Of a DNA stretch of 64,000 nt, positions 1-64,000 are shown in pieces. The translations under genes and the position numbers were made by a program. The stretch comes from Chthonomonas sp. (GTDB taxonomy: Bacteria > Armatimonadota > Chthonomonadetes > Chthonomonadales > Chthonomonadaceae): NCBI RefSeq assembly GCF_035294165.1, contig NZ_DATGLN010000170.1, forward strand, positions 4,227 through 68,226, written 5' to 3'. Position 1 is the stretch's first letter. Every line of letters starts with the position of its first letter. The notes under the pieces are model-generated. The model made no database searches. It was not told the DNA's origin and saw nothing but the letters and a program-made list of their open reading frames with translations.

Positions 1-44
1 TATTAACGCACACATTGTCTGAATAGAGCACTTTTACCGAAATA

Positions 45-74
45 TTGCGATTTTACGGGTGAGAGTGCTATAAT
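45..74 (+). promoter_or_regulatory. sigma70-type promoter upstream of ndk
   Basis: TTGCGA (45-50), 18-bp spacer, extended -10 TGcTATAAT (66-74). Confidence 0.6.
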
Positions 75-117
75 CTGCACTTGGTTTTCCAATGGCGGTA
101 GGCCACGTGAGGAGAGT

Positions 118-534
118 ATGGAACGTACTTTTATTATGGTAAAGCCGGACGGTGTGGAGCGCCGGCTTGTGGGCGAGATCGTTCGGCGGTTTGAGCAGAA
201 GGGGTTACGACTGGTCGGCATGAAGTTGCTGCTGCCCGGCCGCGAGCTTGCCGAGAATCACTACGCAGTGCATCGTGAGCGACCCTTCTTTCAAGACCTT
301 GTGAATTTTATTACCAGTGGGCCGGTAGTCGCGATGGTATGGGAAGGGCCTAATGCAGTACGCCTTTCCCGAGCCCTTATCGGTGCCACAAACCCGCTTG
401 ATGCCGCTCCGGGAACCATACGAGGCGATTTTGCTACCGAGATCACCACGAATCTCGTGCACGGTTCCGATTCGGTGGAGACGGCGGAGAAGGAGATAGC
501 GCTCTGGTTTCGACCGGAGGAGCTGTTACGCTAA
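118..534 (+). CDS. ndk: Nucleoside diphosphate kinase
   Basis: [13 protein letters not shown] start, [19 protein letters not shown] and catalytic NLVHGSDS motifs; GAGGAG RBS. Confidence 0.97.
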
Positions 535-692
535 GCGCTTCGAAAAATCTTGCAATCGGCGTAAAAAGTTTTCCCGTATTCGCGCGAAATGCGGTATAAT
601 CTGAAAGGTAGGGTAGAAGGAACCTTCCCTACTTTGAAGAGATTCTGAGCTTCCACAAGAAGTTGAAATAGGCTAGATAGAGAGGAACCATC

Positions 693-1703
693 ATGGCAAA
701 AACCATTGCCGAACGCTCCGCGAGGGGCGAGCTAACACGCGATGAGCTTATTGACCTCTATCGTCTCATGCTCCGTATCCGACGGATGGAAGAGTCGGTC
801 TATCAGAAATTCCACGAGGGCAAGATCGGGGGCTATCTGCATCGCTACGACGGTCAAGAAGCCCTTGTAGCCGGCGTCATTCCCCAACTGCGTCTTCCTG
901 GTGATTATGTGCTCTGCACCTATCGCGATCACGCCCATGCGTTGGCCTGTGGCACCGAGATGCGCGCCATCATGGCGGAGCTTTTAGGGCGCGCCACCGG
1001 TTGTGCCGGTGGAAAAGGAGGCTCGATGCACCTTATCAATCCGGATCGCGGCTTCCTGGGCGGCGACGGTATTGTTGGAGGGCCGGTGCCGATCTCGTTG
1101 GGGGTTGGCTACGCGTTGAAATATAGAGGGGGCGACAATATCTGCGTCTGCTATTTCGGCGATGGGGCCATGAACCAGGGGGGAGTACATGAGGCTTTGA
1201 ATATGGTGGGTCTCTACAAGCTCCCCATTCTTTATGTGCTGGAGAACAACCAGTACGCCATGGGAACTTCGGTGCAGCGCTCCACCGGGCAGCCCGACTT
1301 CGTGTTGAAGGCGAAGGCGCACGGCATTGAGGGAGAGCGGGTAGATGGCATGAATGTGTTGACCATGCATGAGGTCGCTCGTCGAGCCATTGAGCGCATC
1401 CGGAAGACGGGGGAGGCCTACTTTTTGCAGGCCGACTGCTATCGCTTCGTGGGGCACGGCATTGGAGATGACAACACCAAAGGTTGGATGTTCTACCGAA
1501 CCGAAGAAGAGGTTCAAAAGTGGCGTCAGCGCGACCCGATTCTGCAGCTTCAGAAGTATCTCCAAGAGCACAGCCTTATTTCCGCAGAAGAGCTAGATCA
1601 GATCGAGCAAGAGGCCCGCGCCGAGGTCGCCGATGCCATTGCTTTTGCTGAAAACAGCCCTGAACCTCCTCTCGATAGCCTCTACGATCATGTCTATGTG
1701 TAG
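693..1703 (+). CDS. pdhA: Pyruvate (or acetoin) dehydrogenase E1 alpha subunit
   Basis: GKGGSMH, TPP-binding FGDGAMNQG...ENNQY, YRFVGH; first gene of an E1a-E1b-E2 cluster. Confidence 0.9.
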   Translation: MAKTIAERSARGELTRDELIDLYRLMLRIRRMEESVYQKFHEGKIGGYLHRYDGQEALVAGVIPQLRLPGDYVLCTYRDHAHALACGTEMRAIMAELLGRATGCAGGKGGSMHLINPDRGFLGGDGIVGGPVPISLGVGYALKYRGGDNICVCYFGDGAMNQGGVHEALNMVGLYKLPILYVLENNQYAMGTSVQRSTGQPDFVLKAKAHGIEGERVDGMNVLTMHEVARRAIERIRKTGEAYFLQADCYRFVGHGIGDDNTKGWMFYRTEEEVQKWRQRDPILQLQKYLQEHSLISAEELDQIEQEARAEVADAIAFAENSPEPPLDSLYDHVYV

Positions 1704-1740
1704 ATGCCGACACCAAAAGGGAGGAGTTCTTTTTTAGACC

Positions 1741-2718
1741 ATGGCACGAATGCGCTATAATCAGGCCCTGCGACTTGCCCTTGCGGAGGAGATGGAGCGC
1801 GACCCCAATGTGTTTATCTGCGGCGAGGACGTGGGGCAGTATCAGGGAACCTATAGGGTGACCGAAGGGTTGTTTCAGCAGTTTGGCCCTCGACGAGTGC
1901 TCGATACACCCATTAGTGAAATCGGCATTGCAGGCCTTGCTACCGGAGCGGCCATGGTGGGGTTGCGGCCTGTGGCCGAGTTCATGACTTGGTCTTTCGC
2001 TTTGGAAGCGATGGACCAGTTGGTGAATCATGCCGCGAAGATCACCTATATGTCTAGCGGTCGAATCCACTGCCCCGTCGTCTTTCGTGGGCCGGCCGGG
2101 GTGGGCACGCAGTTGTCCGCTCAACATTCGCAAAGCCTTGAATCGTGGTATGCCCATACTCCCGGCTTTAAAGTGGTAGTTCCCTCCACGCCAGCCGACG
2201 CGAAGGGCCTCTTAAAGGCCGCAATTCGAGACGATAACCCGGTGATTTTTATGGAGCATGCCAGCCTGTATGGGCTTGCCGGCGAGGTGCCGGAAGACCC
2301 CGATTTCACCCTGCCGTTAGGGGTGGCTTCGGTTGTGCGCGAAGGCTCCGATGTAACCCTGATCTCCTATCTGCGATGCCTGCATCTGTGCCTCAAAGCG
2401 GCAGAGATGTTGGAGAAAGAGAACATCTCCTGTGAGGTCATTGACCTCCGTACACTCGTGCCGTTAGACGTGGATGCCTTGTTGCGTTCCATTAAAAAGA
2501 CTCATCGTGCCGTGGTGGTTCACGATGAGTGGCGAAATGTGTCCATTAGCGCGGAGATCGCCGCTCGGCTATACGAGCAGGGCTATGACGAGCTAGATGC
2601 GCCCGTCGAGCGCGTGGCCGGGGCCGACGTACCCATGCCTTACGCGCGCAATTTGGAACGAGCCGCCATTCCCAATGAGAACGAGATTGTAGCCGCGGTG
2701 AGGCGCACTCTCGCCTAG
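1741..2718 (+). CDS. pdhB: Pyruvate dehydrogenase E1 beta subunit
   Basis: GEDVG, DTPISE, RPVAEFM, AQHSQSLE, VIDLRTLVPLD, DAPVERV motifs. Confidence 0.92.
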   Translation: MARMRYNQALRLALAEEMERDPNVFICGEDVGQYQGTYRVTEGLFQQFGPRRVLDTPISEIGIAGLATGAAMVGLRPVAEFMTWSFALEAMDQLVNHAAKITYMSSGRIHCPVVFRGPAGVGTQLSAQHSQSLESWYAHTPGFKVVVPSTPADAKGLLKAAIRDDNPVIFMEHASLYGLAGEVPEDPDFTLPLGVASVVREGSDVTLISYLRCLHLCLKAAEMLEKENISCEVIDLRTLVPLDVDALLRSIKKTHRAVVVHDEWRNVSISAEIAARLYEQGYDELDAPVERVAGADVPMPYARNLERAAIPNENEIVAAVRRTLA

Positions 2719-2813
2719 GTCTTTAGACAAAGTATTTTATCATTCCAGAAAGGTCGAAAAAGAGGCTGCGCTCCTAAAGGCATGGCCTCCTTTCTATCTG
2801 TTGAGGTGAACTC

Positions 2814-4091
2814 ATGGCAGAAGTTCGCATGCCTAAAATGGGCGATGGCATGGAAGAGGGGACGATCATCGCTTGGCTGAAGAAAGAGGGCGAGCCTGTC
2901 GCCAAAGGTGAGGCTATCGCCGAGATCGAAACGGATAAAGCAAGAGTCCCTCTGGAGTCGTACGAGGAGGGGGTTTTAACAAAGATTTTGGTGCAGCCAG
3001 GTGAGACCGTCCCTATTGGAACGGCTGTTGCTATTGTTGGGGAGCCAACCGCCCAGAAAACCGATTCGCAACGCTCGAACGGCGCAACGGCCTCCTCCAC
3101 CGAGGAATCCCAAAATCGGCTTTCCTCTGCTCAAACAACGACCAACACGGCTACCCCTCTCTCGCAAGCGACGATAACCACAAGCGCTCAGTCGGAGGAG
3201 CGCGTGCGTGCCTCGGGCCTGGCGCGCTCCATCGCAAAGCAGTATGGCATAGACTTGCATCAGATTAAAGGCACAGGGCCGAACGGGCGCATCGTTGAGC
3301 GCGATGTTCGCGCCTTTCTGCAAACCCAGACAACACCAACGGCTCCGGAAACCGCTCCCGTTGTGGAGCGAGCGCCGGAATCGGTGCCCACAACCGTCCC
3401 GGGACAGGAGATACAGCCGTCGCGCATGCGCCGCGCCATAGCCGAACGCACGCGCAAGAGCAAGCAAAATATCCCCCATTTCTACGTAACTATGGTCATC
3501 GAGATGGATCGGGCGCGGGCGCTTTTGCAGGAGCTTAACGCCGATGCAAGCGATGGAAATAAGATCACCGTTAATGACCTCATCGTTAAGGCCTGCGCTG
3601 TCGCTCTCACCCGTGTGCCCGAAGTCAACGCTTCATGGACGGATAATAACACCATCGTGCGGCACGAGGCCATTCATATCGGCATCGCCGTGGGCATTGA
3701 GGAGGGGCTGATCGTGCCGGTGGTGCGCGATTGCCAAGCAAAGACATTGCGACAGATATCCGCCGAAGCCAAGCAACTGATCGCCAAAGCCCGCAGCGGC
3801 CAGCTGAAGCCGGAAGAGTATAGCGGCAGCACATTCAGCATTTCCAACCTTGGCATGATGGGCGTGGATGAATTTACGGCCATCATCAACCCACCAGACG
3901 CTGCAATATTGGCGGTTGGCGGCATTTTCCGTGAGCCGGTAGTGGTGGGCGACACCGACGAGATCGCCATCCGCGCCCGCATGAAGGTGACCCTCTCCGC
4001 CGACCATCGGGTGCTCGATGGAGTGGTGGCCGCCCGATTTTTGCAGGAGCTGAAGCGAGTTCTAGAAGCACCCTTATCGTTGCTCTCCTAA
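2814..4091 (+). CDS. pdhC: Dihydrolipoamide acetyltransferase E2 (one lipoyl domain)
   Basis: Lipoyl motif EIETDKA, E3-binding GTGPNGRIVERDV, catalytic SADHRVLDG. Confidence 0.92.
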   Translation: MAEVRMPKMGDGMEEGTIIAWLKKEGEPVAKGEAIAEIETDKARVPLESYEEGVLTKILVQPGETVPIGTAVAIVGEPTAQKTDSQRSNGATASSTEESQNRLSSAQTTTNTATPLSQATITTSAQSEERVRASGLARSIAKQYGIDLHQIKGTGPNGRIVERDVRAFLQTQTTPTAPETAPVVERAPESVPTTVPGQEIQPSRMRRAIAERTRKSKQNIPHFYVTMVIEMDRARALLQELNADASDGNKITVNDLIVKACAVALTRVPEVNASWTDNNTIVRHEAIHIGIAVGIEEGLIVPVVRDCQAKTLRQISAEAKQLIAKARSGQLKPEEYSGSTFSISNLGMMGVDEFTAIINPPDAAILAVGGIFREPVVVGDTDEIAIRARMKVTLSADHRVLDGVVAARFLQELKRVLEAPLSLLS

Positions 4092-4207
4092 AATTTCGCC
4101 AGCTGAAAAGCACATCTGTAAGAGAATGGGAACCTCTTTGCAAGCAAAATCCGGTAAAATGCACAGGCAGTGCCACTTCGGCGTTGTATGAAGGGACTTA
4201 GGCCGAT

Positions 4208-5353
4208 ATGAATCCGGCGCGCTTCTTCTTCTCCGAGAAGCTTCTTGAATACGATATGGGGCCAGGCCATCCCCTCAAGCCGATTCGGCTGGAAATGACC
4301 TACGCTCTTCTGGAGAGTTATGGTCTTTTTGAGGAGGCCTTGGAAAAGGTAGAACCAGAACTTGCAAGCGACGAAGAGGTCTGTCTCTCTCATAGTGCGG
4401 AGTATCTTGATGTGCTGCGGCGTTTGGAGAGGGGCGAGCCGGTGGCTGATGTGTACCGATATGGGCTAAATACGCCCGATAACCCTCTGTTTCCTCGCAT
4501 CTATACCGCCTCTATGCGCTATACAGGGGCCTCCATAGGGGCGGCACAGGCCGTGATCGAGGCGAAATCACAAGAGGGCCAGCCGGTAGCCTTCAACTTG
4601 TCGGGAGGGCTGCATCATGCGCACTACAGTCGTGCCTCTGGTTTTTGCGTGTTAAACGACTGTGCGGTAGGAATACGACGCCTTCTTCGCGGGTTTTCAC
4701 GGGTGGCCTATGTGGATATTGATGTACATCATGGAGATGGGGTTCAGGAATCGTTTTATCGTGATCCGAATGTTCTGACCATCTCGATCCATGAGAATGG
4801 AAGAACGCTCTTTCCCGGCACCGGTTTCCCTGAGGAGATAGGAGAAGGGGCTGGATTGGGCACAAGCGTTAATATTCCGTTGGCACCAAACACGCCCGAT
4901 GAGGTATGGCTTTGGGCATGGCGCGAGGTGGCGATTCCTATCCTAGAAGCTTACCATCCCGACGCCATCTTTCTGCAGATGGGAACCGATGCCCATGCCT
5001 ACGACCCGCTCGCCCATGTCTGTTTGAGTGCGCAAGGCTGGTTGCAGGCCGTTAAGGATGTAAAAGCTTTGGGCAAACCCATTGTCGCCGTAGGGGGAGG
5101 CGGCTATAATTTAACCACCGTTCCGCGCATGTGGACGTTGGCGGTGGCCACTCTGATCGGCAAGGAGATAGCGGACACAACCCCGCAGAGCTATGCCTAT
5201 CACGAAAGCATACCGCAGCTTACCGACCCCATCGAGCCGGCAGTCTCCGATGCAGAACGCCAGGCTGCATGGGCATTTGCTAAAAGAACCGTTCAACAAG
5301 TCAAAAGCCTTCTCTTTCCTTACTATGGACTAGGCAAATCCAGTATCAATTAA
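4208..5353 (+). CDS. acuC: Zn-dependent histone deacetylase family protein (AcuC-like)
   Basis: GHPLKPIR, GGLHHA, SGFCVLND, YVDIDVHHGDG, FPGTG, GTDAH, GGGGY. Confidence 0.85.
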   Translation: MNPARFFFSEKLLEYDMGPGHPLKPIRLEMTYALLESYGLFEEALEKVEPELASDEEVCLSHSAEYLDVLRRLERGEPVADVYRYGLNTPDNPLFPRIYTASMRYTGASIGAAQAVIEAKSQEGQPVAFNLSGGLHHAHYSRASGFCVLNDCAVGIRRLLRGFSRVAYVDIDVHHGDGVQESFYRDPNVLTISIHENGRTLFPGTGFPEEIGEGAGLGTSVNIPLAPNTPDEVWLWAWREVAIPILEAYHPDAIFLQMGTDAHAYDPLAHVCLSAQGWLQAVKDVKALGKPIVAVGGGGYNLTTVPRMWTLAVATLIGKEIADTTPQSYAYHESIPQLTDPIEPAVSDAERQAAWAFAKRTVQQVKSLLFPYYGLGKSSIN

Positions 5354-5384
5354 CAATGCTTGCGAAGGAGCATTTCAAATCAAC

Positions 5385-6521
5385 ATGATTAAAGCAAAGC
5401 GGGTGCTATTCCCTGCACTGGGAATAGCTTTGACGATGGTGTGGCGAGGCGCTATGGCGGCGCCTCAGGCGCAACCGAATGCCGGGGCACCCCAACAGGC
5501 CAACAGTTCGGCTCCTGGCGGGGGCGCACCTCAAATTGTAGGTAGCGTTTTTGGAGAGAATCTGACCTGGGACGACTTTATTTCCCAGTTTCGTAAGGAC
5601 TTTCCTCAGCAGTTTAAGGATACCGTTGCCCAGGTGATCGGCCCGTCGGTGGCCGATCAGCTCTTTGGCGATAGCCCTAAAACGTCGGTTACGTTGACAC
5701 CGGATGAGGTGCTACAACAGTTAAAACAAAATCCACCGCCTAGTCTCTATAATGCGGTAAATGCCATTTTGCAACTCATGATGGTGGAGCATGAGGCTGC
5801 TGCCGAGGGGGTAACCGTTACCCCTGCCGAGGTCGATCAGGCGCTGGATCAGCAGCTCAAACAGCTGCGAACGCAGGGGGTTATTCCTGCCAGTCTTACG
5901 GACGATCAGTTTCTTGCCCAGCGCCACATCAGCCGCGATCAACTGCGCGTGTCGGAGCGTTTTCGCCTGTTGCTCGAGGGGTTGATGAAAAAAGACCTTG
6001 AGAAGAAGCTTGGGCACCCCATAGGGCCGGGCGATTTTGTGGATGCGCGTCATATCCTCATCAAAGCGCCCGACATTCAACCGAACTCCTCGGCCGCCGA
6101 TAAAAAGGCCGATGCCGATGCAAAAGCGAAAGCCGAACAGATTCGCGCGCAGATCCTGGCTAAAAAGATCAGCTTTGAAGATGCTGCTAAGAAATATAGC
6201 GATGACACCGGCTCTAAAAACCGCGGTGGCGATTTAGGCGTCTTCATGCGGGGACAGATGGTGGCTCCCTTCGATGCGGCTGTTTTTAGCCTAAAACCGG
6301 GGCAGATCAGCCAGCCGGTACATACGCAATACGGCTATCATCTCATCGAAGTGATAAAGACCGGGGATCAGATTCCGGCCGATCAGCGCCAGCAGGTGCT
6401 TGACCAGGTTCTCAATCAACAGGCGAACGAGTATATCACGCAGCTATCTCAAAAGGCCGGTCTGAAAAACAACCTACAACCTCCGGCCCCTATGGGCTTG
6501 CCACCTCAGGCCGGGCGTTAA
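5385..6521 (+). CDS. Secreted parvulin/PpiC-type peptidyl-prolyl isomerase (PrsA/SurA-like foldase)
   Basis: Signal peptide, SurA-N-like helical region, rotamase motifs ARHILIK, FEDAAKKYSDD, GGDLG, TQYGYHLI. Confidence 0.88.
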   Translation: MIKAKRVLFPALGIALTMVWRGAMAAPQAQPNAGAPQQANSSAPGGGAPQIVGSVFGENLTWDDFISQFRKDFPQQFKDTVAQVIGPSVADQLFGDSPKTSVTLTPDEVLQQLKQNPPPSLYNAVNAILQLMMVEHEAAAEGVTVTPAEVDQALDQQLKQLRTQGVIPASLTDDQFLAQRHISRDQLRVSERFRLLLEGLMKKDLEKKLGHPIGPGDFVDARHILIKAPDIQPNSSAADKKADADAKAKAEQIRAQILAKKISFEDAAKKYSDDTGSKNRGGDLGVFMRGQMVAPFDAAVFSLKPGQISQPVHTQYGYHLIEVIKTGDQIPADQRQQVLDQVLNQQANEYITQLSQKAGLKNNLQPPAPMGLPPQAGR

Positions 6522-6549
6522 GATGCTTTGCTAGAGAGGGACGCAGAAG

Positions 6550-9500
6550 ATGCTAGGTCGTACTTCAGGGTCGCTAATCTCTGTATGGGGGCGTGTTGCT
6601 TTGTTAAGTGGGCTTGGTTTAGGGCTTTGGGGGCTATCTCTAAGCCCTAACCGGCCTGCCAATGCGCAAGGGAACGGCGATCAGAATCCCCCTTCGACTT
6701 CAGGCACTACGGTCACTCCAACGCCCCAAAAGCAGGAGGAGGATTTAAAGGCTCTTCAAAAACAGCAGCAAACACCTGTTGCACCGCCCGCCAATCCGCT
6801 GGTGCAGCCCACAGATAGCAGCGGCAAAAGCCTCAACGGTACGCCAAACAAGGCGGTGGAGCAGACCTTAGAGCAGAGCCTAAAGGATTTCGGAGATTTT
6901 AGTCCGAATCCGCCGGATGCCCGTACCTTCAAGCGCCCTGAAGACCTCCCTCTCTTCGGTTACGACTTTTTCGAGCCGGCACGAGAATACATTCTCGCCA
7001 GACGCGCCTTTTTGATGCAGTACTATCCCTATCTCAAAATGACTGTTGGAGGCGCTGCAACATCTTCTTCTACTTCTTCTACGCCTCCGATCTCCCCAAC
7101 GCAGCCCACAAGCAATCCGAATGCAGCCGGCATCGCGACAGGCAACCCAATGCCTCAACCTCCCGTCAATGCGCCTCAGCCAACTCAACCCATTGTACCT
7201 CCTTTGCCTGGAGCAACCTCCACCCAGCAACCTCCTTTAGGGCCTCTTGGCGCTGCGGCGTTAACGGCGGGAGTAATGGGGCAAACCACCGTACCCTCCC
7301 AGAACTCCGAGAATCCAACGCCCTCTTTAGGAACGGAGAACCAATATCCGTATGCCGCTCCCTATAACTATCCGTATGCTCCCTACTCTCATATGCCTCC
7401 CCTAATGGGCTATCCCTATGGCAACCCTCTTTACCCACCATTTGGTGGCCCTTATGCGGTGCCTAATGGCGTCTATGGCAGTCCCGTAACGCAACAGCCC
7501 GGCGAAAACGCGATCAATGCCTACAATGGAGTGGCCGACCCACTCGAGCAGATGGTGTTCAACATCATTTCGTCTCCTCCCTTGAACTATCAACTCTTTG
7601 GTGGAGATGTGGTGGTCGTTCGATACTCTAATCCGGCTATGGAGCCGCGCGTTCTTACCTTGCAGGTAAGCCCGCAAGGGGAGTTGGATTTAGGTAAAGA
7701 TGGCCGAGTGAACGTGGCAGGGATGACGTTGGCCCAGGCAGAGCAGGCCCTACGTGCGCATCTGAGCCGTTATTATCGTAATGTGGATGTCTCAATCAGC
7801 CTCTCACGATTGCGCACTATCTCGGTAACCGTGATGGGGCATGTGTTTGCGCCAGGCACCTACATTGTGCCGGCGGTGGCAACCGCTTTTAATGTGCTGT
7901 ACGCTGCCGGCGGCCCCACAAAGGACGGCTCGTTTCGCGATATCGAGGTGCGGCGCGGCAATAAGGTGTTGCCTCTTGACCTCTATCAACTCATGGCCGA
8001 TCTACCCGCTAAGGGAGGAACCTCTCGCTTCGATATTCCGCTTCAACCAGGCGATGTCATCTTCGTGCCCGGTACCGATGAACGGGTCTATGCTATGGGG
8101 GAGGTGCGCTCACCTGCCTGTTATGAGTTGAAGCAAGGGGAGACGTTGGCCGATCTCCTACACCTTGCCGGGGGGGTTCGCGCTGCCGGAGTTAGCCATG
8201 CGGTGCAGGTAATCACGGTGCAGCCCGGAAAGGCGAGGGTAATTCACACAGTAGACCTCGCAGATAGCTCTGCCGTTGCGCATTTTCGCCTTTACGATGG
8301 CGATATTGTGAACGTACTGCAGTTACGGCCTACTATCCAGAACGTGGTACGGATTGATGGGGCTGTGGCTCAGCCAAGTGCCTACGCCCTAACCCCCGGA
8401 ATGCGCATAGCCGATCTGGTGCAGATGGCCGGTGGCCCTCTCAGTGAGGCCTATCTCCAACGCGCCGCTCTCTATCGTTGGAACCCAAGCGGCGTTCCGA
8501 CCTACATTCCCATTCATTTGGCCGCCGCTCTGGAGGGCGATCCGGCAGCCAATATTCCCTTACAGCGGTGGGATAAACTGGAAATTTATACCGTCCAACA
8601 AGCGGCCTTTATGGGGGAGCGTAAGGTAACCGTTCGCGGAGATGTACAGCGCCCAGGCGTGTATCAGTACAGCGAAGGAATGCATCTCAGCGATCTGCTG
8701 CTGAAGGCCGGTGGGCCGCTTCCCGATGCTGCCTTGGTGGTGGATGAGCGCCAAAATGGAGATGGAAGTAAGCGCTACTACTACGCCACCATAGATGAGC
8801 TGCAGGCGGGAGATGGTCAGAAGAACATTGCGGTGCACGATAACGATGTCGTCGCCGTCTACACCGAGGCGCAGGCGCAATATATGCCGGCACATAAGGT
8901 GGTGATCTTGGGACTGGTGAACGCTCCCGGTCAGTACGATAGAGGCGAGGATATGCATCTCAGCGATCTACTACGCCTCGCCGGCGGGTTGCTGCCAAAC
9001 GCCAGCAATCAGATTGTGATAGCCCATGCACGCCAATTCGTAAGCGGCAACGAAAGTCCTACGCAAACCGTGATGGTCACACGAGGCCCTCACGGCGAGT
9101 GCGTGCCCGATCAAGACCCCCTGTTGCGCGATGGGGATGTGGTAACCGTGCCTGGAGTGGGGCACTATCAGGAAAAGCCGATGGTGGCCTATATTCAAGG
9201 GCAGGTAGAACATCCGGGCCCCTACATTATCACCAAGACGACCCGTATCAGCGATCTCGTTCGCATGGCCGGTGGGCTAACCAAAGAGGCGTTTCCTGAA
9301 GGTGCCCAGTTCAACAGAAACCCGGATGAAATGGCCTCGCCGGAGCAGAAACAACTTGCTCGCGTCATTAGCGACCTTGCTGACCTCTATAACCAAAGTG
9401 ACTATAAACGACAGCTAGCGCTTTCCGATTTGGAGCGCATTAAGGCTGCCGGCAATGCGGCCACAAGCAGCGTGCCACTCACCACCAATGGGCAGGCAGC

Positions 9501-10023
9501 CGGCAGCTCTGCGGCAGCCACGTTGGCTTTGGAGCTTTCCAAGCGCGATCTGGTTTCGCCACCGCGCGTGCTTGGCCCAACCGACCTGCAGCCCAACGGC
9601 AACATCGCTATTAACCTGCCGGAAGCGCTGAAACATCCGGGTGGGCCGGATGATCTGCTTTTGGCAGATGGCGATCAACTCACCATTCCAACCGTGCCAA
9701 CAACGGTACAGGTGATCGGCGCTGTTGTTCAACCGCGAGGGGTGATCTATCGTAAAGGTGAGGGAATTTCTTACTACGTCAATCAAGCAGGCGGTTATGC
9801 TCCGGATGCGGCTTTAGACCATATCGTGGTGATTCATGCAGGGGGTGGCCTCACTCCAGGCTATAAGGTGCGCTCTTTGGAGCCGGGAGATCTGATCTTT
9901 GTTCCTACGAAGGTCCTTGCCGCCAAGCTTTCAGGGGGAGGAAACAACATTGAGGACTTCTTCCGCGCCCTTACCACCAGCGCCATCATTTTCCGCATCG
10001 CTACGGGGCTGGTGGGCTTGTAA
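6550..10023 (+). CDS. Polysaccharide export protein, Poly_export plus multiple SLBB domains (Wza/KpsD-like)
   Basis: LPLFGYDFF, Poly_export core (VAGMTLAQAEQAL) and repeated SLBB units (V.G.V..PG.Y ... L.DL...AGG ... L..GD). Confidence 0.85.
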   Translation: MLGRTSGSLISVWGRVALLSGLGLGLWGLSLSPNRPANAQGNGDQNPPSTSGTTVTPTPQKQEEDLKALQKQQQTPVAPPANPLVQPTDSSGKSLNGTPNKAVEQTLEQSLKDFGDFSPNPPDARTFKRPEDLPLFGYDFFEPAREYILARRAFLMQYYPYLKMTVGGAATSSSTSSTPPISPTQPTSNPNAAGIATGNPMPQPPVNAPQPTQPIVPPLPGATSTQQPPLGPLGAAALTAGVMGQTTVPSQNSENPTPSLGTENQYPYAAPYNYPYAPYSHMPPLMGYPYGNPLYPPFGGPYAVPNGVYGSPVTQQPGENAINAYNGVADPLEQMVFNIISSPPLNYQLFGGDVVVVRYSNPAMEPRVLTLQVSPQGELDLGKDGRVNVAGMTLAQAEQALRAHLSRYYRNVDVSISLSRLRTISVTVMGHVFAPGTYIVPAVATAFNVLYAAGGPTKDGSFRDIEVRRGNKVLPLDLYQLMADLPAKGGTSRFDIPLQPGDVIFVPGTDERVYAMGEVRSPACYELKQGETLADLLHLAGGVRAAGVSHAVQVITVQPGKARVIHTVDLADSSAVAHFRLYDGDIVNVLQLRPTIQNVVRIDGAVAQPSAYALTPGMRIADLVQMAGGPLSEAYLQRAALYRWNPSGVPTYIPIHLAAALEGDPAANIPLQRWDKLEIYTVQQAAFMGERKVTVRGDVQRPGVYQYSEGMHLSDLLLKAGGPLPDAALVVDERQNGDGSKRYYYATIDELQAGDGQKNIAVHDNDVVAVYTEAQAQYMPAHKVVILGLVNAPGQYDRGEDMHLSDLLRLAGGLLPNASNQIVIAHARQFVSGNESPTQTVMVTRGPHGECVPDQDPLLRDGDVVTVPGVGHYQEKPMVAYIQGQVEHPGPYIITKTTRISDLVRMAGGLTKEAFPEGAQFNRNPDEMASPEQKQLARVISDLADLYNQSDYKRQLALSDLERIKAAGNAATSSVPLTTNGQAAGSSAAATLALELSKRDLVSPPRVLGPTDLQPNGNIAINLPEALKHPGGPDDLLLADGDQLTIPTVPTTVQVIGAVVQPRGVIYRKGEGISYYVNQAGGYAPDAALDHIVVIHAGGGLTPGYKVRSLEPGDLIFVPTKVLAAKLSGGGNNIEDFFRALTTSAIIFRIATGLVGL

Positions 10024-10097
10024 GGTGTCTCGCCGTTCCGTCTGCTAAAAACGTATGGCTAGGCTCCAGTTTGGAGGCGAAGATACCGAAGAATCTC

Positions 10098-10127
10098 TTG
10101 ACAAGAGGCGGGCTGTCGTGCCAAAAT
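10098..10127 (+). promoter_or_regulatory. Promoter of tRNA-Asn
   Basis: Perfect TTGACA at 10098, then TGcCAAAAT, about 30 nt before the tRNA. Confidence 0.6.
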
Positions 10128-10156
10128 AGTAGAGGCTTTTCGGAAAGGCTTCCTAT

Positions 10157-10229
<73 letters not shown>

Positions 10230-10244
10230 TTAAAAAGGTGACAG

Positions 10245-10275
10245 GGTAGAACTTCGGTCGAAGTTCTACCTTTTT
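10245..10275 (+). terminator. Rho-independent terminator after tRNA-Asn
   Basis: GGTAGAACTTC-ggtc-GAAGTTCTACC followed by TTTTT. Confidence 0.85.
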
Positions 10276-10533
10276 GCTTTTTAGAGCAGAGGCAGAGGCT
10301 GGGGGATGATAGGTAGAGGGTGAACAAACTTACTGTCATGAAACCGGCCGGGCATAAAGCCAAACGGGATTTGAGATGGGCACAGGGCGATATGGACTAT
10401 TTTGTTGTCACTTTTTATCTTTTTGGATGTCAAAGCAGTTGGAACTACTACTCTCTCTACGTTAACTTAAGGCTTTATTGTTCGTTCTTTCATTAAAGCA
10501 TTAAAGACAGAAAAGTGTGGAAAGGAGTTCTGT

Positions 10534-13143
10534 ATGCTGTCTCCTCAAGGAAGACGAAGCTTATGGCTTTTGCTTATTTCTGGCCTTATCCTCTACGGAG
10601 ACATGAAGACTATCCCCTACAGTCTATCCTCTACAGTTGCGCAAAATCCCTCTCTGATCCCACCGGTATTGCCGCCTGTGCTCTTTGCTGATAGGGGTGA
10701 CCAAAAGGCTTACCTTTGTTGGAACCCATGTCCAGAGGCTGCCTTCGGCAAAGTAAGAGGATACCGAGTTTTCCAAAAAAGAGGCAAGGACTGGGTAGCT
10801 ATTGCCACTGTTGGTCCTAATCGGACTGAATGGACAGCAACCGGTTTAGATAACGGAAAAACCTATACTTTTGCCGTGGCGGCCCTGCTGCACGATGGAG
10901 CCGAAACGGAGCGTTCCTGCTCTGTAGATGTAAAGCCAACCACCCTTAAACCTCCTACACTACAAACCGAGCCGGTCTCGTTATCGTTCGGCCCTTACCG
11001 TGAGTCGATTTCACATGGAGTTGTTGTTCACTGGGCTGATGGGCAGAGCATTGTTTTCGACGAAGATATTGCCCGTTGGCGCGATTGGCAGGTTGCCGAT
11101 GGGCAGCACCTGCTCTATCCTATCCCTTACGGTAACGGCATTGATATGGTAAAGATGGACGCCCAGGGCTTTCCCACTATGCCACAAAAAACCAAGGACC
11201 ATCCATGGCTCGGTGATGCTTATACAGTAGACTACACCTCGCCCACGCGCGAGCTAGGAGACCGCACGTTTCGGGGGTTGGTCAGCTACCATATAGACGG
11301 GGAAAGGGTGACCTTTGAGAGTTGGTTGCCCATAGAGGATACAGGTTGGACACGCTGGACAGCTATTCGGGTCTGGCAAACCTTTTGGCCTGTGCAGAAG
11401 AAAATAGGGGGAACCCTTTATGTTGGACTGGCTCGCAAAATAGAGGTGTTCGTGCCCTCTTATTTTAAGTGGGGGTATCAGATATGTCTGAACGATGGCT
11501 TTGGTCCAGAGGGGGTTCGCAAAAACGTGAGCCTTTACTATGCCCATTTTCATTCGGCGGGAATTGTAGACTTTTCACCCTCTTGGGATATTACCCAACC
11601 GATGCTAGCCGGAACACCTCGGCGTGGTGGCGGCTATCATGCGGATCTAGGCTGTCTGCAGGCCGTGCCTATGGGCTTTCTCGACTGGGGTAATGGGAAT
11701 CTGATTTTTGCAGTGCGGCAGCTCTATCACTGCGCCCACATCCAATTTGCAAGTTACCCAGAAGAAGGCCATGATGGAGTTTGGCCCAACCTTGCCTTCG
11801 ATTGCGGCGAGGCGGGGCGTCGGTTTGTGGTAGATACGGTCTACTATCTTTATAGCAGTCCGAAAATAAGCCGGGATTTTCCACCGGTACCGCAACGTTA
11901 TACGGATGCACAACTCCATTTTCTATGGCGTAATGCTGAGACTTTTGGCTTTAAGCCTGCCTTCCTAACCGCTTCCGTCTACACAGGAACACTCGATGGT
12001 CAACGATTAGCCAAGGTTGGACTACTTCCTTTCGCTCGGGAGTTGGCCAAAGCGTGGCACCGTAACTCGATAGACGCTTTCGCATTTTGGCACGATTTTT
12101 GGCTTAGCCAACCCTACTCAGTCTCTTCCAAGTACTTGCGCGATCCCAACTATGGAGCGAATAGGGAAATAGCCACCCTGTGTAAACAGCTCAAAGAAGA
12201 TGGCATTCAACCTGTGTTTTGGATGAGAGGGGAACTGCTGACTATGAGCTTGCCTTTAGCGCTTTCGGATCGCTTCTGGGGAGGAGATCCGCGTGCAGAG
12301 GAGTATCAACAGTTTCCCTGTGGAGCACCCTATTTGGAGCAGTTAGGTGCTAAACGAGTTCGTGAGCACGCCATGGAATGGATACGGCGTAACAAGGATG
12401 GGGAATGGCCTAAAGATACCCCCTACGGATGGGTACCTATGAGCATGGCAAGTGGTTGGTTCGATGACCAGCTCTATCCTACGCTTCGCATGGGCCGTCT
12501 GTTAGGGTTTGAGGGGATTTTGGTAGATGGTGGATTCGGTGGGTTAGAAGGAGTTGACTATACGCCTCTTATTGAGGGTAAAACGAAAGAAGCTCTTCCC
12601 TGCCAACCCTATTGGTGGCGTTTCTATCGTACAGCCGCTTGGCTGGGTTATCGTCTTTGGGGAGAGTGTACAACGTCCTGGCTGGGAGGATTTGTGGCCG
12701 GAGCTGGCATTCAGCACGACATGCCCGATCTATGGTGGCTTTCCGTAGGCAATAGCTACGATCGCCCCAGTTTTGTAGACGAACCAGCTTTTGAACATCG
12801 TGCCTTTGAACTAGCGGAAATGAGCCCTGGTGGTACGCTGGACAGGATAGGAGAGGATTTTCTAGTGGCGCTTAGTGAGCATCGGCTCCCTAATTGGAAA
12901 GACCTACCCACCCCGTTCCGTCGGGAATTAGCTACCGCTATGGGGTTCCTCAGAAAGTATGGCCCTCCAAAACGAATCGTCTTTGTGAACCTCCGCCCTG
13001 GTGAAATCAAAAAGTGTACGACACCATCAAATTGGTTTACCGGTTCGCACAATACATCCTTTACCTATCGAGGTTGGCAATGGGACGGTGTAGAGTGGGT
13101 TACTCAAGATGGTCGCCATATTGCCTATCCTAGTACGCCCTAA
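10534..13143 (+). CDS. Exported protein with an N-terminal fibronectin type III domain and a probable glycoside-hydrolase-like catalytic barrel
   Basis: Hydrophobic N-terminus; FN3 signature (L.W...GYRVF...TGLDNGKTYTFAVAA); Trp-rich C-terminal half with GFEGILVDGG. Confidence 0.55.
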   Translation: MLSPQGRRSLWLLLISGLILYGDMKTIPYSLSSTVAQNPSLIPPVLPPVLFADRGDQKAYLCWNPCPEAAFGKVRGYRVFQKRGKDWVAIATVGPNRTEWTATGLDNGKTYTFAVAALLHDGAETERSCSVDVKPTTLKPPTLQTEPVSLSFGPYRESISHGVVVHWADGQSIVFDEDIARWRDWQVADGQHLLYPIPYGNGIDMVKMDAQGFPTMPQKTKDHPWLGDAYTVDYTSPTRELGDRTFRGLVSYHIDGERVTFESWLPIEDTGWTRWTAIRVWQTFWPVQKKIGGTLYVGLARKIEVFVPSYFKWGYQICLNDGFGPEGVRKNVSLYYAHFHSAGIVDFSPSWDITQPMLAGTPRRGGGYHADLGCLQAVPMGFLDWGNGNLIFAVRQLYHCAHIQFASYPEEGHDGVWPNLAFDCGEAGRRFVVDTVYYLYSSPKISRDFPPVPQRYTDAQLHFLWRNAETFGFKPAFLTASVYTGTLDGQRLAKVGLLPFARELAKAWHRNSIDAFAFWHDFWLSQPYSVSSKYLRDPNYGANREIATLCKQLKEDGIQPVFWMRGELLTMSLPLALSDRFWGGDPRAEEYQQFPCGAPYLEQLGAKRVREHAMEWIRRNKDGEWPKDTPYGWVPMSMASGWFDDQLYPTLRMGRLLGFEGILVDGGFGGLEGVDYTPLIEGKTKEALPCQPYWWRFYRTAAWLGYRLWGECTTSWLGGFVAGAGIQHDMPDLWWLSVGNSYDRPSFVDEPAFEHRAFELAEMSPGGTLDRIGEDFLVALSEHRLPNWKDLPTPFRRELATAMGFLRKYGPPKRIVFVNLRPGEIKKCTTPSNWFTGSHNTSFTYRGWQWDGVEWVTQDGRHIAYPSTP

Positions 13144-13159
13144 GGAAAGGAGGATAGAG

Positions 13160-14311
13160 TTGCAGCGTCGGGAGTTTTTAGGTCGGATGGGCCAATGTTT
13201 GATCGGTGCTTATGTGGAAGTCCATAATAAATCTGCGGAAACACGAAAATCCGTGCAACCTGTGCAATTTGTCTCTTGGGGTGGTATTGGCAGTCCCAAT
13301 CGTGTAAAAGGTGCGGCTTCGCTCGGTATAGATACCCATCGACTTCCGCTAAGTCCATGGCCTAATGCACAGGGCGAGTACGATTTTCAAGCAGCCGCTA
13401 TCTATCTACCCTTGCTGAAGCGCTTCGGCCTCAAGACTGTTGTGTCGATCTTCAGCCACGGTGTGCCGGATTGGTTTTGGCAAAAGTATCCTGATACGAA
13501 GCCAAAAAACGCTCAGGGAGAACATGGTACCTGGGCCGGTTCCATCTGGAGCCCACAAGTCCATGTAGAGGTTCTAAAAGGCATTCAAGAGATTATTGCC
13601 TATTTGAGTAGGCACGAACTACTCCATCTGGTGGATGGTGTGGAAGTAGGGGTGGGAATGGAAGGGCAGTTATCCTATCTGTGGGGTTCGTTTTGGGCAT
13701 TCGACCCCTACGCTCTCATGGCCTACCGTTATTTTCTTCGGGGTCGCTTTCCCTCTATAAAGTACCTCAACACGATGTGGGGAACCCGCTATGTAGAGTT
13801 TGCCGATATTTTGCCCCCATTACGCTATGAGCAAACGGCAGCGTGCCGCACGTTTTTAGATTTTTATCGGCAGAGCATTCTGGAAACAGCGGAAGCATGG
13901 AGTGGCGCCGTTGCGACGAGGTTCCAGCCAAAAAGTTGGGTATGGCTCTCCCATTTTATTGCTCCTGACCAGCGGCCCTATGCTGCAAGGTATCCGGAAT
14001 ACTATCTATGCCATCTGCACCGACTTGGGCGTGCCGATGTGGCTATTGTGTCGGTGGTTCCCGGATGGCAAACCCGGCAGGAAGTAGATGGCTTACGCAG
14101 ACTTGGGCTGCGTACAATCGGTGAGTGGGATATCACTCCGACCCCAAACCGACAGTTGCAACAGGCCCAACTTGCATGGGACTTAGGATGCGATGGCCTC
14201 TTCGTCGGTGTGCTTGAGAACTTAATGGATGAACAAGGCCACCTAAATGAGGTAGGCAGTACGACACAACGTATTATTGAACAATGGAGAAGTGGTAAGA
14301 GGCCTGTTTGA
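13160..14311 (+). CDS. Glycoside hydrolase, GH42/GH14-like TIM barrel, possibly Tat-exported
   Basis: TTG start at 13160 after AAGGAGG gives MQRREFLG (twin-Arg-like); GEYDF, HGVPDWFWQKYPD and SIKYLNTMWGT.Y..F..I.PP are typical of GH42 N-terminal domains. Confidence 0.6.
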   Translation: MQRREFLGRMGQCLIGAYVEVHNKSAETRKSVQPVQFVSWGGIGSPNRVKGAASLGIDTHRLPLSPWPNAQGEYDFQAAAIYLPLLKRFGLKTVVSIFSHGVPDWFWQKYPDTKPKNAQGEHGTWAGSIWSPQVHVEVLKGIQEIIAYLSRHELLHLVDGVEVGVGMEGQLSYLWGSFWAFDPYALMAYRYFLRGRFPSIKYLNTMWGTRYVEFADILPPLRYEQTAACRTFLDFYRQSILETAEAWSGAVATRFQPKSWVWLSHFIAPDQRPYAARYPEYYLCHLHRLGRADVAIVSVVPGWQTRQEVDGLRRLGLRTIGEWDITPTPNRQLQQAQLAWDLGCDGLFVGVLENLMDEQGHLNEVGSTTQRIIEQWRSGKRPV

Positions 14312-14767
14312 CTTTTAGCCGTACCGTCGGAGGAACTAACGGTCAGCGAGTAAATAGAAAAGAAGAAGAAATCTCCCGTGAGTTGGGAATGTTGTAAGCG
14401 CTGCGCGCCCAGCATGCGACGGCTTTGCCCTAGCGGCAGAGCCTGCGAACTAGCATGATGTGCACAAAAAGCCTCTTGCCTTTCATTTCTCTTGCGCACA
14501 ATTTTGTGGCAGAAGAAGGTTTGAATTGTCCAGGCAGTGCAGCTAACGGGGTTAAATAGAATCGGCTGTTTGAGTGGTACGTTCGAGTACCTCTTTCTGT
14601 TAGCTGTTAGGGGTGGAGAGTAGTCTAATTTGGGTGATGAGTTTCACATGGGGAGGATGCCCCGTTTTGTTTGCGGTGCCATCTATGTTACATTAAAAGA
14701 AGAGAGGAGGAAACCACACTTCCCCCGCGCGCCTTAGGTCAGCGGGTTTCATGCGTACAATCTTATT

Positions 14768-15220
14768 ATGAAAATATTAGGACTGGATGTTGGAGAAAAA
14801 ACGATAGGGGTTGCTATAAGCGATGAGGAGGGGCGTTGGGCCTTTCCGCTGAAAACTATTATTCGCCAGGAGGGGTGGCGACGCGATATGGCAGCCCTTC
14901 GTGAGTTGATAGCGGCGGAGAAGATCGGGCGGATTGTGGTGGGAATGCCCCTGCAGTTAGACGGACAAAAAGGCGTTCAAGCTCAGAAAGTAGAGGCGTT
15001 TATTGCCATTTTGCGTAGAAATGTGCGTATTCCCATAGAGGTTCTTGATGAACGTCTAACCACAGTGGAGGCGGAGAAGGCTCTGCGTGCTTTGGAGACA
15101 GACCCGATGCGCCGAAAAGAGGTAATAGATGCGAACGCAGCCAGTTTGATTTTGCAGACCTATTTAGACCGTCGGCAGAATAAGCAAAACGAGCCGTTCA
15201 AACCGGAATCGCCGAGATAA
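14768..15220 (+). CDS. yqgF: YqgF/RuvX family pre-16S rRNA nuclease / Holliday junction resolvase-like protein
   Basis: ILGLDVGEKTIGVAISD, IVVGMP, DERLTT, ID..AA.LILQ.YL. Confidence 0.92.
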   Translation: MKILGLDVGEKTIGVAISDEEGRWAFPLKTIIRQEGWRRDMAALRELIAAEKIGRIVVGMPLQLDGQKGVQAQKVEAFIAILRRNVRIPIEVLDERLTTVEAEKALRALETDPMRRKEVIDANAASLILQTYLDRRQNKQNEPFKPESPR

Positions 15221-15408
15221 GAGGTGTGCAGCGAGCCGACCGTGCAGGAAATGTCGTACTTACGCAGATTTGGTTGAAACCATACGCCCGTTGGGTGCTT
15301 CCTTCGCTCTCTCGCTCGTCGAATCGTGTACAATAATAAAAGAGTCTCTGTGGGCTTAGAGCATTTTGCTTATAGGCAAGTGACGAGCGCATTATGATGG
15401 GTGTTTGA

Positions 15409-16041
15409 ATGGCACTATCTGGCAAGCATAAAGGGCGGATGCAGAAAGAGGGTGGGTGTTCGAGGGGAGCCGCAGAAGAGCCGCTGGATGCGAGTATGGA
15501 GATAGGAGAACGAAAAGGGATTTTACGATTTTGTCCTCATCGTTATGTGCGTTCCGTTCTCGATGTCGCCCCTCAAGAGCTATGGGAGCGCGGGTTCAGA
15601 GGGGTTATTTTGGACTTAGATAACACGTTGGTGCGGTGGCAAAAAGAGGAGATCGAGGCCGAGTTGGCGAATTGGATTGAAAGTCTAAAGCAACTAGGTA
15701 TTCGCATCTGTCTGCTCTCCAACTCCCTGCGCACGGGGCGGTCGCAGCGCATTGCCCGCCGTTTTGGCATTGAGGCTGTGGGGTGGGCAAGGAAGCCTTC
15801 GCGGAGCGGGTTCCGACGCGCTTTAGAGGCGCTTGGCACCTCGCCTGCGGAGACGGTGATCATAGGCGACCAGATGTTTACAGACATTTTCGGTGGCAAT
15901 CGCATGGGGTTATACACCATTATGGTGCAGCCGTTGCATCCGCATGAGTTTCTCTACACACGTTTGGTAAGTCGTCCACCGGAGCGGCTGCTTCTATGGT
16001 ACTTTCGGCGTAGAGGGCATTTAAAGGAGGCGCGACTTTAG
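15409..16041 (+). CDS. yqeG: YqeG family HAD-IIIA phosphatase (true start may be a downstream ATG)
   Basis: GVILDLDNTL, LLSN, ARKP, IGDQMFTDIFGGNRMG. Confidence 0.88.
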   Translation: MALSGKHKGRMQKEGGCSRGAAEEPLDASMEIGERKGILRFCPHRYVRSVLDVAPQELWERGFRGVILDLDNTLVRWQKEEIEAELANWIESLKQLGIRICLLSNSLRTGRSQRIARRFGIEAVGWARKPSRSGFRRALEALGTSPAETVIIGDQMFTDIFGGNRMGLYTIMVQPLHPHEFLYTRLVSRPPERLLLWYFRRRGHLKEARL

Positions 16042-16047
16042 GGATTC

Positions 16048-16923
16048 ATGCATGAGATAAGCGGAAAAACGCGGGTGGTAGGGGTGTTCGGTTGGCCGAT
16101 AGAACACAGTTTGTCTCCGGCCATGCACAATGCCGCCTTTGCCGCTTTGGGGCTTTCGTGGGTCTATGTGCCATTCCCGGTGCCTCCGGATGGGCTACAA
16201 AAGGCACTTGCGGCGCTACCCGCCTTAGGGATCGTAGGGGTAAACCTAACGATTCCCCATAAAGAGCGGGCTATAGAATATATGCACGAACTCACCCCCA
16301 TAGCGGAGGCGATTGGTGCTATTAACACGGTGCACTGTCTGCCGGAGGGGCTTTTGGGAGATAACACCGACGGGGAGGGGTTTTTTCGCCCTTTGCAGGA
16401 GCGCCACTATGATGTGGGTGGAAAAGCCGCGCTTCTCGTGGGAGCTGGGGGAGCGGCACGGGCAGTGGCCTACACGTTAGTTCAGAAAGGCATTAAGAAA
16501 TTGACAATCGCAAACCGCACACCGGAGCGTGCCGAACAGCTTGCGGAATGGGTACATGCACGCTGTCCCTTGAGTTGTGAGGTAGAGGCCATAAGCTTAG
16601 ACTGCCGGTCGCGTCTGCGCGCAGTGATGAAAGAGGCCCAGCTTCTGGTAAACTCAACGAGTGTGGGGATGTATCCTCATCACGAGGCCGAGCCGCCGAT
16701 CCCGCCGGAGTGGCTTCAAGCGAATTGTTTAGTGTATGATCTCGTCTATAATCCTATGGAGACACGCCTTTTGCAGGCAGCGCGGGCGCGCGGTTGCGCA
16801 ACCATAGACGGCGTGCAGATGTTGGTATGGCAAGGCGCTGCGGCTTTTGAAAGATGGGTAGGGCAAAGCCCACCGGTGGCAACGATGGAAGCGGCCGTAA
16901 GAGGTAAACTACAGGGAGCCTAG
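16048..16923 (+). CDS. aroE: Shikimate dehydrogenase
   Basis: HSLSPAMHN, GVNLTIPHKE, GAINT, GDNTDG, GAGGAARA, YDLVYNP, MLVWQG. Confidence 0.95.
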   Translation: MHEISGKTRVVGVFGWPIEHSLSPAMHNAAFAALGLSWVYVPFPVPPDGLQKALAALPALGIVGVNLTIPHKERAIEYMHELTPIAEAIGAINTVHCLPEGLLGDNTDGEGFFRPLQERHYDVGGKAALLVGAGGAARAVAYTLVQKGIKKLTIANRTPERAEQLAEWVHARCPLSCEVEAISLDCRSRLRAVMKEAQLLVNSTSVGMYPHHEAEPPIPPEWLQANCLVYDLVYNPMETRLLQAARARGCATIDGVQMLVWQGAAAFERWVGQSPPVATMEAAVRGKLQGA

Positions 16924-17137
16924 AGGCGTAGCCGAAAATAGAACAGATGCTCCTGGTGGTAGGGAACAAAAAAGACTACAAAAGTGTTCTATATAGTTAG
17001 CAAGGTCTGCGTGTCTTTTCGGCCAGTGTTGGCAAAAATGCGTGGTAGCGGAGACGGTTATCCGAAAGCACTCATTATTCGTTCATTAGTAGACCGTTTC
17101 TGCCGAAGGGTGCCTTCGGGCAGCACAAAAAAAGTGC

Positions 17138-17166
17138 TTGCACTCACAGAAAGCTTGTGATATAAT
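17138..17166 (+). promoter_or_regulatory. Near-consensus sigma70 promoter of the pilB operon, with a palindromic spacer
   Basis: TTGCAC-17bp-TATAAT with extended TG; spacer reads TCACA-gaaagct-TGTGA; A-tract upstream. Confidence 0.75.
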
Positions 17167-17284
17167 CGGCGCAGCGTTTGACATCAGTAAACGCAAGCGC
17201 AGTTCTGTGGTGGCTGCGTTCGTCGCAGCGATAGGAAGATAGATAGAAACCAACACGAACTCGCATAGGGTGGAGATAACTACC

Positions 17285-19048
17285 ATGGTAATGGCACGCA
17301 AAAGTATGGGCGACTATATGCTGGAGAAGGGCTATGCCACCCAGAGCCAAATAGAAGAGGCTCGTAAAATCCAGCAGACAACAAAGCAAGACCTTGCGCG
17401 CATTCTCATCGAGATGGGCATTAATCCCGTACACGTCTACGAGGCAAAAGCCCAGGAGATGGGAGTCGCTTTCGTTAACCTCACCACCTACAAACCGGAT
17501 CCGAGCGCAATTAACGTGGTGCCCGACCATGTGGCCAAGGCCCACAATGTGCTGCCGGTGAAAAAAGATGGCCAGGTGCTCTATGTGGCTATGGGCGACG
17601 TGAATAACCTCGAAGTGCAAGACACACTGCGTATGGTCTCACGGTGCCAGATACGGCCGGTTCTCGCCGTGCCCGACCAGATAGAGCAGGCGCTTACCAC
17701 CTATTATGGAGGAGGCGTGTCGGCCAATGCCAACTCGGACGGCGCCAAGCCGAGCACAGAGCTGGTCGACTCGGATGCGCGTTCCGCCATGGCGCAAGCA
17801 ATGGCCGAATATGGCGCCCGTGGCGAGGCCGCTAAAGAGGTGGATGAGGAATCGGACTTGCGTGAGCTGGTGGATCAAGCACCCATTGTTCGCCTGGCGG
17901 CCACCATCTTGCAACAGGCCATTAAAGAGCGTGCCTCCGATATTCATATCGAGCCGGATCGCCGTGGAATTCGCGTGCGTTACCGCATTGATGGCGTGCT
18001 CCATGAGATCATGCAGATGCCCGCCTATCTCAAGCTCCCTCTCGTGGCCCGCTACAAAATCCTGGCCGAAATGAACATCGCCGAACGCCGCGTGCCGCAG
18101 GATGGTCGTATTGCCACACGCTATCAGGGCAAAGAGTACGACCTGCGCGTCTCCTGCTTGCCCAACCTGCACGGTGAGAAGATCGTCATGCGCATCCTCG
18201 ACAAAAACAGCGTGATGATCGGTCTAAACAAACTCGGTTTTTTGCCGGAGGTGCAGGCGCAGCTCGAGGAGCTTGCCTCGCAGCCGAACGGTATGATCCT
18301 CTCCACCGGCCCTACCGGACATGGGAAAACCACTACCCAGTACTCCCTGCTGAACAAATTGAACACAGTGGAGAAGAACATCCTAACGATTGAAGACCCA
18401 GTAGAGTACGTGCTTAGCGGCGTTACGCAGGTGCAGGTCAACCGAAAGGCCGGGCTTACATTTGCCACAGCCCTGCGCGCCTTCCTCCGCCAAGACCCCG
18501 ACATCATCATGGTAGGAGAGATGCGCGACCTCGAAACCGCAGAGATCGCCATTGAGGCTGCTCTTACCGGTCACCTCGTTCTCTCCACGCTGCACACCAA
18601 CGATGCGCCGTCGGCCACCATCCGCCTTATTGACATGGGCGTGGAACCCTTCCTTATCTCGGCAACGGTGATAGGGGTTCTGGCACAGCGCCTCGCACGG
18701 CGCATCTGCAATGAGTGCAAAGAGTTCTATGAGGCGCCGGCCTCCGACCTGAGGAAGTTTGGCTTTAAGGTGGAAGACCCGGCCCAAACCGTGCAGTTGG
18801 CGCGTGGGCGTGGATGTGAGGCCTGCCGCCACACCGGCTATCGAGGGCGTATCGGCATTTACGAGTTGATGCGTCTCAATGCCGAGATCGCCGAAATGAT
18901 CGTGCGCCGCGCCCCTTTGGCCGACCTGAAGGAGGCTGCAAAGGCCAACGGCATGATGGAGTTGCGTGAGGATGGGTTGGCGAAGGTGCTCCAGGGTATT
19001 ACCACTCCTGAAGAGGTGATGCGTACGGTCTTCACGGCAGGCTATTGA
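17285..19048 (+). CDS. pilB: Type IV pilus assembly ATPase PilB (GspE family)
   Basis: MshEN-like N-terminus, ASDIHIEP, RRVPQDG, Walker A GPTGHGKTT, TIEDPVEY, LRQDPDIIMVGEMRD, His box, CxxC...CxxC Zn site; GGAG RBS before ATG 17285. Confidence 0.94.
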   Translation: MVMARKSMGDYMLEKGYATQSQIEEARKIQQTTKQDLARILIEMGINPVHVYEAKAQEMGVAFVNLTTYKPDPSAINVVPDHVAKAHNVLPVKKDGQVLYVAMGDVNNLEVQDTLRMVSRCQIRPVLAVPDQIEQALTTYYGGGVSANANSDGAKPSTELVDSDARSAMAQAMAEYGARGEAAKEVDEESDLRELVDQAPIVRLAATILQQAIKERASDIHIEPDRRGIRVRYRIDGVLHEIMQMPAYLKLPLVARYKILAEMNIAERRVPQDGRIATRYQGKEYDLRVSCLPNLHGEKIVMRILDKNSVMIGLNKLGFLPEVQAQLEELASQPNGMILSTGPTGHGKTTTQYSLLNKLNTVEKNILTIEDPVEYVLSGVTQVQVNRKAGLTFATALRAFLRQDPDIIMVGEMRDLETAEIAIEAALTGHLVLSTLHTNDAPSATIRLIDMGVEPFLISATVIGVLAQRLARRICNECKEFYEAPASDLRKFGFKVEDPAQTVQLARGRGCEACRHTGYRGRIGIYELMRLNAEIAEMIVRRAPLADLKEAAKANGMMELREDGLAKVLQGITTPEEVMRTVFTAGY

Positions 19049-19150
19049 GCCTTCTTGAAGATTTGGTGCGTATACTATTTAGAGAGCGCGCTATGCTTGC
19101 TGCGCTCTCTGAAAAAGCACTCTTTTGAATTCTGAAAGGGTTTTACGGAA

Positions 19151-20425
19151 GTGTCAAATTTGAATCCGCCTAATCGTCCACCCCAACAAGGGACACCACC
19201 GGTGGCCAATCCACTGATGGGCACTCCGACAACCGGAGGAACGCCCCCGCCACCGGTAAGCCCTCCGCCTCAGGCGGTGCAGGTAACAAGCGCACGCCCC
19301 GCACCGCTCGATGACGCACACATAGATGACCTCCTGCGCATCGTTGTAGAGAAGGGAGCCTCCGACCTGCATCTGGCCGTGGGCATCCCGCCTGTCGTGC
19401 GCATAGATGGCGCTCTACAGCCGCTGCCGTTCGAAAAAGTAACCCCGCGCGACTCGCAGCGCCTCGTCTACGAAATCCTCACCGACGAGCAGATACAGCG
19501 CTTTGAGACCGACCTCGAGCTCGACTTTTCGTATCAGATGGCGCGGTCGGCTCGTTTCCGCGTAAACGTGTTTCGAGATAAGGGGAATGTGGCGAGCGCC
19601 TTCCGCCAAATTCCGCAAAAAATTCCTACCATCGAACAGCTCGGACTTCCGTCCGTGCTTATCGAGCTAACGCGCCTACCACGCGGGTTGGTGCTGGTAA
19701 CAGGGCCTACCGGTTCCGGTAAATCCACCACCCTTGCGGCCATGATTGACCGCATCAACTCGGAGCAGAGCCGCCATATCATCACTATCGAGGACCCCAT
19801 CGAGTACCTTCATACGCATAAGTTCAGCATCATAAACCAGCGCGAGGTGGGGCAGGATACGCGCCAGTTCAGCAAGGCTCTGCGTGCCGCTCTGCGCGAA
19901 GACCCCGATGTAATCCTCGTTGGAGAGATGCGTGACCTAGAAACCATGCAGATGGCGGTCTCCGCCGCCGAAACGGGGCACCTGGTGTTTGCAACCCTCC
20001 ACACGAACTCTGCGGCAACCTCGGTGGAACGTATCGTCGACTCGTTCCCGCCAGGCCAGCAGGAGCAGGTGCGTCTGCAGCTCTCTAACAACCTTCAGGC
20101 CATTCTCTGCCAGCAGCTGCTTCCGCGGGCCGGCCAGCCCGGTCGCGTGTGCGCCATGGAGATCATGCGGGCCAGCCCGGCCATTCGCAATCTCATCCGT
20201 GAAAACAAGGCCCACCAGATCACCTCGATGATCCAGACCAGTGGAAGCCTTGGTATGCAGACGATGGATCAAGCTTTGCGCGACCTCTATCTACGCGGCC
20301 TGATTACGCTGGAAGAGGCCATGTCGCGCGCGATGAACCCAACCGAACTCGAAAAGATGATCCGTACCGTCACCATGCCGCAAGGGGGACAACCCGGCGG
20401 CCAGGGCGGTATGAACCGACACTAG
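19151..20425 (+). CDS. pilT: Type IV pilus retraction ATPase PilT
   Basis: ASDLHL, GPTGSGKSTT, LREDPDVILVGEMRD, AAETGHLVFATLH, diagnostic AIRNLIRE, GMQTMDQ. Confidence 0.95.
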   Translation: MSNLNPPNRPPQQGTPPVANPLMGTPTTGGTPPPPVSPPPQAVQVTSARPAPLDDAHIDDLLRIVVEKGASDLHLAVGIPPVVRIDGALQPLPFEKVTPRDSQRLVYEILTDEQIQRFETDLELDFSYQMARSARFRVNVFRDKGNVASAFRQIPQKIPTIEQLGLPSVLIELTRLPRGLVLVTGPTGSGKSTTLAAMIDRINSEQSRHIITIEDPIEYLHTHKFSIINQREVGQDTRQFSKALRAALREDPDVILVGEMRDLETMQMAVSAAETGHLVFATLHTNSAATSVERIVDSFPPGQQEQVRLQLSNNLQAILCQQLLPRAGQPGRVCAMEIMRASPAIRNLIRENKAHQITSMIQTSGSLGMQTMDQALRDLYLRGLITLEEAMSRAMNPTELEKMIRTVTMPQGGQPGGQGGMNRH

Positions 20426-20435
20426 GAGGCTGCTC

Positions 20436-21668
20436 ATGCCTATCTTTCAGTACACCGTAAGCGACGCCACGGGTAACGTGCGCACGGGGACGTCGGAAGC
20501 CGAAAGCGAAGAGATACTTACTCGACGCCTACAAGAGCAGGGCTTTCGCGTCACCACCATAAAGAAAACCGGTAAAGCACGAGGGACGACCTCCGGCACC
20601 GGCTTCGGCCGGGTAAAACTGCGCGATGTTGCCATCTTCTGTCGCCAGTTCTCTACCATGATTGACGCGGGCGTCTCGCTGGTGCGTACGCTCGATGTGT
20701 TGGGAGAGCAGACCCAAAACCCCAAGCTCCGTCGCATCATTAAAGAGATTCAGGTGGAGGTGGAGGGCGGTTCCACGCTCTCAAAGGCCATGTCGAGGTA
20801 CCCCGCCGTGTTCAATAACCTCTTCATCGGGCTTATCCGAGCCGGAGAGGTCGGCGGTGTCCTTGAGGAGTCACTTCAACGCCTTGCCCACTTCCTCGAA
20901 AAGGATATGGAGCTGCGGCGCAAGGTGAAATCGGCTCTTACCTACCCCACCATCGTGGTGATCGTGGCGGTGCTCATTGTGTTGGGCTTAACCACCTTCA
21001 TCGTGCCGAAATTCATAGACCTGTTTAAAGACCTGGGCGTGAAAGAGCTGCCCTGGATGACACAGGTGCTGGTGGACTTCAGCAACTTCCTGAAGAGCGA
21101 ATGGTACATCGGGCTGCTTATCATCTTCCTCGTGTGGTTTTCCATCAAGATGCTAGGCCGTACCCGCCCGGGCCGAAGGTTTATTGACCGCTTCAAAATC
21201 TCCTGGATACCCGTCTTCAGCAAGCTGATCCACAAAGTCACTTTGGCACGGTTTGCCCGCACGCTTTCAACGCTGCTCTCCGCCGGTGTGCCCATTCTGC
21301 AGGCGATGGAGACGGTGGCCGGAGCGGTGGGCAACGTTATTGTAAGCGACGCCATTATGGCGGCACGTGCCCGCATTCGTGAGGGCGAGCGCATTAAAGA
21401 CCCTCTAGAGAAGAGCCGGCTCTTCCCACCGATGGTCGTCCATATGATCTCCATCGGGGAGGAATCGGGTTCGCTCGATCACATGCTTACGAAGGTGGCC
21501 GATTTCTACGAGGGCGAAGTGGATGCTCAGCTCCAGTCGCTCACAGCGGCCATCGAGCCGATAATGATCGTGTTCCTAGGGTTCTGCGTAGGTTTCATCG
21601 TTATCGCGCTCTTCATGCCGCTGATTCAGGTGGTATCCAACCTGAGCGGTGGCGGCGGCGGAGATTAA
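20436..21668 (+). CDS. pilC: Type IV pilus inner-membrane platform protein PilC (GspF family)
   Basis: FCRQFSTMIDAGV, AGEVGG.L, RKVKSALTYP, FARTLSTLLSAGVP, GEESGSLD, IEP. Confidence 0.95.
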   Translation: MPIFQYTVSDATGNVRTGTSEAESEEILTRRLQEQGFRVTTIKKTGKARGTTSGTGFGRVKLRDVAIFCRQFSTMIDAGVSLVRTLDVLGEQTQNPKLRRIIKEIQVEVEGGSTLSKAMSRYPAVFNNLFIGLIRAGEVGGVLEESLQRLAHFLEKDMELRRKVKSALTYPTIVVIVAVLIVLGLTTFIVPKFIDLFKDLGVKELPWMTQVLVDFSNFLKSEWYIGLLIIFLVWFSIKMLGRTRPGRRFIDRFKISWIPVFSKLIHKVTLARFARTLSTLLSAGVPILQAMETVAGAVGNVIVSDAIMAARARIREGERIKDPLEKSRLFPPMVVHMISIGEESGSLDHMLTKVADFYEGEVDAQLQSLTAAIEPIMIVFLGFCVGFIVIALFMPLIQVVSNLSGGGGGD

Positions 21669-21704
21669 ACCATCCCAACCGCCTTGCTCGCACTCTGTTT
21701 GAAC

Positions 21705-21735
21705 CAACCAGGCTCCCCCAAGGGGAGCCTGGTTG
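21705..21735. other. Perfect 14-bp stem-loop between pilC and pilD (mRNA-stabilising or attenuating hairpin)
   Basis: CAACCAGGCTCCCC-caa-GGGGAGCCTGGTTG; no U-tract. Confidence 0.55.
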
Positions 21736-21764
21736 CAGCCAACTGTTGAAGTAGAAGCACGCTC

Positions 21765-22829
21765 ATGATTCTTGTGCCCCTCTGGTTTCTAGGAGCTGTG
21801 GCCTTTCTTTTTGGCGTCACGATAGGCAGTTTCCTTAACGCGGTTATCTATCGGCTTCCAAAAGGGCTGTCGCTTTTAGAACCTCGGTTTTCCATATGCC
21901 CGAGTTGTGGGCATCGCTTAAACGCCATAGACCTCGTGCCGCTGCTAAGCTTTTTGCTGCTGCGTGGCCGATGTCGCTACTGTGGAAAACACATCGCCTG
22001 GCGCTATTTCGGGGTGGAGCTGCTGACCGGTGTTCTCTTCGTCCTCATCGTGCTGCGCTTTGTGGAGGCGGGGACGCTTTTCTGCCTCGCCTTACTGGCG
22101 TATACGGCCGTGCTGATACCGGTTTTTTTTATAGACCTGGAAACCTTCACCATACCGGATACACTGAACATCCTTCTGTTCTGTATTCCGGTGGGGCTAG
22201 AGCTTATCGAGTGGGGACGACATACTCCCATCCATCCGTTTGTGAGGGGATGGCTGCCGGTTTCGGTGTGGGGCGCCGTTATCGGGGCGCTTATCTTCGG
22301 AATCATTCGCATTTTGGGCTGGCTGTGGAAAGGCATCGAGGCCATGGGATTGGGAGATGTGCTGTTAGGGCGCGGAATGGGCGCCATGCTGGCCTTGCAG
22401 GTGGCACGAGGCGAGAACCCGCTGCGTCTGCTGCCGGTGTGGGTGGTGCTGTCGAGCCTATCTGGCCTCATCGTCGGGCCTGTTTTAATCTATCTTCGGA
22501 GGCGCCGATCCCCAACTCCCCCCATAGAGTCCGCTCCGGTAGAGGGAGAACAAGAGGGCGAACTTGTAGGCCCGGCAGAGTATCTGCTGCACGAGATTTG
22601 GGCTGTGGTTTGGTGCTTGCTTCTAGGGGATCTCTGGGCGTATCTGCGCGACCTCTGGAAACGGTGGAGAGGGGAGAAAGTTCAGTATGAACACCTCGCA
22701 ACCGGCGATTGGGTGCCTGCACCAACCGCCATTCCTTTCGGGCCTTTCCTGGTGATCGGCTTCTTTTTAGCGCTTTTTTGGGGCAATGCGCTCACCGATG
22801 CCTATCTCGCTTACGCATTCCCTCGGTGA
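21765..22829 (+). CDS. pilD: Prepilin peptidase/N-methyltransferase (A24)
   Basis: GSFLNAVIYRLP, CPSC...GRCRYC Zn motif, catalytic Asp in FIDLE and GLGD, C-terminal IPFGPFL. Confidence 0.92.
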   Translation: MILVPLWFLGAVAFLFGVTIGSFLNAVIYRLPKGLSLLEPRFSICPSCGHRLNAIDLVPLLSFLLLRGRCRYCGKHIAWRYFGVELLTGVLFVLIVLRFVEAGTLFCLALLAYTAVLIPVFFIDLETFTIPDTLNILLFCIPVGLELIEWGRHTPIHPFVRGWLPVSVWGAVIGALIFGIIRILGWLWKGIEAMGLGDVLLGRGMGAMLALQVARGENPLRLLPVWVVLSSLSGLIVGPVLIYLRRRRSPTPPIESAPVEGEQEGELVGPAEYLLHEIWAVVWCLLLGDLWAYLRDLWKRWRGEKVQYEHLATGDWVPAPTAIPFGPFLVIGFFLALFWGNALTDAYLAYAFPR

Positions 22830-22872
22830 GGAACCAAAAAAAGACAAATGTCGTCAAACTTCAACAGAGGCG

Positions 22873-22881
22873 TGCTATACT
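22873..22881 (+). promoter_or_regulatory. Extended -10 promoter for the pilin pair
   Basis: TGcTATACT about 35 nt upstream of ATG 22916, with GAGGAG RBS. Confidence 0.45.
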
Positions 22882-22915
22882 TCTGTAGAGGGAGTTTTTA
22901 GAGGAGCTTCGTGCC

Positions 22916-23686
22916 ATGTTCGTGCCGTCTGTGCGCAAAAGTCGTTCGGCCTTCACGCTGATCGAGATGCTTGTAGTTATAGCGATTATCGCTATACTTG
23001 CTGCCATTCTGTTTCCTGTTATCAGCAGGGCCAGAGAGCAGGCTCGCGAGTCGACCTGCATGTCCAACCTGCACGATATCTATGTAGCCCTCAAGCTTTA
23101 TGAAACGGACAATCACTCCTATCCACCGGTATTATGGCAGTTTGCCGGTATATCCGGCTATAAACCTCTATTTGGCGCCAAGCTCCTCAACAGTGACGCC
23201 ACTTTCTCCTGTCCCGACAACCCCACCAACAACCAAACCCTTACCGTGAACCAAGTGGTCTATCCTGCAACGGCCAGCTCGACACTGGCGAACCAGCCGG
23301 TTGTCTACACGCCGCTTATGCAACACAACGCCGGCAACGCCGTGACTCTGCCGGTGGGGCAGAACGCCTCCTACTATCCGTTCGATTCCTACGATATCGG
23401 CCCGCAGTTGGATAGTAACGGCAACCCGGTGCGCAACGCCGGCGGCTACGTTTACGAACTGCACTACAGTTTGGACTGGACAGGTGCATCGGGGCCTGGG
23501 GATGCCCCAAATCAGCTCAAGTATGCCGAGACGGCAAACCCATCCCAAACCGTTGTTACCTGGTGTACCTATCATGCTGCGGTCAATGGCGCCGATAAAA
23601 CGCTTATTATCCTGCTGAACGGTACGGCCAAGGCGGTGGATGCAAAAACTTTTGCTCAAAAAGGGCCGCTCAAATTCGCTCAGTAA
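22916..23686 (+). CDS. Type IV pilin / pseudopilin (DUF1559-like), paralogue 1
   Basis: Class III signal KSRSA|FTLIEMLVVIAIIAILAAILFPV, then RAREQAR..C.SNL..I..A..LY..D. Confidence 0.85.
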   Translation: MFVPSVRKSRSAFTLIEMLVVIAIIAILAAILFPVISRAREQARESTCMSNLHDIYVALKLYETDNHSYPPVLWQFAGISGYKPLFGAKLLNSDATFSCPDNPTNNQTLTVNQVVYPATASSTLANQPVVYTPLMQHNAGNAVTLPVGQNASYYPFDSYDIGPQLDSNGNPVRNAGGYVYELHYSLDWTGASGPGDAPNQLKYAETANPSQTVVTWCTYHAAVNGADKTLIILLNGTAKAVDAKTFAQKGPLKFAQ

Positions 23687-23772
23687 CTACGTCATTATCA
23701 TGGTGAGTCCGATAGAAACTACAAAAAAGCTGCTATGAAGCGTTCCAGAGCACATAGGCAGCTGAATGGGGG

Positions 23773-24762
23773 ATGAAAATGCCTGCAAAGTCGCACACAA
23801 CTGCATCACGTGCTTTTACCTTAGTGGAACTTCTTACCGTTATCGCGATCATTGCCGTATTGGCGGCCATTCTGTTTCCGGTATTTGCGGCTGCACGAGA
23901 GCAGGCACGTCAAGCGACCACAATGGGCAACATGCACGACGTGTATGAGGCCGTTCGGCTCTATCATGAGGATGAGGGCACCTATCCGCCGGCTTTGTTT
24001 GGGTATGCCGAGACGGCGCTGACGAACGTTCAGCCGGGAATGCCGACAGGGGAACCTGCGCTGCCCGGTGACCCCATTGTGCCGATGGGGCAGGCGACCG
24101 AGTATTTTCAGGCCACGGGTGTAGGCGCCTACCTTTATCCCAACAAGTTGAAAGACCTGAACGCCTTCTTCTGCCCCGATAACCCGGCAACCAATCAAAC
24201 GCAAGTGACGATCGCCTACTGGCCACTCACCTTAACAAATGGCCAACTGGTTCCGGTTACCTGGGTGCAGGGGAATAACAACACCAACCCACCGCCTGCC
24301 TGCCCTAACTATTCCGACCCAGATCTGCCGACACGGCAACCGAACGGGCCTAACCCTGGTGCCACCTATGTGGGGCAACCAAAACTGTTTTACGTGATGG
24401 ATAGTATGGATATTGGCCCTCTGCTTGACAGTAACGGTAACTGGATACACGATGCCAACGGAAACCCGCTCTATGAGTATCACTATGCAGTAGACTGGAC
24501 CCATCAGCTCTATAACCAGAAAAACGGCTGCGATACCACTGCTCAGGTTTCGGTATACGGTTTACCCTCCAACCCGCCGGTGGTGTTGAGCAATCAGTTA
24601 AAATACAAAAACCCTTCGCCGGAGACCACCGTCATCACATGGAACACCTATCATGCTGGCGTGGCGCATTCCGGCAACGTGATCGTGCTGTTGCTTTCCG
24701 GTACGGCACGAAAGATAAGCTTACAGCAGGCACAACAGCAGCTCCCTCTCAACTACCACTAA
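23773..24762 (+). CDS. Type IV pilin / pseudopilin (DUF1559-like), paralogue 2
   Basis: SRA|FTLVELLTVIAIIAVLAAILFPV; shares CPDNP.NQT, DIGP.LDSNGN, HY..DWT, NQLKY and YHA...LL.GTA with paralogue 1. Confidence 0.85.
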   Translation: MKMPAKSHTTASRAFTLVELLTVIAIIAVLAAILFPVFAAAREQARQATTMGNMHDVYEAVRLYHEDEGTYPPALFGYAETALTNVQPGMPTGEPALPGDPIVPMGQATEYFQATGVGAYLYPNKLKDLNAFFCPDNPATNQTQVTIAYWPLTLTNGQLVPVTWVQGNNNTNPPPACPNYSDPDLPTRQPNGPNPGATYVGQPKLFYVMDSMDIGPLLDSNGNWIHDANGNPLYEYHYAVDWTHQLYNQKNGCDTTAQVSVYGLPSNPPVVLSNQLKYKNPSPETTVITWNTYHAGVAHSGNVIVLLLSGTARKISLQQAQQQLPLNYH

Positions 24763-24801
24763 ACTGTTTTTGAGGCTCGCCACGCTGCTTTGAATTTGTG
24801 T

Positions 24802-25560
24802 TAGGGGCGACCCATCGGGTCGCCCTTCCCTCTGGTAGGCATGAGGGCAGACAATCTCACGGTTCTAGAGCAAGTTCGCAGAATGAGCTTGTCTAGCTCG
24901 CCCCCTATCCCATCCTTTTCGTCTTGCAGACGGCGAAGCAGCAGCCAGAGAGATGGACGAGTAAGGCAATAGCATAGGCCGCTGAGGCGAGGGTAGGCCC
25001 TCTCCCCAATTGGGGGGCTGCAGAGACTGCCAATGCTGCGGCTCAAGAGGCCATTCAGCAAGCAAGTCTACTCTGTGCGCCTCCTATCCCGGCCTTTCCG
25101 TCTTGCAGACAGCGATGCAGCGGCCAGAGAGATAGACGAGTAAGGCAATAGCATAGGCCGCTGAGGGAAAAGGCGCATTGCGTAGCACCGTCGGCCTTGA
25201 GGGGGTGGGGACTTTGAGGGGCAGGGCGTCGGCCTTGAGCGCAGCACCGTCGGCTTTGAAGTACCGGTGAGATAGACACCTGTCATTTCGAGCCGAAGGC
25301 GAGAAATCTTAAGTTTTAATTCCCACAAGCTCCGAGGGGAAGGGTGAGGGGTTGCAGAAACTGTCAATCTCACGGTTCTAGAGGTGGTTTGTAAAACAAG
25401 CCTATCTTGTTCGCCTCCTATCCCGTCCTTTCCCCCGATTCGGGAGAAAGGGGGCGGTAATGGTTGGTTTCCGAAGGAAAGGTTATCACAGGAAACCGCT
25501 AGTAAGCTTACTGGTCTCCCCTCTCCCCAATGGGGGGAGGGGGAGGGCGTCGGCCTTGAG
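24802..25560 (+). repeat. Modular palindromic repeat cluster 1
   Basis: REP-like hairpin AGGGGCGACCC-at-CGGGTCGCCCT; two tandem ~135-bp units at 24852 and 25030; full 264-bp unit at 25279-25542. Confidence 0.85.
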
Positions 25561-25814
25561 GTTACTCCTTAAGGAAGGGAAACAGGCCGCAAAGGCGCCG
25601 TCCGCGAGGATGCTCACCGCCTAGGTGCCCCTTTTCCTAAGAGGAGGAGTAGGGGCGAGGGCTAGAAAACGTGCTGTCGCGGAAAATCGGAGAGAAGCGG
25701 CAACATATGGAACAATTTTTTCGGTGTGGTAGTCTCAAAAGAAGGAAAATCGGGAGTCTAGGCAGAACTGTGCTAGCGCCGCCGTACCTACGCCCGGGAG
25801 AAGGCAAATTGACT

Positions 25815-27830
25815 ATGAGACCGTCTTATTCCTGCAAAGAACCAACTCTGAAGTGGCCTGTGCCGTGGTCTCCTCTAAACACTCCAAGGGAGGCTTGCTC
25901 GCACAGACGCGGCTTTTCGCTTATCGAAACTCTGGTGGCGATGGTTATTTTGGCCATCGGCATTCTCTCGCTGGTCAGCCTTTTCCCCGGTGGTTTCGTG
26001 GTGCTGCAGCGCACCAGCGAAATGTCTACAGCGCAAATTCTGGCCAATGAGCAGCTCTCCGACCTGCGCCACATGGAAGGTCCTCCCATCGCCGTGCTCT
26101 CTGCGCTTCCAAAGGCCGATGGAACCATCCAGATTCTCAACGGCACGAACCCGGATGACCTCAGCCCGGCGACGGCGCAAGAGTTAACAGCCCTGCAGGC
26201 GCAGTACAACTTTACCTTACCCACCGGCTTTCTGCCCTACTTCTTCTCCGATGTTAACCGCATTCGCTATATTCAAGGGGAATCGTTTACCATCCCCGTG
26301 GAGGCCACAGGGGTAGGAGGATCCATCCATATTTTGCAGTATGGCCCGGTCTATAACGTGTTTCATACCGATAGCAACGGGAACCCCGTGGATAGTCTCA
26401 ATGTCTATGGCCCTCCTATGACTCGGACCGTGGAGGACTCGCAACCCAATATCAACAACCCAAATCCTATCCCCGTGCTCAACTCGCCTAACGAGTACGC
26501 CATAGACTACACGCACAATCAGATCGCTTTCTATCCACGCCCGGCGCCTACTCCCACCGAAAATCGGCCCAATTTCCGCCTCTTTCTGATGCGCTATCAA
26601 ACCTACCAAACGGATACGAACGGCTATCCGATTCCTAGCTCTTATCAAACCCAAACGGTTACCATTACGGTACCCGATATTCCCGCAGGTCAACCGCTGG
26701 TACCGATTTGGCAGCCGATCTTCCCAAACACGTCGCCACAGCCCAATATCGTTCCCTACAGCGATCAGGTAAGCCGTCAGTTTCGGCTTGTCTCCATGAC
26801 GCCGGGGCCGAACCCGCCATTCACCGATGATCCTTATGAATATGCTTGGCTTAGCCCCCAAGAGCCGAACAATGCAAACCGAGGCGTGCTTATCTTTAAT
26901 CCGCTGGGCCATGTCTCCTCCCCGACGCCTACCGCCAGTGGTACACTCACTCAGCCACAAAACCTCGTGGCCTATGTGGACTATTTGACGTATGATAACC
27001 ACATTATTCGAGACGATTCGGTCATTCCAAGCCAAGCTCCCTACACCATTCGTCTCTCCCTAGGACACATTCTGTCTCAGGGCGATACCTTGCCCGATCA
27101 GACCACTTACAATGGCCTCTTTCATAACGACCCGGCGGATACCTCCCCGGATGATGCCGACCTGATCGTGCAGGATATGGATAACGGGCAGCAACTGTGC
27201 CGCATCGTGGCCGGGCAGAGCACACAGGGGAGCCTTGTGGCGGCCACTTTGGATGCAAAAAACGGCATTCTCACCTTCAGTCAGGCCGGAATCGAGAACA
27301 ACAATCTTCAAAACGCACCTATTCGTATTTTCTATCGAGCCGATAGGCGTTGGGGGATGCAGATCCAAACGGCAAACCCCTATTATCAACTTGTAAGTAG
27401 TCCGACCCAAATCACCTCAACGACCTGCTGGGTGGGAGATGGCACCAACGGCTCTTCACCCACGCGCATCTACTTTGCGCTGAGTGAAGCCGGGAAAACG
27501 GTGACAATCGGCGAGGTGCACTATGCAACCGCCAATACGAACCCCAACGACCCCACAACCTACGGAGTTGTCCATAATGTGACCCTGCAGATCAGCGATG
27601 TTAATCGGGTGGATGTGGTGAATGGGGCGCGGTACGTTTACGCCGATATTAGCGATCAAATTCCGAATGCGACTGCCCTGTCGGCGGTGCCGACGGGGCG
27701 GGCGGTGGATTACGTGTCCGGCATGTCGGTGCGTAGCCGCGTGGTATGGAGTGACCCAGGCAATTCGAACTATATTCTGTGGCGACATATTGACCGCGAC
27801 ACGGTGTTGACGCGGCCGAGCGCGCAGTAG
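25815..27830 (+). CDS. Oversized PilV/GspI-like minor pilin (~670 aa)
   Basis: RRG|FSLIETLVAMVILAIGILSL..LF (PilV-type N-terminus with E5); ATG 25815 preferred to GTG 25671. Confidence 0.8.
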   Translation: MRPSYSCKEPTLKWPVPWSPLNTPREACSHRRGFSLIETLVAMVILAIGILSLVSLFPGGFVVLQRTSEMSTAQILANEQLSDLRHMEGPPIAVLSALPKADGTIQILNGTNPDDLSPATAQELTALQAQYNFTLPTGFLPYFFSDVNRIRYIQGESFTIPVEATGVGGSIHILQYGPVYNVFHTDSNGNPVDSLNVYGPPMTRTVEDSQPNINNPNPIPVLNSPNEYAIDYTHNQIAFYPRPAPTPTENRPNFRLFLMRYQTYQTDTNGYPIPSSYQTQTVTITVPDIPAGQPLVPIWQPIFPNTSPQPNIVPYSDQVSRQFRLVSMTPGPNPPFTDDPYEYAWLSPQEPNNANRGVLIFNPLGHVSSPTPTASGTLTQPQNLVAYVDYLTYDNHIIRDDSVIPSQAPYTIRLSLGHILSQGDTLPDQTTYNGLFHNDPADTSPDDADLIVQDMDNGQQLCRIVAGQSTQGSLVAATLDAKNGILTFSQAGIENNNLQNAPIRIFYRADRRWGMQIQTANPYYQLVSSPTQITSTTCWVGDGTNGSSPTRIYFALSEAGKTVTIGEVHYATANTNPNDPTTYGVVHNVTLQISDVNRVDVVNGARYVYADISDQIPNATALSAVPTGRAVDYVSGMSVRSRVVWSDPGNSNYILWRHIDRDTVLTRPSAQ

Positions 27831-27866
27831 ACCCCTCTGTTGCGTGGTATGAAGGAGCTGGAAACA

Positions 27867-29948
27867 ATGGGTGGGATTCAACTAAAGAGGGTAAAAAGCA
27901 CCGCGAACCATGCGTTCTCGTTGATTGAGCTGCTTGTGGTGATCGCCATCACCTCTATCTTGTTGGTGATCATCACGAAGCCTCTCATAGATGGTTTTAA
28001 CCTTGTAAACCGTGCCAGCACGCAGATAGAGAGCCAGGATACGGCCCGTGATACCCTGCGGGAGCTGTCGGCTCAGCTATCCAACGCGGTTTTTGTCTAC
28101 GACAACAACACACCGCAAACCAGGATCAACCTTTGGCTCTACGACATGAAAGGAAATCCCTACCTAACCTCTGTGCCCTATGGCCTCATCGAGTTTGTCT
28201 CCCCAGGCCTTCAAGGGGAGCAGGGCAACAATTCGAACCAGCCGATAGACCCGACCACCGGTCTGCCTATTGTGCCAGGCGCTCAGGTCTCGCTGCCTTT
28301 GGCGCCGGGTCGCACCATCACACGTTTCTTCATCGGCCTACACGATAATCGCTCCGGTGTGGATACCTCAGGCAATGCGCAGAGCGGCATGCCGGTAGAT
28401 GGCCAAGGAAACTACCACGGCTATGCCAACCGCTGGACCGACCCCCAACTTGCCTCCAAAGACAACCGAATGACACTTTATCGGGTGGAGTTTACTCCCT
28501 ATATTCCCGACCCGGATAACCCAAGTACCTTCATCCCTAATCTCTCTTTGCTGCATACGGGCACAAATCCTAGCGCGCCCACCGACTCCAAAACCGATCC
28601 GCTCATCCTAGACGATCCGAACTTTTTCTACGATGCCACCAAAGCAGGGGCGGGAGATACGGGCGACCCCAAATGGGGTGTGCCGGGATGGCAAAAGATA
28701 GCCGAACGGTATGGCATGCCCACAACGGTGGTCTATCGCTGGGAGAATTGGGCCGCCTTGGCACAAAACTTGATTCAGGCCAATAAAGGCGACGCCATCT
28801 ACCTCGACAGAGATAACAGCGGCAACATCGTGTACGATGCTAATGGTCATCCAACGCCGCATCTCCTTATCAGCTTCGTGCCCTCCTCGGTGCAAAACGA
28901 GTCGGCAACACCGATGAGCGCGAGCGCTACCGGAGATGAGACGCCCTACTCGGCGCCTCCGCTTTATCAGGCGCGGTACGGGGCTTGGGCTATGCCCTAT
29001 GGAGTTTCTGTCTATCGTTCGAGCACGCCTGGTGCCGATCCCCTTTCACAAAACCCACTTACCTACTTCCAGTACTATGTGGATGCTTTCGGCAACGGGC
29101 ACATCGTGGCACAGACGGTCAGTCAGGGCGCTTTGCCACCCGACCCCGCAACGCTTACCGATATCGGGCCCGATCCGAACCCGCTCGGTTTCTGGACGAA
29201 CACCAATGTGAAATTTGCTTTTGCCGTGGACCCGGCGTCCGGCCTTGTCAATTTCGCCTTTCCGCAGTGGGTGCTGAACCTTCAGAGTGGCTATAAGGGG
29301 CCGCAAGTCTACTTCCCGGCCGACATCAATGCGGGCTACGGCGGGACGTATAACTCACGCTATATTTTGCTGTCCGATCTCAGCGGCGCGCCGCCAGAAA
29401 AGGAGAATACCATCTCACCGCTCGGATACTTCCTGAATGCGGTGGGGGTAACGCCGGAGATCGTTCCCGGTAGTGAAGTGGTTGTCGGCCCTGATCAGCG
29501 TCCTGGCCCGCACTATGGTTACGCTATACAGTACACACGTGTGCCGTCGAGCCAGGATGTGATAGGGCCTAACCAGTATAAAATCAACTACATGCCGCTG
29601 CCCGGCTCTAATTCTAACGACCCGCGTTTAATGGTGGGGTATATCGCCTTCGATAACCAGCCGGAGACGTTACAGTCTGCTGGTGGCGATAACCCCCTCG
29701 CCGGGCTGTTCTATCGGAATAACCTGCCCACACAGAAGGTCGTCAACGGCCAAGATGTGCCTGCCGACCCGGTTCAGGTGAGCTATCAGTTCCAACTCAA
29801 CGAGCCTTCGGATGTGGTGAAGGTGAGCTACCGTACTCGCAGCCTAATAGATGTGGTGCTGAGCGCGCGTCTGTTTGATCCCTCTTCGGCGACAGCCCAA
29901 GATACCAATCTCGTCTCTAAAGTGCGCGTACGGAACCTTCAGCGCTAA
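27867..29948 (+). CDS. Oversized PilW/GspJ-like minor pilin (~690 aa)
   Basis: HA|FSLIELLVVIAITSILL...Q..AR..L..L...L.NA; C-terminal SKVRVRN strand typical of PilW; AAGGAG RBS. Confidence 0.8.
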   Translation: MGGIQLKRVKSTANHAFSLIELLVVIAITSILLVIITKPLIDGFNLVNRASTQIESQDTARDTLRELSAQLSNAVFVYDNNTPQTRINLWLYDMKGNPYLTSVPYGLIEFVSPGLQGEQGNNSNQPIDPTTGLPIVPGAQVSLPLAPGRTITRFFIGLHDNRSGVDTSGNAQSGMPVDGQGNYHGYANRWTDPQLASKDNRMTLYRVEFTPYIPDPDNPSTFIPNLSLLHTGTNPSAPTDSKTDPLILDDPNFFYDATKAGAGDTGDPKWGVPGWQKIAERYGMPTTVVYRWENWAALAQNLIQANKGDAIYLDRDNSGNIVYDANGHPTPHLLISFVPSSVQNESATPMSASATGDETPYSAPPLYQARYGAWAMPYGVSVYRSSTPGADPLSQNPLTYFQYYVDAFGNGHIVAQTVSQGALPPDPATLTDIGPDPNPLGFWTNTNVKFAFAVDPASGLVNFAFPQWVLNLQSGYKGPQVYFPADINAGYGGTYNSRYILLSDLSGAPPEKENTISPLGYFLNAVGVTPEIVPGSEVVVGPDQRPGPHYGYAIQYTRVPSSQDVIGPNQYKINYMPLPGSNSNDPRLMVGYIAFDNQPETLQSAGGDNPLAGLFYRNNLPTQKVVNGQDVPADPVQVSYQFQLNEPSDVVKVSYRTRSLIDVVLSARLFDPSSATAQDTNLVSKVRVRNLQR

Positions 29949-30026
29949 AATGTCTTCTAAATGAGTGGCTGCTGGCCAATATCATCATGAATTTCGAGCC
30001 GTTTTGGGTCGAATAGAATAAAAACC

Positions 30027-33000
30027 ATGTCCAATCCGCAGATATCGCTCGATCGGGTTTTTAGGCGCCGCACTGCCGAGCGCGGTCAAACGCTTGTCAT
30101 CGCCCTGGCGGTGATGTTCTTCTTGCTGGTGATCGGCGGGCTTTTCGTGGCCCGCATCGCCCGCAACCTCGTTGTTGCCGGTAACAGCCGCGATTCGGCG
30201 GAGGCACGGCAACTCGCTCAAGCCGGCTTGGACTACTGCAATACCATGCTTAATAGTAGCCTGGAAGGGGCGGATTGGCGCCCCGACCCCACTCCCCCTA
30301 TCGGCCCTACCGACCCCGATTACTTCTGGCTGGTTCGCGGGTTTTCTCGTATTCCCATGAAGGGCGGACGCGCCCTGGTGCGTGTAGCCTACGATCCCAA
30401 CCCGAATAATCCGTTGGGCCAAGCTCTCACCATCGAATCGGTGGGGCGTCCCGGAGAACTCCCCAACCCACCAGGCAGTGACCCAACCGTTTTCGTCCCA
30501 AACGGCAACTCGCCAACCCTGCGCAGCGAGCTGGTGGCCTATAAAGAGATCGGGCTGACGGACTACGGGCTTTACATTACCGGTAAAGACCGACGTACCG
30601 TGCCCAACTACGTGGGAACGCCCTCCATTGGCGCCTACCCGGCCACCGTGTTGGGCAACCCTATGCTGGGCTTTGCTCCGTATGCCAATGGGGCGGCACA
30701 GGTGGGCAACCAACGGTTTTCCATTTTCGGCTTTCCCATCTACTGTAACGGCGATCTCACCTTGGGAGGGGATACCTATCTCTATGAAAGCCATCGTGGG
30801 GGCAACACCGGCGTGGTTCAAGAAGGGGTGTTTGTGAACGGCAAAATTCGTGTAGCCTCCAACCATCCACAAGCTTTTTACTCTACTCTAGATGACACGG
30901 CGCTTCCTGCCTATCTTAACGAGCCGATCAATCTGCCTCCTACCCTGTTATCCCCGAACAATAACGGTGGGGCAGTGATACCCTCCGACGGCATTACGGT
31001 TCAGCAGCAAAACCTTGCATTCAACACCTACGGCGGCGTCATTCGTGACGCAGCAGGCTCCAGTGATGCCAACGGCTTTACGCGCAGCGTTCCCCGTCTC
31101 GACCCACCTAGCCTCGATACCGATCTCTATAACAGCAGCGACCTTCGCTATCGAGTGTTGACGAAAAACTCCGGTTTTTGGGTGAAGCTACCCAACGGCA
31201 GCCAGTTCAACACGGGGCAATATGGGTTAGGCTCCAACATCTACATTGATAATCAGAGCGATCTGCAAAAAGAGACGAGCGTGCCCGGTGTGAACGGCGG
31301 CTATTCGCTAAGGGCGAACTGGATAGACCCCGGTGCTGTGCATAACTACTGGAATGGGCCGTTCTATGTTCCGCCTGGAGTGGAGGTAACGCTGCTGGGC
31401 AACGCTATTCGGCTGACTCGGCATGATGGGAAAGTGTTTTATAATCCGGATGGTTCTTCCGCCGGCAGCACCATCACCATTCCGCTTTGGGACTACGCCA
31501 GAAAGCAGATGGGCTTGCCGCCTCTGCCGCATGATGGAGATGACCCTGCGGCGCGTCAAGCTGCCGGCTTGCCCCCTGTTGGTGGCGACCCGAATGCCTA
31601 TGGGGTGAATCTCACCCTGTTTGCCGAGGGCAATATCATCGTTCATGGCGTCTATGGAGCCATCACGAACGTTCAGGATACGGCAGAGAGCGCTACGACG
31701 AGCAAGCTTGCGCGGGTTCATATCACTCTGGTCACCCGTGGTACGGCCTACATTGACGGCAGCGTGGTGGCCGGCGATGGCTATGTGGATTCGAATGGTG
31801 GCATTCATATGGAGCACGCCTCTACTTGTGCCATTCTCGCCGAGGACTACGTTTGTGTGAATACAACGCAGTTCATGCGCACCGTCTCGGCCAATGTCTT
31901 CAGCCGGGTGAACCCGGATTTGCCGATCTTCTCTACTCCGATCGGGGTAGGGAGCGAATCGTTGCCCTATTTGGACATGGAGTTTAACTGGGGAGTTAAT
32001 CCGTCTACCTATACCTCCAATGGGAACCCCGTGCCCATCTTTCTCATGATGCGCCACGCGGCAACCGGTCCGAATCCTGCCTTTTTCAACCTTCTGGTAA
32101 ACCCCGGCCTTACCAACAACCCTAACAACGCCCTCTATCTTTTCCCGTTCTTCTTGGGGTTTGGCAATAGTCCGTCGCCGACAGGTGCTTTGGGAATTCT
32201 TCCGCAGGTTCCGGGACTACCGCTAGATGATTCTTCTCTTCTACCGCGTTTCCAACAGATCGGACTGCTGATCAATGGCCCACGACCCAGCTATCCCGGC
32301 ATCTTTTCATCAAATAACTTCTTTGCTCCTCAAAACTACCCGCCGATCAACGCACCGGGATACGATAATCTCTTGCGCTTCCAGTTCGATCAGACGGCGC
32401 AACAGCTTTCCGGTTCGCCGATCAGCGGGAGCGACTATCAGTTAAGCGCGGCGATGATTACCCCGCTCGATGTGCGCATCGAGGCCCTGCTTTATGCCCA
32501 AAACCGCTCCTTCTTCGTGATACCGGGCTACGCCTTCAACCCGGATGCCAACGATTCTCGCTCGGCCTATCTGGCGCGCAACAATGTGCGTGTCTCTTAT
32601 AACGCGCAAGATGTCGCGGATGTGGCCAATTCAACGCCCTCGGCCGAACGCGCCTCGAAGGATGTGTTTCCCTTCTACGATGAGCCGCCCGACGTGCGCA
32701 TCACCATTTGGGGAGCGATAGCGGAGAACTATGCGGCCTCGGAGGGCGATCAGGCGGCCTGGATGCATCGCTGGGGCTATATCCCGCAATACTATGGCTC
32801 GACGGCCTACTACCAGAATACGGCGGCACGTGTTCAGGTGCCCGACGATCATCTCTTTAATAGGGATTTCGACGACCCGAACGCGCCCTTTGAGGGCTAC
32901 GATCCGGGACAGGATAATACCATAGACTATCGCACTCCGCTGGAACAGCAGAACGCCAACTACCTGCAAAACGTCACCGCCAACCCGGCTCTGGCCATTA

Positions 33001-33293
33001 CCAACGGCCTGCGCTACGAGTACGCACCGATCTTGGCCATGCCTTACTATCGCGCTACCGACCTTACTTTGGCCAACTCGGCGCTTCTGCGGCGACAGAG
33101 AGCTTTGCGGGTGAACATCATTCAAACGACGGGCGCCGACGGCACTGCCTATACATTCGTTCAGACCTTGCCGCCGATACCCGATCTGCCCGTATGCCCC
33201 AACTATCTTTATGCGGGTGAGAACTCGACAAAGATCGGGTCTGACCCGACGGATACCGATAACTTGGGCTACCTTACCGCTTTTGGAGGATAG
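30027..33293 (+). CDS. Oversized PilX/GspK-like minor pilin (1088 aa)
   Basis: RG|QTLVIALAVMFFLL (no E5, as in PilX), A..LAQAGLDY, TIESVGR. Confidence 0.78.
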   Translation: MSNPQISLDRVFRRRTAERGQTLVIALAVMFFLLVIGGLFVARIARNLVVAGNSRDSAEARQLAQAGLDYCNTMLNSSLEGADWRPDPTPPIGPTDPDYFWLVRGFSRIPMKGGRALVRVAYDPNPNNPLGQALTIESVGRPGELPNPPGSDPTVFVPNGNSPTLRSELVAYKEIGLTDYGLYITGKDRRTVPNYVGTPSIGAYPATVLGNPMLGFAPYANGAAQVGNQRFSIFGFPIYCNGDLTLGGDTYLYESHRGGNTGVVQEGVFVNGKIRVASNHPQAFYSTLDDTALPAYLNEPINLPPTLLSPNNNGGAVIPSDGITVQQQNLAFNTYGGVIRDAAGSSDANGFTRSVPRLDPPSLDTDLYNSSDLRYRVLTKNSGFWVKLPNGSQFNTGQYGLGSNIYIDNQSDLQKETSVPGVNGGYSLRANWIDPGAVHNYWNGPFYVPPGVEVTLLGNAIRLTRHDGKVFYNPDGSSAGSTITIPLWDYARKQMGLPPLPHDGDDPAARQAAGLPPVGGDPNAYGVNLTLFAEGNIIVHGVYGAITNVQDTAESATTSKLARVHITLVTRGTAYIDGSVVAGDGYVDSNGGIHMEHASTCAILAEDYVCVNTTQFMRTVSANVFSRVNPDLPIFSTPIGVGSESLPYLDMEFNWGVNPSTYTSNGNPVPIFLMMRHAATGPNPAFFNLLVNPGLTNNPNNALYLFPFFLGFGNSPSPTGALGILPQVPGLPLDDSSLLPRFQQIGLLINGPRPSYPGIFSSNNFFAPQNYPPINAPGYDNLLRFQFDQTAQQLSGSPISGSDYQLSAAMITPLDVRIEALLYAQNRSFFVIPGYAFNPDANDSRSAYLARNNVRVSYNAQDVADVANSTPSAERASKDVFPFYDEPPDVRITIWGAIAENYAASEGDQAAWMHRWGYIPQYYGSTAYYQNTAARVQVPDDHLFNRDFDDPNAPFEGYDPGQDNTIDYRTPLEQQNANYLQNVTANPALAITNGLRYEYAPILAMPYYRATDLTLANSALLRRQRALRVNIIQTTGADGTAYTFVQTLPPIPDLPVCPNYLYAGENSTKIGSDPTDTDNLGYLTAFGG

Positions 33294-36200
33294 GTGGTTG
33301 CCATGCGCACCGAAGAGGGCATTGTGCTCGATAAGGATAAACCGACTATGAGATGCAAGATATCTCCGCTACAACATGCTATGTGGATGGGGCCGGTTCT
33401 GGGGATATTAGGCCTTATCTTGTCTTGTCCTAAGGCGATCGCCGATGCCACACGCTACACCACACAAACCCGGCAGATCAAGGCTTGTGTGCTTGTCTCC
33501 AACGCGACTTCGCGGGTGGTGAACGGACAGGTCATTAAGAACGATCCGGTTCCTTATCTCTTCTATGCCCTTGATGCGCGTAGCGATTATAAACCGGCGG
33601 GTTGGCAGTTCGTCAACCCATTAGCCCCCTCCACGATTACTCAAGACATCTATAACCGCTGGTTGGCGCGGCAGATCAATCCCGACCCGGCCTTCCAAAA
33701 CGGCACCCCCCAGTCGCTTATCTTTCGTGTGGGAGCGTCGGTTAGCAAAAATATGGGCGCCTATTGGGAGGAAGACCTCGACACGATAAGCCAGCAGGCG
33801 CTCGACAGTTACGACATCGCGTTTCTCCCTCTGCAAGGTAGCCGATTGGGGTCGGGAACCATTCAATTCGATGAAAACGAGGTCGAGAAACTCCGCCAGT
33901 TCGTCGATTCGGGCGGCATCCTTTGGATAGAGAACGATGGAGCTACCGGCTTCACTTCGGACGGTGGCAACTTCCTGTTTCCGTTGCAACTGACCGCTGC
34001 AACCGACAGCCCTGGATTTAATATTTTGCAGCCCCTATCCACCCTCTTCAACGATCCCTATCCGCTCTCTGTTGCGGATACGGTCAACTTTGTGCATACG
34101 TTTAGTGGCAATATTTTCGCTGCCCTAGGTGGAGGGCTTGTAGACCCGCACACAATGGCACCGATATTGGGCGCTTCGGCTCCGTTTGTCTATGCGGGCA
34201 ACTATGGGGCAGGGCATATTCTGCTTTCCAGCGTTGGCATCGCGGCGGCAATCAATGCCGCTCTGGGTGCCCCAAATCCTACCAATGTTACCGGCAGCGC
34301 CAACGATGGGGCCGTTAGCGGTGATACCGTGATCGCCGCTCCCACCACACCGCTGAAGTTCGCCTACAACGTTGCCGCATGGACAGGGGCGATGCCGGCA
34401 GCGAACGCCAACTCCCATCGCGATTCGTCCACCCAAGAGATCATCGGGGCGAACTTGGAAACGGCCTGGTCTACCGTGCCCCTGAACAATCCTCCCAACC
34501 CAGGCTCCGGAGTGGCCATTGACCAAAACGTTGCCGCCTATGTAGACGGAAATAACGGACTTCATGTTTATAACCTGCATCCTGGACAAGCCTTAACGGG
34601 TTATTCCCTTTTTGCGGATAACGGCATTCCCGACTTCGTGTATGGCACCCCTTACGATGAGATATGGAACACCTTTTTGGGCGCAAACAGCCGCTACTCC
34701 ACACCTCTGTTGGCATCGGTGACAAACCCGGCCAACGGCCAAACAGTGGAAGTATGTGCAGTAACCAACTCTTTGGGGGTGACCGGTGTGTTTAACGCGC
34801 TGCCCGGTTTTCCCGGCCCTCTACAGTCCACATCGCCGTTGCTGTTTCAGGTCGGGCAGGCCGGGCAGGCCAACACGGCCATTGATGACACGGCCTCGCT
34901 GCTCGATCCGCTGCCGGTTCCCGGCCCTGCCTACGCCGGAGGGGTGCTGTTTGCACCGGTTTATGACAATGCCAACAACGATGCCGGCCATGCCTGGCAC
35001 GTGGTGGCCGTAGACCTGCTCGGCTCGATCTCCGCAGGACAGGTCGTCAACGCCTTTTCCAACAACGCCAATGGAGTGGCTCCTTCTGTGGCACCAAGCG
35101 CTTTGGCCAACGGATTGAGCGACCTGGTAGGGCCGCTGACGGTTGGATGGGTACCCGACCAGCAGACCGGGGCGGAAGATGAGGTGGTCTATGCTGCGGC
35201 ACAGGCCGAGCCGAACGGAACGCCGGCGTCACAAGGACAACTGGTAGGGCTTTGGTTCGCAACCAAAAATGAGCCTCTGCAGCCGGTAGACCAACCTCAG
35301 AACGGGCTTAATTATAAGTTTGAACCGCATGGAGCACGAGCCTGGGTGCCGTGGTACCTTACACCACCGAGCGGTGCCAACACGCTCGATTTAACACCGG
35401 TGGTGCACGTTACCGAGACTGATACGAACACCGGTAATGTGATAGATGTAAAGACCTATCATCTAAGCGACGGCGTTTTTACGGTGAGTTATAACGGACC
35501 TACGCCACCCGATGGAACCGGCTCGCCGAGTGGACATCAGATCATGGTGACCTTCAATCCCAACAACGGGATTTTGCTGAACGATACTCAGAACCATATC
35601 GTTCGCACGGTCAGTGTGGACTATACGCTTGATTGGCCGGGCGATGCAATTAACGGGTTAAGCCCAAGCCAACAAGATATGCAGCTTGTCGTGCAGCGGA
35701 GGACGTTTACGCTCTACCCGGAAAGCTCCGTCTCCTCTCCACACTATCTCATAGGTGGGGCTGTGCTTGATGACCAGGGGGCGGCCATCTTTGCTTCCTC
35801 ACCGCAAGGCCTTACGGACAAGGTGATGATATCGGGCAATCCGCTACCCGATCGTATCTACAGCGTTATCGGCCAATACTCGACGTTGAGCGGCCCCGCC
35901 TCCGGACAGGTGGTTAACTGGATGTTCTCCCCCATGTACGGCGGCACTTTCGACGGCAACACCATTCGCCCGAGGCTGGTCTATACCGATCCAACTACCA
36001 ATGCCCAGGCATCCATCGTGCAGTTTCGTGTGGTGGGGCAGCCCGCGCTTCTGAACGGTACGGTGTATGTGGTTGGAGTGGCTGCGGATGCCAATGGGGA
36101 TAAGTTCACTGCCATTCTCGCGCTCAACAGCCAGATCAACCCTGTGGTACCGTTGAACCCACCGATCCTGTACAAAACCTCAGCGACCGCCGCACCCGTT

Positions 36201-38273
36201 CAGTTGGAGGTGCAGCAGCCCGATTTTGTTAACTCCACCACCTCACCCGCCTATATCACATTGCCGGCCGGTACCGGCTACACGCTGGATACGCAGACGG
36301 ATGCGCAGACCGGGCAGGTTTTTGCCACGGCCATCCATATCCTGAATATGCGCCCGGTCAACGGCATTGATGCCTTTAACACGGCATTGCCCATCTTTAT
36401 CTCGTTGGGCAATACAGGGGTGCGTCAGGCAATTTATGGCAGTAACGGCTTCGGGCCGCTCGATAACTTGGCCTGGTACCTGCTTATTCCCAATTTCGGC
36501 ACTCAGGCCACTCCGCTTCCTGCTTCGGGGCCAACGGTTGCCGCGCAAACGCTCTACTACGGTACGGTAGATGGGCGCATCGCTGCCGTAGATTTGAACG
36601 CCGCTCAACAAGGCAAAATCAGCGTTCATGTCATCACCACGCTTACTGATCCGAGCACCGGAAGCCCGGTTGCCCAGGTTATGATCAATCCTCCGGCTGC
36701 GGCTCAGGGCATCGTGGCCGTGGGGTCGGGTGCCGGTATCGCCGCTTTAAACAACCAGTTGACGGTGATCGCCGATGCCAATCGTGTTTTGGAGGTAGAT
36801 GCCAGCGGGAGCGCCGTTTGGAGCCTCAACACCACGCAGGCGGTTTCCACAAACGGAAACACGGTCAGCGCTGTGAGAGTACCTTTCCGGCAACCCTCCT
36901 CTATCGGTACGTTCGGGCGGGGCAACTACGTGGTGGCCGATTCGGGCAACAATCGCGTCGTGGTATTCGACCCATCGGGCACCGTGTTGCAAGAGATAAC
37001 GACTTTTAACAATGACATCCAAGCGCTTCGCCCCGGAGAGCCGCTCGCCCTCAATCATCCCACCGATGCTCAAATCTATACCGATAGCCAAACCAACGGT
37101 ACCATTACCATCCTGAGCCGGCTCACAGGGGTTACCTACACCTACACCGGCCCCTACTATGCCGTTCACTACGTGATCGCCGATGCCGGAAACTATCGCG
37201 CTATTGAAGTGGTGGATGTGTTTAATCCCAATACGGGACAATACATCCAATTAACACCGAATAACTCGAACTATCCGGCGGTTACCATGTATCATCAGGT
37301 GATCTTTACCACCCGCTCGTTGGGGGAACAAAACGGCAGTTTTCGCTATCGAACTATACAGCAGTTTGTAGACCCAACCAATCCGAACCAGATTGACATG
37401 GTGGCGGCGGTGAGCGATGTGAGTTTACCAACGGTTTCCGGTGGACAGACGGTTGCGGATTCTTCGGATAACCAGGAGGGGCTGGGAGGCGCCTTAATGA
37501 TCTTGTCGCGCTACAACTATTTCGGTCCGAACGGGAATACCGATGGAAATGTGATCGCCTCCATCAGCCAGCTTAAACTCTATAATGCGCAGGGGCAGTT
37601 CGTCGCCTATGTGCCGGTGAGCAATCCGGTTTACTTCCATGCCTTTCCCTACACCGATCCGAAAACGGGTAATCGTACGATTCGCTATCTGCTCGCAGAT
37701 AATGCCGGGTGCTACGAGTTGGCGCCGGATGCCGATGGCAAAAACCTCGACATCGTTTGGCAGCTTACGGATGCAGATTATTACTATCTCACGGGGCGGC
37801 ATCTCCATGCCGTAAGCATTCAGCGCCTGTCGCAGGGCGATTATAGCTCTGTGTTGGGGCAGTTTGTGCCGCACTATCTCATTACCAATGCCTACACCGG
37901 CCCGGACAACGTGGTAGAGGCTTTTGGAAACTACCCAAACGTGCGGGATGGTGAGGTGCATGGAGAGGTCTTCGAGATACGTGGGATAGACTATTATACG
38001 ACGGCAACGGGGCCGAACGGTACCTATAACGGATATCAAAATGCAGGAAGGCTCTATGCTCCAGGCCCCGGACCGACACCTTTCCAAAATCAGACTCTGC
38101 TGCTTGGCAATCCGTTGAGTAGCATCGTGCGCATGGTGCCGCATGAGACCTTAATCCAGTCGGATGCGGTGGGGAATCTACTGCAACTGCCTATTTTGCG
38201 CAGCATAAGCTTTACAGGCAGCGCTGCTTCGAGCTTTACGTTACAAGATCCAAAAGCAAGTCTTCAGCCTTAG
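33294..38273 (+). CDS. Large secreted protein: DUF4159-like N-domain, beta-propeller (PQQ-like) and NHL-like repeats
   Basis: Signal peptide (likely start ATG 33348); F...E.EKLRQFVDSGGILWIEND; LYYGTVDGRIAAVDL; YVVADSGNNRVVVFD, YVIADAGNYR. Confidence 0.65.
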   Translation: MVAMRTEEGIVLDKDKPTMRCKISPLQHAMWMGPVLGILGLILSCPKAIADATRYTTQTRQIKACVLVSNATSRVVNGQVIKNDPVPYLFYALDARSDYKPAGWQFVNPLAPSTITQDIYNRWLARQINPDPAFQNGTPQSLIFRVGASVSKNMGAYWEEDLDTISQQALDSYDIAFLPLQGSRLGSGTIQFDENEVEKLRQFVDSGGILWIENDGATGFTSDGGNFLFPLQLTAATDSPGFNILQPLSTLFNDPYPLSVADTVNFVHTFSGNIFAALGGGLVDPHTMAPILGASAPFVYAGNYGAGHILLSSVGIAAAINAALGAPNPTNVTGSANDGAVSGDTVIAAPTTPLKFAYNVAAWTGAMPAANANSHRDSSTQEIIGANLETAWSTVPLNNPPNPGSGVAIDQNVAAYVDGNNGLHVYNLHPGQALTGYSLFADNGIPDFVYGTPYDEIWNTFLGANSRYSTPLLASVTNPANGQTVEVCAVTNSLGVTGVFNALPGFPGPLQSTSPLLFQVGQAGQANTAIDDTASLLDPLPVPGPAYAGGVLFAPVYDNANNDAGHAWHVVAVDLLGSISAGQVVNAFSNNANGVAPSVAPSALANGLSDLVGPLTVGWVPDQQTGAEDEVVYAAAQAEPNGTPASQGQLVGLWFATKNEPLQPVDQPQNGLNYKFEPHGARAWVPWYLTPPSGANTLDLTPVVHVTETDTNTGNVIDVKTYHLSDGVFTVSYNGPTPPDGTGSPSGHQIMVTFNPNNGILLNDTQNHIVRTVSVDYTLDWPGDAINGLSPSQQDMQLVVQRRTFTLYPESSVSSPHYLIGGAVLDDQGAAIFASSPQGLTDKVMISGNPLPDRIYSVIGQYSTLSGPASGQVVNWMFSPMYGGTFDGNTIRPRLVYTDPTTNAQASIVQFRVVGQPALLNGTVYVVGVAADANGDKFTAILALNSQINPVVPLNPPILYKTSATAAPVQLEVQQPDFVNSTTSPAYITLPAGTGYTLDTQTDAQTGQVFATAIHILNMRPVNGIDAFNTALPIFISLGNTGVRQAIYGSNGFGPLDNLAWYLLIPNFGTQATPLPASGPTVAAQTLYYGTVDGRIAAVDLNAAQQGKISVHVITTLTDPSTGSPVAQVMINPPAAAQGIVAVGSGAGIAALNNQLTVIADANRVLEVDASGSAVWSLNTTQAVSTNGNTVSAVRVPFRQPSSIGTFGRGNYVVADSGNNRVVVFDPSGTVLQEITTFNNDIQALRPGEPLALNHPTDAQIYTDSQTNGTITILSRLTGVTYTYTGPYYAVHYVIADAGNYRAIEVVDVFNPNTGQYIQLTPNNSNYPAVTMYHQVIFTTRSLGEQNGSFRYRTIQQFVDPTNPNQIDMVAAVSDVSLPTVSGGQTVADSSDNQEGLGGALMILSRYNYFGPNGNTDGNVIASISQLKLYNAQGQFVAYVPVSNPVYFHAFPYTDPKTGNRTIRYLLADNAGCYELAPDADGKNLDIVWQLTDADYYYLTGRHLHAVSIQRLSQGDYSSVLGQFVPHYLITNAYTGPDNVVEAFGNYPNVRDGEVHGEVFEIRGIDYYTTATGPNGTYNGYQNAGRLYAPGPGPTPFQNQTLLLGNPLSSIVRMVPHETLIQSDAVGNLLQLPILRSISFTGSAASSFTLQDPKASLQP

Positions 38274-38280
38274 GAAAAAG

Positions 38281-41200
38281 ATGAGGGAACGAGAGATGAG
38301 GCACAAGAGTGCGCTCTCCTTTGGGATAATATCACTGTGCGGGTTGCTCCTCGCTTTGGCGGCGATGGGGGCACACGCTCAGTTCGCCTTTACCAACGAC
38401 GACTGGACGTTAGACCGTGGTGCGCTAACGCTGGATGCCAATAACAATGGGCTTGCGTTGCGCCAAGGCTATAACAACTTCACCGACCTCGCCAACCAGC
38501 CTTTTCATGGCCTTCCACGGTGGGTATGGCCTACCGGCGTAGACCTGCTCGGCGCACAGAACGGTGGTTCAAACCAAACCTCTGGCGTCTCCGCTCTCAA
38601 TCCCATCATCGTGGATAACCCTCCTGGATTTCCAGGAAATAAGGAGATTTTTGATCCTAACGTCACCCAGAACGCCCTTTCGGTGTGGAATACGAACGTT
38701 TTTACCGTTCCTCCCATAGCGCAGCGGGTGCCGCAGGCCGGCTTCTCTTTTGGAACCGACCCCACCGACCCCAACAACTTCGACTACGGCATCGCCACGC
38801 CGCAGCCGGTTACCATTACCTATACCGGCTCGAACGGCAGCACGGTGACGGCAACAACAGACCAGCTAACCCAGCTGCCCTATGTTCCTCCTCAGCTATA
38901 CGCTGCGGTGAACAACGCGCTCAATAATGCCCAGCCGGTAGCCCAATGGACTATGGGGAACCCCATACTCCCCACTGCCCTACAAGGGGTTACCCTGAAC
39001 TACACCGTGTCCATCTGGTCTCCAGGAGATGGGACTTTAGATGCCAACGACGTTCCTCATCCCGATCTCAAGCACGCTTTTGTGCGGGTAAGCTGGTTTC
39101 ACACGGTTAACGGCAATACCATCAACAACACCGGCACTCCGGGCGGAGGCGGAGTTTACGATGTGGTTAACAGCCGTATCTACATGATAGACCTTTCCGG
39201 CGGGCCGGGCTGGCGCGTTATCGGCCCCTATGCGGCTTCTAGTACTACATCGGTGACACCTGCCGTCTTTCCTTATAACAGCAACGACCCTACCAGCCAG
39301 ATCGTGGTGACCCTTTACGTGCTCACCCCGGATAATCCCAACGATACCTCCCTCTATCTTCATCCGCCCTACGTCACCGCCGACGCTGTGGAGTTTGTGC
39401 CGCTTGGCATCGCCAACACAGGGAATAATGGCGGCGCCATTGCGCAGTCACCTCTAGGCCCCATCAGCGCTCAAGGCCGTATTCTTGCTCCGGTGGTTGG
39501 TAGCAACAAAGTGGTTACAAACCCCAACGATCCGGAGTTTGGAAAAACCGTTTACTACGTGGCACGTGAAGAGGCAATTGCGAACACACCACCTACGTCA
39601 CCGGTAGACCCAACACAGACGCCCCTAACGCCTGGCAACGATGCTTACACCACTTTCACCGTACCGGTATTCTACTGTCTCAACAATGAAGACGGCATTC
39701 AGATTGTAAACGGCCAGCCCCAAGAGCTGCCCTCTAAAACCCGTGTGCGCTGGCGCTATGTGGCGCTACCGGATGCGGGGACGGGTACCTGCACGGCCTC
39801 ACCTCTGCTTGCCAATGTGCGCTGCCGTGATGGCAAGGTTCGCCCGATGGTCTACTTTGTGACCACTGCAGCCGGCGGAGCTTTGGGGCATATCTACGCC
39901 CTGGACCCGGTTGGAAATAACCCCTTCGGCCCAGACCCCGGCGATCTGTCCACTCGTACCACAACGGCCTATTGGGTCTATCCGTCGGTGCGACCCCTGT
40001 TAGGAACGGCAAATGAGCCACCCAATGCGCCGGCTCAGTGGGAAGACCCCAACTTCAGCCTTCCGGCAAATACGGGGGCTTATAGCCGTACCGGCTATCC
40101 GGCCTTCAGTTTCGGGCCGGATCAGCCCACCGATTCGGGCGGCCACCTCATCTACGATGGAGATATTATTCCCAATCCCAACACGACGGCGGCGGCCACG
40201 ACCCCCTACATCGTGCGTAACGATACACTTCTCACCATGACGGGAATGACTTGGACGCCCACGCTAGTAGACGACCCCGATAACCCGAATGGGCCCCAAC
40301 TGTTGATCGTAACCGCACAAGGATCGGATAGTGGGCATGGGCGTGTCTATGCCTTCGACGCCGGGGGGCGTGGAGATTTCGGCACGATTAACGTGAATAA
40401 TCAGCAGTTGGCCGTTGCAGGAACGACCCAGCGCATCTGGACATGGCCACGCTTCGGCGCCGATACCTTCCATAGGGTGAATACACCGAGCGCCACCGGC
40501 GGATTTAACATGGCCGACAACTTTAGCGATGAGCCGCAAATCGGGTTCCTTGCTGGGTCCCCTATGTACGACCCGAACTATGCCGGAGGAACTGCCGAGA
40601 AGCCTCTGGTCGTGGGCGCTTCCGATGGCCATGTCTACGCCATCCTCGCTCATCACGACACGGTTCCCAACGTGAACGGCACTCAGGTGACTTACGATAA
40701 TACAAAGCGGCTCTACTGGACCTATCCTTCTACGGCCGGCCCTGGGTTGGGGGCAGCACCCAGCACCGTTGCCTTCTACCAACCAACAGGCTCCAATAAT
40801 CGCTATCTGGTGTTCACCTGCGACACTCCTGATGGGGGTGGACGGGTCTATGCACTACCCGAAGCGACGCCCAACGGACAGACCGTGCCCTTTACAAATC
40901 AATTAACGTGGGTCTTTCCGCCAACGCCCGATCCACCGAATCCAGACCCCAATAACCCCAATGGAACGGCACCGTTTGTGCCCGGTTTCGGGGGCAATGC
41001 GCCCGTTCCGGTCAACAGCGGTCTGCTTCCACAGGGAACTTTGCCTTCCGACGTGATCTATGTGGTGCAGAGCGACGGGACGGTAGACGGCATACAGGTG
41101 GACGGCAATGGCTTGAATCCAAAGCTCTACGCCACGAATATCCCTCAATCGGGCTTCGTCTTTTCATCGCCGATCATAGCCCAACTCCAGGCCGATCCAT

Positions 41201-44200
41201 CGGAGGGACTGCTAGATGGCACCACCTTAAGCTATAACGTACCCTATCCTTGTCTCGTCTATTCTGACGATACGGGCAACTTCTATGGAGTGGGCCTCCA
41301 AGCTTATAACGATGGCAACGGCAATATCTTCTTGCCGCTTATATGGAATCCGCCTACAACTTCTGGTAGTGTACGCTCTGCCGCCTCGGCGTTGATCAAT
41401 AGCTACATTGTGGAGGGCGACGAGGGCGGACAGGTAACGGCATTTACAAATGGAACGGGAAATAACGGTTTAGTAAGTCCATTGCCGTCTGTTGAGCTGC
41501 GTGGCGGCGGGAACGACCAAAGCCTGGTGGATATTGATATTCGTGGCGTAGATTACTTCGCGCAGAACGTATGGAACACCTTCTGGCCGAATGGAACCAC
41601 AGGAACCCCCTTTAGCGCGAACGCCCTTGTTGGCCAAGTGCCGGACGGTACCAATGGCCTCGCTGTAGACTGGGGCGACCATCTCTATGTGGCGGCATGG
41701 GGAGTCTACCATGCGGAGCCTCAGCAGCCTGGGTTGACGGCCTACGGCACCGCGCCGCCGCGCATAACGGTGACGTTCCGCATTGATGTGCCGCGTGGCA
41801 ACCGAACCATCACCGTTCAGGTGCCTGCCACCACCGCCAATGGGCAGCCTGCCGGTTGGCCTGGCGATGCCGGTGCCGGAAACCAGCAGTTTACTATCTG
41901 GGGTGATGACCCCAACAATCCGCCTCCTAACTCGCAGAACGGCGCTTCGGGTCTGCTTACCGGCCCCACACACTATGTGTTTCCGTGGGTGGCAGTGGCC
42001 TCTATTCCGATTCAGCCGGATGCGAATAACCCGGTAGCCCCCGGCATATCCGGCTACCGGGTTTCGGCTCGCGCCCATATCGAGCAGAACGTTGTTTACA
42101 AAAACGGCAACCAAACTATCAACTACACGCCGGCTCGTTTCGATTCACCGCTCTTTTTCGGCGGACAACGGGATGTAAACGGGGCCGACCATGGCTACAT
42201 TTTAGGCAATTTAAGTCGTGCCTTACAAAGCTCTCCGAATAACATCGCGGCTCGTGGACGGCCACGACGCGTCTACATTACAAACCCGTTGGCGCTTACC
42301 GTCGCCGGTACAAACCCGTCCGGTTCAGGAAGTGCCGACCAAACAGGCAGCAACATCTTCAACATCATTGGTTGGGCGCCGGCGGCGGATAATCCCAATA
42401 TCACCATCAATAACATCGCCGAACTACTTGGCAACGGGGCACAGACCGGTTGGATAGGCAACTTCGGTGTAAAGTCGCTCTTTGCCCCACTTGATATGGC
42501 CGTAGATGGCAACAGCGTGCAGTATCGTGGCATAGATGCAAACGGGAACCGAGTTCCGGCGTTTTATGTGGAGGATAGAAGCGCTTACCAGTTACTTACG
42601 GGGAGTCCGCTCAACATTATTGTGCAGATGCCCTCGCTAGTTTGGTGGGGCGGACCCAGCTCGGTGATGAACCCGCTGCCTTGGGAGCAGCTTCCCGGTG
42701 ACGGCACAAGCACGCCGGATTACCCGGCCATTGCGGCTTCCAATGTCTCTATCGTAGGGCAAAACGGGGTGGATGCTACCCGTGCTGCCTTGCCTTTGCC
42801 TGCTCCCGCATTGCCTAGTGGAGACAATAATGTGGCCGACCGCAACCCCACACCGGAACAGCTGAACCTTACGGTGAACGTGCCGAAGTATCAACCGGCC
42901 AATGTAAACCGCGGCATCGTGCAGACTGCCTTCGGGAATTTCGGCGACTCGTTTACGAATGAGGCAGGGCAGGTGCTCGGGGCGCTCGGTTCGCCGGTGC
43001 TCGGTCCCATCCGCACATTCAACGATGGACAGCCGCCGACCACGCCGGGAACAGGTACTTTCCCCGCTTTAGGCTACATCGCCCAGAGGGCACAGGTGGT
43101 TGTTCAGTTGCCAGGGCGGCCTTTGCGACCCGGGGTCTTTAATGGATACAATCGCGCAGAAATCGAGGAGGCGCGCCGCCAGTTCAACCTTGGCATGTGC
43201 GTGGCACCTTCGTTCCGCCTCCATGTGGAGGGCGCTGCACTCGATTTCGGCAACGTGCCGGCAGGCACGGGCTACTCGCCGGTTAACAATAACGGTGTGC
43301 ATAGCATTCCGTTTGCCCCAACGGGGACGGCACCTTATGCCAATACGGTCTCACCGTGGGACGACCCAAAGCAATTCGGCGAGTTTTTCCAACCGTTCAC
43401 CTTGATGAGCGACAGCAACGTGAACCTCGTGGATTTGCGCATCGCCACGCTGATCGGGCAGCCCGGCTCTACGTTCAGCGCTGCCTCCCTAGCCCCTGGC
43501 CTCGCACCTTCCACAGGGGCCGCCGTGGCGCAAGGGCTACAGAGCGATCAGGTTGACCAACTATTCTCCTCCTGGCTGCTTGCGCCCCCCTTCGGCTCTG
43601 CGAACAGCCCCATTCCCACGCCGGGAACGGGCAACATCGGGATCGTTTCCTCGTTTGACCATCCCTACAACAACGGCCAGGCGAACCTGAGCGACATCCT
43701 GTTCTATCCGATCCCCAATCCGTTCTGGACGCCAACCAACGGACTGCAGCCCTATCCCACGCTGCACAAACCTCTGCCCGGAGATGCGCAGGGCACGGTG
43801 GCTACCATTCCCGATGTGCCGCATGGCTATGTGCCGAGCGGTAACGGTTTGAAACCTCAGCCGCCAAAGCTCGGCATCGCCGTCCCCCTCGGCACACCGG
43901 TGGGAACCTACGTAGGAACGGTGGTGCCCTATGAGGATGAGATGCCGTTACAGTGGCGGGAATGGCTGGCCACATCGGGGAGTAACTATGGCAGTAGTGC
44001 GTTGGCCGGCAACGATGACGATATTTTGAATACTAATCCTGTAGGGCAAGCGCTGGAGGCCTACGCGAATCCGGACATTCAGGTGAAGGTAACTGTGGTG
44101 CCGAACCGCCTTACAGGGGGAACCACGCAGGGCAGCTTGAGCCAGATAGATACGGTGAACTTTGCTGCGCCGAACAACTTGGGCAAATCCAGCCCGAGCG

Positions 44201-46338
44201 CTACCTTGCCCACCGGTTTCAATATGCTGCCGGCAGCCGTTCTCTATCCCGCAAGCGATAATACCAGCGGCCTCTATCTCTACTGGGCCTCTAACTCGCT
44301 GCGCGGCAATACGGCTCCAGGCCCTACAAGCCCATCCGATATTCTCTACAGCTGGCTTACCATGCCCTACCTTAATCTAGGCTCGTTGGGTGGGGTAGGA
44401 TACATGAGTTTTGCTCAGTTCGGCCAACCGAATCAGCAGCAGTGGTGGAATCCCATGACACCTCTGCTGGATATAACCAATACCGGATTACTGCAGACGT
44501 TCTTTCCTTCTACCGGTGACAACACGGTGCCCGGTACCCCGATACCGGGTACGGTGCAGTTTGCCAGCCCCGCCATAGCGACAGCGAACGATGTGGATGC
44601 CAACGGCAACATTACCGTGGGGCCGCCTAGCGACAACGAAGCCTATCTCTTCTTTGCAGGCCAGGTACAAAAACAGACGGCGCCAAACCAGGAGGTTACC
44701 GAAATGCGGTTCTTCTGGCAGCCCTTGAGCACAACCTATCCCTACGTACCACAGGGAACACCGAACTTTGTGCCCGGAAATCCCTATGTGCCAAAGTACG
44801 ACCCTGCCCCACTGCTGGTAAAGCTGGCTGCCGATAGCGGACGAAACGTTCCTGCTCAGAAGCTCCTCTATCTGTTCTACTCGGTTGGGCGCCAAGACCA
44901 TACACAAATCTACTACAACTTTAACCTAAGCACCAGTCTGAACGGCTCCATCTCGCAAGCGGGTTGGCAACCGGATGGGATTCTGTTGCCCACGCCTATC
45001 ACCTTAGGGCAACAGAGCCATCCGTCGGCTATCTATCGGCGCGTCTATGCGCAAAATCCGTTCAATACAAGTTCGGATGTGCGCGTCTTCGATGCCATAG
45101 ACCTCTACTTTACCGGTGTGTTGCCAGGTCGCGGCGATCATGCCGAGACGCTCATGATCCGGTACGGAATATATCGTGGGGAGAACTTAGGCCCGAATGC
45201 TCCGGCTATGGTGCCCGGCCAGCTCTTCGTGTTGCCGCTGCCTCCGGTAACGGATGAAACACTGACCCGAGCGGGGGCTACAAACCATTTCGTCTCACGC
45301 GATGTGGGTTGGTATATCGGCTACAACAATCAGCAGCCGTTTAGCAACGTCCAGCCCTACATTTCCCTGGAACGGATTGACCAAAACGGCAATGTGCTTC
45401 AGTTGTTGGCGGGCCCAGGCACCTTTGATCCCGCTTCGCAAACAATCACCTATAATTCAGCCCTCGGTGGACGTATCGTCGTTGACCCACAGTCTGGCAT
45501 TGTACGCTTCCCGGATGTTCCTCCGAAAAGTACCGATATTGTTCGGGTAAGCTACATTCCACAGGTCATGCGGCTGAACACCAGCCGAGACGATAGCAAC
45601 CTGGTTGTTGCCGGCGGTTATGGGAATATCCCAACCAACCCGCTGCCGCCGGCCTTCCAAGCGCATCCTGCGGTGGATACGGTGGGCATCAACACCGCGC
45701 CGGAGGTGCTGCTGGATCGCAGCCCCAACCCACGCCAACTGCTTACTAATCCAACCGTTGTGTTCGATTCTAAGGGGAACCCGCTAGGAGCCAATGGGCC
45801 GGCCATGCTTACGGATAGGCTGTGGCTGTTCTACCATAAAACAGACGTCACGGGCAAAACGAAGTCGGCCGTCTACTTCAAGACGATGCGCCTGATGATC
45901 AAGCTGCCCTACCCGGTAGCAGTCGCCAAAAACAACAATGGAGTTACCCAGATAGTAGGTCTTACGGTAACAGGGGCTAGAGGGCCTTATGAGGTAGACT
46001 GGCAGCGTGGACGTATCTACTTCACCGAAGCGGATGAGGGCAACCAGGTACAGGTGGCCTATACCTACTACAATCCGGCTACCAACACCACGGCAAACTC
46101 CGGCACGCTAACCTATCAGGTCGCCTGGGGAGATGAGATGAGCGACACCCTCGGCAACGATGTTTACGAGGCGCCGTTGCCGGTAAATGGGGCTGTTAAC
46201 GAAGGGCAGATCGCCGTGTTAAAAGACCCGTTGATGAACCGGCTTTGGGTGTTCTGGGCAAGTACCCGCGCCGGCACAACCGACCTCTACATGGCCGCTC
46301 TCGCGCCCAAATTTTATCCAGACCTGGTGGGGCAGTAA
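38281..46338 (+). CDS. Giant secreted PilY1-position adhesin-like protein (2685 aa) with golvesin-like and PQQ-like propeller regions
   Basis: Signal peptide ending AHA|QF; IIVDN...VTADAVEF; repeated HIYALD/RVYAFD/GASDGHVYA/RVYALP...W.YP blades; C-terminal LWVFWASTRAGTTDLY. Confidence 0.7.
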   Translation: MREREMRHKSALSFGIISLCGLLLALAAMGAHAQFAFTNDDWTLDRGALTLDANNNGLALRQGYNNFTDLANQPFHGLPRWVWPTGVDLLGAQNGGSNQTSGVSALNPIIVDNPPGFPGNKEIFDPNVTQNALSVWNTNVFTVPPIAQRVPQAGFSFGTDPTDPNNFDYGIATPQPVTITYTGSNGSTVTATTDQLTQLPYVPPQLYAAVNNALNNAQPVAQWTMGNPILPTALQGVTLNYTVSIWSPGDGTLDANDVPHPDLKHAFVRVSWFHTVNGNTINNTGTPGGGGVYDVVNSRIYMIDLSGGPGWRVIGPYAASSTTSVTPAVFPYNSNDPTSQIVVTLYVLTPDNPNDTSLYLHPPYVTADAVEFVPLGIANTGNNGGAIAQSPLGPISAQGRILAPVVGSNKVVTNPNDPEFGKTVYYVAREEAIANTPPTSPVDPTQTPLTPGNDAYTTFTVPVFYCLNNEDGIQIVNGQPQELPSKTRVRWRYVALPDAGTGTCTASPLLANVRCRDGKVRPMVYFVTTAAGGALGHIYALDPVGNNPFGPDPGDLSTRTTTAYWVYPSVRPLLGTANEPPNAPAQWEDPNFSLPANTGAYSRTGYPAFSFGPDQPTDSGGHLIYDGDIIPNPNTTAAATTPYIVRNDTLLTMTGMTWTPTLVDDPDNPNGPQLLIVTAQGSDSGHGRVYAFDAGGRGDFGTINVNNQQLAVAGTTQRIWTWPRFGADTFHRVNTPSATGGFNMADNFSDEPQIGFLAGSPMYDPNYAGGTAEKPLVVGASDGHVYAILAHHDTVPNVNGTQVTYDNTKRLYWTYPSTAGPGLGAAPSTVAFYQPTGSNNRYLVFTCDTPDGGGRVYALPEATPNGQTVPFTNQLTWVFPPTPDPPNPDPNNPNGTAPFVPGFGGNAPVPVNSGLLPQGTLPSDVIYVVQSDGTVDGIQVDGNGLNPKLYATNIPQSGFVFSSPIIAQLQADPSEGLLDGTTLSYNVPYPCLVYSDDTGNFYGVGLQAYNDGNGNIFLPLIWNPPTTSGSVRSAASALINSYIVEGDEGGQVTAFTNGTGNNGLVSPLPSVELRGGGNDQSLVDIDIRGVDYFAQNVWNTFWPNGTTGTPFSANALVGQVPDGTNGLAVDWGDHLYVAAWGVYHAEPQQPGLTAYGTAPPRITVTFRIDVPRGNRTITVQVPATTANGQPAGWPGDAGAGNQQFTIWGDDPNNPPPNSQNGASGLLTGPTHYVFPWVAVASIPIQPDANNPVAPGISGYRVSARAHIEQNVVYKNGNQTINYTPARFDSPLFFGGQRDVNGADHGYILGNLSRALQSSPNNIAARGRPRRVYITNPLALTVAGTNPSGSGSADQTGSNIFNIIGWAPAADNPNITINNIAELLGNGAQTGWIGNFGVKSLFAPLDMAVDGNSVQYRGIDANGNRVPAFYVEDRSAYQLLTGSPLNIIVQMPSLVWWGGPSSVMNPLPWEQLPGDGTSTPDYPAIAASNVSIVGQNGVDATRAALPLPAPALPSGDNNVADRNPTPEQLNLTVNVPKYQPANVNRGIVQTAFGNFGDSFTNEAGQVLGALGSPVLGPIRTFNDGQPPTTPGTGTFPALGYIAQRAQVVVQLPGRPLRPGVFNGYNRAEIEEARRQFNLGMCVAPSFRLHVEGAALDFGNVPAGTGYSPVNNNGVHSIPFAPTGTAPYANTVSPWDDPKQFGEFFQPFTLMSDSNVNLVDLRIATLIGQPGSTFSAASLAPGLAPSTGAAVAQGLQSDQVDQLFSSWLLAPPFGSANSPIPTPGTGNIGIVSSFDHPYNNGQANLSDILFYPIPNPFWTPTNGLQPYPTLHKPLPGDAQGTVATIPDVPHGYVPSGNGLKPQPPKLGIAVPLGTPVGTYVGTVVPYEDEMPLQWREWLATSGSNYGSSALAGNDDDILNTNPVGQALEAYANPDIQVKVTVVPNRLTGGTTQGSLSQIDTVNFAAPNNLGKSSPSATLPTGFNMLPAAVLYPASDNTSGLYLYWASNSLRGNTAPGPTSPSDILYSWLTMPYLNLGSLGGVGYMSFAQFGQPNQQQWWNPMTPLLDITNTGLLQTFFPSTGDNTVPGTPIPGTVQFASPAIATANDVDANGNITVGPPSDNEAYLFFAGQVQKQTAPNQEVTEMRFFWQPLSTTYPYVPQGTPNFVPGNPYVPKYDPAPLLVKLAADSGRNVPAQKLLYLFYSVGRQDHTQIYYNFNLSTSLNGSISQAGWQPDGILLPTPITLGQQSHPSAIYRRVYAQNPFNTSSDVRVFDAIDLYFTGVLPGRGDHAETLMIRYGIYRGENLGPNAPAMVPGQLFVLPLPPVTDETLTRAGATNHFVSRDVGWYIGYNNQQPFSNVQPYISLERIDQNGNVLQLLAGPGTFDPASQTITYNSALGGRIVVDPQSGIVRFPDVPPKSTDIVRVSYIPQVMRLNTSRDDSNLVVAGGYGNIPTNPLPPAFQAHPAVDTVGINTAPEVLLDRSPNPRQLLTNPTVVFDSKGNPLGANGPAMLTDRLWLFYHKTDVTGKTKSAVYFKTMRLMIKLPYPVAVAKNNNGVTQIVGLTVTGARGPYEVDWQRGRIYFTEADEGNQVQVAYTYYNPATNTTANSGTLTYQVAWGDEMSDTLGNDVYEAPLPVNGAVNEGQIAVLKDPLMNRLWVFWASTRAGTTDLYMAALAPKFYPDLVGQ

Positions 46339-46359
46339 ACAGTTCCGCTTCGTGTATTG

Positions 46360-46860
46360 GGGGTAGGCCTTGTGCCTACCCCTGCGGACTTTTGGCTCTA
46401 CAAGCCCCCACCCCCCCGCCCCTCCCCCAACTTGGGAGAGGGGAGACCAACAAGCTAACTTGCGGTTTTCTTTGCTAAGCTTCCCTGTGGAAACTAAACG
46501 CTATAGTCCCCTTTCTCCCGAATCGGGGGAAAGGCCGGGATAGGGGGCGAGCAAAGTCGGCTTGCTCTACAAACTGTCTCTAAAGCCGTGAGATTGTCAG
46601 CCTCTGCAGCCCCCACCCCTGCCCTTCAGAACTGGTGGGAATGGAAACTTAAGATTTCTCGCCTTCGGCTCGAAATGACAGGCACCTCCGGCTCGAAATG
46701 ACAGACGTCTATCACACGAGAAATGGCAGGCGTACCACACTTCGAGTCCAACGTTCTCGCCTTCAGTGGGAATGAAATGAGAAGACCTCTCAGCTTTGCT
46801 TCGAGGTGACATGGGATGCCGACGCTCTCCCCCTACAGGGGGAGGGGAGACCTGCAAGTT
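46360..46860 (-). repeat. Modular palindromic repeat cluster 2 (inverted relative to cluster 1)
   Basis: 46419-46682 is the gapless reverse complement of 25279-25542 (about 82% identity by manual count); hairpin GGGGTAGGC-cttgt-GCCTACCCC at 46360. Confidence 0.88.
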
Positions 46861-46922
46861 AAACAGAGGTTTCCTCGGAGAGGTGAGCGTTATCGGGTGC
46901 TAGCAGGCCGCAGTCCAGCATT

Positions 46923-47948
46923 CTAAGCCGAAGGTTTCGTCGCCAAAATAAGGGGCGAGGGCGCAGGGACTTCCAAAGGCCTCACATGCTCAAAGCCGGC
47001 CTCTTCAAGCCAACGCCTGATCTCGTTAAAAGAGTAGGTATCGCCTTGCTCGGTATGCACAAGCATATTAACGGCAAAAATGAGCGAATGGGGAGGGCCG
47101 GTTCGCTCTTCATTCACGAGAAATTCAGCGATAGCGATCGTTCCTCCTGGCGCTAACGCCTGATAGGTCTTTGCAAGCAGTTCGCGACTGCGTATCTCAC
47201 CCTCACTATGCAAAATATGTCCAAGAATAGCCACCTGGTAATCTTTGCCAAAATCGGCTGTATGCATATCTCCCGCCACCAGTCGAAAACGATCGGTAAG
47301 CCCAAAGCGCGAAAGCATGCGACGTGTCACGTTCAAAACTGCCGGTAGGTCTATCACCGTAGCCCGTACCTGGGGCGACTTCATGGCAATGCAGATGCTC
47401 CACACACCCGACCCGGCAGCAATATCGAGCACAGAGTAGGGAGCATTGAGTTGCGCAAGGCATAACGACTCGGCGAGCGCATTCGCGGCGCCGTAGTTGA
47501 GTGGAAAGAGCGCTTCAACAAACCTTTCAAAAAAGGCGGCACCATCCTCGGCCTGATCAACATGCAGCGCGGGTTTTCCGCTCCGTACAATCTCGGCCAA
47601 CCCCAGCCAGTTGGGAATAACTTGTTCGCAAATATGGCAAAAAAGCTCTCCATAGTAGTGTGGGCTTTTGCGCACAAGAAAGGTAGTACTTTCTGAGGTT
47701 AACAGATAATGGCCTTCTGTATCTTTGGCCAACAGGCCCAAGCCGACCAGAGCGTTTAAAAGTGCTTTCAGTCCACGAAATGAAGCACCTGTTTTAGCGT
47801 GGAGCTGGTCAATGGTCAGCGGGCCTGATGCCAGCTCCTCAAATATATTATTATGAATTCCAGCATGGATAATTATGGGAGCAGCATGCCCCCACATAAG
47901 TTGAAGAATTCGTTCGGGGCTAACAGGTTGGGGCGTTCCAGAAACCAT
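46923..47948 (-). CDS. SAM-dependent O-methyltransferase (Methyltransf_2 with dimerisation domain)
   Basis: LLNALVGLGLL, VLDIAAGSG, VIDLP, AGDM, GHILH, LAPGG; ATG 47948 preferred to 48056. Confidence 0.85.
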   Translation of the reverse strand: MVSGTPQPVSPERILQLMWGHAAPIIIHAGIHNNIFEELASGPLTIDQLHAKTGASFRGLKALLNALVGLGLLAKDTEGHYLLTSESTTFLVRKSPHYYGELFCHICEQVIPNWLGLAEIVRSGKPALHVDQAEDGAAFFERFVEALFPLNYGAANALAESLCLAQLNAPYSVLDIAAGSGVWSICIAMKSPQVRATVIDLPAVLNVTRRMLSRFGLTDRFRLVAGDMHTADFGKDYQVAILGHILHSEGEIRSRELLAKTYQALAPGGTIAIAEFLVNEERTGPPHSLIFAVNMLVHTEQGDTYSFNEIRRWLEEAGFEHVRPLEVPAPSPLILATKPSA

Positions 47949-48094
47949 AGCTTGCAAACCCTCATTTACTCTATGAAAAATTTTACTTTGGGAGTTTACC
48001 TGCACCGTACTCTGAGAGTCAAGGGAGGCATTACGGACTCGGGGTAAACTAGGCATATGCTCTCAAAATAGAAGGAGTGTAACAGGAATTGTAG

Positions 48095-49210
48095 ATGAAA
48101 TACGGGCATCTTCTGTTTTGGCTTATCTGTTTACCTATGTTCGCCATGGGAGAGGGGACATGGCAAACTTCTGCTCCCAATACCGCTGTTTCCAAATGGC
48201 AGCGAAAGGCTTTAATAGCCTGCTTGGTGCCTATGGCAAAAGCCATTAGGGCACAGCAGAGATCGGATGGTGCCATTGTTATGGGTGATCGGGCCCCCTA
48301 TCGCCTCTCGCCCTACGTCGCGAACTACGCGGCTCTCGGGTTGCTCGGTGCCTACCAGATAACCCACGACCCTAGCTTGCTTCAGGCCGTGAAGCGATGG
48401 CAGGAGTGGTATTTAGCTCACTTGAATGTGGATGGAACGATCTATGATTATTCGGGTGATGTGGGCGCTTGGCAACCCACCAACGATTATGACTCCACCG
48501 ATGCCTATGCCGCCACCTTCATGCGGTTAGTCTGGAGGTATGCCCAAGTCGCTAAAGACCCTTTGTGGGTTCGGCACCTGCTAACCGAGTTACCAAAACT
48601 TGCCAATGCAATTCGTCTAACTCTGCAAGGTGACGGGCTAACCACGGCTAAACCGAACTATCCTGCTATGTATACCATGGATAACGTTGAGGTCTATCAA
48701 GGATGGGTTGCGTCGGCGCAACTGGCGCAAAAAATGCATCGTGCCGATCTCGCCCACATCTATGGGAGGTTGGCAAAAGCAACCCTCCATGCTATTGATA
48801 CACTGCTATGGGTACACGATAACCGAGGAGGGGGCCATTTTCTTATCGGCATTCAGCCCAATGGGGCAAGCATTGAGGTTAAACAGCCGATGGTGTGGTA
48901 TCCCGATCAGGTGGCTCAGCTTATGGCAATCGCGTGGCTGCCCAAGTCGAGCAGAACGTGTGGCCTCTACTCTGCATTGTGTAGGGGGGAGTTGAAGCTG
49001 CCCTCCATCATTATAACGGAAGATGAGCTAAGCTATGTGGTATGGTGGGCTTTGGCTGCAGAGACTGTAGGCGATAGGCCAACGCTATCGCGTATCCTGC
49101 AATTGCTGATCGCCGTCCCAAAAACCCTGCCCACCGTGATGGATGTGGGATTAGAGGGGCATGTTTGCACCATTCTTGCCCATGCGTGCGAGCAAGGCGA
49201 CCGCCTATAG
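48095..49210 (+). CDS. Secreted (alpha/alpha)6 six-hairpin glycosidase-like protein
   Basis: Signal peptide; helical Trp/Tyr-rich pattern with acidic motifs DGTIYDY, DYDSTDAYAATF, MDNVEVYQG. Confidence 0.55.
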   Translation: MKYGHLLFWLICLPMFAMGEGTWQTSAPNTAVSKWQRKALIACLVPMAKAIRAQQRSDGAIVMGDRAPYRLSPYVANYAALGLLGAYQITHDPSLLQAVKRWQEWYLAHLNVDGTIYDYSGDVGAWQPTNDYDSTDAYAATFMRLVWRYAQVAKDPLWVRHLLTELPKLANAIRLTLQGDGLTTAKPNYPAMYTMDNVEVYQGWVASAQLAQKMHRADLAHIYGRLAKATLHAIDTLLWVHDNRGGGHFLIGIQPNGASIEVKQPMVWYPDQVAQLMAIAWLPKSSRTCGLYSALCRGELKLPSIIITEDELSYVVWWALAAETVGDRPTLSRILQLLIAVPKTLPTVMDVGLEGHVCTILAHACEQGDRL

Positions 49211-49579
49211 GGGTGGGGGTGGGGCTGCAGAGGGTACCCTTGTGGGGTGGGGCGTCGGCCTTGAGGCGCCTATCGCTAGGTCTCCCTCCCCCTGTAGGGG
49301 GAGGGGAGGGCTTGCGGGGCTGAAGTCGAGATGAACTCCTGTCATTTCGAACCGAAGGCGAGAAATCTTGAGTTTCAATTTCTACCAGTTCCGAGGGGGT
49401 AGGGAGTGGGGCAGTAGAAACCGCCAATCTCACGGCTCTAGAGACAGTTTTGCAAAGCAAGCTTACCTCGCCCGCCCCCTATCCCGGCCTTTCCCCCGAT
49501 TCGGGAGAAAGGGGGCTAGTAAGTCGGTTTCCGAAAGGAAGGATATGAAAGGAAACCGAGAGCTAGTTTACTGGTCTCC
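49211..49579 (+). repeat. Modular palindromic repeat cluster 3
   Basis: 49338-49579 colinear with 25279-25519; preceded by GCGTCGGCCTTGAG and CTCCC..GGGAGGGG modules. Confidence 0.85.
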
Positions 49580-49828
49580 TTGAGGCGAATCGGGAGCGCT
49601 GGCACGAACTAAAGTATTCGCCTCGGTCTCCGCCACGGTCTGTAACTTGATAAGACGAATGCCCGTGGTGGGCACAAGGAGGTGCTCGCCATTTGTTTTT
49701 ACCAACTCCACCCAATGGGCATCCAGATAGGTAAGCGTACCGCTATCGGAATAGTTAGTATGGTAGTAAATAGTTACTACACTATTCAGATGCCGCTGTA
49801 GAGGATGCGATAGATTAGGGTTTTGCAT
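49568..49828 (-). CDS. Small hypothetical protein, Sm/LSm-like pattern
   Basis: AAAGGA RBS before ATG 49828; pattern V.IYY...GTL..LD..WVEL......LLVP..GI..I; last gene of a minus-strand operon. Confidence 0.6.
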   Translation of the reverse strand: MQNPNLSHPLQRHLNSVVTIYYHTNYSDSGTLTYLDAHWVELVKTNGEHLLVPTTGIRLIKLQTVAETEANTLVRASAPDSPQGDQ

Positions 49829-49839
49829 GGATGTTCCTT

Positions 49840-50619
49840 TCATCGGGGTGCTAGTGCAGGCCACGTGGCAAATTCGCGTAGAAAGCTGACAACCTGCTCG
49901 ACTACGGCCTGAAAAAGCGCCTCGCCCTTTTCGGGAGTGGCGAGTTCTGGGTGGCCGAAGGCACCGGTCGTACTTAGTTGATCAAAAGCACGCGGCACAT
50001 CCACTCGACTAGGTCTTGAGAAGTCTGGGCAATAGAAGGCCGATTCAAAAGGGATGTTGGCACCGGTGGCGAGGTCGCAACGCACAAGTTCGGGACGGAG
50101 GCAGAGGATCATGCTGGTCTCTTGTTCGCAGGCATGGCTAACGACAGGTTGCCGAAGCCCCGGCACGGCCGCGACAGAGTCGGCAGCGAGTGTCCACCAG
50201 GTTCCTAACGCAATCCACAGGTCGGTGAGGTGCTTATGCTGCATCTGAGTGCGATAGATGGCCATACGCCCCGGTGTAATGTTGCCCCCGTGGGCGTTGA
50301 GAAGGAAGATGCGTCGGAAGCCCGACCCGATAAGGCTATCGAGCATATCGCACAGAAGAGCGACGTATGGCTCATTGCCGATGCTAACGGTTCCCGGAAA
50401 GGCGCGATGATGATCGGAAGCTCCCACCCAGAGCACCGGTAGAAAAAGAACGGCATCGCCAAGTGCGTCTTCGGCACGGCGAGCGATTTCGGTGCAGATG
50501 AGCGTATCGGTGAGTAGGGGAAGGTGATGACCGTGTTGCTCGAAAGAGCCGAGGGGCAGCACAACAACCTTATTCGCCAGAGCACGGGCTTCCGGCCAAC
50601 TCTGTTCTCCAAGCTGCAT
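49840..50619 (-). CDS. Creatininase/MftE-family amidohydrolase
   Basis: LPLGSFEQHGHHLPLLTD, GASDHH..FPGT, NAHGGN, HACEQETS, ATPEKG. Confidence 0.9.
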   Translation of the reverse strand: MQLGEQSWPEARALANKVVVLPLGSFEQHGHHLPLLTDTLICTEIARRAEDALGDAVLFLPVLWVGASDHHRAFPGTVSIGNEPYVALLCDMLDSLIGSGFRRIFLLNAHGGNITPGRMAIYRTQMQHKHLTDLWIALGTWWTLAADSVAAVPGLRQPVVSHACEQETSMILCLRPELVRCDLATGANIPFESAFYCPDFSRPSRVDVPRAFDQLSTTGAFGHPELATPEKGEALFQAVVEQVVSFLREFATWPALAPR

Positions 50620-50633
50620 TGAGAGACACGCTC

Positions 50634-52352
50634 CTAATTCGTATGCTTTTCTTCCCTAAATTGTACCGATTTCCAGGCGGCGAACAGGGGCTTCAGCTTG
50701 TTTCTTTGATATTTGCCGGTAGAGGTAACCGGGAAAGTATCGCCGAAGACCACCACTTTGGGGCATTTTTCAAAGGGCAGGCGCTTTCTACAGGCGGCTA
50801 GAATGGCCTCTTCGGTAAGATCGCTGCCCTCTTCACGCTGCACATAGGCCCCAATCTCCTCTCCATAATAGTCGTTCTCGAAGCCTACTGCCATGGCAGC
50901 ACGCACCCCCGGAATCGCGTTAAGAACCTCATCTATGTCGAAGGGAGAGTAGTTCACCCCGCCGCGAATGATCAACTCTTTGATGCGGCCGGTGATAAAG
51001 AAGTAAGGATTACCATCTTGGCCGACAAGATAAAACCCCTCATCGCCTGAGCGGAACCACCCATGTGCAAAGGTATCGCGGTTGGCCTCCGGGCGGGCAT
51101 AGTAGCAGCGCATGACGTTGTGCCCACGAATGACGATCTCTCCCCGCTCGCCGGGTGGAAGAGGGTTGCCGTTGGGGTCGTGAATGGCCATCTCATTCAC
51201 CGGCAGCGGGCAGCCGATAGAGGGGAATCCGCATTCGGTAAGCCAGTAACGGCGTGTGGGTTCATCAAGAGAGATGGGTAAAAAGCAGGAGTAGCAGGTC
51301 GTTTCGGAAAGGCCGTAGCCATGAATGAGCGGGATGCGAAACTGGGTTTCGAAGCGACGCGCCAGCTCGGTGGTGAGAGGGCCGGCCCCACAAAGGATAT
51401 GGCGGAAGCGCGACAGGTTGTATTGGCTTATATCGTCGTTACGCTCACAGAGAAAGGCCAGCACGGTGGGCACCACGCTGCTCCAGGTACACCCCTCCGT
51501 TTCGACCGTTTTCCAGAAGGATTGCGCGTAAAACCGCCGGTTCAACACGACGCTGCCACCTGAGTAGAGCGGAGTTAGCAGGGTCACTACGGTTCCGTTC
51601 ACGTGATGGATAGGAAGGACATTGATGGCTCGATCGTTAGGGCCGAAACGGTTCCATTCGGCGATGCTGCAAGCATCTGCCAGCAGATTGGCGTGATCGA
51701 GAATAACCCCCTTGGGGGGGCCGGTGGTGCCCGATGTGTAGACGATCAGCGCCTCCGTATCGGGACATTGGCTCGGTAGAGAGGAGGGGATTGCATAGTT
51801 GTTGAGAAGTTGTTCAAAGTACGGTATGCCATTACGGCCGTTGCTGCTGCCGGTTGCGATGAGGACATGAGAGGCGGCATTTGCAGGCAGCATCTGTTGT
51901 GCCCGAGAAAGCTGATCGTCAAAGGCGAAGACCGCTTTCACTTTTGCATTGGAGAGGATGTAGGCAAGCTGTTCGTCCTCTGAACCTATGTTGAGCGGAA
52001 CGACTGTAGCTCCGAGAAGCCAAGCGCCGAAATAGAGGAACACGGTACGGGGGTCGTTGGCCATGAGGGTTGCAACGCGATGTCCCTCGGTAACACCTAG
52101 GCTCTGTAAAAGGGAAGCAACCTGAGAGGCGCGTTGTAGAAATTCGGCATAGGTGTAGGAGACTACCGGCCCGCTCTCATCGTAAAAGGTCAAGTAGCGC
52201 TCGGCTGCACGCTCTTGCGCCCGCGTCTGAAGAAGCTGACCGACGCTATCAAACGGCGTGAAGCGCTGCTCCCATGGCCGATTTGAGAGGCAGCGCGCAT
52301 GATAGATAAGGGGGCGTGTTTCGGGAAAGACGCTTTCTTCCTCTAGCTGCAT
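50634..52352 (-). CDS. Acyl-CoA synthetase / AMP-binding (ANL) enzyme
   Basis: YTSGTTGPPKG, HGYGLSET, GWFRSGD, GRIKELIIRGG, TSTGK; GAGGAG RBS before ATG 52352. Confidence 0.9.
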   Translation of the reverse strand: MQLEEESVFPETRPLIYHARCLSNRPWEQRFTPFDSVGQLLQTRAQERAAERYLTFYDESGPVVSYTYAEFLQRASQVASLLQSLGVTEGHRVATLMANDPRTVFLYFGAWLLGATVVPLNIGSEDEQLAYILSNAKVKAVFAFDDQLSRAQQMLPANAASHVLIATGSSNGRNGIPYFEQLLNNYAIPSSLPSQCPDTEALIVYTSGTTGPPKGVILDHANLLADACSIAEWNRFGPNDRAINVLPIHHVNGTVVTLLTPLYSGGSVVLNRRFYAQSFWKTVETEGCTWSSVVPTVLAFLCERNDDISQYNLSRFRHILCGAGPLTTELARRFETQFRIPLIHGYGLSETTCYSCFLPISLDEPTRRYWLTECGFPSIGCPLPVNEMAIHDPNGNPLPPGERGEIVIRGHNVMRCYYARPEANRDTFAHGWFRSGDEGFYLVGQDGNPYFFITGRIKELIIRGGVNYSPFDIDEVLNAIPGVRAAMAVGFENDYYGEEIGAYVQREEGSDLTEEAILAACRKRLPFEKCPKVVVFGDTFPVTSTGKYQRNKLKPLFAAWKSVQFREEKHTN

Positions 52353-52594
52353 AACCCATTCTCCTCGCTTTCGTTTGCCTCGTTGCACGCGAAAGCTTGT
52401 TACAAATATCTTCATCTTTAGAAACGCGATTCCCTGCTGGATTTGTTAGCTTAAATAATAGCGAGGGGAGTGTATGTGATTTCTAGCCGTTGTTCCTCGA
52501 AAATGGGCGTTTCTCATAAAGCAAGAGTAGCAGTTCTCCATCAGAGGAGGTTTTGTAGGCGGGAGCATGGTCGCTGTGCTTTGCTGGTTGGCTC

Positions 52595-53150
52595 TGGAGC
52601 CGTGAGACTGTCAGCCTCACCCCTACAAGCCCCCACCCCCCCGCCCCTCAAGGCCGACCCCCTCCCCCTCCCCCTATCAGGGAGAGGGGCACCTCGCGGT
52701 GGGCAACTCAGCGGCCAGTTTTATTCCCTTAATCGCCTATCTCGCTGGCCGCTGCATCGCCGTGCGCTAGCACCTCCCGAATCGGGGGAAAGGACGGGAT
52801 AGGGGGCGAACAAGACAAGCACGCTTTGCAAAACTGTTTCTAGAGCCGTGAAGGACGGAAACTTAAGATTTCTCGCCTACGGCTCGAAATGACAAGCGTC
52901 TATCTCACGAGAAATGACAGGTGCCTGCGGCTCTGCAAGACCGACACCCTCCCCTACAGGGAGAGGGGCACCTCGCGGTGGGCGTCCTAGCGGACGGCGC
53001 CTTTGCTGCCTGTTTTATTCCCTTCATCGGCTATCTCTCTGGCCGATGCTTCGCCGTCTGCAAGACGGAAAGGCCGGGATAGGGGGCGAACAAGACAAGC
53101 ACGCTTTGCAGTACTGGCTCTAGAGCCGCGAGATTGGCAGCCCCCATCCC
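52595..53150 (-). repeat. Modular palindromic repeat cluster 4
   Basis: Same modules in reverse orientation (AGATTTCTCGCC..CGGCTCGAAATGACA at 52859-52894; GGGATAGGGGGCGAACAAGACAAGCACGCTTTGCA occurs twice). Confidence 0.85.
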
Positions 53151-53185
53151 ACGCCTAATTTTTAGAAAGCGGAGTTAACCCGAAT

Positions 53186-53395
53186 CTACTTGCTTTCTAG
53201 TGGCACGCAAGGCCGCACGCCGAGGCGCCGCAAGAGCCAAACCATAGGGCACCAGTTTGTAAAGGCCGATTGGAACAGATTAAGCCCCACAAAAGCCGTG
53301 AAGGCGTAAAACCAGGGACTTACCCAATAGCCCAAAGCGACGCTCAGCATTACAAAGGCACCTGCGATAAGGCGAAGCCAGCGTTCAACGGTCAT
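53186..53395 (-). CDS. DUF2892 (YgaP-like) small membrane protein
   Basis: VERWLRLIAG...FVGLNLFQSAFTNWCP. Confidence 0.85.
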   Translation of the reverse strand: MTVERWLRLIAGAFVMLSVALGYWVSPWFYAFTAFVGLNLFQSAFTNWCPMVWLLRRLGVRPCVPLESK

Positions 53396-53416
53396 AGTAA
53401 CGTTCCTCCTGCTACA

Positions 53417-56400
53417 TTAGAATGAATGGACTTCTGCAGTTGAGGCGGTGTCTACGGCCCCACCTGCGGATTCGAGATCGGGCCGACCGAAGGGAGCAAA
53501 TCGGTCTAAATCCCGACTGCGGCGGCGCACCAGATAATAGAGCACGGGCACCGCCAAGCGCGAGAGAAGTGTTGAGGCGATCTCACCAGCCATGAGAGAG
53601 ATGGCCAGCCCCTGAAAGATCGGATCGAAGAGAATAACAAACGAGCCGACAATTACCGCCGCCGCGGTGAGAAGCATGGGTCGAAAACGTGTGGCGCCGG
53701 CCTCGATGACGGCCTCTTCTAGGGGAAAGCCCTGACGTAGGCGCAGCTCGATGAAGTCCACCAGGATAATCGAGTTGCGCACGATGATACCGGCACCCGC
53801 GATGAAGCCGATCATGGAGGTGGCCGTGAAGAACGCACCGAGCAGCGCATGGGCAGGCAAGATGCCTACAAGCGTAAGGGGGATCGGTGCCATGATGACA
53901 AACGGCGTGATGAAAGACCGAAACCACCCCACGATCAGAATGTAGATGAGAATCAGAACGACGGCAAATGCAAGTCCCAGATCGCGAAAGACCTCATAGG
54001 TTATCTGCCACTCACCGTCCCACTTCATGGAGAGACGATTGGTGTTGTTCGGTTGTCGAATGCTGAGTATGTTGAGATGCGTACCATCTGGCATTCGCAA
54101 TTGCGACAACTTTTTATTCATCGCCAAAATGGCATAGACCGGGCTTTCCAGCCGTCCGGTAACATCGCCTGTTACATAGACCACCGGCAGCAGGTTTTTG
54201 TGGTAGATCGACTCGTCTGCAGGTACCTCTATCGTTCGCACCAACTCGCTCAGCGGCACGCTGCGCCCATCCTGGGTGGGGACGTAGAGATTTTGTAGGC
54301 GGTTCAGGCCGCTGCGATCTCCACGAGGTAGTTGTAGCCAAATGGGCACGTCCTCTCGGGCTTCCGGATCGTGGGCCAATCCTATCGCCGCTCCGTGCAG
54401 GGCCATGGTTAGTTCATTGACGGCCGTCTGCACATCCACATGTGCTAACGCGGCCTTCTGTCGGTCTACCACTATCTGATAGGTTGGTTGCGCGTCGTCG
54501 TGGTACCAGTCCACGTCGGTAACATCCGGTGTCTGTTCAAAGACCCGTTTCACCTCGCGCGCCACGGCCGTCCGCTCGGCATCGGTGGGGCCGTAGACCT
54601 CTGCGACCAAGGTTTCGAGTACCGGCGGGCCGGGCGGAACTTCGGCAACCTTCAGCCGCACTCCCCATGCTTTTGCAATGCGGGCTAATGCGGGGCGAAT
54701 GCGCTTTACAATATCGTGGCTTTGCAGTTTTCGATGTTGTTTATCCACGAGGTTCACCTGGATGTCGGCCTGATAGGCTGCGTTTCTCAGATAGTAATGC
54801 CGAACAAGGCCGTTGAAGTTGTAGGGGCTGGCGGTGCCCACATACAGTTCGTAGTTGGCCACCTCCGGCACGGTGGCGATATAGTCGGCTAATGCCTTTG
54901 TGGCCGCCGCTGTCTGCTCCAAAGTGGTGCCGTTCGGCATATCCACGATTAATTGAAATTCGTTCTTGTTGTCGAAAGGCAGCATCTTTACCACCACCAA
55001 CTTCAACGCGATAAGCGACATCGCGCCGAGCAACAGGAGGACCACGCCCCCAAAGAAGAGTCGACGCGCTTTTGGCGAATGGATCAGCGGCTTCATCACC
55101 CGCCGATAAAGCCGAGTGGTCCAATCGTCCGGCGACTTTTTCGGGTGGTCGCTTGGTGGGGTGGTGGGTTGGGCATGCTGATGGTGCCTGCCGAGAATGA
55201 TATTGGTAGCCCATGGCGTAACGATAAAGGCCACGGCAAGGGAGAATAACATGGCGGCAGAGGCCCCTACCGGAATGGGCCGCATGTAGGGGCCCATCAG
55301 CCCGCGAACAAAAGCCATCGGCAAAATAGCAGCGATAACGGCGAACGTAGCGAGAATGGTGGGGTTACCAACCTCGTCTACCGCTCGAATCGCCACATCT
55401 CGTAAGGAGAAGGGCTTTCCCTGCTCCATACGAAAGTGCCGAACCATGTTTTCGACAACCACAATGGCATCATCTACAAGAATACCGATCGAAAAGATCA
55501 GGGCAAACAGGGTGATGCGGTTTAGGGTATAGCCGTAGAGATAGAAAATAAACAGGGTGAGGGCGAGCGTTACCGGGATGGCAACACCAACGATCAGCGA
55601 CTCGCGCCACCCCAAAGCCAACGCTATCAACAGCATAACCGAAATCACGGCGATCAGCATGTGAAAAAGCAGTTCCATCGCCTTCTCGTTGGCCGTAGCG
55701 CCGTAGTCACGCGTAACCGTGATGTGCACGTCGGATGGCAGGATGACCCCTTTCAGGGTGTCTACTTTATTCATGACCCGCCGTACCACGTCTACCGCGT
55801 TGGTGCCCGGTAGCTTCGATATGGCCAGTGTAACGGCCTCTTGAAGCGATGTGGTTTTCTTGCCTGTCGCCGGCCCATAGCCGAAAAAGACATAGTTTTG
55901 CGGCTCCGAAGGCCCTTCGACCACTTGAGCCACATCGCGCACAAAGATGGGGCGCTCGCCGACACTACGCACTACCACGTTCTGCACATCTTCGGCATTG
56001 CGGAGGAAGTCGCCCGTTCGCAGCAATATTTGGGTGTTATTTTTATCAAAAGACCCTGATTGCTGTTGGGCATTGGCCCCCTCAAGCGCATTGGCCACAT
56101 CCAGAGGAGTCAGGCCGTAGGCCGCTAATCGCGCGGGCTTCAGAATAACCCGTACCTGACGCGGCTCTCCACCGATGATATCTACATTGGAGACATCGGG
56201 CACCTGCTTTATGGCATCCCGAAGCCGTTCGGCAAGCTGGCGAAGCGTGTAGTAGTTATAGTTTGCCCCATGAAGCGTTAGCGCTAAAATGGGCACGTCG
56301 TCAATAGAGCGCATCTTCAAAATGGGCTTTGACGCGCCGGGAGGTAGGCTATCGTAGTGCGGCTGCAATTTTTCCTCCAAGCGCACAAGGCTCTGCTCGG

Positions 56401-56806
56401 GGTCTTCTCCCACGTAGAAACGCACAATGATCAAGGACTGCCCTGGGCTTGAGGTGGAGTAGATATATTCGACGCCCGGCACATCGTGAATCACCCGTTC
56501 CAGGGGGTTTGTTATGCGTTGCTCTACCTCTTTCGCCGTGGCTCCGGGCATCTGAACCATGACATCTATCATCGGAACATGAATTTGCGGTTCTTCCTCT
56601 CTGGGTGTACGAACCACGGCGATGAAGCCTAAAAGCAACGACGCCAGAATAATGAGTGGAGTTAGTTTGGACGAGACGAAAGCCGCAGCTAACCTGCCGG
56701 CTAGCCCGAGGCGCGAATGCGCCGATCCGTCTGAATGATGCGGCGTATGTCCCCCTTTTGGCTCGCCCGTGGCCTCATGCGTATGTTCGGTATGGTGATC
56801 GGCCAT
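53417..56806 (-). CDS. RND efflux permease (AcrB/CusA family)
   Basis: [46 protein letters not shown]. Confidence 0.93.
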
Positions 56807-56811
56807 TTGGT

Positions 56812-58392
56812 TTACCTCCCATCCTCTGTCGGTCTTATCTGCAAACCGTCCTGTAGCTTTGGAGATGAGGCATCGGCAACGATGCGCTCTCCCGGATTAA
56901 GCCCCGAAAGCACCTCAAGGCTCTTTCCGTACGACTGCCCTAGCGTTACCAGTCGGAGATGAAGCACGTTCTGAGGATCAACAACATAGACGTAGTGAAG
57001 TCCTTCTCGCTCCATAACGGCGCCGGCCGGTACAAGCATACGCCGTTCCGTGCCGACAGGGAGTTTCACGCGACCGAACATTCCCGAAAGAACACCCCTA
57101 TCTGCAGGCAGCAGCACCTTCACGGTAAAGGTATGGCTGTTCGGGTCACCCTGCGGCGCGATCTCGGTCACAATGCCCACAAGGTGCCTGTTTCCTAAGG
57201 CATCTATCTGCACCTCTAAGGGCTTTCCTATGGTGACTGCGGGCAAGGCGCTTTCCGGCACGGTCAACTCTAAGCGATCCTGTGTGCCCTCCTCACGAAG
57301 AACGGGAACGCCGGGCATAGCCATCGCGCCAACATCCGCTAGCTTTTGGGTGATCACGCCATCGAAAGGCGCGCGTAGAACCGCATAGCTGCGCGTGATG
57401 CGGGCCAGCTGGAGCGCTACACGGCTCTGTTGTAAAGCGGCAAAAGTGTTTTGCGTCTGTTCGTGCCTCACCTGCGCTTTTGCAGCGGCTGCTTCGGCTT
57501 CACGAAGGCCGGCTTCCGCCCGACGTACAGCAGCCTGTGCCTGGCGTACCGCCTCCGCCGCCGCTTGCTTTTCTTCGGAACGGCTTCCCTCGTTCACGAG
57601 GCTTTGTTGCTGCAGAGCGCTCTCATACTGTGCCTTAGCGACCTCGTAGCGGCTTTGATAAGAATCGTACTGCTGAGCCGAGATGGCCCCTTCGTTATAA
57701 AGCTCTGCCATGCGATGGAGGTCACGTTCGGCAAGAACGAGTTTGGCTTTCGCTTGCGTCACTGCGAGAGCAGCTTGGGCACGCTCCTGCTTGCGTGGGC
57801 CGGTATCCACCAGTTGTTGCTTTGCTTTAGCCGCTGCTAGGGCGGCTTGGGCTTCGCGCAACTGGGCCTGTGCCGCCGCAATTTGGGCGTTGTCTACCTT
57901 GCCTTCCATCTGTTCGGCCATCTGCGCCCCCCGATAGGCCGCCTCCGCAGCGAGAACGCCCGCTTCCGCCTGAGCGATACTCGCATCGAGATCACGGGTA
58001 TCTAAAACAGCCAGTACCTCTCCTGCCGTCACACGGCTCCCTTCATGTACAAATAAGGAGAGAATGCGGGCTGTTATCTTGGGCGCAATATCTGTTTGAA
58101 CGATGGGGCTTACGTTACCGGTTACCTCTATGGTTTGTGGCAAAGTGGTTAGGGCGACCGTCTCTATAGGAGCGGTAACTGCCGTGGTGTTGCTTGTGGG
58201 ATGGCTTTGTGAGTCGGCAGCCTCAGCGGAGGAGGCATGCCTGCGCCAGAAGACCATGCCCACCAACCCGATGAGCAGAAGCAGGCCAACCAAAACGATT
58301 TTGTGTCGTTTGCCTAACGTTCCGCTTCGCCGCCATGCTGTCATTGTTTGTAGACTTCGGTGTCTAATAAATTGATATATATCTATATTCAT
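56812..58392 (-). CDS. RND periplasmic adaptor (membrane fusion protein) with a long helical hairpin
   Basis: TM anchor, V.EG..V.AG..L, coiled coil, [24 protein letters not shown]; GGAGG RBS before ATG 58392. Confidence 0.88.
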
Positions 58393-58485
58393 ATAAACTT
58401 CCTCCGAAAACGACTCTTTCGTATCTCTGCAAGGCAAGGGATGGATGGACGCCTACAAGCCGCCCGGTCCAGGCATATGCTACAG

Positions 58486-58800
58486 CTACTTTTTATGATG
58501 GCGGATGCAATCGAGCAAGAGCAGCACGCTTGGATCGGCGATCCGATAGTAGACGTTCGTGCCCTCACGGCGTGCGCTGAGGATGCCTTGGTCTTTAAGG
58601 ATTCGCAGTTGTTGGCTTACCACGGCCTGTTCTGCCTCTGCGGCCTCCACGATTTGGCTTACGTTGCGCTCTCTACCGGCGTGTTGAAGATAGTCGAGAA
58701 TGCGAAGACGCAACGGATGGGCCGCATTTCGGATGATAGGCGCCACACGTTGAAGCGTCTCCAGATCGATGAGTTGGTTTTTCGTTTCTGTCGTTGTCAT
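58486..58800 (-). CDS. ArsR/SmtB family transcriptional repressor
   Basis: AHPLRLRIL, VSQQLRILK..G.L..RREG..VYY. Confidence 0.9.
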   Translation of the reverse strand: MTTTETKNQLIDLETLQRVAPIIRNAAHPLRLRILDYLQHAGRERNVSQIVEAAEAEQAVVSQQLRILKDQGILSARREGTNVYYRIADPSVLLLLDCIRHHKK

Positions 58801-58811
58801 GCCGCTTTCCT

Positions 58812-58836
58812 TATATAGATGCTAGCTATATAGCTA
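58812..58836. promoter_or_regulatory. Putative ArsR operator
   Basis: TATATAG-N7-CTATATA overlapping the perfect palindrome TAGCTATATAGCTA, directly upstream of the ArsR gene. Confidence 0.55.
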
Positions 58837-58880
58837 TACGCCTATGTTTAGAGGATGGTTCCCCATCGGTGCCAACTCTT

Positions 58881-61800
58881 CTATGGACGCGGCTCTGCCA
58901 AGGCGGCGGTGATCGTCTGTTCCATGCTCCAAGCATGTCCTTCGTTATAAGCGGCCTCGAATCGATCTTCTCCTATAAGTGCACGCGCTTGTGCAAGCCA
59001 GCCTTCGCCTTGCTCGGTTAGCTCGTAGGGCGATACTTTTACCTGCGTGTCCTCCAGAATGCGATGCGCCCCGCCGATCAGGCGCGCTGCACAAAGTGCG
59101 AAAGTAACCCTTTGTGCCTTTGAGTAACCCTCATGTTGTGCCTGCCAGGCCCTATAGACCCCATAGGCCCGAAGGGTATAGGCGATCTCGTCTACATCTT
59201 CATGTTCTCTGGCCACCGCGAGGGCCTCATCTAAGCAGTCTCGGGCTGTTTTCTCTTGATGGTGCAATAGGGCAAGTAACGATAACTTTCTTAGCGGTGC
59301 GGAGATAGCTAAGGGGAGATGGTATTGGCGCCCCCATTCCACGAGTTGTTGGAACCGTTGATAGGCCTGTTCATAGTTCCGTTCTCGAAGGGCTAGGGTG
59401 GCAAGACCGAAGTTTGCAGCCTGGATATGATGGAGAGCAGGTATGTTGTCAGGAGTAGGATAGAGTTGAAGAACCTCCTCGAAGTAGTGCCTGGCCTTTT
59501 CGTACTCGCCCTGATAGTAGGCCAGGCGTCCGAGCTGGGCAAGCGTACCCGCTTCTTTCCATCGTTCGCCCGTGTTACGACAGATGGCGAGCGCTTCCTC
59601 CTCCAAAGCGAGCGCCTTAGCATATTCGCCCTGCTCCTGGTAAACATGGGCGAGGGCGTTTAAATAGAGTGGCAGATTGCCCACATTACCATGTGTTCGT
59701 GCGATTGCAAGAGCCTCTTCAAAGAGCGAACGGGCACGCTCAAACTGACTCTGTTGCTGTAGTAAAACCTGACCAAGGCAGAATAGATCATAGGAAAGAC
59801 TGATTTCATCGCCCACTTCACGGTGTAGAGCGATGGCCTGTTCGATGTACTCTTGCGCCCTTTCAAAGTCGCCAAGATTATAGGGGATTGTGAAAAGCTC
59901 GGCTAGCATAATGGCCTCTTTGATCCGATCTCCTACGGAACGGAAATAGGAATATGCCGATTTGAAATGGGCTTCGGCGGCAGAGTAGTCTTTCCTTAAA
60001 AAGGCGAAATAACCCTTAAAGCGATGGGCAAAACCCAGTAGCTCCTCGTGATGAAGGTGTTCGGCCAGTTTCCATAGCCTTTCCGCATAGGCTTGACTCT
60101 GTTCGAGGTCTCCGAGCCGATAGCGCAAATGCGTGACCAACACCAGCCCTTTCCCGTACAGATAGTCTTCAGCAGAATAGTTCGCTAACGCGGCCTCACA
60201 CCAGGTAAGTCCCTCGCGAAGAGAGCCATTCAGAAGCCAGAAATCGCTAAGGGCAACGCATAGACGTAGACAGGCTTCCCAATCGTGCTGCCGTCTATAC
60301 CAAGCATAGGTCTCCTCTATGTTCGCCCATTCTTCTGTTAGCCGCTCGGCCCAGTAGACTCCTTCCTTGCCTAAAAGTTCGGTGCGGGCGACATCGGCAA
60401 GGTTCGTGTAGTAGTGCGCGTGCGCCCGGCGAACTCGGCCTTCAAACTCTGGCCCCCGTTCCCGAAGTTTTTCCACCGCATACTCGCGAACCGTTTCCAA
60501 CAGGTTGTAGCGCACTTCCCCCTTACGCTGCCGCATCATGCATAGCGACTTCTCGACTAAACCTTCTAATAGCTCAAGCACCTCCCAAGCCTCTAGGCCG
60601 TAGGCTTCCTCTCCTACATGCTCGATGGCCTCTAAGCTCCATCCTCCGCGAAATGCACCTAAACTGCAAAACAGCTCCTGTTCGCGAGGAGTTAGCAGTT
60701 CATAGCTCCAGTCTAAAGTGGCCCTCAAGGTTCTGTGGCGGCTCAGCTCGCTACGCATGCCCCCTCGCAAAATTCGTAGACGCTCATCCAGGCGATAGGC
60801 AAGCTCCGGTAAAGAGATCACACGTAAACGGCTGGCCGCCAACTCCAACGCCAGCGGAATGCCGTCGAGCTTGTGGCAGACTTCCACCAAAGCCTCTAGG
60901 TTTTCATTATCTACCCGGAACTCGGGTAGCACGTTTTGTGCTCGCTCCACGAAAAGCGCCAAAGCCTCATAGTGGGCGACTTCCGCCACACTTAAGCTCT
61001 CGTTCGACGATGGCAGGCTCAACGGCAACACAGGGTAGACACGCTCGCCCATAACGTGCAAGCGCTCACGACTGCTTGTCAGTATCTTTATTTCCCCACA
61101 TTCGCGGAGGATGCGGCTCACCAATCTCCCTACAGCCTCCAGGAGATGCTCGCAGTTATCTAAAACCAAGAGCAGTGCCTTGTTACGCAGATAGCGCAGA
61201 AGAACTTCCTCCATTGGCTCCGTCGGTGTTTCGCGCAGCCCAAGCACACTGCCTATTTGAGACGCCACTCCGTTCCCTTCTTGTACCGAGGCCAGCTCTA
61301 CCCACCAGACCCCGTCGGGAAAGTGCTCTAGCATCTCTGCTGCCACCTGAAGGCTTAATCGGCTTTTCCCACAGCCGCCCACTCCTACCAGGCTCACAAG
61401 GCGTCCACTTTCAAGCAGGTTACGAATCTCTTCGACCTCGCGCTCGCGTCCGATGAAACTGCTCAGTTGAAACGGCAGATTGTTGGGGTAAAAGCCTCCG
61501 GCAAGAGAGCGTAAAGGGGGAAAGTCGCGTTCCAACTCCGGATGGATCAGCTGGTAGATATGCTCCGGTGCTTTCAGGTCGCGTAGCCGATGCCAGCCGA
61601 GATCGAGCAGATCGGCATTGGGCGGCAGGTGAACTTCCACAAGAATCTTGGTTGCCTCCGAAAGAATAAGCTGCCCGCCATGTGCCACTTCCACCAGTCG
61701 GCTCGTTTTGTTAAGAGGCGGTCCCAAATAGTCCTCCGCTTGTTGCATGGCGGTGCCACTATGTAGCGCGACGCGCACCCGTAGGGGGCCGGTTTCAGGA

Positions 61801-62063
61801 GGCCATTCTTGGGTGCGGAGGGCTTTCAAAAAATCGAGGGCGGCATGGACTGCATCGGTGGCCGAAGCAAAAGCGGCGAACCCTCCGTCGCCCATCATTT
61901 TGAAGAGATGCCCTCCATGTTCCGCAATGACATTTTGCAGGAGCGCGTTGTGAAGGGCGAGAGCCGTCTGCATTGCCTCCGGAGCACTCTCCCACAGTTT
62001 GGTGCTGCCCTCAATATCGGTGCACAAAAATGTAAGTGTATAAGACTGAACTTGCATCGTCAA
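58881..62063 (-). CDS. Class III adenylate cyclase - STAND (NB-ARC-like) ATPase - TPR protein
   Basis: TDIEGST, KMMGDG, RVALHSG, DYLG..LN..SRL; NNLP...FIGRERE, GVGGCGKS, LLVLDNCEH, LDGIPLALELAA; C-terminal TPRs. Confidence 0.88.
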   Translation of the reverse strand: MTMQVQSYTLTFLCTDIEGSTKLWESAPEAMQTALALHNALLQNVIAEHGGHLFKMMGDGGFAAFASATDAVHAALDFLKALRTQEWPPETGPLRVRVALHSGTAMQQAEDYLGPPLNKTSRLVEVAHGGQLILSEATKILVEVHLPPNADLLDLGWHRLRDLKAPEHIYQLIHPELERDFPPLRSLAGGFYPNNLPFQLSSFIGREREVEEIRNLLESGRLVSLVGVGGCGKSRLSLQVAAEMLEHFPDGVWWVELASVQEGNGVASQIGSVLGLRETPTEPMEEVLLRYLRNKALLLVLDNCEHLLEAVGRLVSRILRECGEIKILTSSRERLHVMGERVYPVLPLSLPSSNESLSVAEVAHYEALALFVERAQNVLPEFRVDNENLEALVEVCHKLDGIPLALELAASRLRVISLPELAYRLDERLRILRGGMRSELSRHRTLRATLDWSYELLTPREQELFCSLGAFRGGWSLEAIEHVGEEAYGLEAWEVLELLEGLVEKSLCMMRQRKGEVRYNLLETVREYAVEKLRERGPEFEGRVRRAHAHYYTNLADVARTELLGKEGVYWAERLTEEWANIEETYAWYRRQHDWEACLRLCVALSDFWLLNGSLREGLTWCEAALANYSAEDYLYGKGLVLVTHLRYRLGDLEQSQAYAERLWKLAEHLHHEELLGFAHRFKGYFAFLRKDYSAAEAHFKSAYSYFRSVGDRIKEAIMLAELFTIPYNLGDFERAQEYIEQAIALHREVGDEISLSYDLFCLGQVLLQQQSQFERARSLFEEALAIARTHGNVGNLPLYLNALAHVYQEQGEYAKALALEEEALAICRNTGERWKEAGTLAQLGRLAYYQGEYEKARHYFEEVLQLYPTPDNIPALHHIQAANFGLATLALRERNYEQAYQRFQQLVEWGRQYHLPLAISAPLRKLSLLALLHHQEKTARDCLDEALAVAREHEDVDEIAYTLRAYGVYRAWQAQHEGYSKAQRVTFALCAARLIGGAHRILEDTQVKVSPYELTEQGEGWLAQARALIGEDRFEAAYNEGHAWSMEQTITAALAEPRP

Positions 62064-62162
62064 CCCTCTACCGGTTTGTTAAGGAAGAGGCTTAGGATAC
62101 AACCGAACAGACTCTTTGTTTTAATATACCTTTTCATCTCATCGAGGTGACGAAGTTAGTTG

Positions 62163-63341
62163 CTAGACTTCGACCCACATCCCGCCGTGTTCATCGGAGT
62201 TTTGGCAGGCTGTGATGGTTCTCTGTGCGGCCAAACCATCCTCGAAAGTAGGAGAGAGCGGGGAGGGAGGCTGCCCCTCTTCATGGCGCGCGATATTCGA
62301 CACGAAGTCAAAGAGGCTATGAATATGAAATTGTATCCAGCCCACACTGTTTTTGGTAACACCTAAGGCGTAGGGTTTGGGATAGCGCGAGACGCATTCG
62401 ATGCGTTGAAAACCGCGCTTTCCCCCCAAATCCTCTTCCGGCAGGGTGGCATCGTAGATATCGAGCCAGTTGGGTTCCATCAAATTGAAGCGCAAGGCGC
62501 CACGACTTCCATGGAGTTCCAGGCGAATCTCGTCCTGCGCCCCGGTTGCCAAACGCGAGGCCTCCAAGCTTCCATAGGCGCCTCCTGCCAACTGAGCCTG
62601 CACGAGCGCGATATCATCCACATCCACTTTGCGCATCTGGCCGCTTCTTACATCCAACCGCTCTGTAATCACTGTTTGCAGACGGGCACTAACCCGTTGA
62701 AACTCTCCGGCACGTTCTATCGGAAGCGGAGGCCCTGCCAAGAATCGCACGAGGTCAAAGATGTGTGCCCCCAAGTCGGCGACGGCGCCTCCACCGCTTC
62801 GTGCCTTATCCATGCGCCAAGAGTAAGGGCGATGGGGAGAAATATAGCCCGCGTGGAGATAAGCCACGCGAAAACTGAACAGTTCTCCTAAGAACCCCGA
62901 TTCTGCGAGCTGTCGCGCCCGTAGAATCGCCGGCACAAAACGATAGTTGAAGGTCATCTGTTGCACGGTGGGAACGTTGCGCGCTAGAGAGACGATCTCC
63001 ACCGCCTCCTCTTTGGTCAGCGCGAGCGGCTTATCGCAGTAGATGTGTTTGCCCGCCTTTAGGGCATCACGTAAAATAGGGTAATGGAGATCGTTGGGGG
63101 CACAGATATTGATGATCTGAATGTCCTCGCGCTCCAACAGGGCCTGATAATCGCGTGTCGCAAACAGAAAACCGGCCTGCTCCTGCGCCTTTTTCCCGCT
63201 CTCCTCCGTTGCCGTACAAACTCCCACCAAACGCAACCTAGCCGGCAACGGATCGTAAAAGAGGGGTAATGATAGATAGGCATGGGCATGCACTTTCCCG
63301 ATAAACCCATAGCCCACCATCCCAACACCGTAGGTTTGCAT
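62163..63341 (-). CDS. Gfo/Idh/MocA family oxidoreductase
   Basis: GMVGYGFIG, ICAPNDLH, GKHIYCDKPLA, FNYRF, GGGAVADLGAH. Confidence 0.9.
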   Translation of the reverse strand: MQTYGVGMVGYGFIGKVHAHAYLSLPLFYDPLPARLRLVGVCTATEESGKKAQEQAGFLFATRDYQALLEREDIQIINICAPNDLHYPILRDALKAGKHIYCDKPLALTKEEAVEIVSLARNVPTVQQMTFNYRFVPAILRARQLAESGFLGELFSFRVAYLHAGYISPHRPYSWRMDKARSGGGAVADLGAHIFDLVRFLAGPPLPIERAGEFQRVSARLQTVITERLDVRSGQMRKVDVDDIALVQAQLAGGAYGSLEASRLATGAQDEIRLELHGSRGALRFNLMEPNWLDIYDATLPEEDLGGKRGFQRIECVSRYPKPYALGVTKNSVGWIQFHIHSLFDFVSNIARHEEGQPPSPLSPTFEDGLAAQRTITACQNSDEHGGMWVEV

Positions 63342-63433
63342 TTTGCCTTTCCTTGTACGCTATCGAGTTTCTGCAGGAATTCTACCTTGTTGTCATAAAA
63401 TAAAACGAGGAACCCACGCCCAAGAATGCGACG

Positions 63434-64000
63434 ATGATACACCACTCCTGGAACTTAACGCCTCAAGAGGCTATCCAACTGCAGAAAAAGTTGGCCAAAG
63501 AAGTCCGTGTGGAACCTTTGGAAGTCGAGAAGGTTAAGCTGGTGGCCGGCTGTGACATCTCTTTTGCTGCCCATGCCTCTGCGGATACACCGGTTTTTGC
63601 CGGAGTTGTGGTACTTGAACGGCCCCACCTCACCTTGAAGGAGCGGGTAGGGGTTCGCACCATCTCTCCGTTTCCCTATATTCCCGGCCTTCTCTCTTTT
63701 CGGGAATCGCCTCCTCTGCTCGAGGCCTGGGAGCGGCTCACGACCCGTCCCGACATTCTCATAGCGGATGGGCAGGGCCTCGCCCATCCACGCCGATTTG
63801 GAATCGCGTGCCATCTTGGGCTGCTGTTAGATATACCGAGCATCGGAGTGGCCAAAAGTCTGCTTGTAGGGCATCATGAACCGGTTCCAAACGATGTGGG
63901 CGCTTGGCAACCGATAGTGGATCGGGGTGAGGTGGTGGGGGCGGCGCTTCGTCTGAAACAGAACGTGGCTCCGATCTATGTATCTGTGGGGCATCGGGTA
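63434..64000 (+). CDS. nfi: Endonuclease V (deoxyinosine 3'-endonuclease), truncated by the window end; not in the supplied ORF track
   Basis: Own translation from ATG 63434: MIHHSWNLTPQEAIQLQ...VAGCDISF...FPYIPGLLSFRE...DGQGLAHPRRFGIACHLG...IGVAKS...PIYVSVGHR. Confidence 0.93.
   Translation, partial: MIHHSWNLTPQEAIQLQKKLAKEVRVEPLEVEKVKLVAGCDISFAAHASADTPVFAGVVVLERPHLTLKERVGVRTISPFPYIPGLLSFRESPPLLEAWERLTTRPDILIADGQGLAHPRRFGIACHLGLLLDIPSIGVAKSLLVGHHEPVPNDVGAWQPIVDRGEVVGAALRLKQNVAPIYVSVGHRV

Follow-up and report, generated by a model that had tools for sequence, protein, structure and literature searches.

A conserved Armatimonadota locus predicted to encode giant type IV pilus tip pilins and two giant exported partners

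Introduction

Do five giant genes that follow a type IV pilus operon encode the tip of that pilus, and are the two large exported proteins among their products tip adhesins? This question is raised by a locus in a genome of the phylum Armatimonadota, which we analysed in a 64,000-nt stretch of DNA, hereafter the window. Current models recognise two modes of arming a pilus tip: an adhesin, PilY1, is plugged into PilK, or the pilins themselves carry grafted modules. Systems that are licensed in cis have so far been described as having no tip adhesins. As described in PMC13533445, the final strand of PilK is supplied in cis or by PilY1, and the Thermus system is listed there among those without tip adhesins. 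Literature searches returned no description of the five-gene locus, and no characterised orthologue was found in the literature, in line with the original prediction that no system of such architecture has been characterised.

Results

The five genes were predicted to be co-oriented and closely spaced, and we found all five ORFs on the plus strand at positions 25815-46338, with products of 671, 693, 1088, 1659 and 2685 aa (6796 aa in sum). We refer to them as V, W, X, Y1 and Y2. The intergenic gaps are 36 (V/W), 78 (W/X), 0 (X/Y1) and 7 nt (Y1/Y2). Upstream lie pilB-pilT-pilC-pilD and then two pilin genes.

17270..19048, plus strand: pilB extension ATPase (MshEN and T2SSE; top match TIGR02538 at 630 bits, slightly under the cut-off of 675.65)
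19151..20425, plus strand: pilT retraction ATPase (TIGR01420, 508.7 bits, passing the cut-off)
20436..21668, plus strand: pilC platform protein (two PF00482 domains)
21765..22829, plus strand: pilD prepilin peptidase (PF06750 and PF01478, both over cut-off)
22916..23686, plus strand: pilin 1, 256 aa, candidate major pilin by inferred role (N_methyl; weak DUF1559)
23773..24762, plus strand: pilin 2, a paralogue of pilin 1 with 329 aa
25815..27830, plus strand: V, giant PilI/PilV-type minor pilin, 671 aa, 638 mature (PF07963 over cut-off, Glu5)
27867..29948, plus strand: W, giant PilJ/PilW-type minor pilin, 693 aa (PF07963 over cut-off, Glu5, predicted fold)
30027..33293, plus strand: X, giant PilK/PilX-type pilin, 1088 aa, no Glu5 (predicted fold)
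33294..38273, plus strand: Y1, exported protein of 1659 aa (A-x-A leader, domain profiles in orthologues)
38281..46338, plus strand: Y2, exported protein of 2685 aa (A-x-A leader, domain profiles in orthologues)

The pilT gene that the original prediction had named is thus present, and across the genome the components that define a type IVa pilus were found: PilB, PilC, PilD, PilT, a PilMNOP complex and a secretin. The latter genes lie on contig C190, which encodes a PilM_2 protein, a PilO-position gene product with a weak T2SSM match, an STN protein and the secretin, while its PilN and PilP are assigned by position alone. In many relatives, the pilMNOPQ genes adjoin the V-W-X-Y1-Y2 module. 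A separate T2SS, distinct from the V-W-X locus, is encoded on contig C82. Most relatives have a single pilin-1-type gene ahead of V, and the closest relatives have the tandem pair. A literature search of PubMed Central and bioRxiv for DUF1559 together with pilin returned one unrelated paper.

Calculated from sequence, the five mature proteins together have a mass of ~710 kDa. This is far above ComZ, while the secretin on C190 is of ordinary size (623 aa), which speaks against Y1 and Y2 as tip adhesins. ComZ is described as ~60 A wide, near the size of the secretin pore (PMC6561018). The original prediction called the five proteins rich in Asn, Pro, Thr and Gly. Compared to long six-frame ORFs of the same genome, Asn (7.2-8.2% versus 3.3%) and Pro (7.6-10.4% versus 6.0%) are plainly enriched and Thr ranges from 6.3 to 8.9% (genome 5.5%), but Gly (6.0-10.3% versus 7.8%) is not raised in V. 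Lys is scarce (0.7-2.5% versus 3.3%). A PHROGs search with the five window proteins gave no match.

We next looked at the three pilins. The predicted Glu5 pattern is indeed present, as V and W have class III leaders with Glu5, whereas X has a class III leader and a hydrophobic helix without it. All three have a single N-terminal hydrophobic peak. In mature form they add up to 2380 residues; the smallest natural V-W-X set has ~1740 aa (genome G030). For W we took the ATG that is preceded by AAGGAG as start, although the ORF opens earlier at TTG 27840. TIGR02523 (PilV) matches V orthologues under its cut-off in 15 of 19 cases, and profile comparison of V with W found no similarity beyond the N-terminal helix. 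X lacks any Pfam or NCBIfam match. PDB sequence searches with the profiles of V, X and the Y2 C-terminal part found only pilin helices and one weak match (E 0.051), to the distal tail protein of RcGTA. In the protein atlas, the V middle part matched only an Armatimonadota cluster (score 0.76).

Structure prediction was applied to W and X, and the following regions stand out in the models.

28887..29834, plus strand: W insert of ~310-316 aa, predicted Ig-like sandwich with a nested beta-sandwich
31875..32465, plus strand: CBM6/CBM35/CBM36-like beta-sandwich in X, residues 617-813 (Z 7-8.2, rmsd ~3 A, ~115 aligned)
33210..33221, plus strand: C-terminal strand of X, residues 1062-1065 (predicted; block pLDDT 93)

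The AF2 model of W (pLDDT 90.7, pTM 0.83) has pilins as its five top VIA matches (Z 5.5-7.5), including TTHA1219 (Z 7.5, rmsd 3.2, 128 aligned), XcpW (6.8), EpsJ (6.0), GspJ (5.7) and Streptococcus sanguinis PilB (5.5). On this model, W is a pilin of the GspJ/PilW fold with a large insert. The nested beta-sandwich of the insert faintly resembles phage baseplate and tail modules (VIA Z <=4.3, weak). A Foldseek search of PDB and BFVD with W gave no match at E<=0.001, and its weak rows were baseplate and sheath proteins.

The AF2 model of X (pLDDT 88.8, pTM 0.91) combines a pilin core, a ComZ-like beta-solenoid and additional inserts. Its best structural match is ComZ (6QVI; Foldseek E 9.8e-5), with VIA Z of 11.3-11.8 across 270-275 residues; ice-binding solenoids reach Z 10.5-11.3 and GspK 6.9 (rmsd 3.1, 98 aligned). 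Model residues 128..1062 align to ComZ 49..513, and the GspK alignment runs to 315. In ComZ, the solenoid is described as lying after the penultimate pilin strand and before the last one (PMC6561018). X is accordingly modelled as a ComZ-like PilK-type pilin with its beta-solenoid placed before the last pilin strand. Residues 1062-1065 are predicted to complete the pilin sheet of X in cis, like in ComZ and GspK, and an X-like C-terminal tail was also seen in 27 listed deep-branch X sequences. The added domains of both W and X are inserted within the pilin fold in the models. The CBM-like Z of 7-8 for X residues 617-813 is in the range of common folds. Together with gene order and the Glu5 pattern, the W and X folds uphold the proposal that V, W and X are I-, J- and K-type tip pilins of a retractile pilus.

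Because the best structural matches are ComZ for X and Thermus TTHA1219 for W, and because pilT and a gene of the ComEC family are present in the genome, the module might mainly serve as a competence tip, with X binding DNA like ComZ and Y1 and Y2 being secondary. We consider this very unlikely. DNA binding by ComZ is reported to use two lysines (PMC6561018), whereas the five proteins here are all poor in Lys and acidic, with a pI of 4.55-4.81. ComEC is also common, being matched in 10 of 14 control genomes as well, and a competence role would leave the CBM-like modules unexplained.

To determine how widespread the locus is, we surveyed its synteny across Armatimonadota. Matches were found in 238 (X-like), 177 (Y1) and 169 (Y2) of the 251 genomes in the phylum. 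The genes are single-copy and conserved together. Among 80 GTDB loci, Y1 comes after X in 67/68 and Y2 after Y1 in 55/55 whose length allows a call, and V and W lie ahead of X in 52/52. Since gene order is conserved in relatives, the five-gene locus is not a chance arrangement, and the expectation that the giants co-occur with the pilins in other genomes was borne out. Deep branches have an extra ~250-aa pilin between V and W. One genome (G145) contains the module in two copies, and W, X, Y1 and Y2 are present in both. A putative 2645-aa X fusion in genome G049 was dismissed, as the X gene there encodes 996 aa. Outside Armatimonadota, matches were limited to two loci (L199 and L204) and one partial protein, whose contigs appear to have been mis-binned; a full match was found in 1 of 151 genomes from the phylum to which the L204 genome belongs (that genome only), plus one helix-only match.

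X is kept without Y1 or Y2 in families f6 (0/23), f10 (0/4) and f26 (0/12). The W insert is missing from nine of 12 sampled genomes that lack Y1 and Y2, and these nine are spread over about three clades of a weakly supported tree (FastTree on a trimmed alignment). The other three retain a long W (525-609 aa), so the link of the insert to Y1 and Y2 is imperfect, an observation against the tip-adhesin reading.

We then examined the giant exported proteins. Y1 and Y2 have leaders that terminate in A-x-A, read by eye as Sec/SPI, and hydrophobicity profiles with one N-terminal peak, joined in Y1 by a weak second peak at 309. Y1 appears to consist of a DUF4159-like N-terminal domain, an interrupted PQQ-type propeller and a C-terminal NHL propeller. 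Among 19 orthologues, DUF4159 was detected in 12, NHL in seven and PQQ_2 in five. In the protein atlas Y1 lies near PQQ-propeller and ThuA clusters, with scores below 0.9. Y2 would comprise an N-terminal PQQ-type propeller, a middle part and, at the C-terminus, a conserved stretch of ~700 aa that carries a short conserved tail. Profile comparison found one propeller stretch in common between Y1 and Y2 (probability 88%).

The C-terminal part of Y2 has 776 relatives at E<=0.001, and comparing it to the V and W profiles gave only weak matches (11% and 1%). Family f32 encodes two exported proteins of ~450-530 aa after X, one with PD40, that have no detectable kinship to this region. Golvesin_C, a CBM-like module, was found in 11 of 12 Y2 orthologues, with one to seven profile matches per protein. 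These modules and the CBM-like domain in the X model are hints of sugar binding. The window's own Y2 has no Pfam match, and a local Golvesin profile also gives none; this lack of a detectable Golvesin module is an observation against Y2 as a tip adhesin.

Y1 and Y2 had been predicted as two PilY1-position proteins. They share with PilC/PilY1 their large size, a Sec-type leader and a place behind a pilX-type gene. They could thus be divergent PilY1 proteins, one or both of which would add a C-terminal tail strand to X and license pilus assembly; their propellers and the conserved Y2 C-terminal region with its short tail would fit this. However, PF05567 (Neisseria_PilC) matched none of 19 Y1 and 13 Y2 sequences at E<=0.01-0.02. 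Genome-wide, it was found in 0 of 251 genomes and in neither of two further genomes, in a search run without a positive control. Of the other profiles proposed, N_methyl was found in V and W, and DUF4159 and PQQ_2 in Y1 orthologues. As the X sheet is predicted to be complete in cis, no slot would be left for a PilY1 plug. Both tails contain proline, and in alignments the Y1 tail resembles the closing strand of its own NHL propeller. Given these points and whole families that retain V-W-X without Y1 and Y2, we regard divergent PilY1 proteins as highly improbable. The retention of V-W-X and the missing PilY1-family match suggest that the PilY1-position label fits Y1 and Y2 by gene order only.

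Alternatively, V-W-X may form the tip, with Y1 and Y2 retained in the envelope as machine parts: scaffolds or chaperones, periplasmic or secretin-associated, by which the oversized tip is folded, held or gated. In genome G144 a split of the locus falls between Y1 and Y2, and Y2 leads the half with pilM...secretin, which ties Y2 to both locus halves. In addition, nearly every genome with Y1 and Y2 has one copy of each, as is typical of machine parts, and propellers of the PQQ type are similar to scaffolds of the BamB family (atlas scores 0.83-0.85, leads only). Conversely, the longest X proteins (1200-1400 aa) occur in f6 and f32, which have secretins and no Y1 or Y2, and the variable number of CBM-like modules would better suit an outward-facing ligand binder. 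We therefore consider the scaffold explanation unlikely.

Proteins such as TcpF and CofJ are exported by type IVb pili. Y1 and Y2 might likewise be cargo that the pilus pushes through the secretin and releases as a surface or matrix layer, in agreement with their Sec-type leaders, the absence of a visible anchor and an X topology that is nearer to GspK and ComZ than to the PilY1-dependent PilX. Against this, the genome has its own T2SS on C82, and a strict operon position with near-perfect co-occurrence of Y1 and Y2 across ~170 genomes would be unusual for cargo, which makes this explanation distinctly unlikely.

Discussion

The reading that we favour, with about even confidence, is that V-W-X is a tip starter trimer with a likely self-completing X, and that Y1 and Y2 are likely accessory polysaccharide adhesins docked at the tip. 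PilD would process V, W and X. The three are predicted to assemble as an I-J-K starter trimer and to finish at the tip of a retractile type IVa pilus. X would be licensed in cis and need no PilY1 plug. Y1 and Y2 would cross the inner membrane via Sec, fold in the periplasm and be loaded on the trimer through domain contacts, for which the W insert is one candidate. Y1 and Y2 would probably wait in the secretin, as PilY1 does, until PilB pushes the loaded tip out. CBM-like modules of X and Y2 may then grip glycans, and PilT retraction would draw the cell to the surface or substrate.

There are weak hints of phage baseplate-like or distal-tail-like folds in W, Y1 and Y2. A tentative and doubtful possibility is thus a ~0.7-MDa tip in which a self-licensed ComZ-like PilK and giant PilI and PilJ hold two non-PilY1 giants via such beta-sandwich modules. 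The result would be a glycan-capture head akin to a baseplate, which goes through a secretin of ordinary size.

Among known systems, ComZ with PilA1-3 of Thermus thermophilus (PDB 6QVI) shares with X a K-type tip pilin without Glu5 and an ice-binding-protein-like solenoid. However, X is about twice as long and has several inserts, among them a CBM-like one, V and W are three to four times the size of ordinary I/J pilins, and two giant exported partners follow. PilHIJK-PilC/PilY1 (FimU-PilV-PilW-PilX-PilY1), as described in PMC13533445 and bioRxiv 10.64898/2026.09.18.752573, has the same I-J-K order and Glu5 pattern, large Sec-exported propeller proteins encoded next, a retraction ATPase and a PilMNOPQ-type machine. 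The locus differs in having giant pilins, a K predicted to be complete in cis and two partners that lack the signature domain of PilY1 and are dispensable in several families.

Streptococcus sanguinis PilABC, described in PMC9934059, also carries adhesin modules grafted onto its minor pilins, of which one is a lectin, and sets a precedent for glycan-binding modular tip pilins. That system is monoderm, without a secretin or non-pilin partners, and its pilins are ~50 kDa versus 70-115 kDa here; its modules are appended after the pilin fold, whereas those of W and X are inserted inside it. GspI-GspJ-GspK of the T2SS (PDB 3CI0) share the J fold of W and the K fold of X with a C-terminal strand in cis, but the V-W-X locus has pilT, PilB and PilM, and the T2SS of this genome is separate. 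The original prediction of an undescribed system therefore holds for the locus and less so for its design, which would extend a known kind, since large modular tip pilins are precedented (ComZ; S. sanguinis PilB/PilC).

The locus appears to join a PilK licensed in cis with two non-PilY1 giants, while each of the three core pilins carries grafted modules. If Y1 and Y2 are tip-bound, they would represent a third mode of attachment and a test of the size of object that a secretin can pass.

The Verru_Chthon cassette (TIGR02596-TIGR02600) was also considered, as V and W weakly match its proteins B and C, respectively, at the N-terminus. Membership was rejected, with V at 24.7 bits (cut-off 51.4), W at 29.5 (256.5) and X without a match; the similarity covers the N-terminal helix only.

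If our reading is true, the locus would give a name to the chief surface organelle of a phylum that has been little studied and has named cultured members. Fimbriae have been reported for Fimbriimonas (PMC4072686).

Gene content and genomic setting

The five open reading frames of the original prediction are present in the window sequence as described: three giant I/J/K-type (PilV/PilW/PilX-like) pilins, V, W and X, and two giant exported proteins, Y1 and Y2.

25815-27830, + strand: V, 671 aa
27867-29948, + strand: W, 693 aa
30027-33293, + strand: X, 1088 aa
33294-38273, + strand: Y1, 1659 aa
38281-46338, + strand: Y2, 2685 aa

The V-W, W-X, X-Y1 and Y1-Y2 gaps measure 36, 78, 0 and 7 nt, and the genome carries one copy of each gene. 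Together the mature products amount to 711 kDa, and all are acidic (pI 4.55-4.81). Their N-termini bore out the predicted Glu5 pattern, as V and W both have an N-methylation motif with Glu5 and X has the leader and helix without it. V orthologues matched the PilV model in 15 of 19 cases, by sequence only and below the cut-off; X had no match in Pfam or NCBIfam.

Upstream lie pilB, the predicted pilT, pilC and pilD, followed by two pilins (256 and 329 aa). Contig C190 of the same genome encodes pilM, genes placed as pilN, pilO and pilP would be, a secretin of 623 aa and a small protein with an STN domain; a separate T2SS is found on contig C82. The module belongs to the type IVa pilus family, with I/J/K homologues as its core pilins. 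The genome also contains comEC, which would suit a DNA-uptake tip, a role that we consider very unlikely for this module.

Window positions 14768-16923, upstream of pilB, hold ruvX, a HAD phosphatase gene and aroE. In several relatives, judged by eye, aroC/aroK/aroB-like genes lie downstream of the secretin. These flanking aro-type genes point to an old, vertically kept locus. The gap of about 0.9 kb between the second pilin and V (24763-25670) is pieced together from an intergenic repeat family found throughout the genome (595 blastn matches; 89-nt copies within the gap), and no sigma-70-like promoter was found in it.

Predicted folds of X and W

In the AF2 model of X (137 sequences, pLDDT 88.8, pTM 0.91), a 56-residue helix opens the chain, four strands follow at 107-173, and a long beta-rich insertion leads to the final strand at 1062-1065. 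Its sole Foldseek match at E ≤ 0.001 was ComZ, the Thermus K-type tip pilin (Z 11.3-11.8 over 270-275 residues). Ice-binding-protein solenoids scored 10.5-11.3, and CBM6/35/36 sandwiches matched residues 617-813 at Z 7-8.2, a level typical of common folds. GspK aligned with model residues 49 to 1069 through its residues 29 to 315 (Z 6.9). In ComZ the solenoid separates the last pilin strand from the penultimate one (PMC6561018, excerpt), and X is predicted to share both this fold and an insertion before the last strand. Elsewhere, the last PilK strand is supplied by the PilY1 tail or by PilK itself, and Thermus represents a tip-adhesin-less system with a large insertion before that strand (PMC13533445, excerpt). 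Because of these precedents and the ComZ and GspK alignment ranges, from which the strand pairing was read, we infer that X is completed in cis. Its C-terminal tail is similar in lineages with and without Y1/Y2.

All five best matches of the W model (74 sequences, pLDDT 90.7, pTM 0.83) were pilins, namely TTHA1219 (Z 7.5), XcpW (6.8), EpsJ (6.0), GspJ (5.7) and S. sanguinis PilB (5.5). Each covers model residues ~40-682, which argues for a J core built from both chain ends with the extra mass inserted. The insert (330-645) had weak Ig-like matches, and its inner part (454-632) weakly matched modules of phage baseplates, tails and contractile-injection systems (Z up to 4.3).

No PilY1 signature detected in Y1 and Y2

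Among 19 Y1 orthologues, 12 had a DUF4159-like N-terminus, seven NHL repeats and five PQQ-type repeats. A PQQ-type propeller and Golvesin_C modules were found in 11 of the 12 Y2 orthologues scanned, with one to seven Golvesin_C matches per orthologue; this profile had no match in the window's Y2 or in four other close relatives. Y2 length ranges from ~1400 to 3800 aa, with a conserved segment of the last ~700 aa for which we found 776 relatives at 50% clustering.

The original prediction placed both giants in the PilY1 position. A PilY1-like identity was not upheld, as PF05567, the PilY1 signature domain (bioRxiv 10.64898/2026.09.18.752573; PMC13190605; excerpts), had no match in any Y1 or Y2 sequence scanned. 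A PilY1-type plug formed by either or both proteins is highly improbable.

A segment of V matched Y2 in five rows (best E 5.5e-5), one Y1 matched DUF2460 (E 0.0099), and a Y2 profile matched the RcGTA distal tail protein (E 0.051), whose insertion domain is oligosaccharide-binding-like (PMC7296036, excerpt). As sequence leads, these may indicate a small beta module common to V, Y1 and Y2.

Distribution and gene order

Relatives with names belong to Armatimonadota, the nearest being a Chthonomonas sp. contig (X identity 94%). X matched in 238 of 251 sampled phylum genomes and 200 of 205 high-quality ones (E ≤ 0.001), in a single-protein search where weak matches could be helix-only. A profile re-search of 50 chosen divergent or negative genomes matched 49, three through the N-terminal helix alone. 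The expected co-occurrence of giants and pilins held: Y1 was detected in 177 of 251 genomes (E ≤ 1e-8) and the Y2 C-terminus in 169 (E ≤ 1e-6), and profile searches found neither in families f6 (0/23), f10 (0/4) and f26 (0/12). In f19, Y1 occurred in seven of nine genomes and Y2, with this C-terminal query, in none.

The five-gene order is kept. W, X and Y1 are adjacent in all 20 loci read over their full length, from 19 genomes; V is present in 19 loci, the remaining contig stopping before its place, and Y2 follows Y1 in 19. In genome G144, Y2 lies 2.2 Mb away, heading the pilM-to-secretin genes. A GTDB-wide pattern scan gave 295 relatives, the best 80 of which were mostly Armatimonadota, with several labelled just 'bacterium' and two from other phyla that are probably mis-binned (one of the two was tested). 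Among 80 GTDB loci, chosen by X score and close kin rather than independent cases, those long enough to tell had Y1 after X in 67/68, Y2 after Y1 in 55/55, and V and W upstream of X in 52/52. Deep branches have one extra ~250-aa pilin between V and W. A pilM-like gene, Pfam-tested in the window's genome and G144 only, directly follows Y2 in many genomes and X in f26. The module is real and phylum-wide.

Two module copies were seen in G145 (L041-L044), both separated from pilBTCD over the stretch read. A second X-like gene (1330-1410 aa), apparently solitary, is present in G046 and G096. Three Y-less f6 genomes (G046:C1, G096:C1, G072:C1) have a tandem array of three secretin-like genes packed into ~4 kb, of which the central one matches partially. 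In Y-less f32 and f40, other exported proteins immediately follow X, either two of ~450-530 aa, one with PD40 repeats, or one of 1101 aa with a Big_5 domain; possibly they replace Y1/Y2.

L092:17093-19921: exported protein(s) after X
L109:4885-8021: exported protein(s) after X
L123:2754-6056: exported protein(s) after X

A proposed tip complex with accessory adhesins

Occupancy of W residues ~361-640 was 0.58-0.89 in 20 core alignment rows, and 0.46-0.70 in 15 deep Y-bearing rows versus 0.10-0.21 in 12 Y-less ones. Among the 12 Y-less genomes, mature W measured 232-342 aa in nine and 525-609 aa in three; it reached at least 459 aa in 15/15 deep Y-bearing genomes. The X tree scatters the Y-less genomes over four or more positions; its deep nodes are weak and its root is a midpoint, too little to order gain and loss of the Y genes. 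The W insert is a candidate docking site for Y1/Y2.

V-W-X very probably forms a tip trimer. We slightly favour Y1/Y2 riding on this tip; an envelope scaffold is unlikely, and exported cargo quite unlikely. The full model, to which we give an even chance, is that a self-licensed I-J-K trimer would prime a retractile pilus, with Y1/Y2 as accessory tip-mounted polysaccharide adhesins; what they bind is guessed from hints in the folds. Loading of Y1/Y2 onto the trimer would take place in the periplasm or inside the secretin, following the proposal for PilY1 (bioRxiv 10.64898/2026.09.18.752573, excerpt). As to how the tip would cross the outer membrane, the secretin on C190 is not enlarged, and the width of ComZ by itself roughly equals that of the secretin pore (PMC6561018, excerpt). 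Hypothetically, nested insertions placed end to end could give a long thin tip body.

Modular tip pilins are already known, such as ComZ and PilB/PilC (PMC9934059, excerpt). What sets this module apart is a K pilin predicted to supply its own last strand, paired with two giant non-PilY1 partners. In agreement with the original prediction, literature listings on Armatimonadota or Chthonomonas pilins, pili and fimbriae, with subscription journals thinly covered, yielded no paper describing the locus, and within it the module is uncharacterised. The genome paper on Fimbriimonas gives counts of pilus genes and of 79 pseudopilins, and its excerpts contain no description of the module (PMC4072686); in excerpts of PMC6668835 the phylum appears once, in connection with T2SS.

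Other features of the genome

In the T2SS on C82 (L208), GspK (600 aa) and GspD (950 aa) both exceed the usual length. About 50 dispersed DUF1559-type pilin-like genes (220-310 aa) with a near-identical N-terminal helix lie on many contigs, and the two locus pilins match 52 ORFs; the dispersed pilins may be assembled by this pilus or by the T2SS. A stand-alone small STN-domain protein upstream of the secretin was present in all three genomes Pfam-tested, and may extend or split the secretin's periplasmic part.

L206:3832-4626 (C190 of the window's genome, G000): STN-domain protein, Pfam
L026:7400-8050: STN-domain protein, Pfam
L207:5239-6015: STN-domain protein, Pfam

The window also encodes a polysaccharide export protein of 1157 aa that carries many SLBB domains (6550-10023, + strand), followed downstream by a GH42-like gene (13109-14311), and a 1060-aa adenylate/guanylate cyclase - NB-ARC - TPR protein (58884-62063, - strand).
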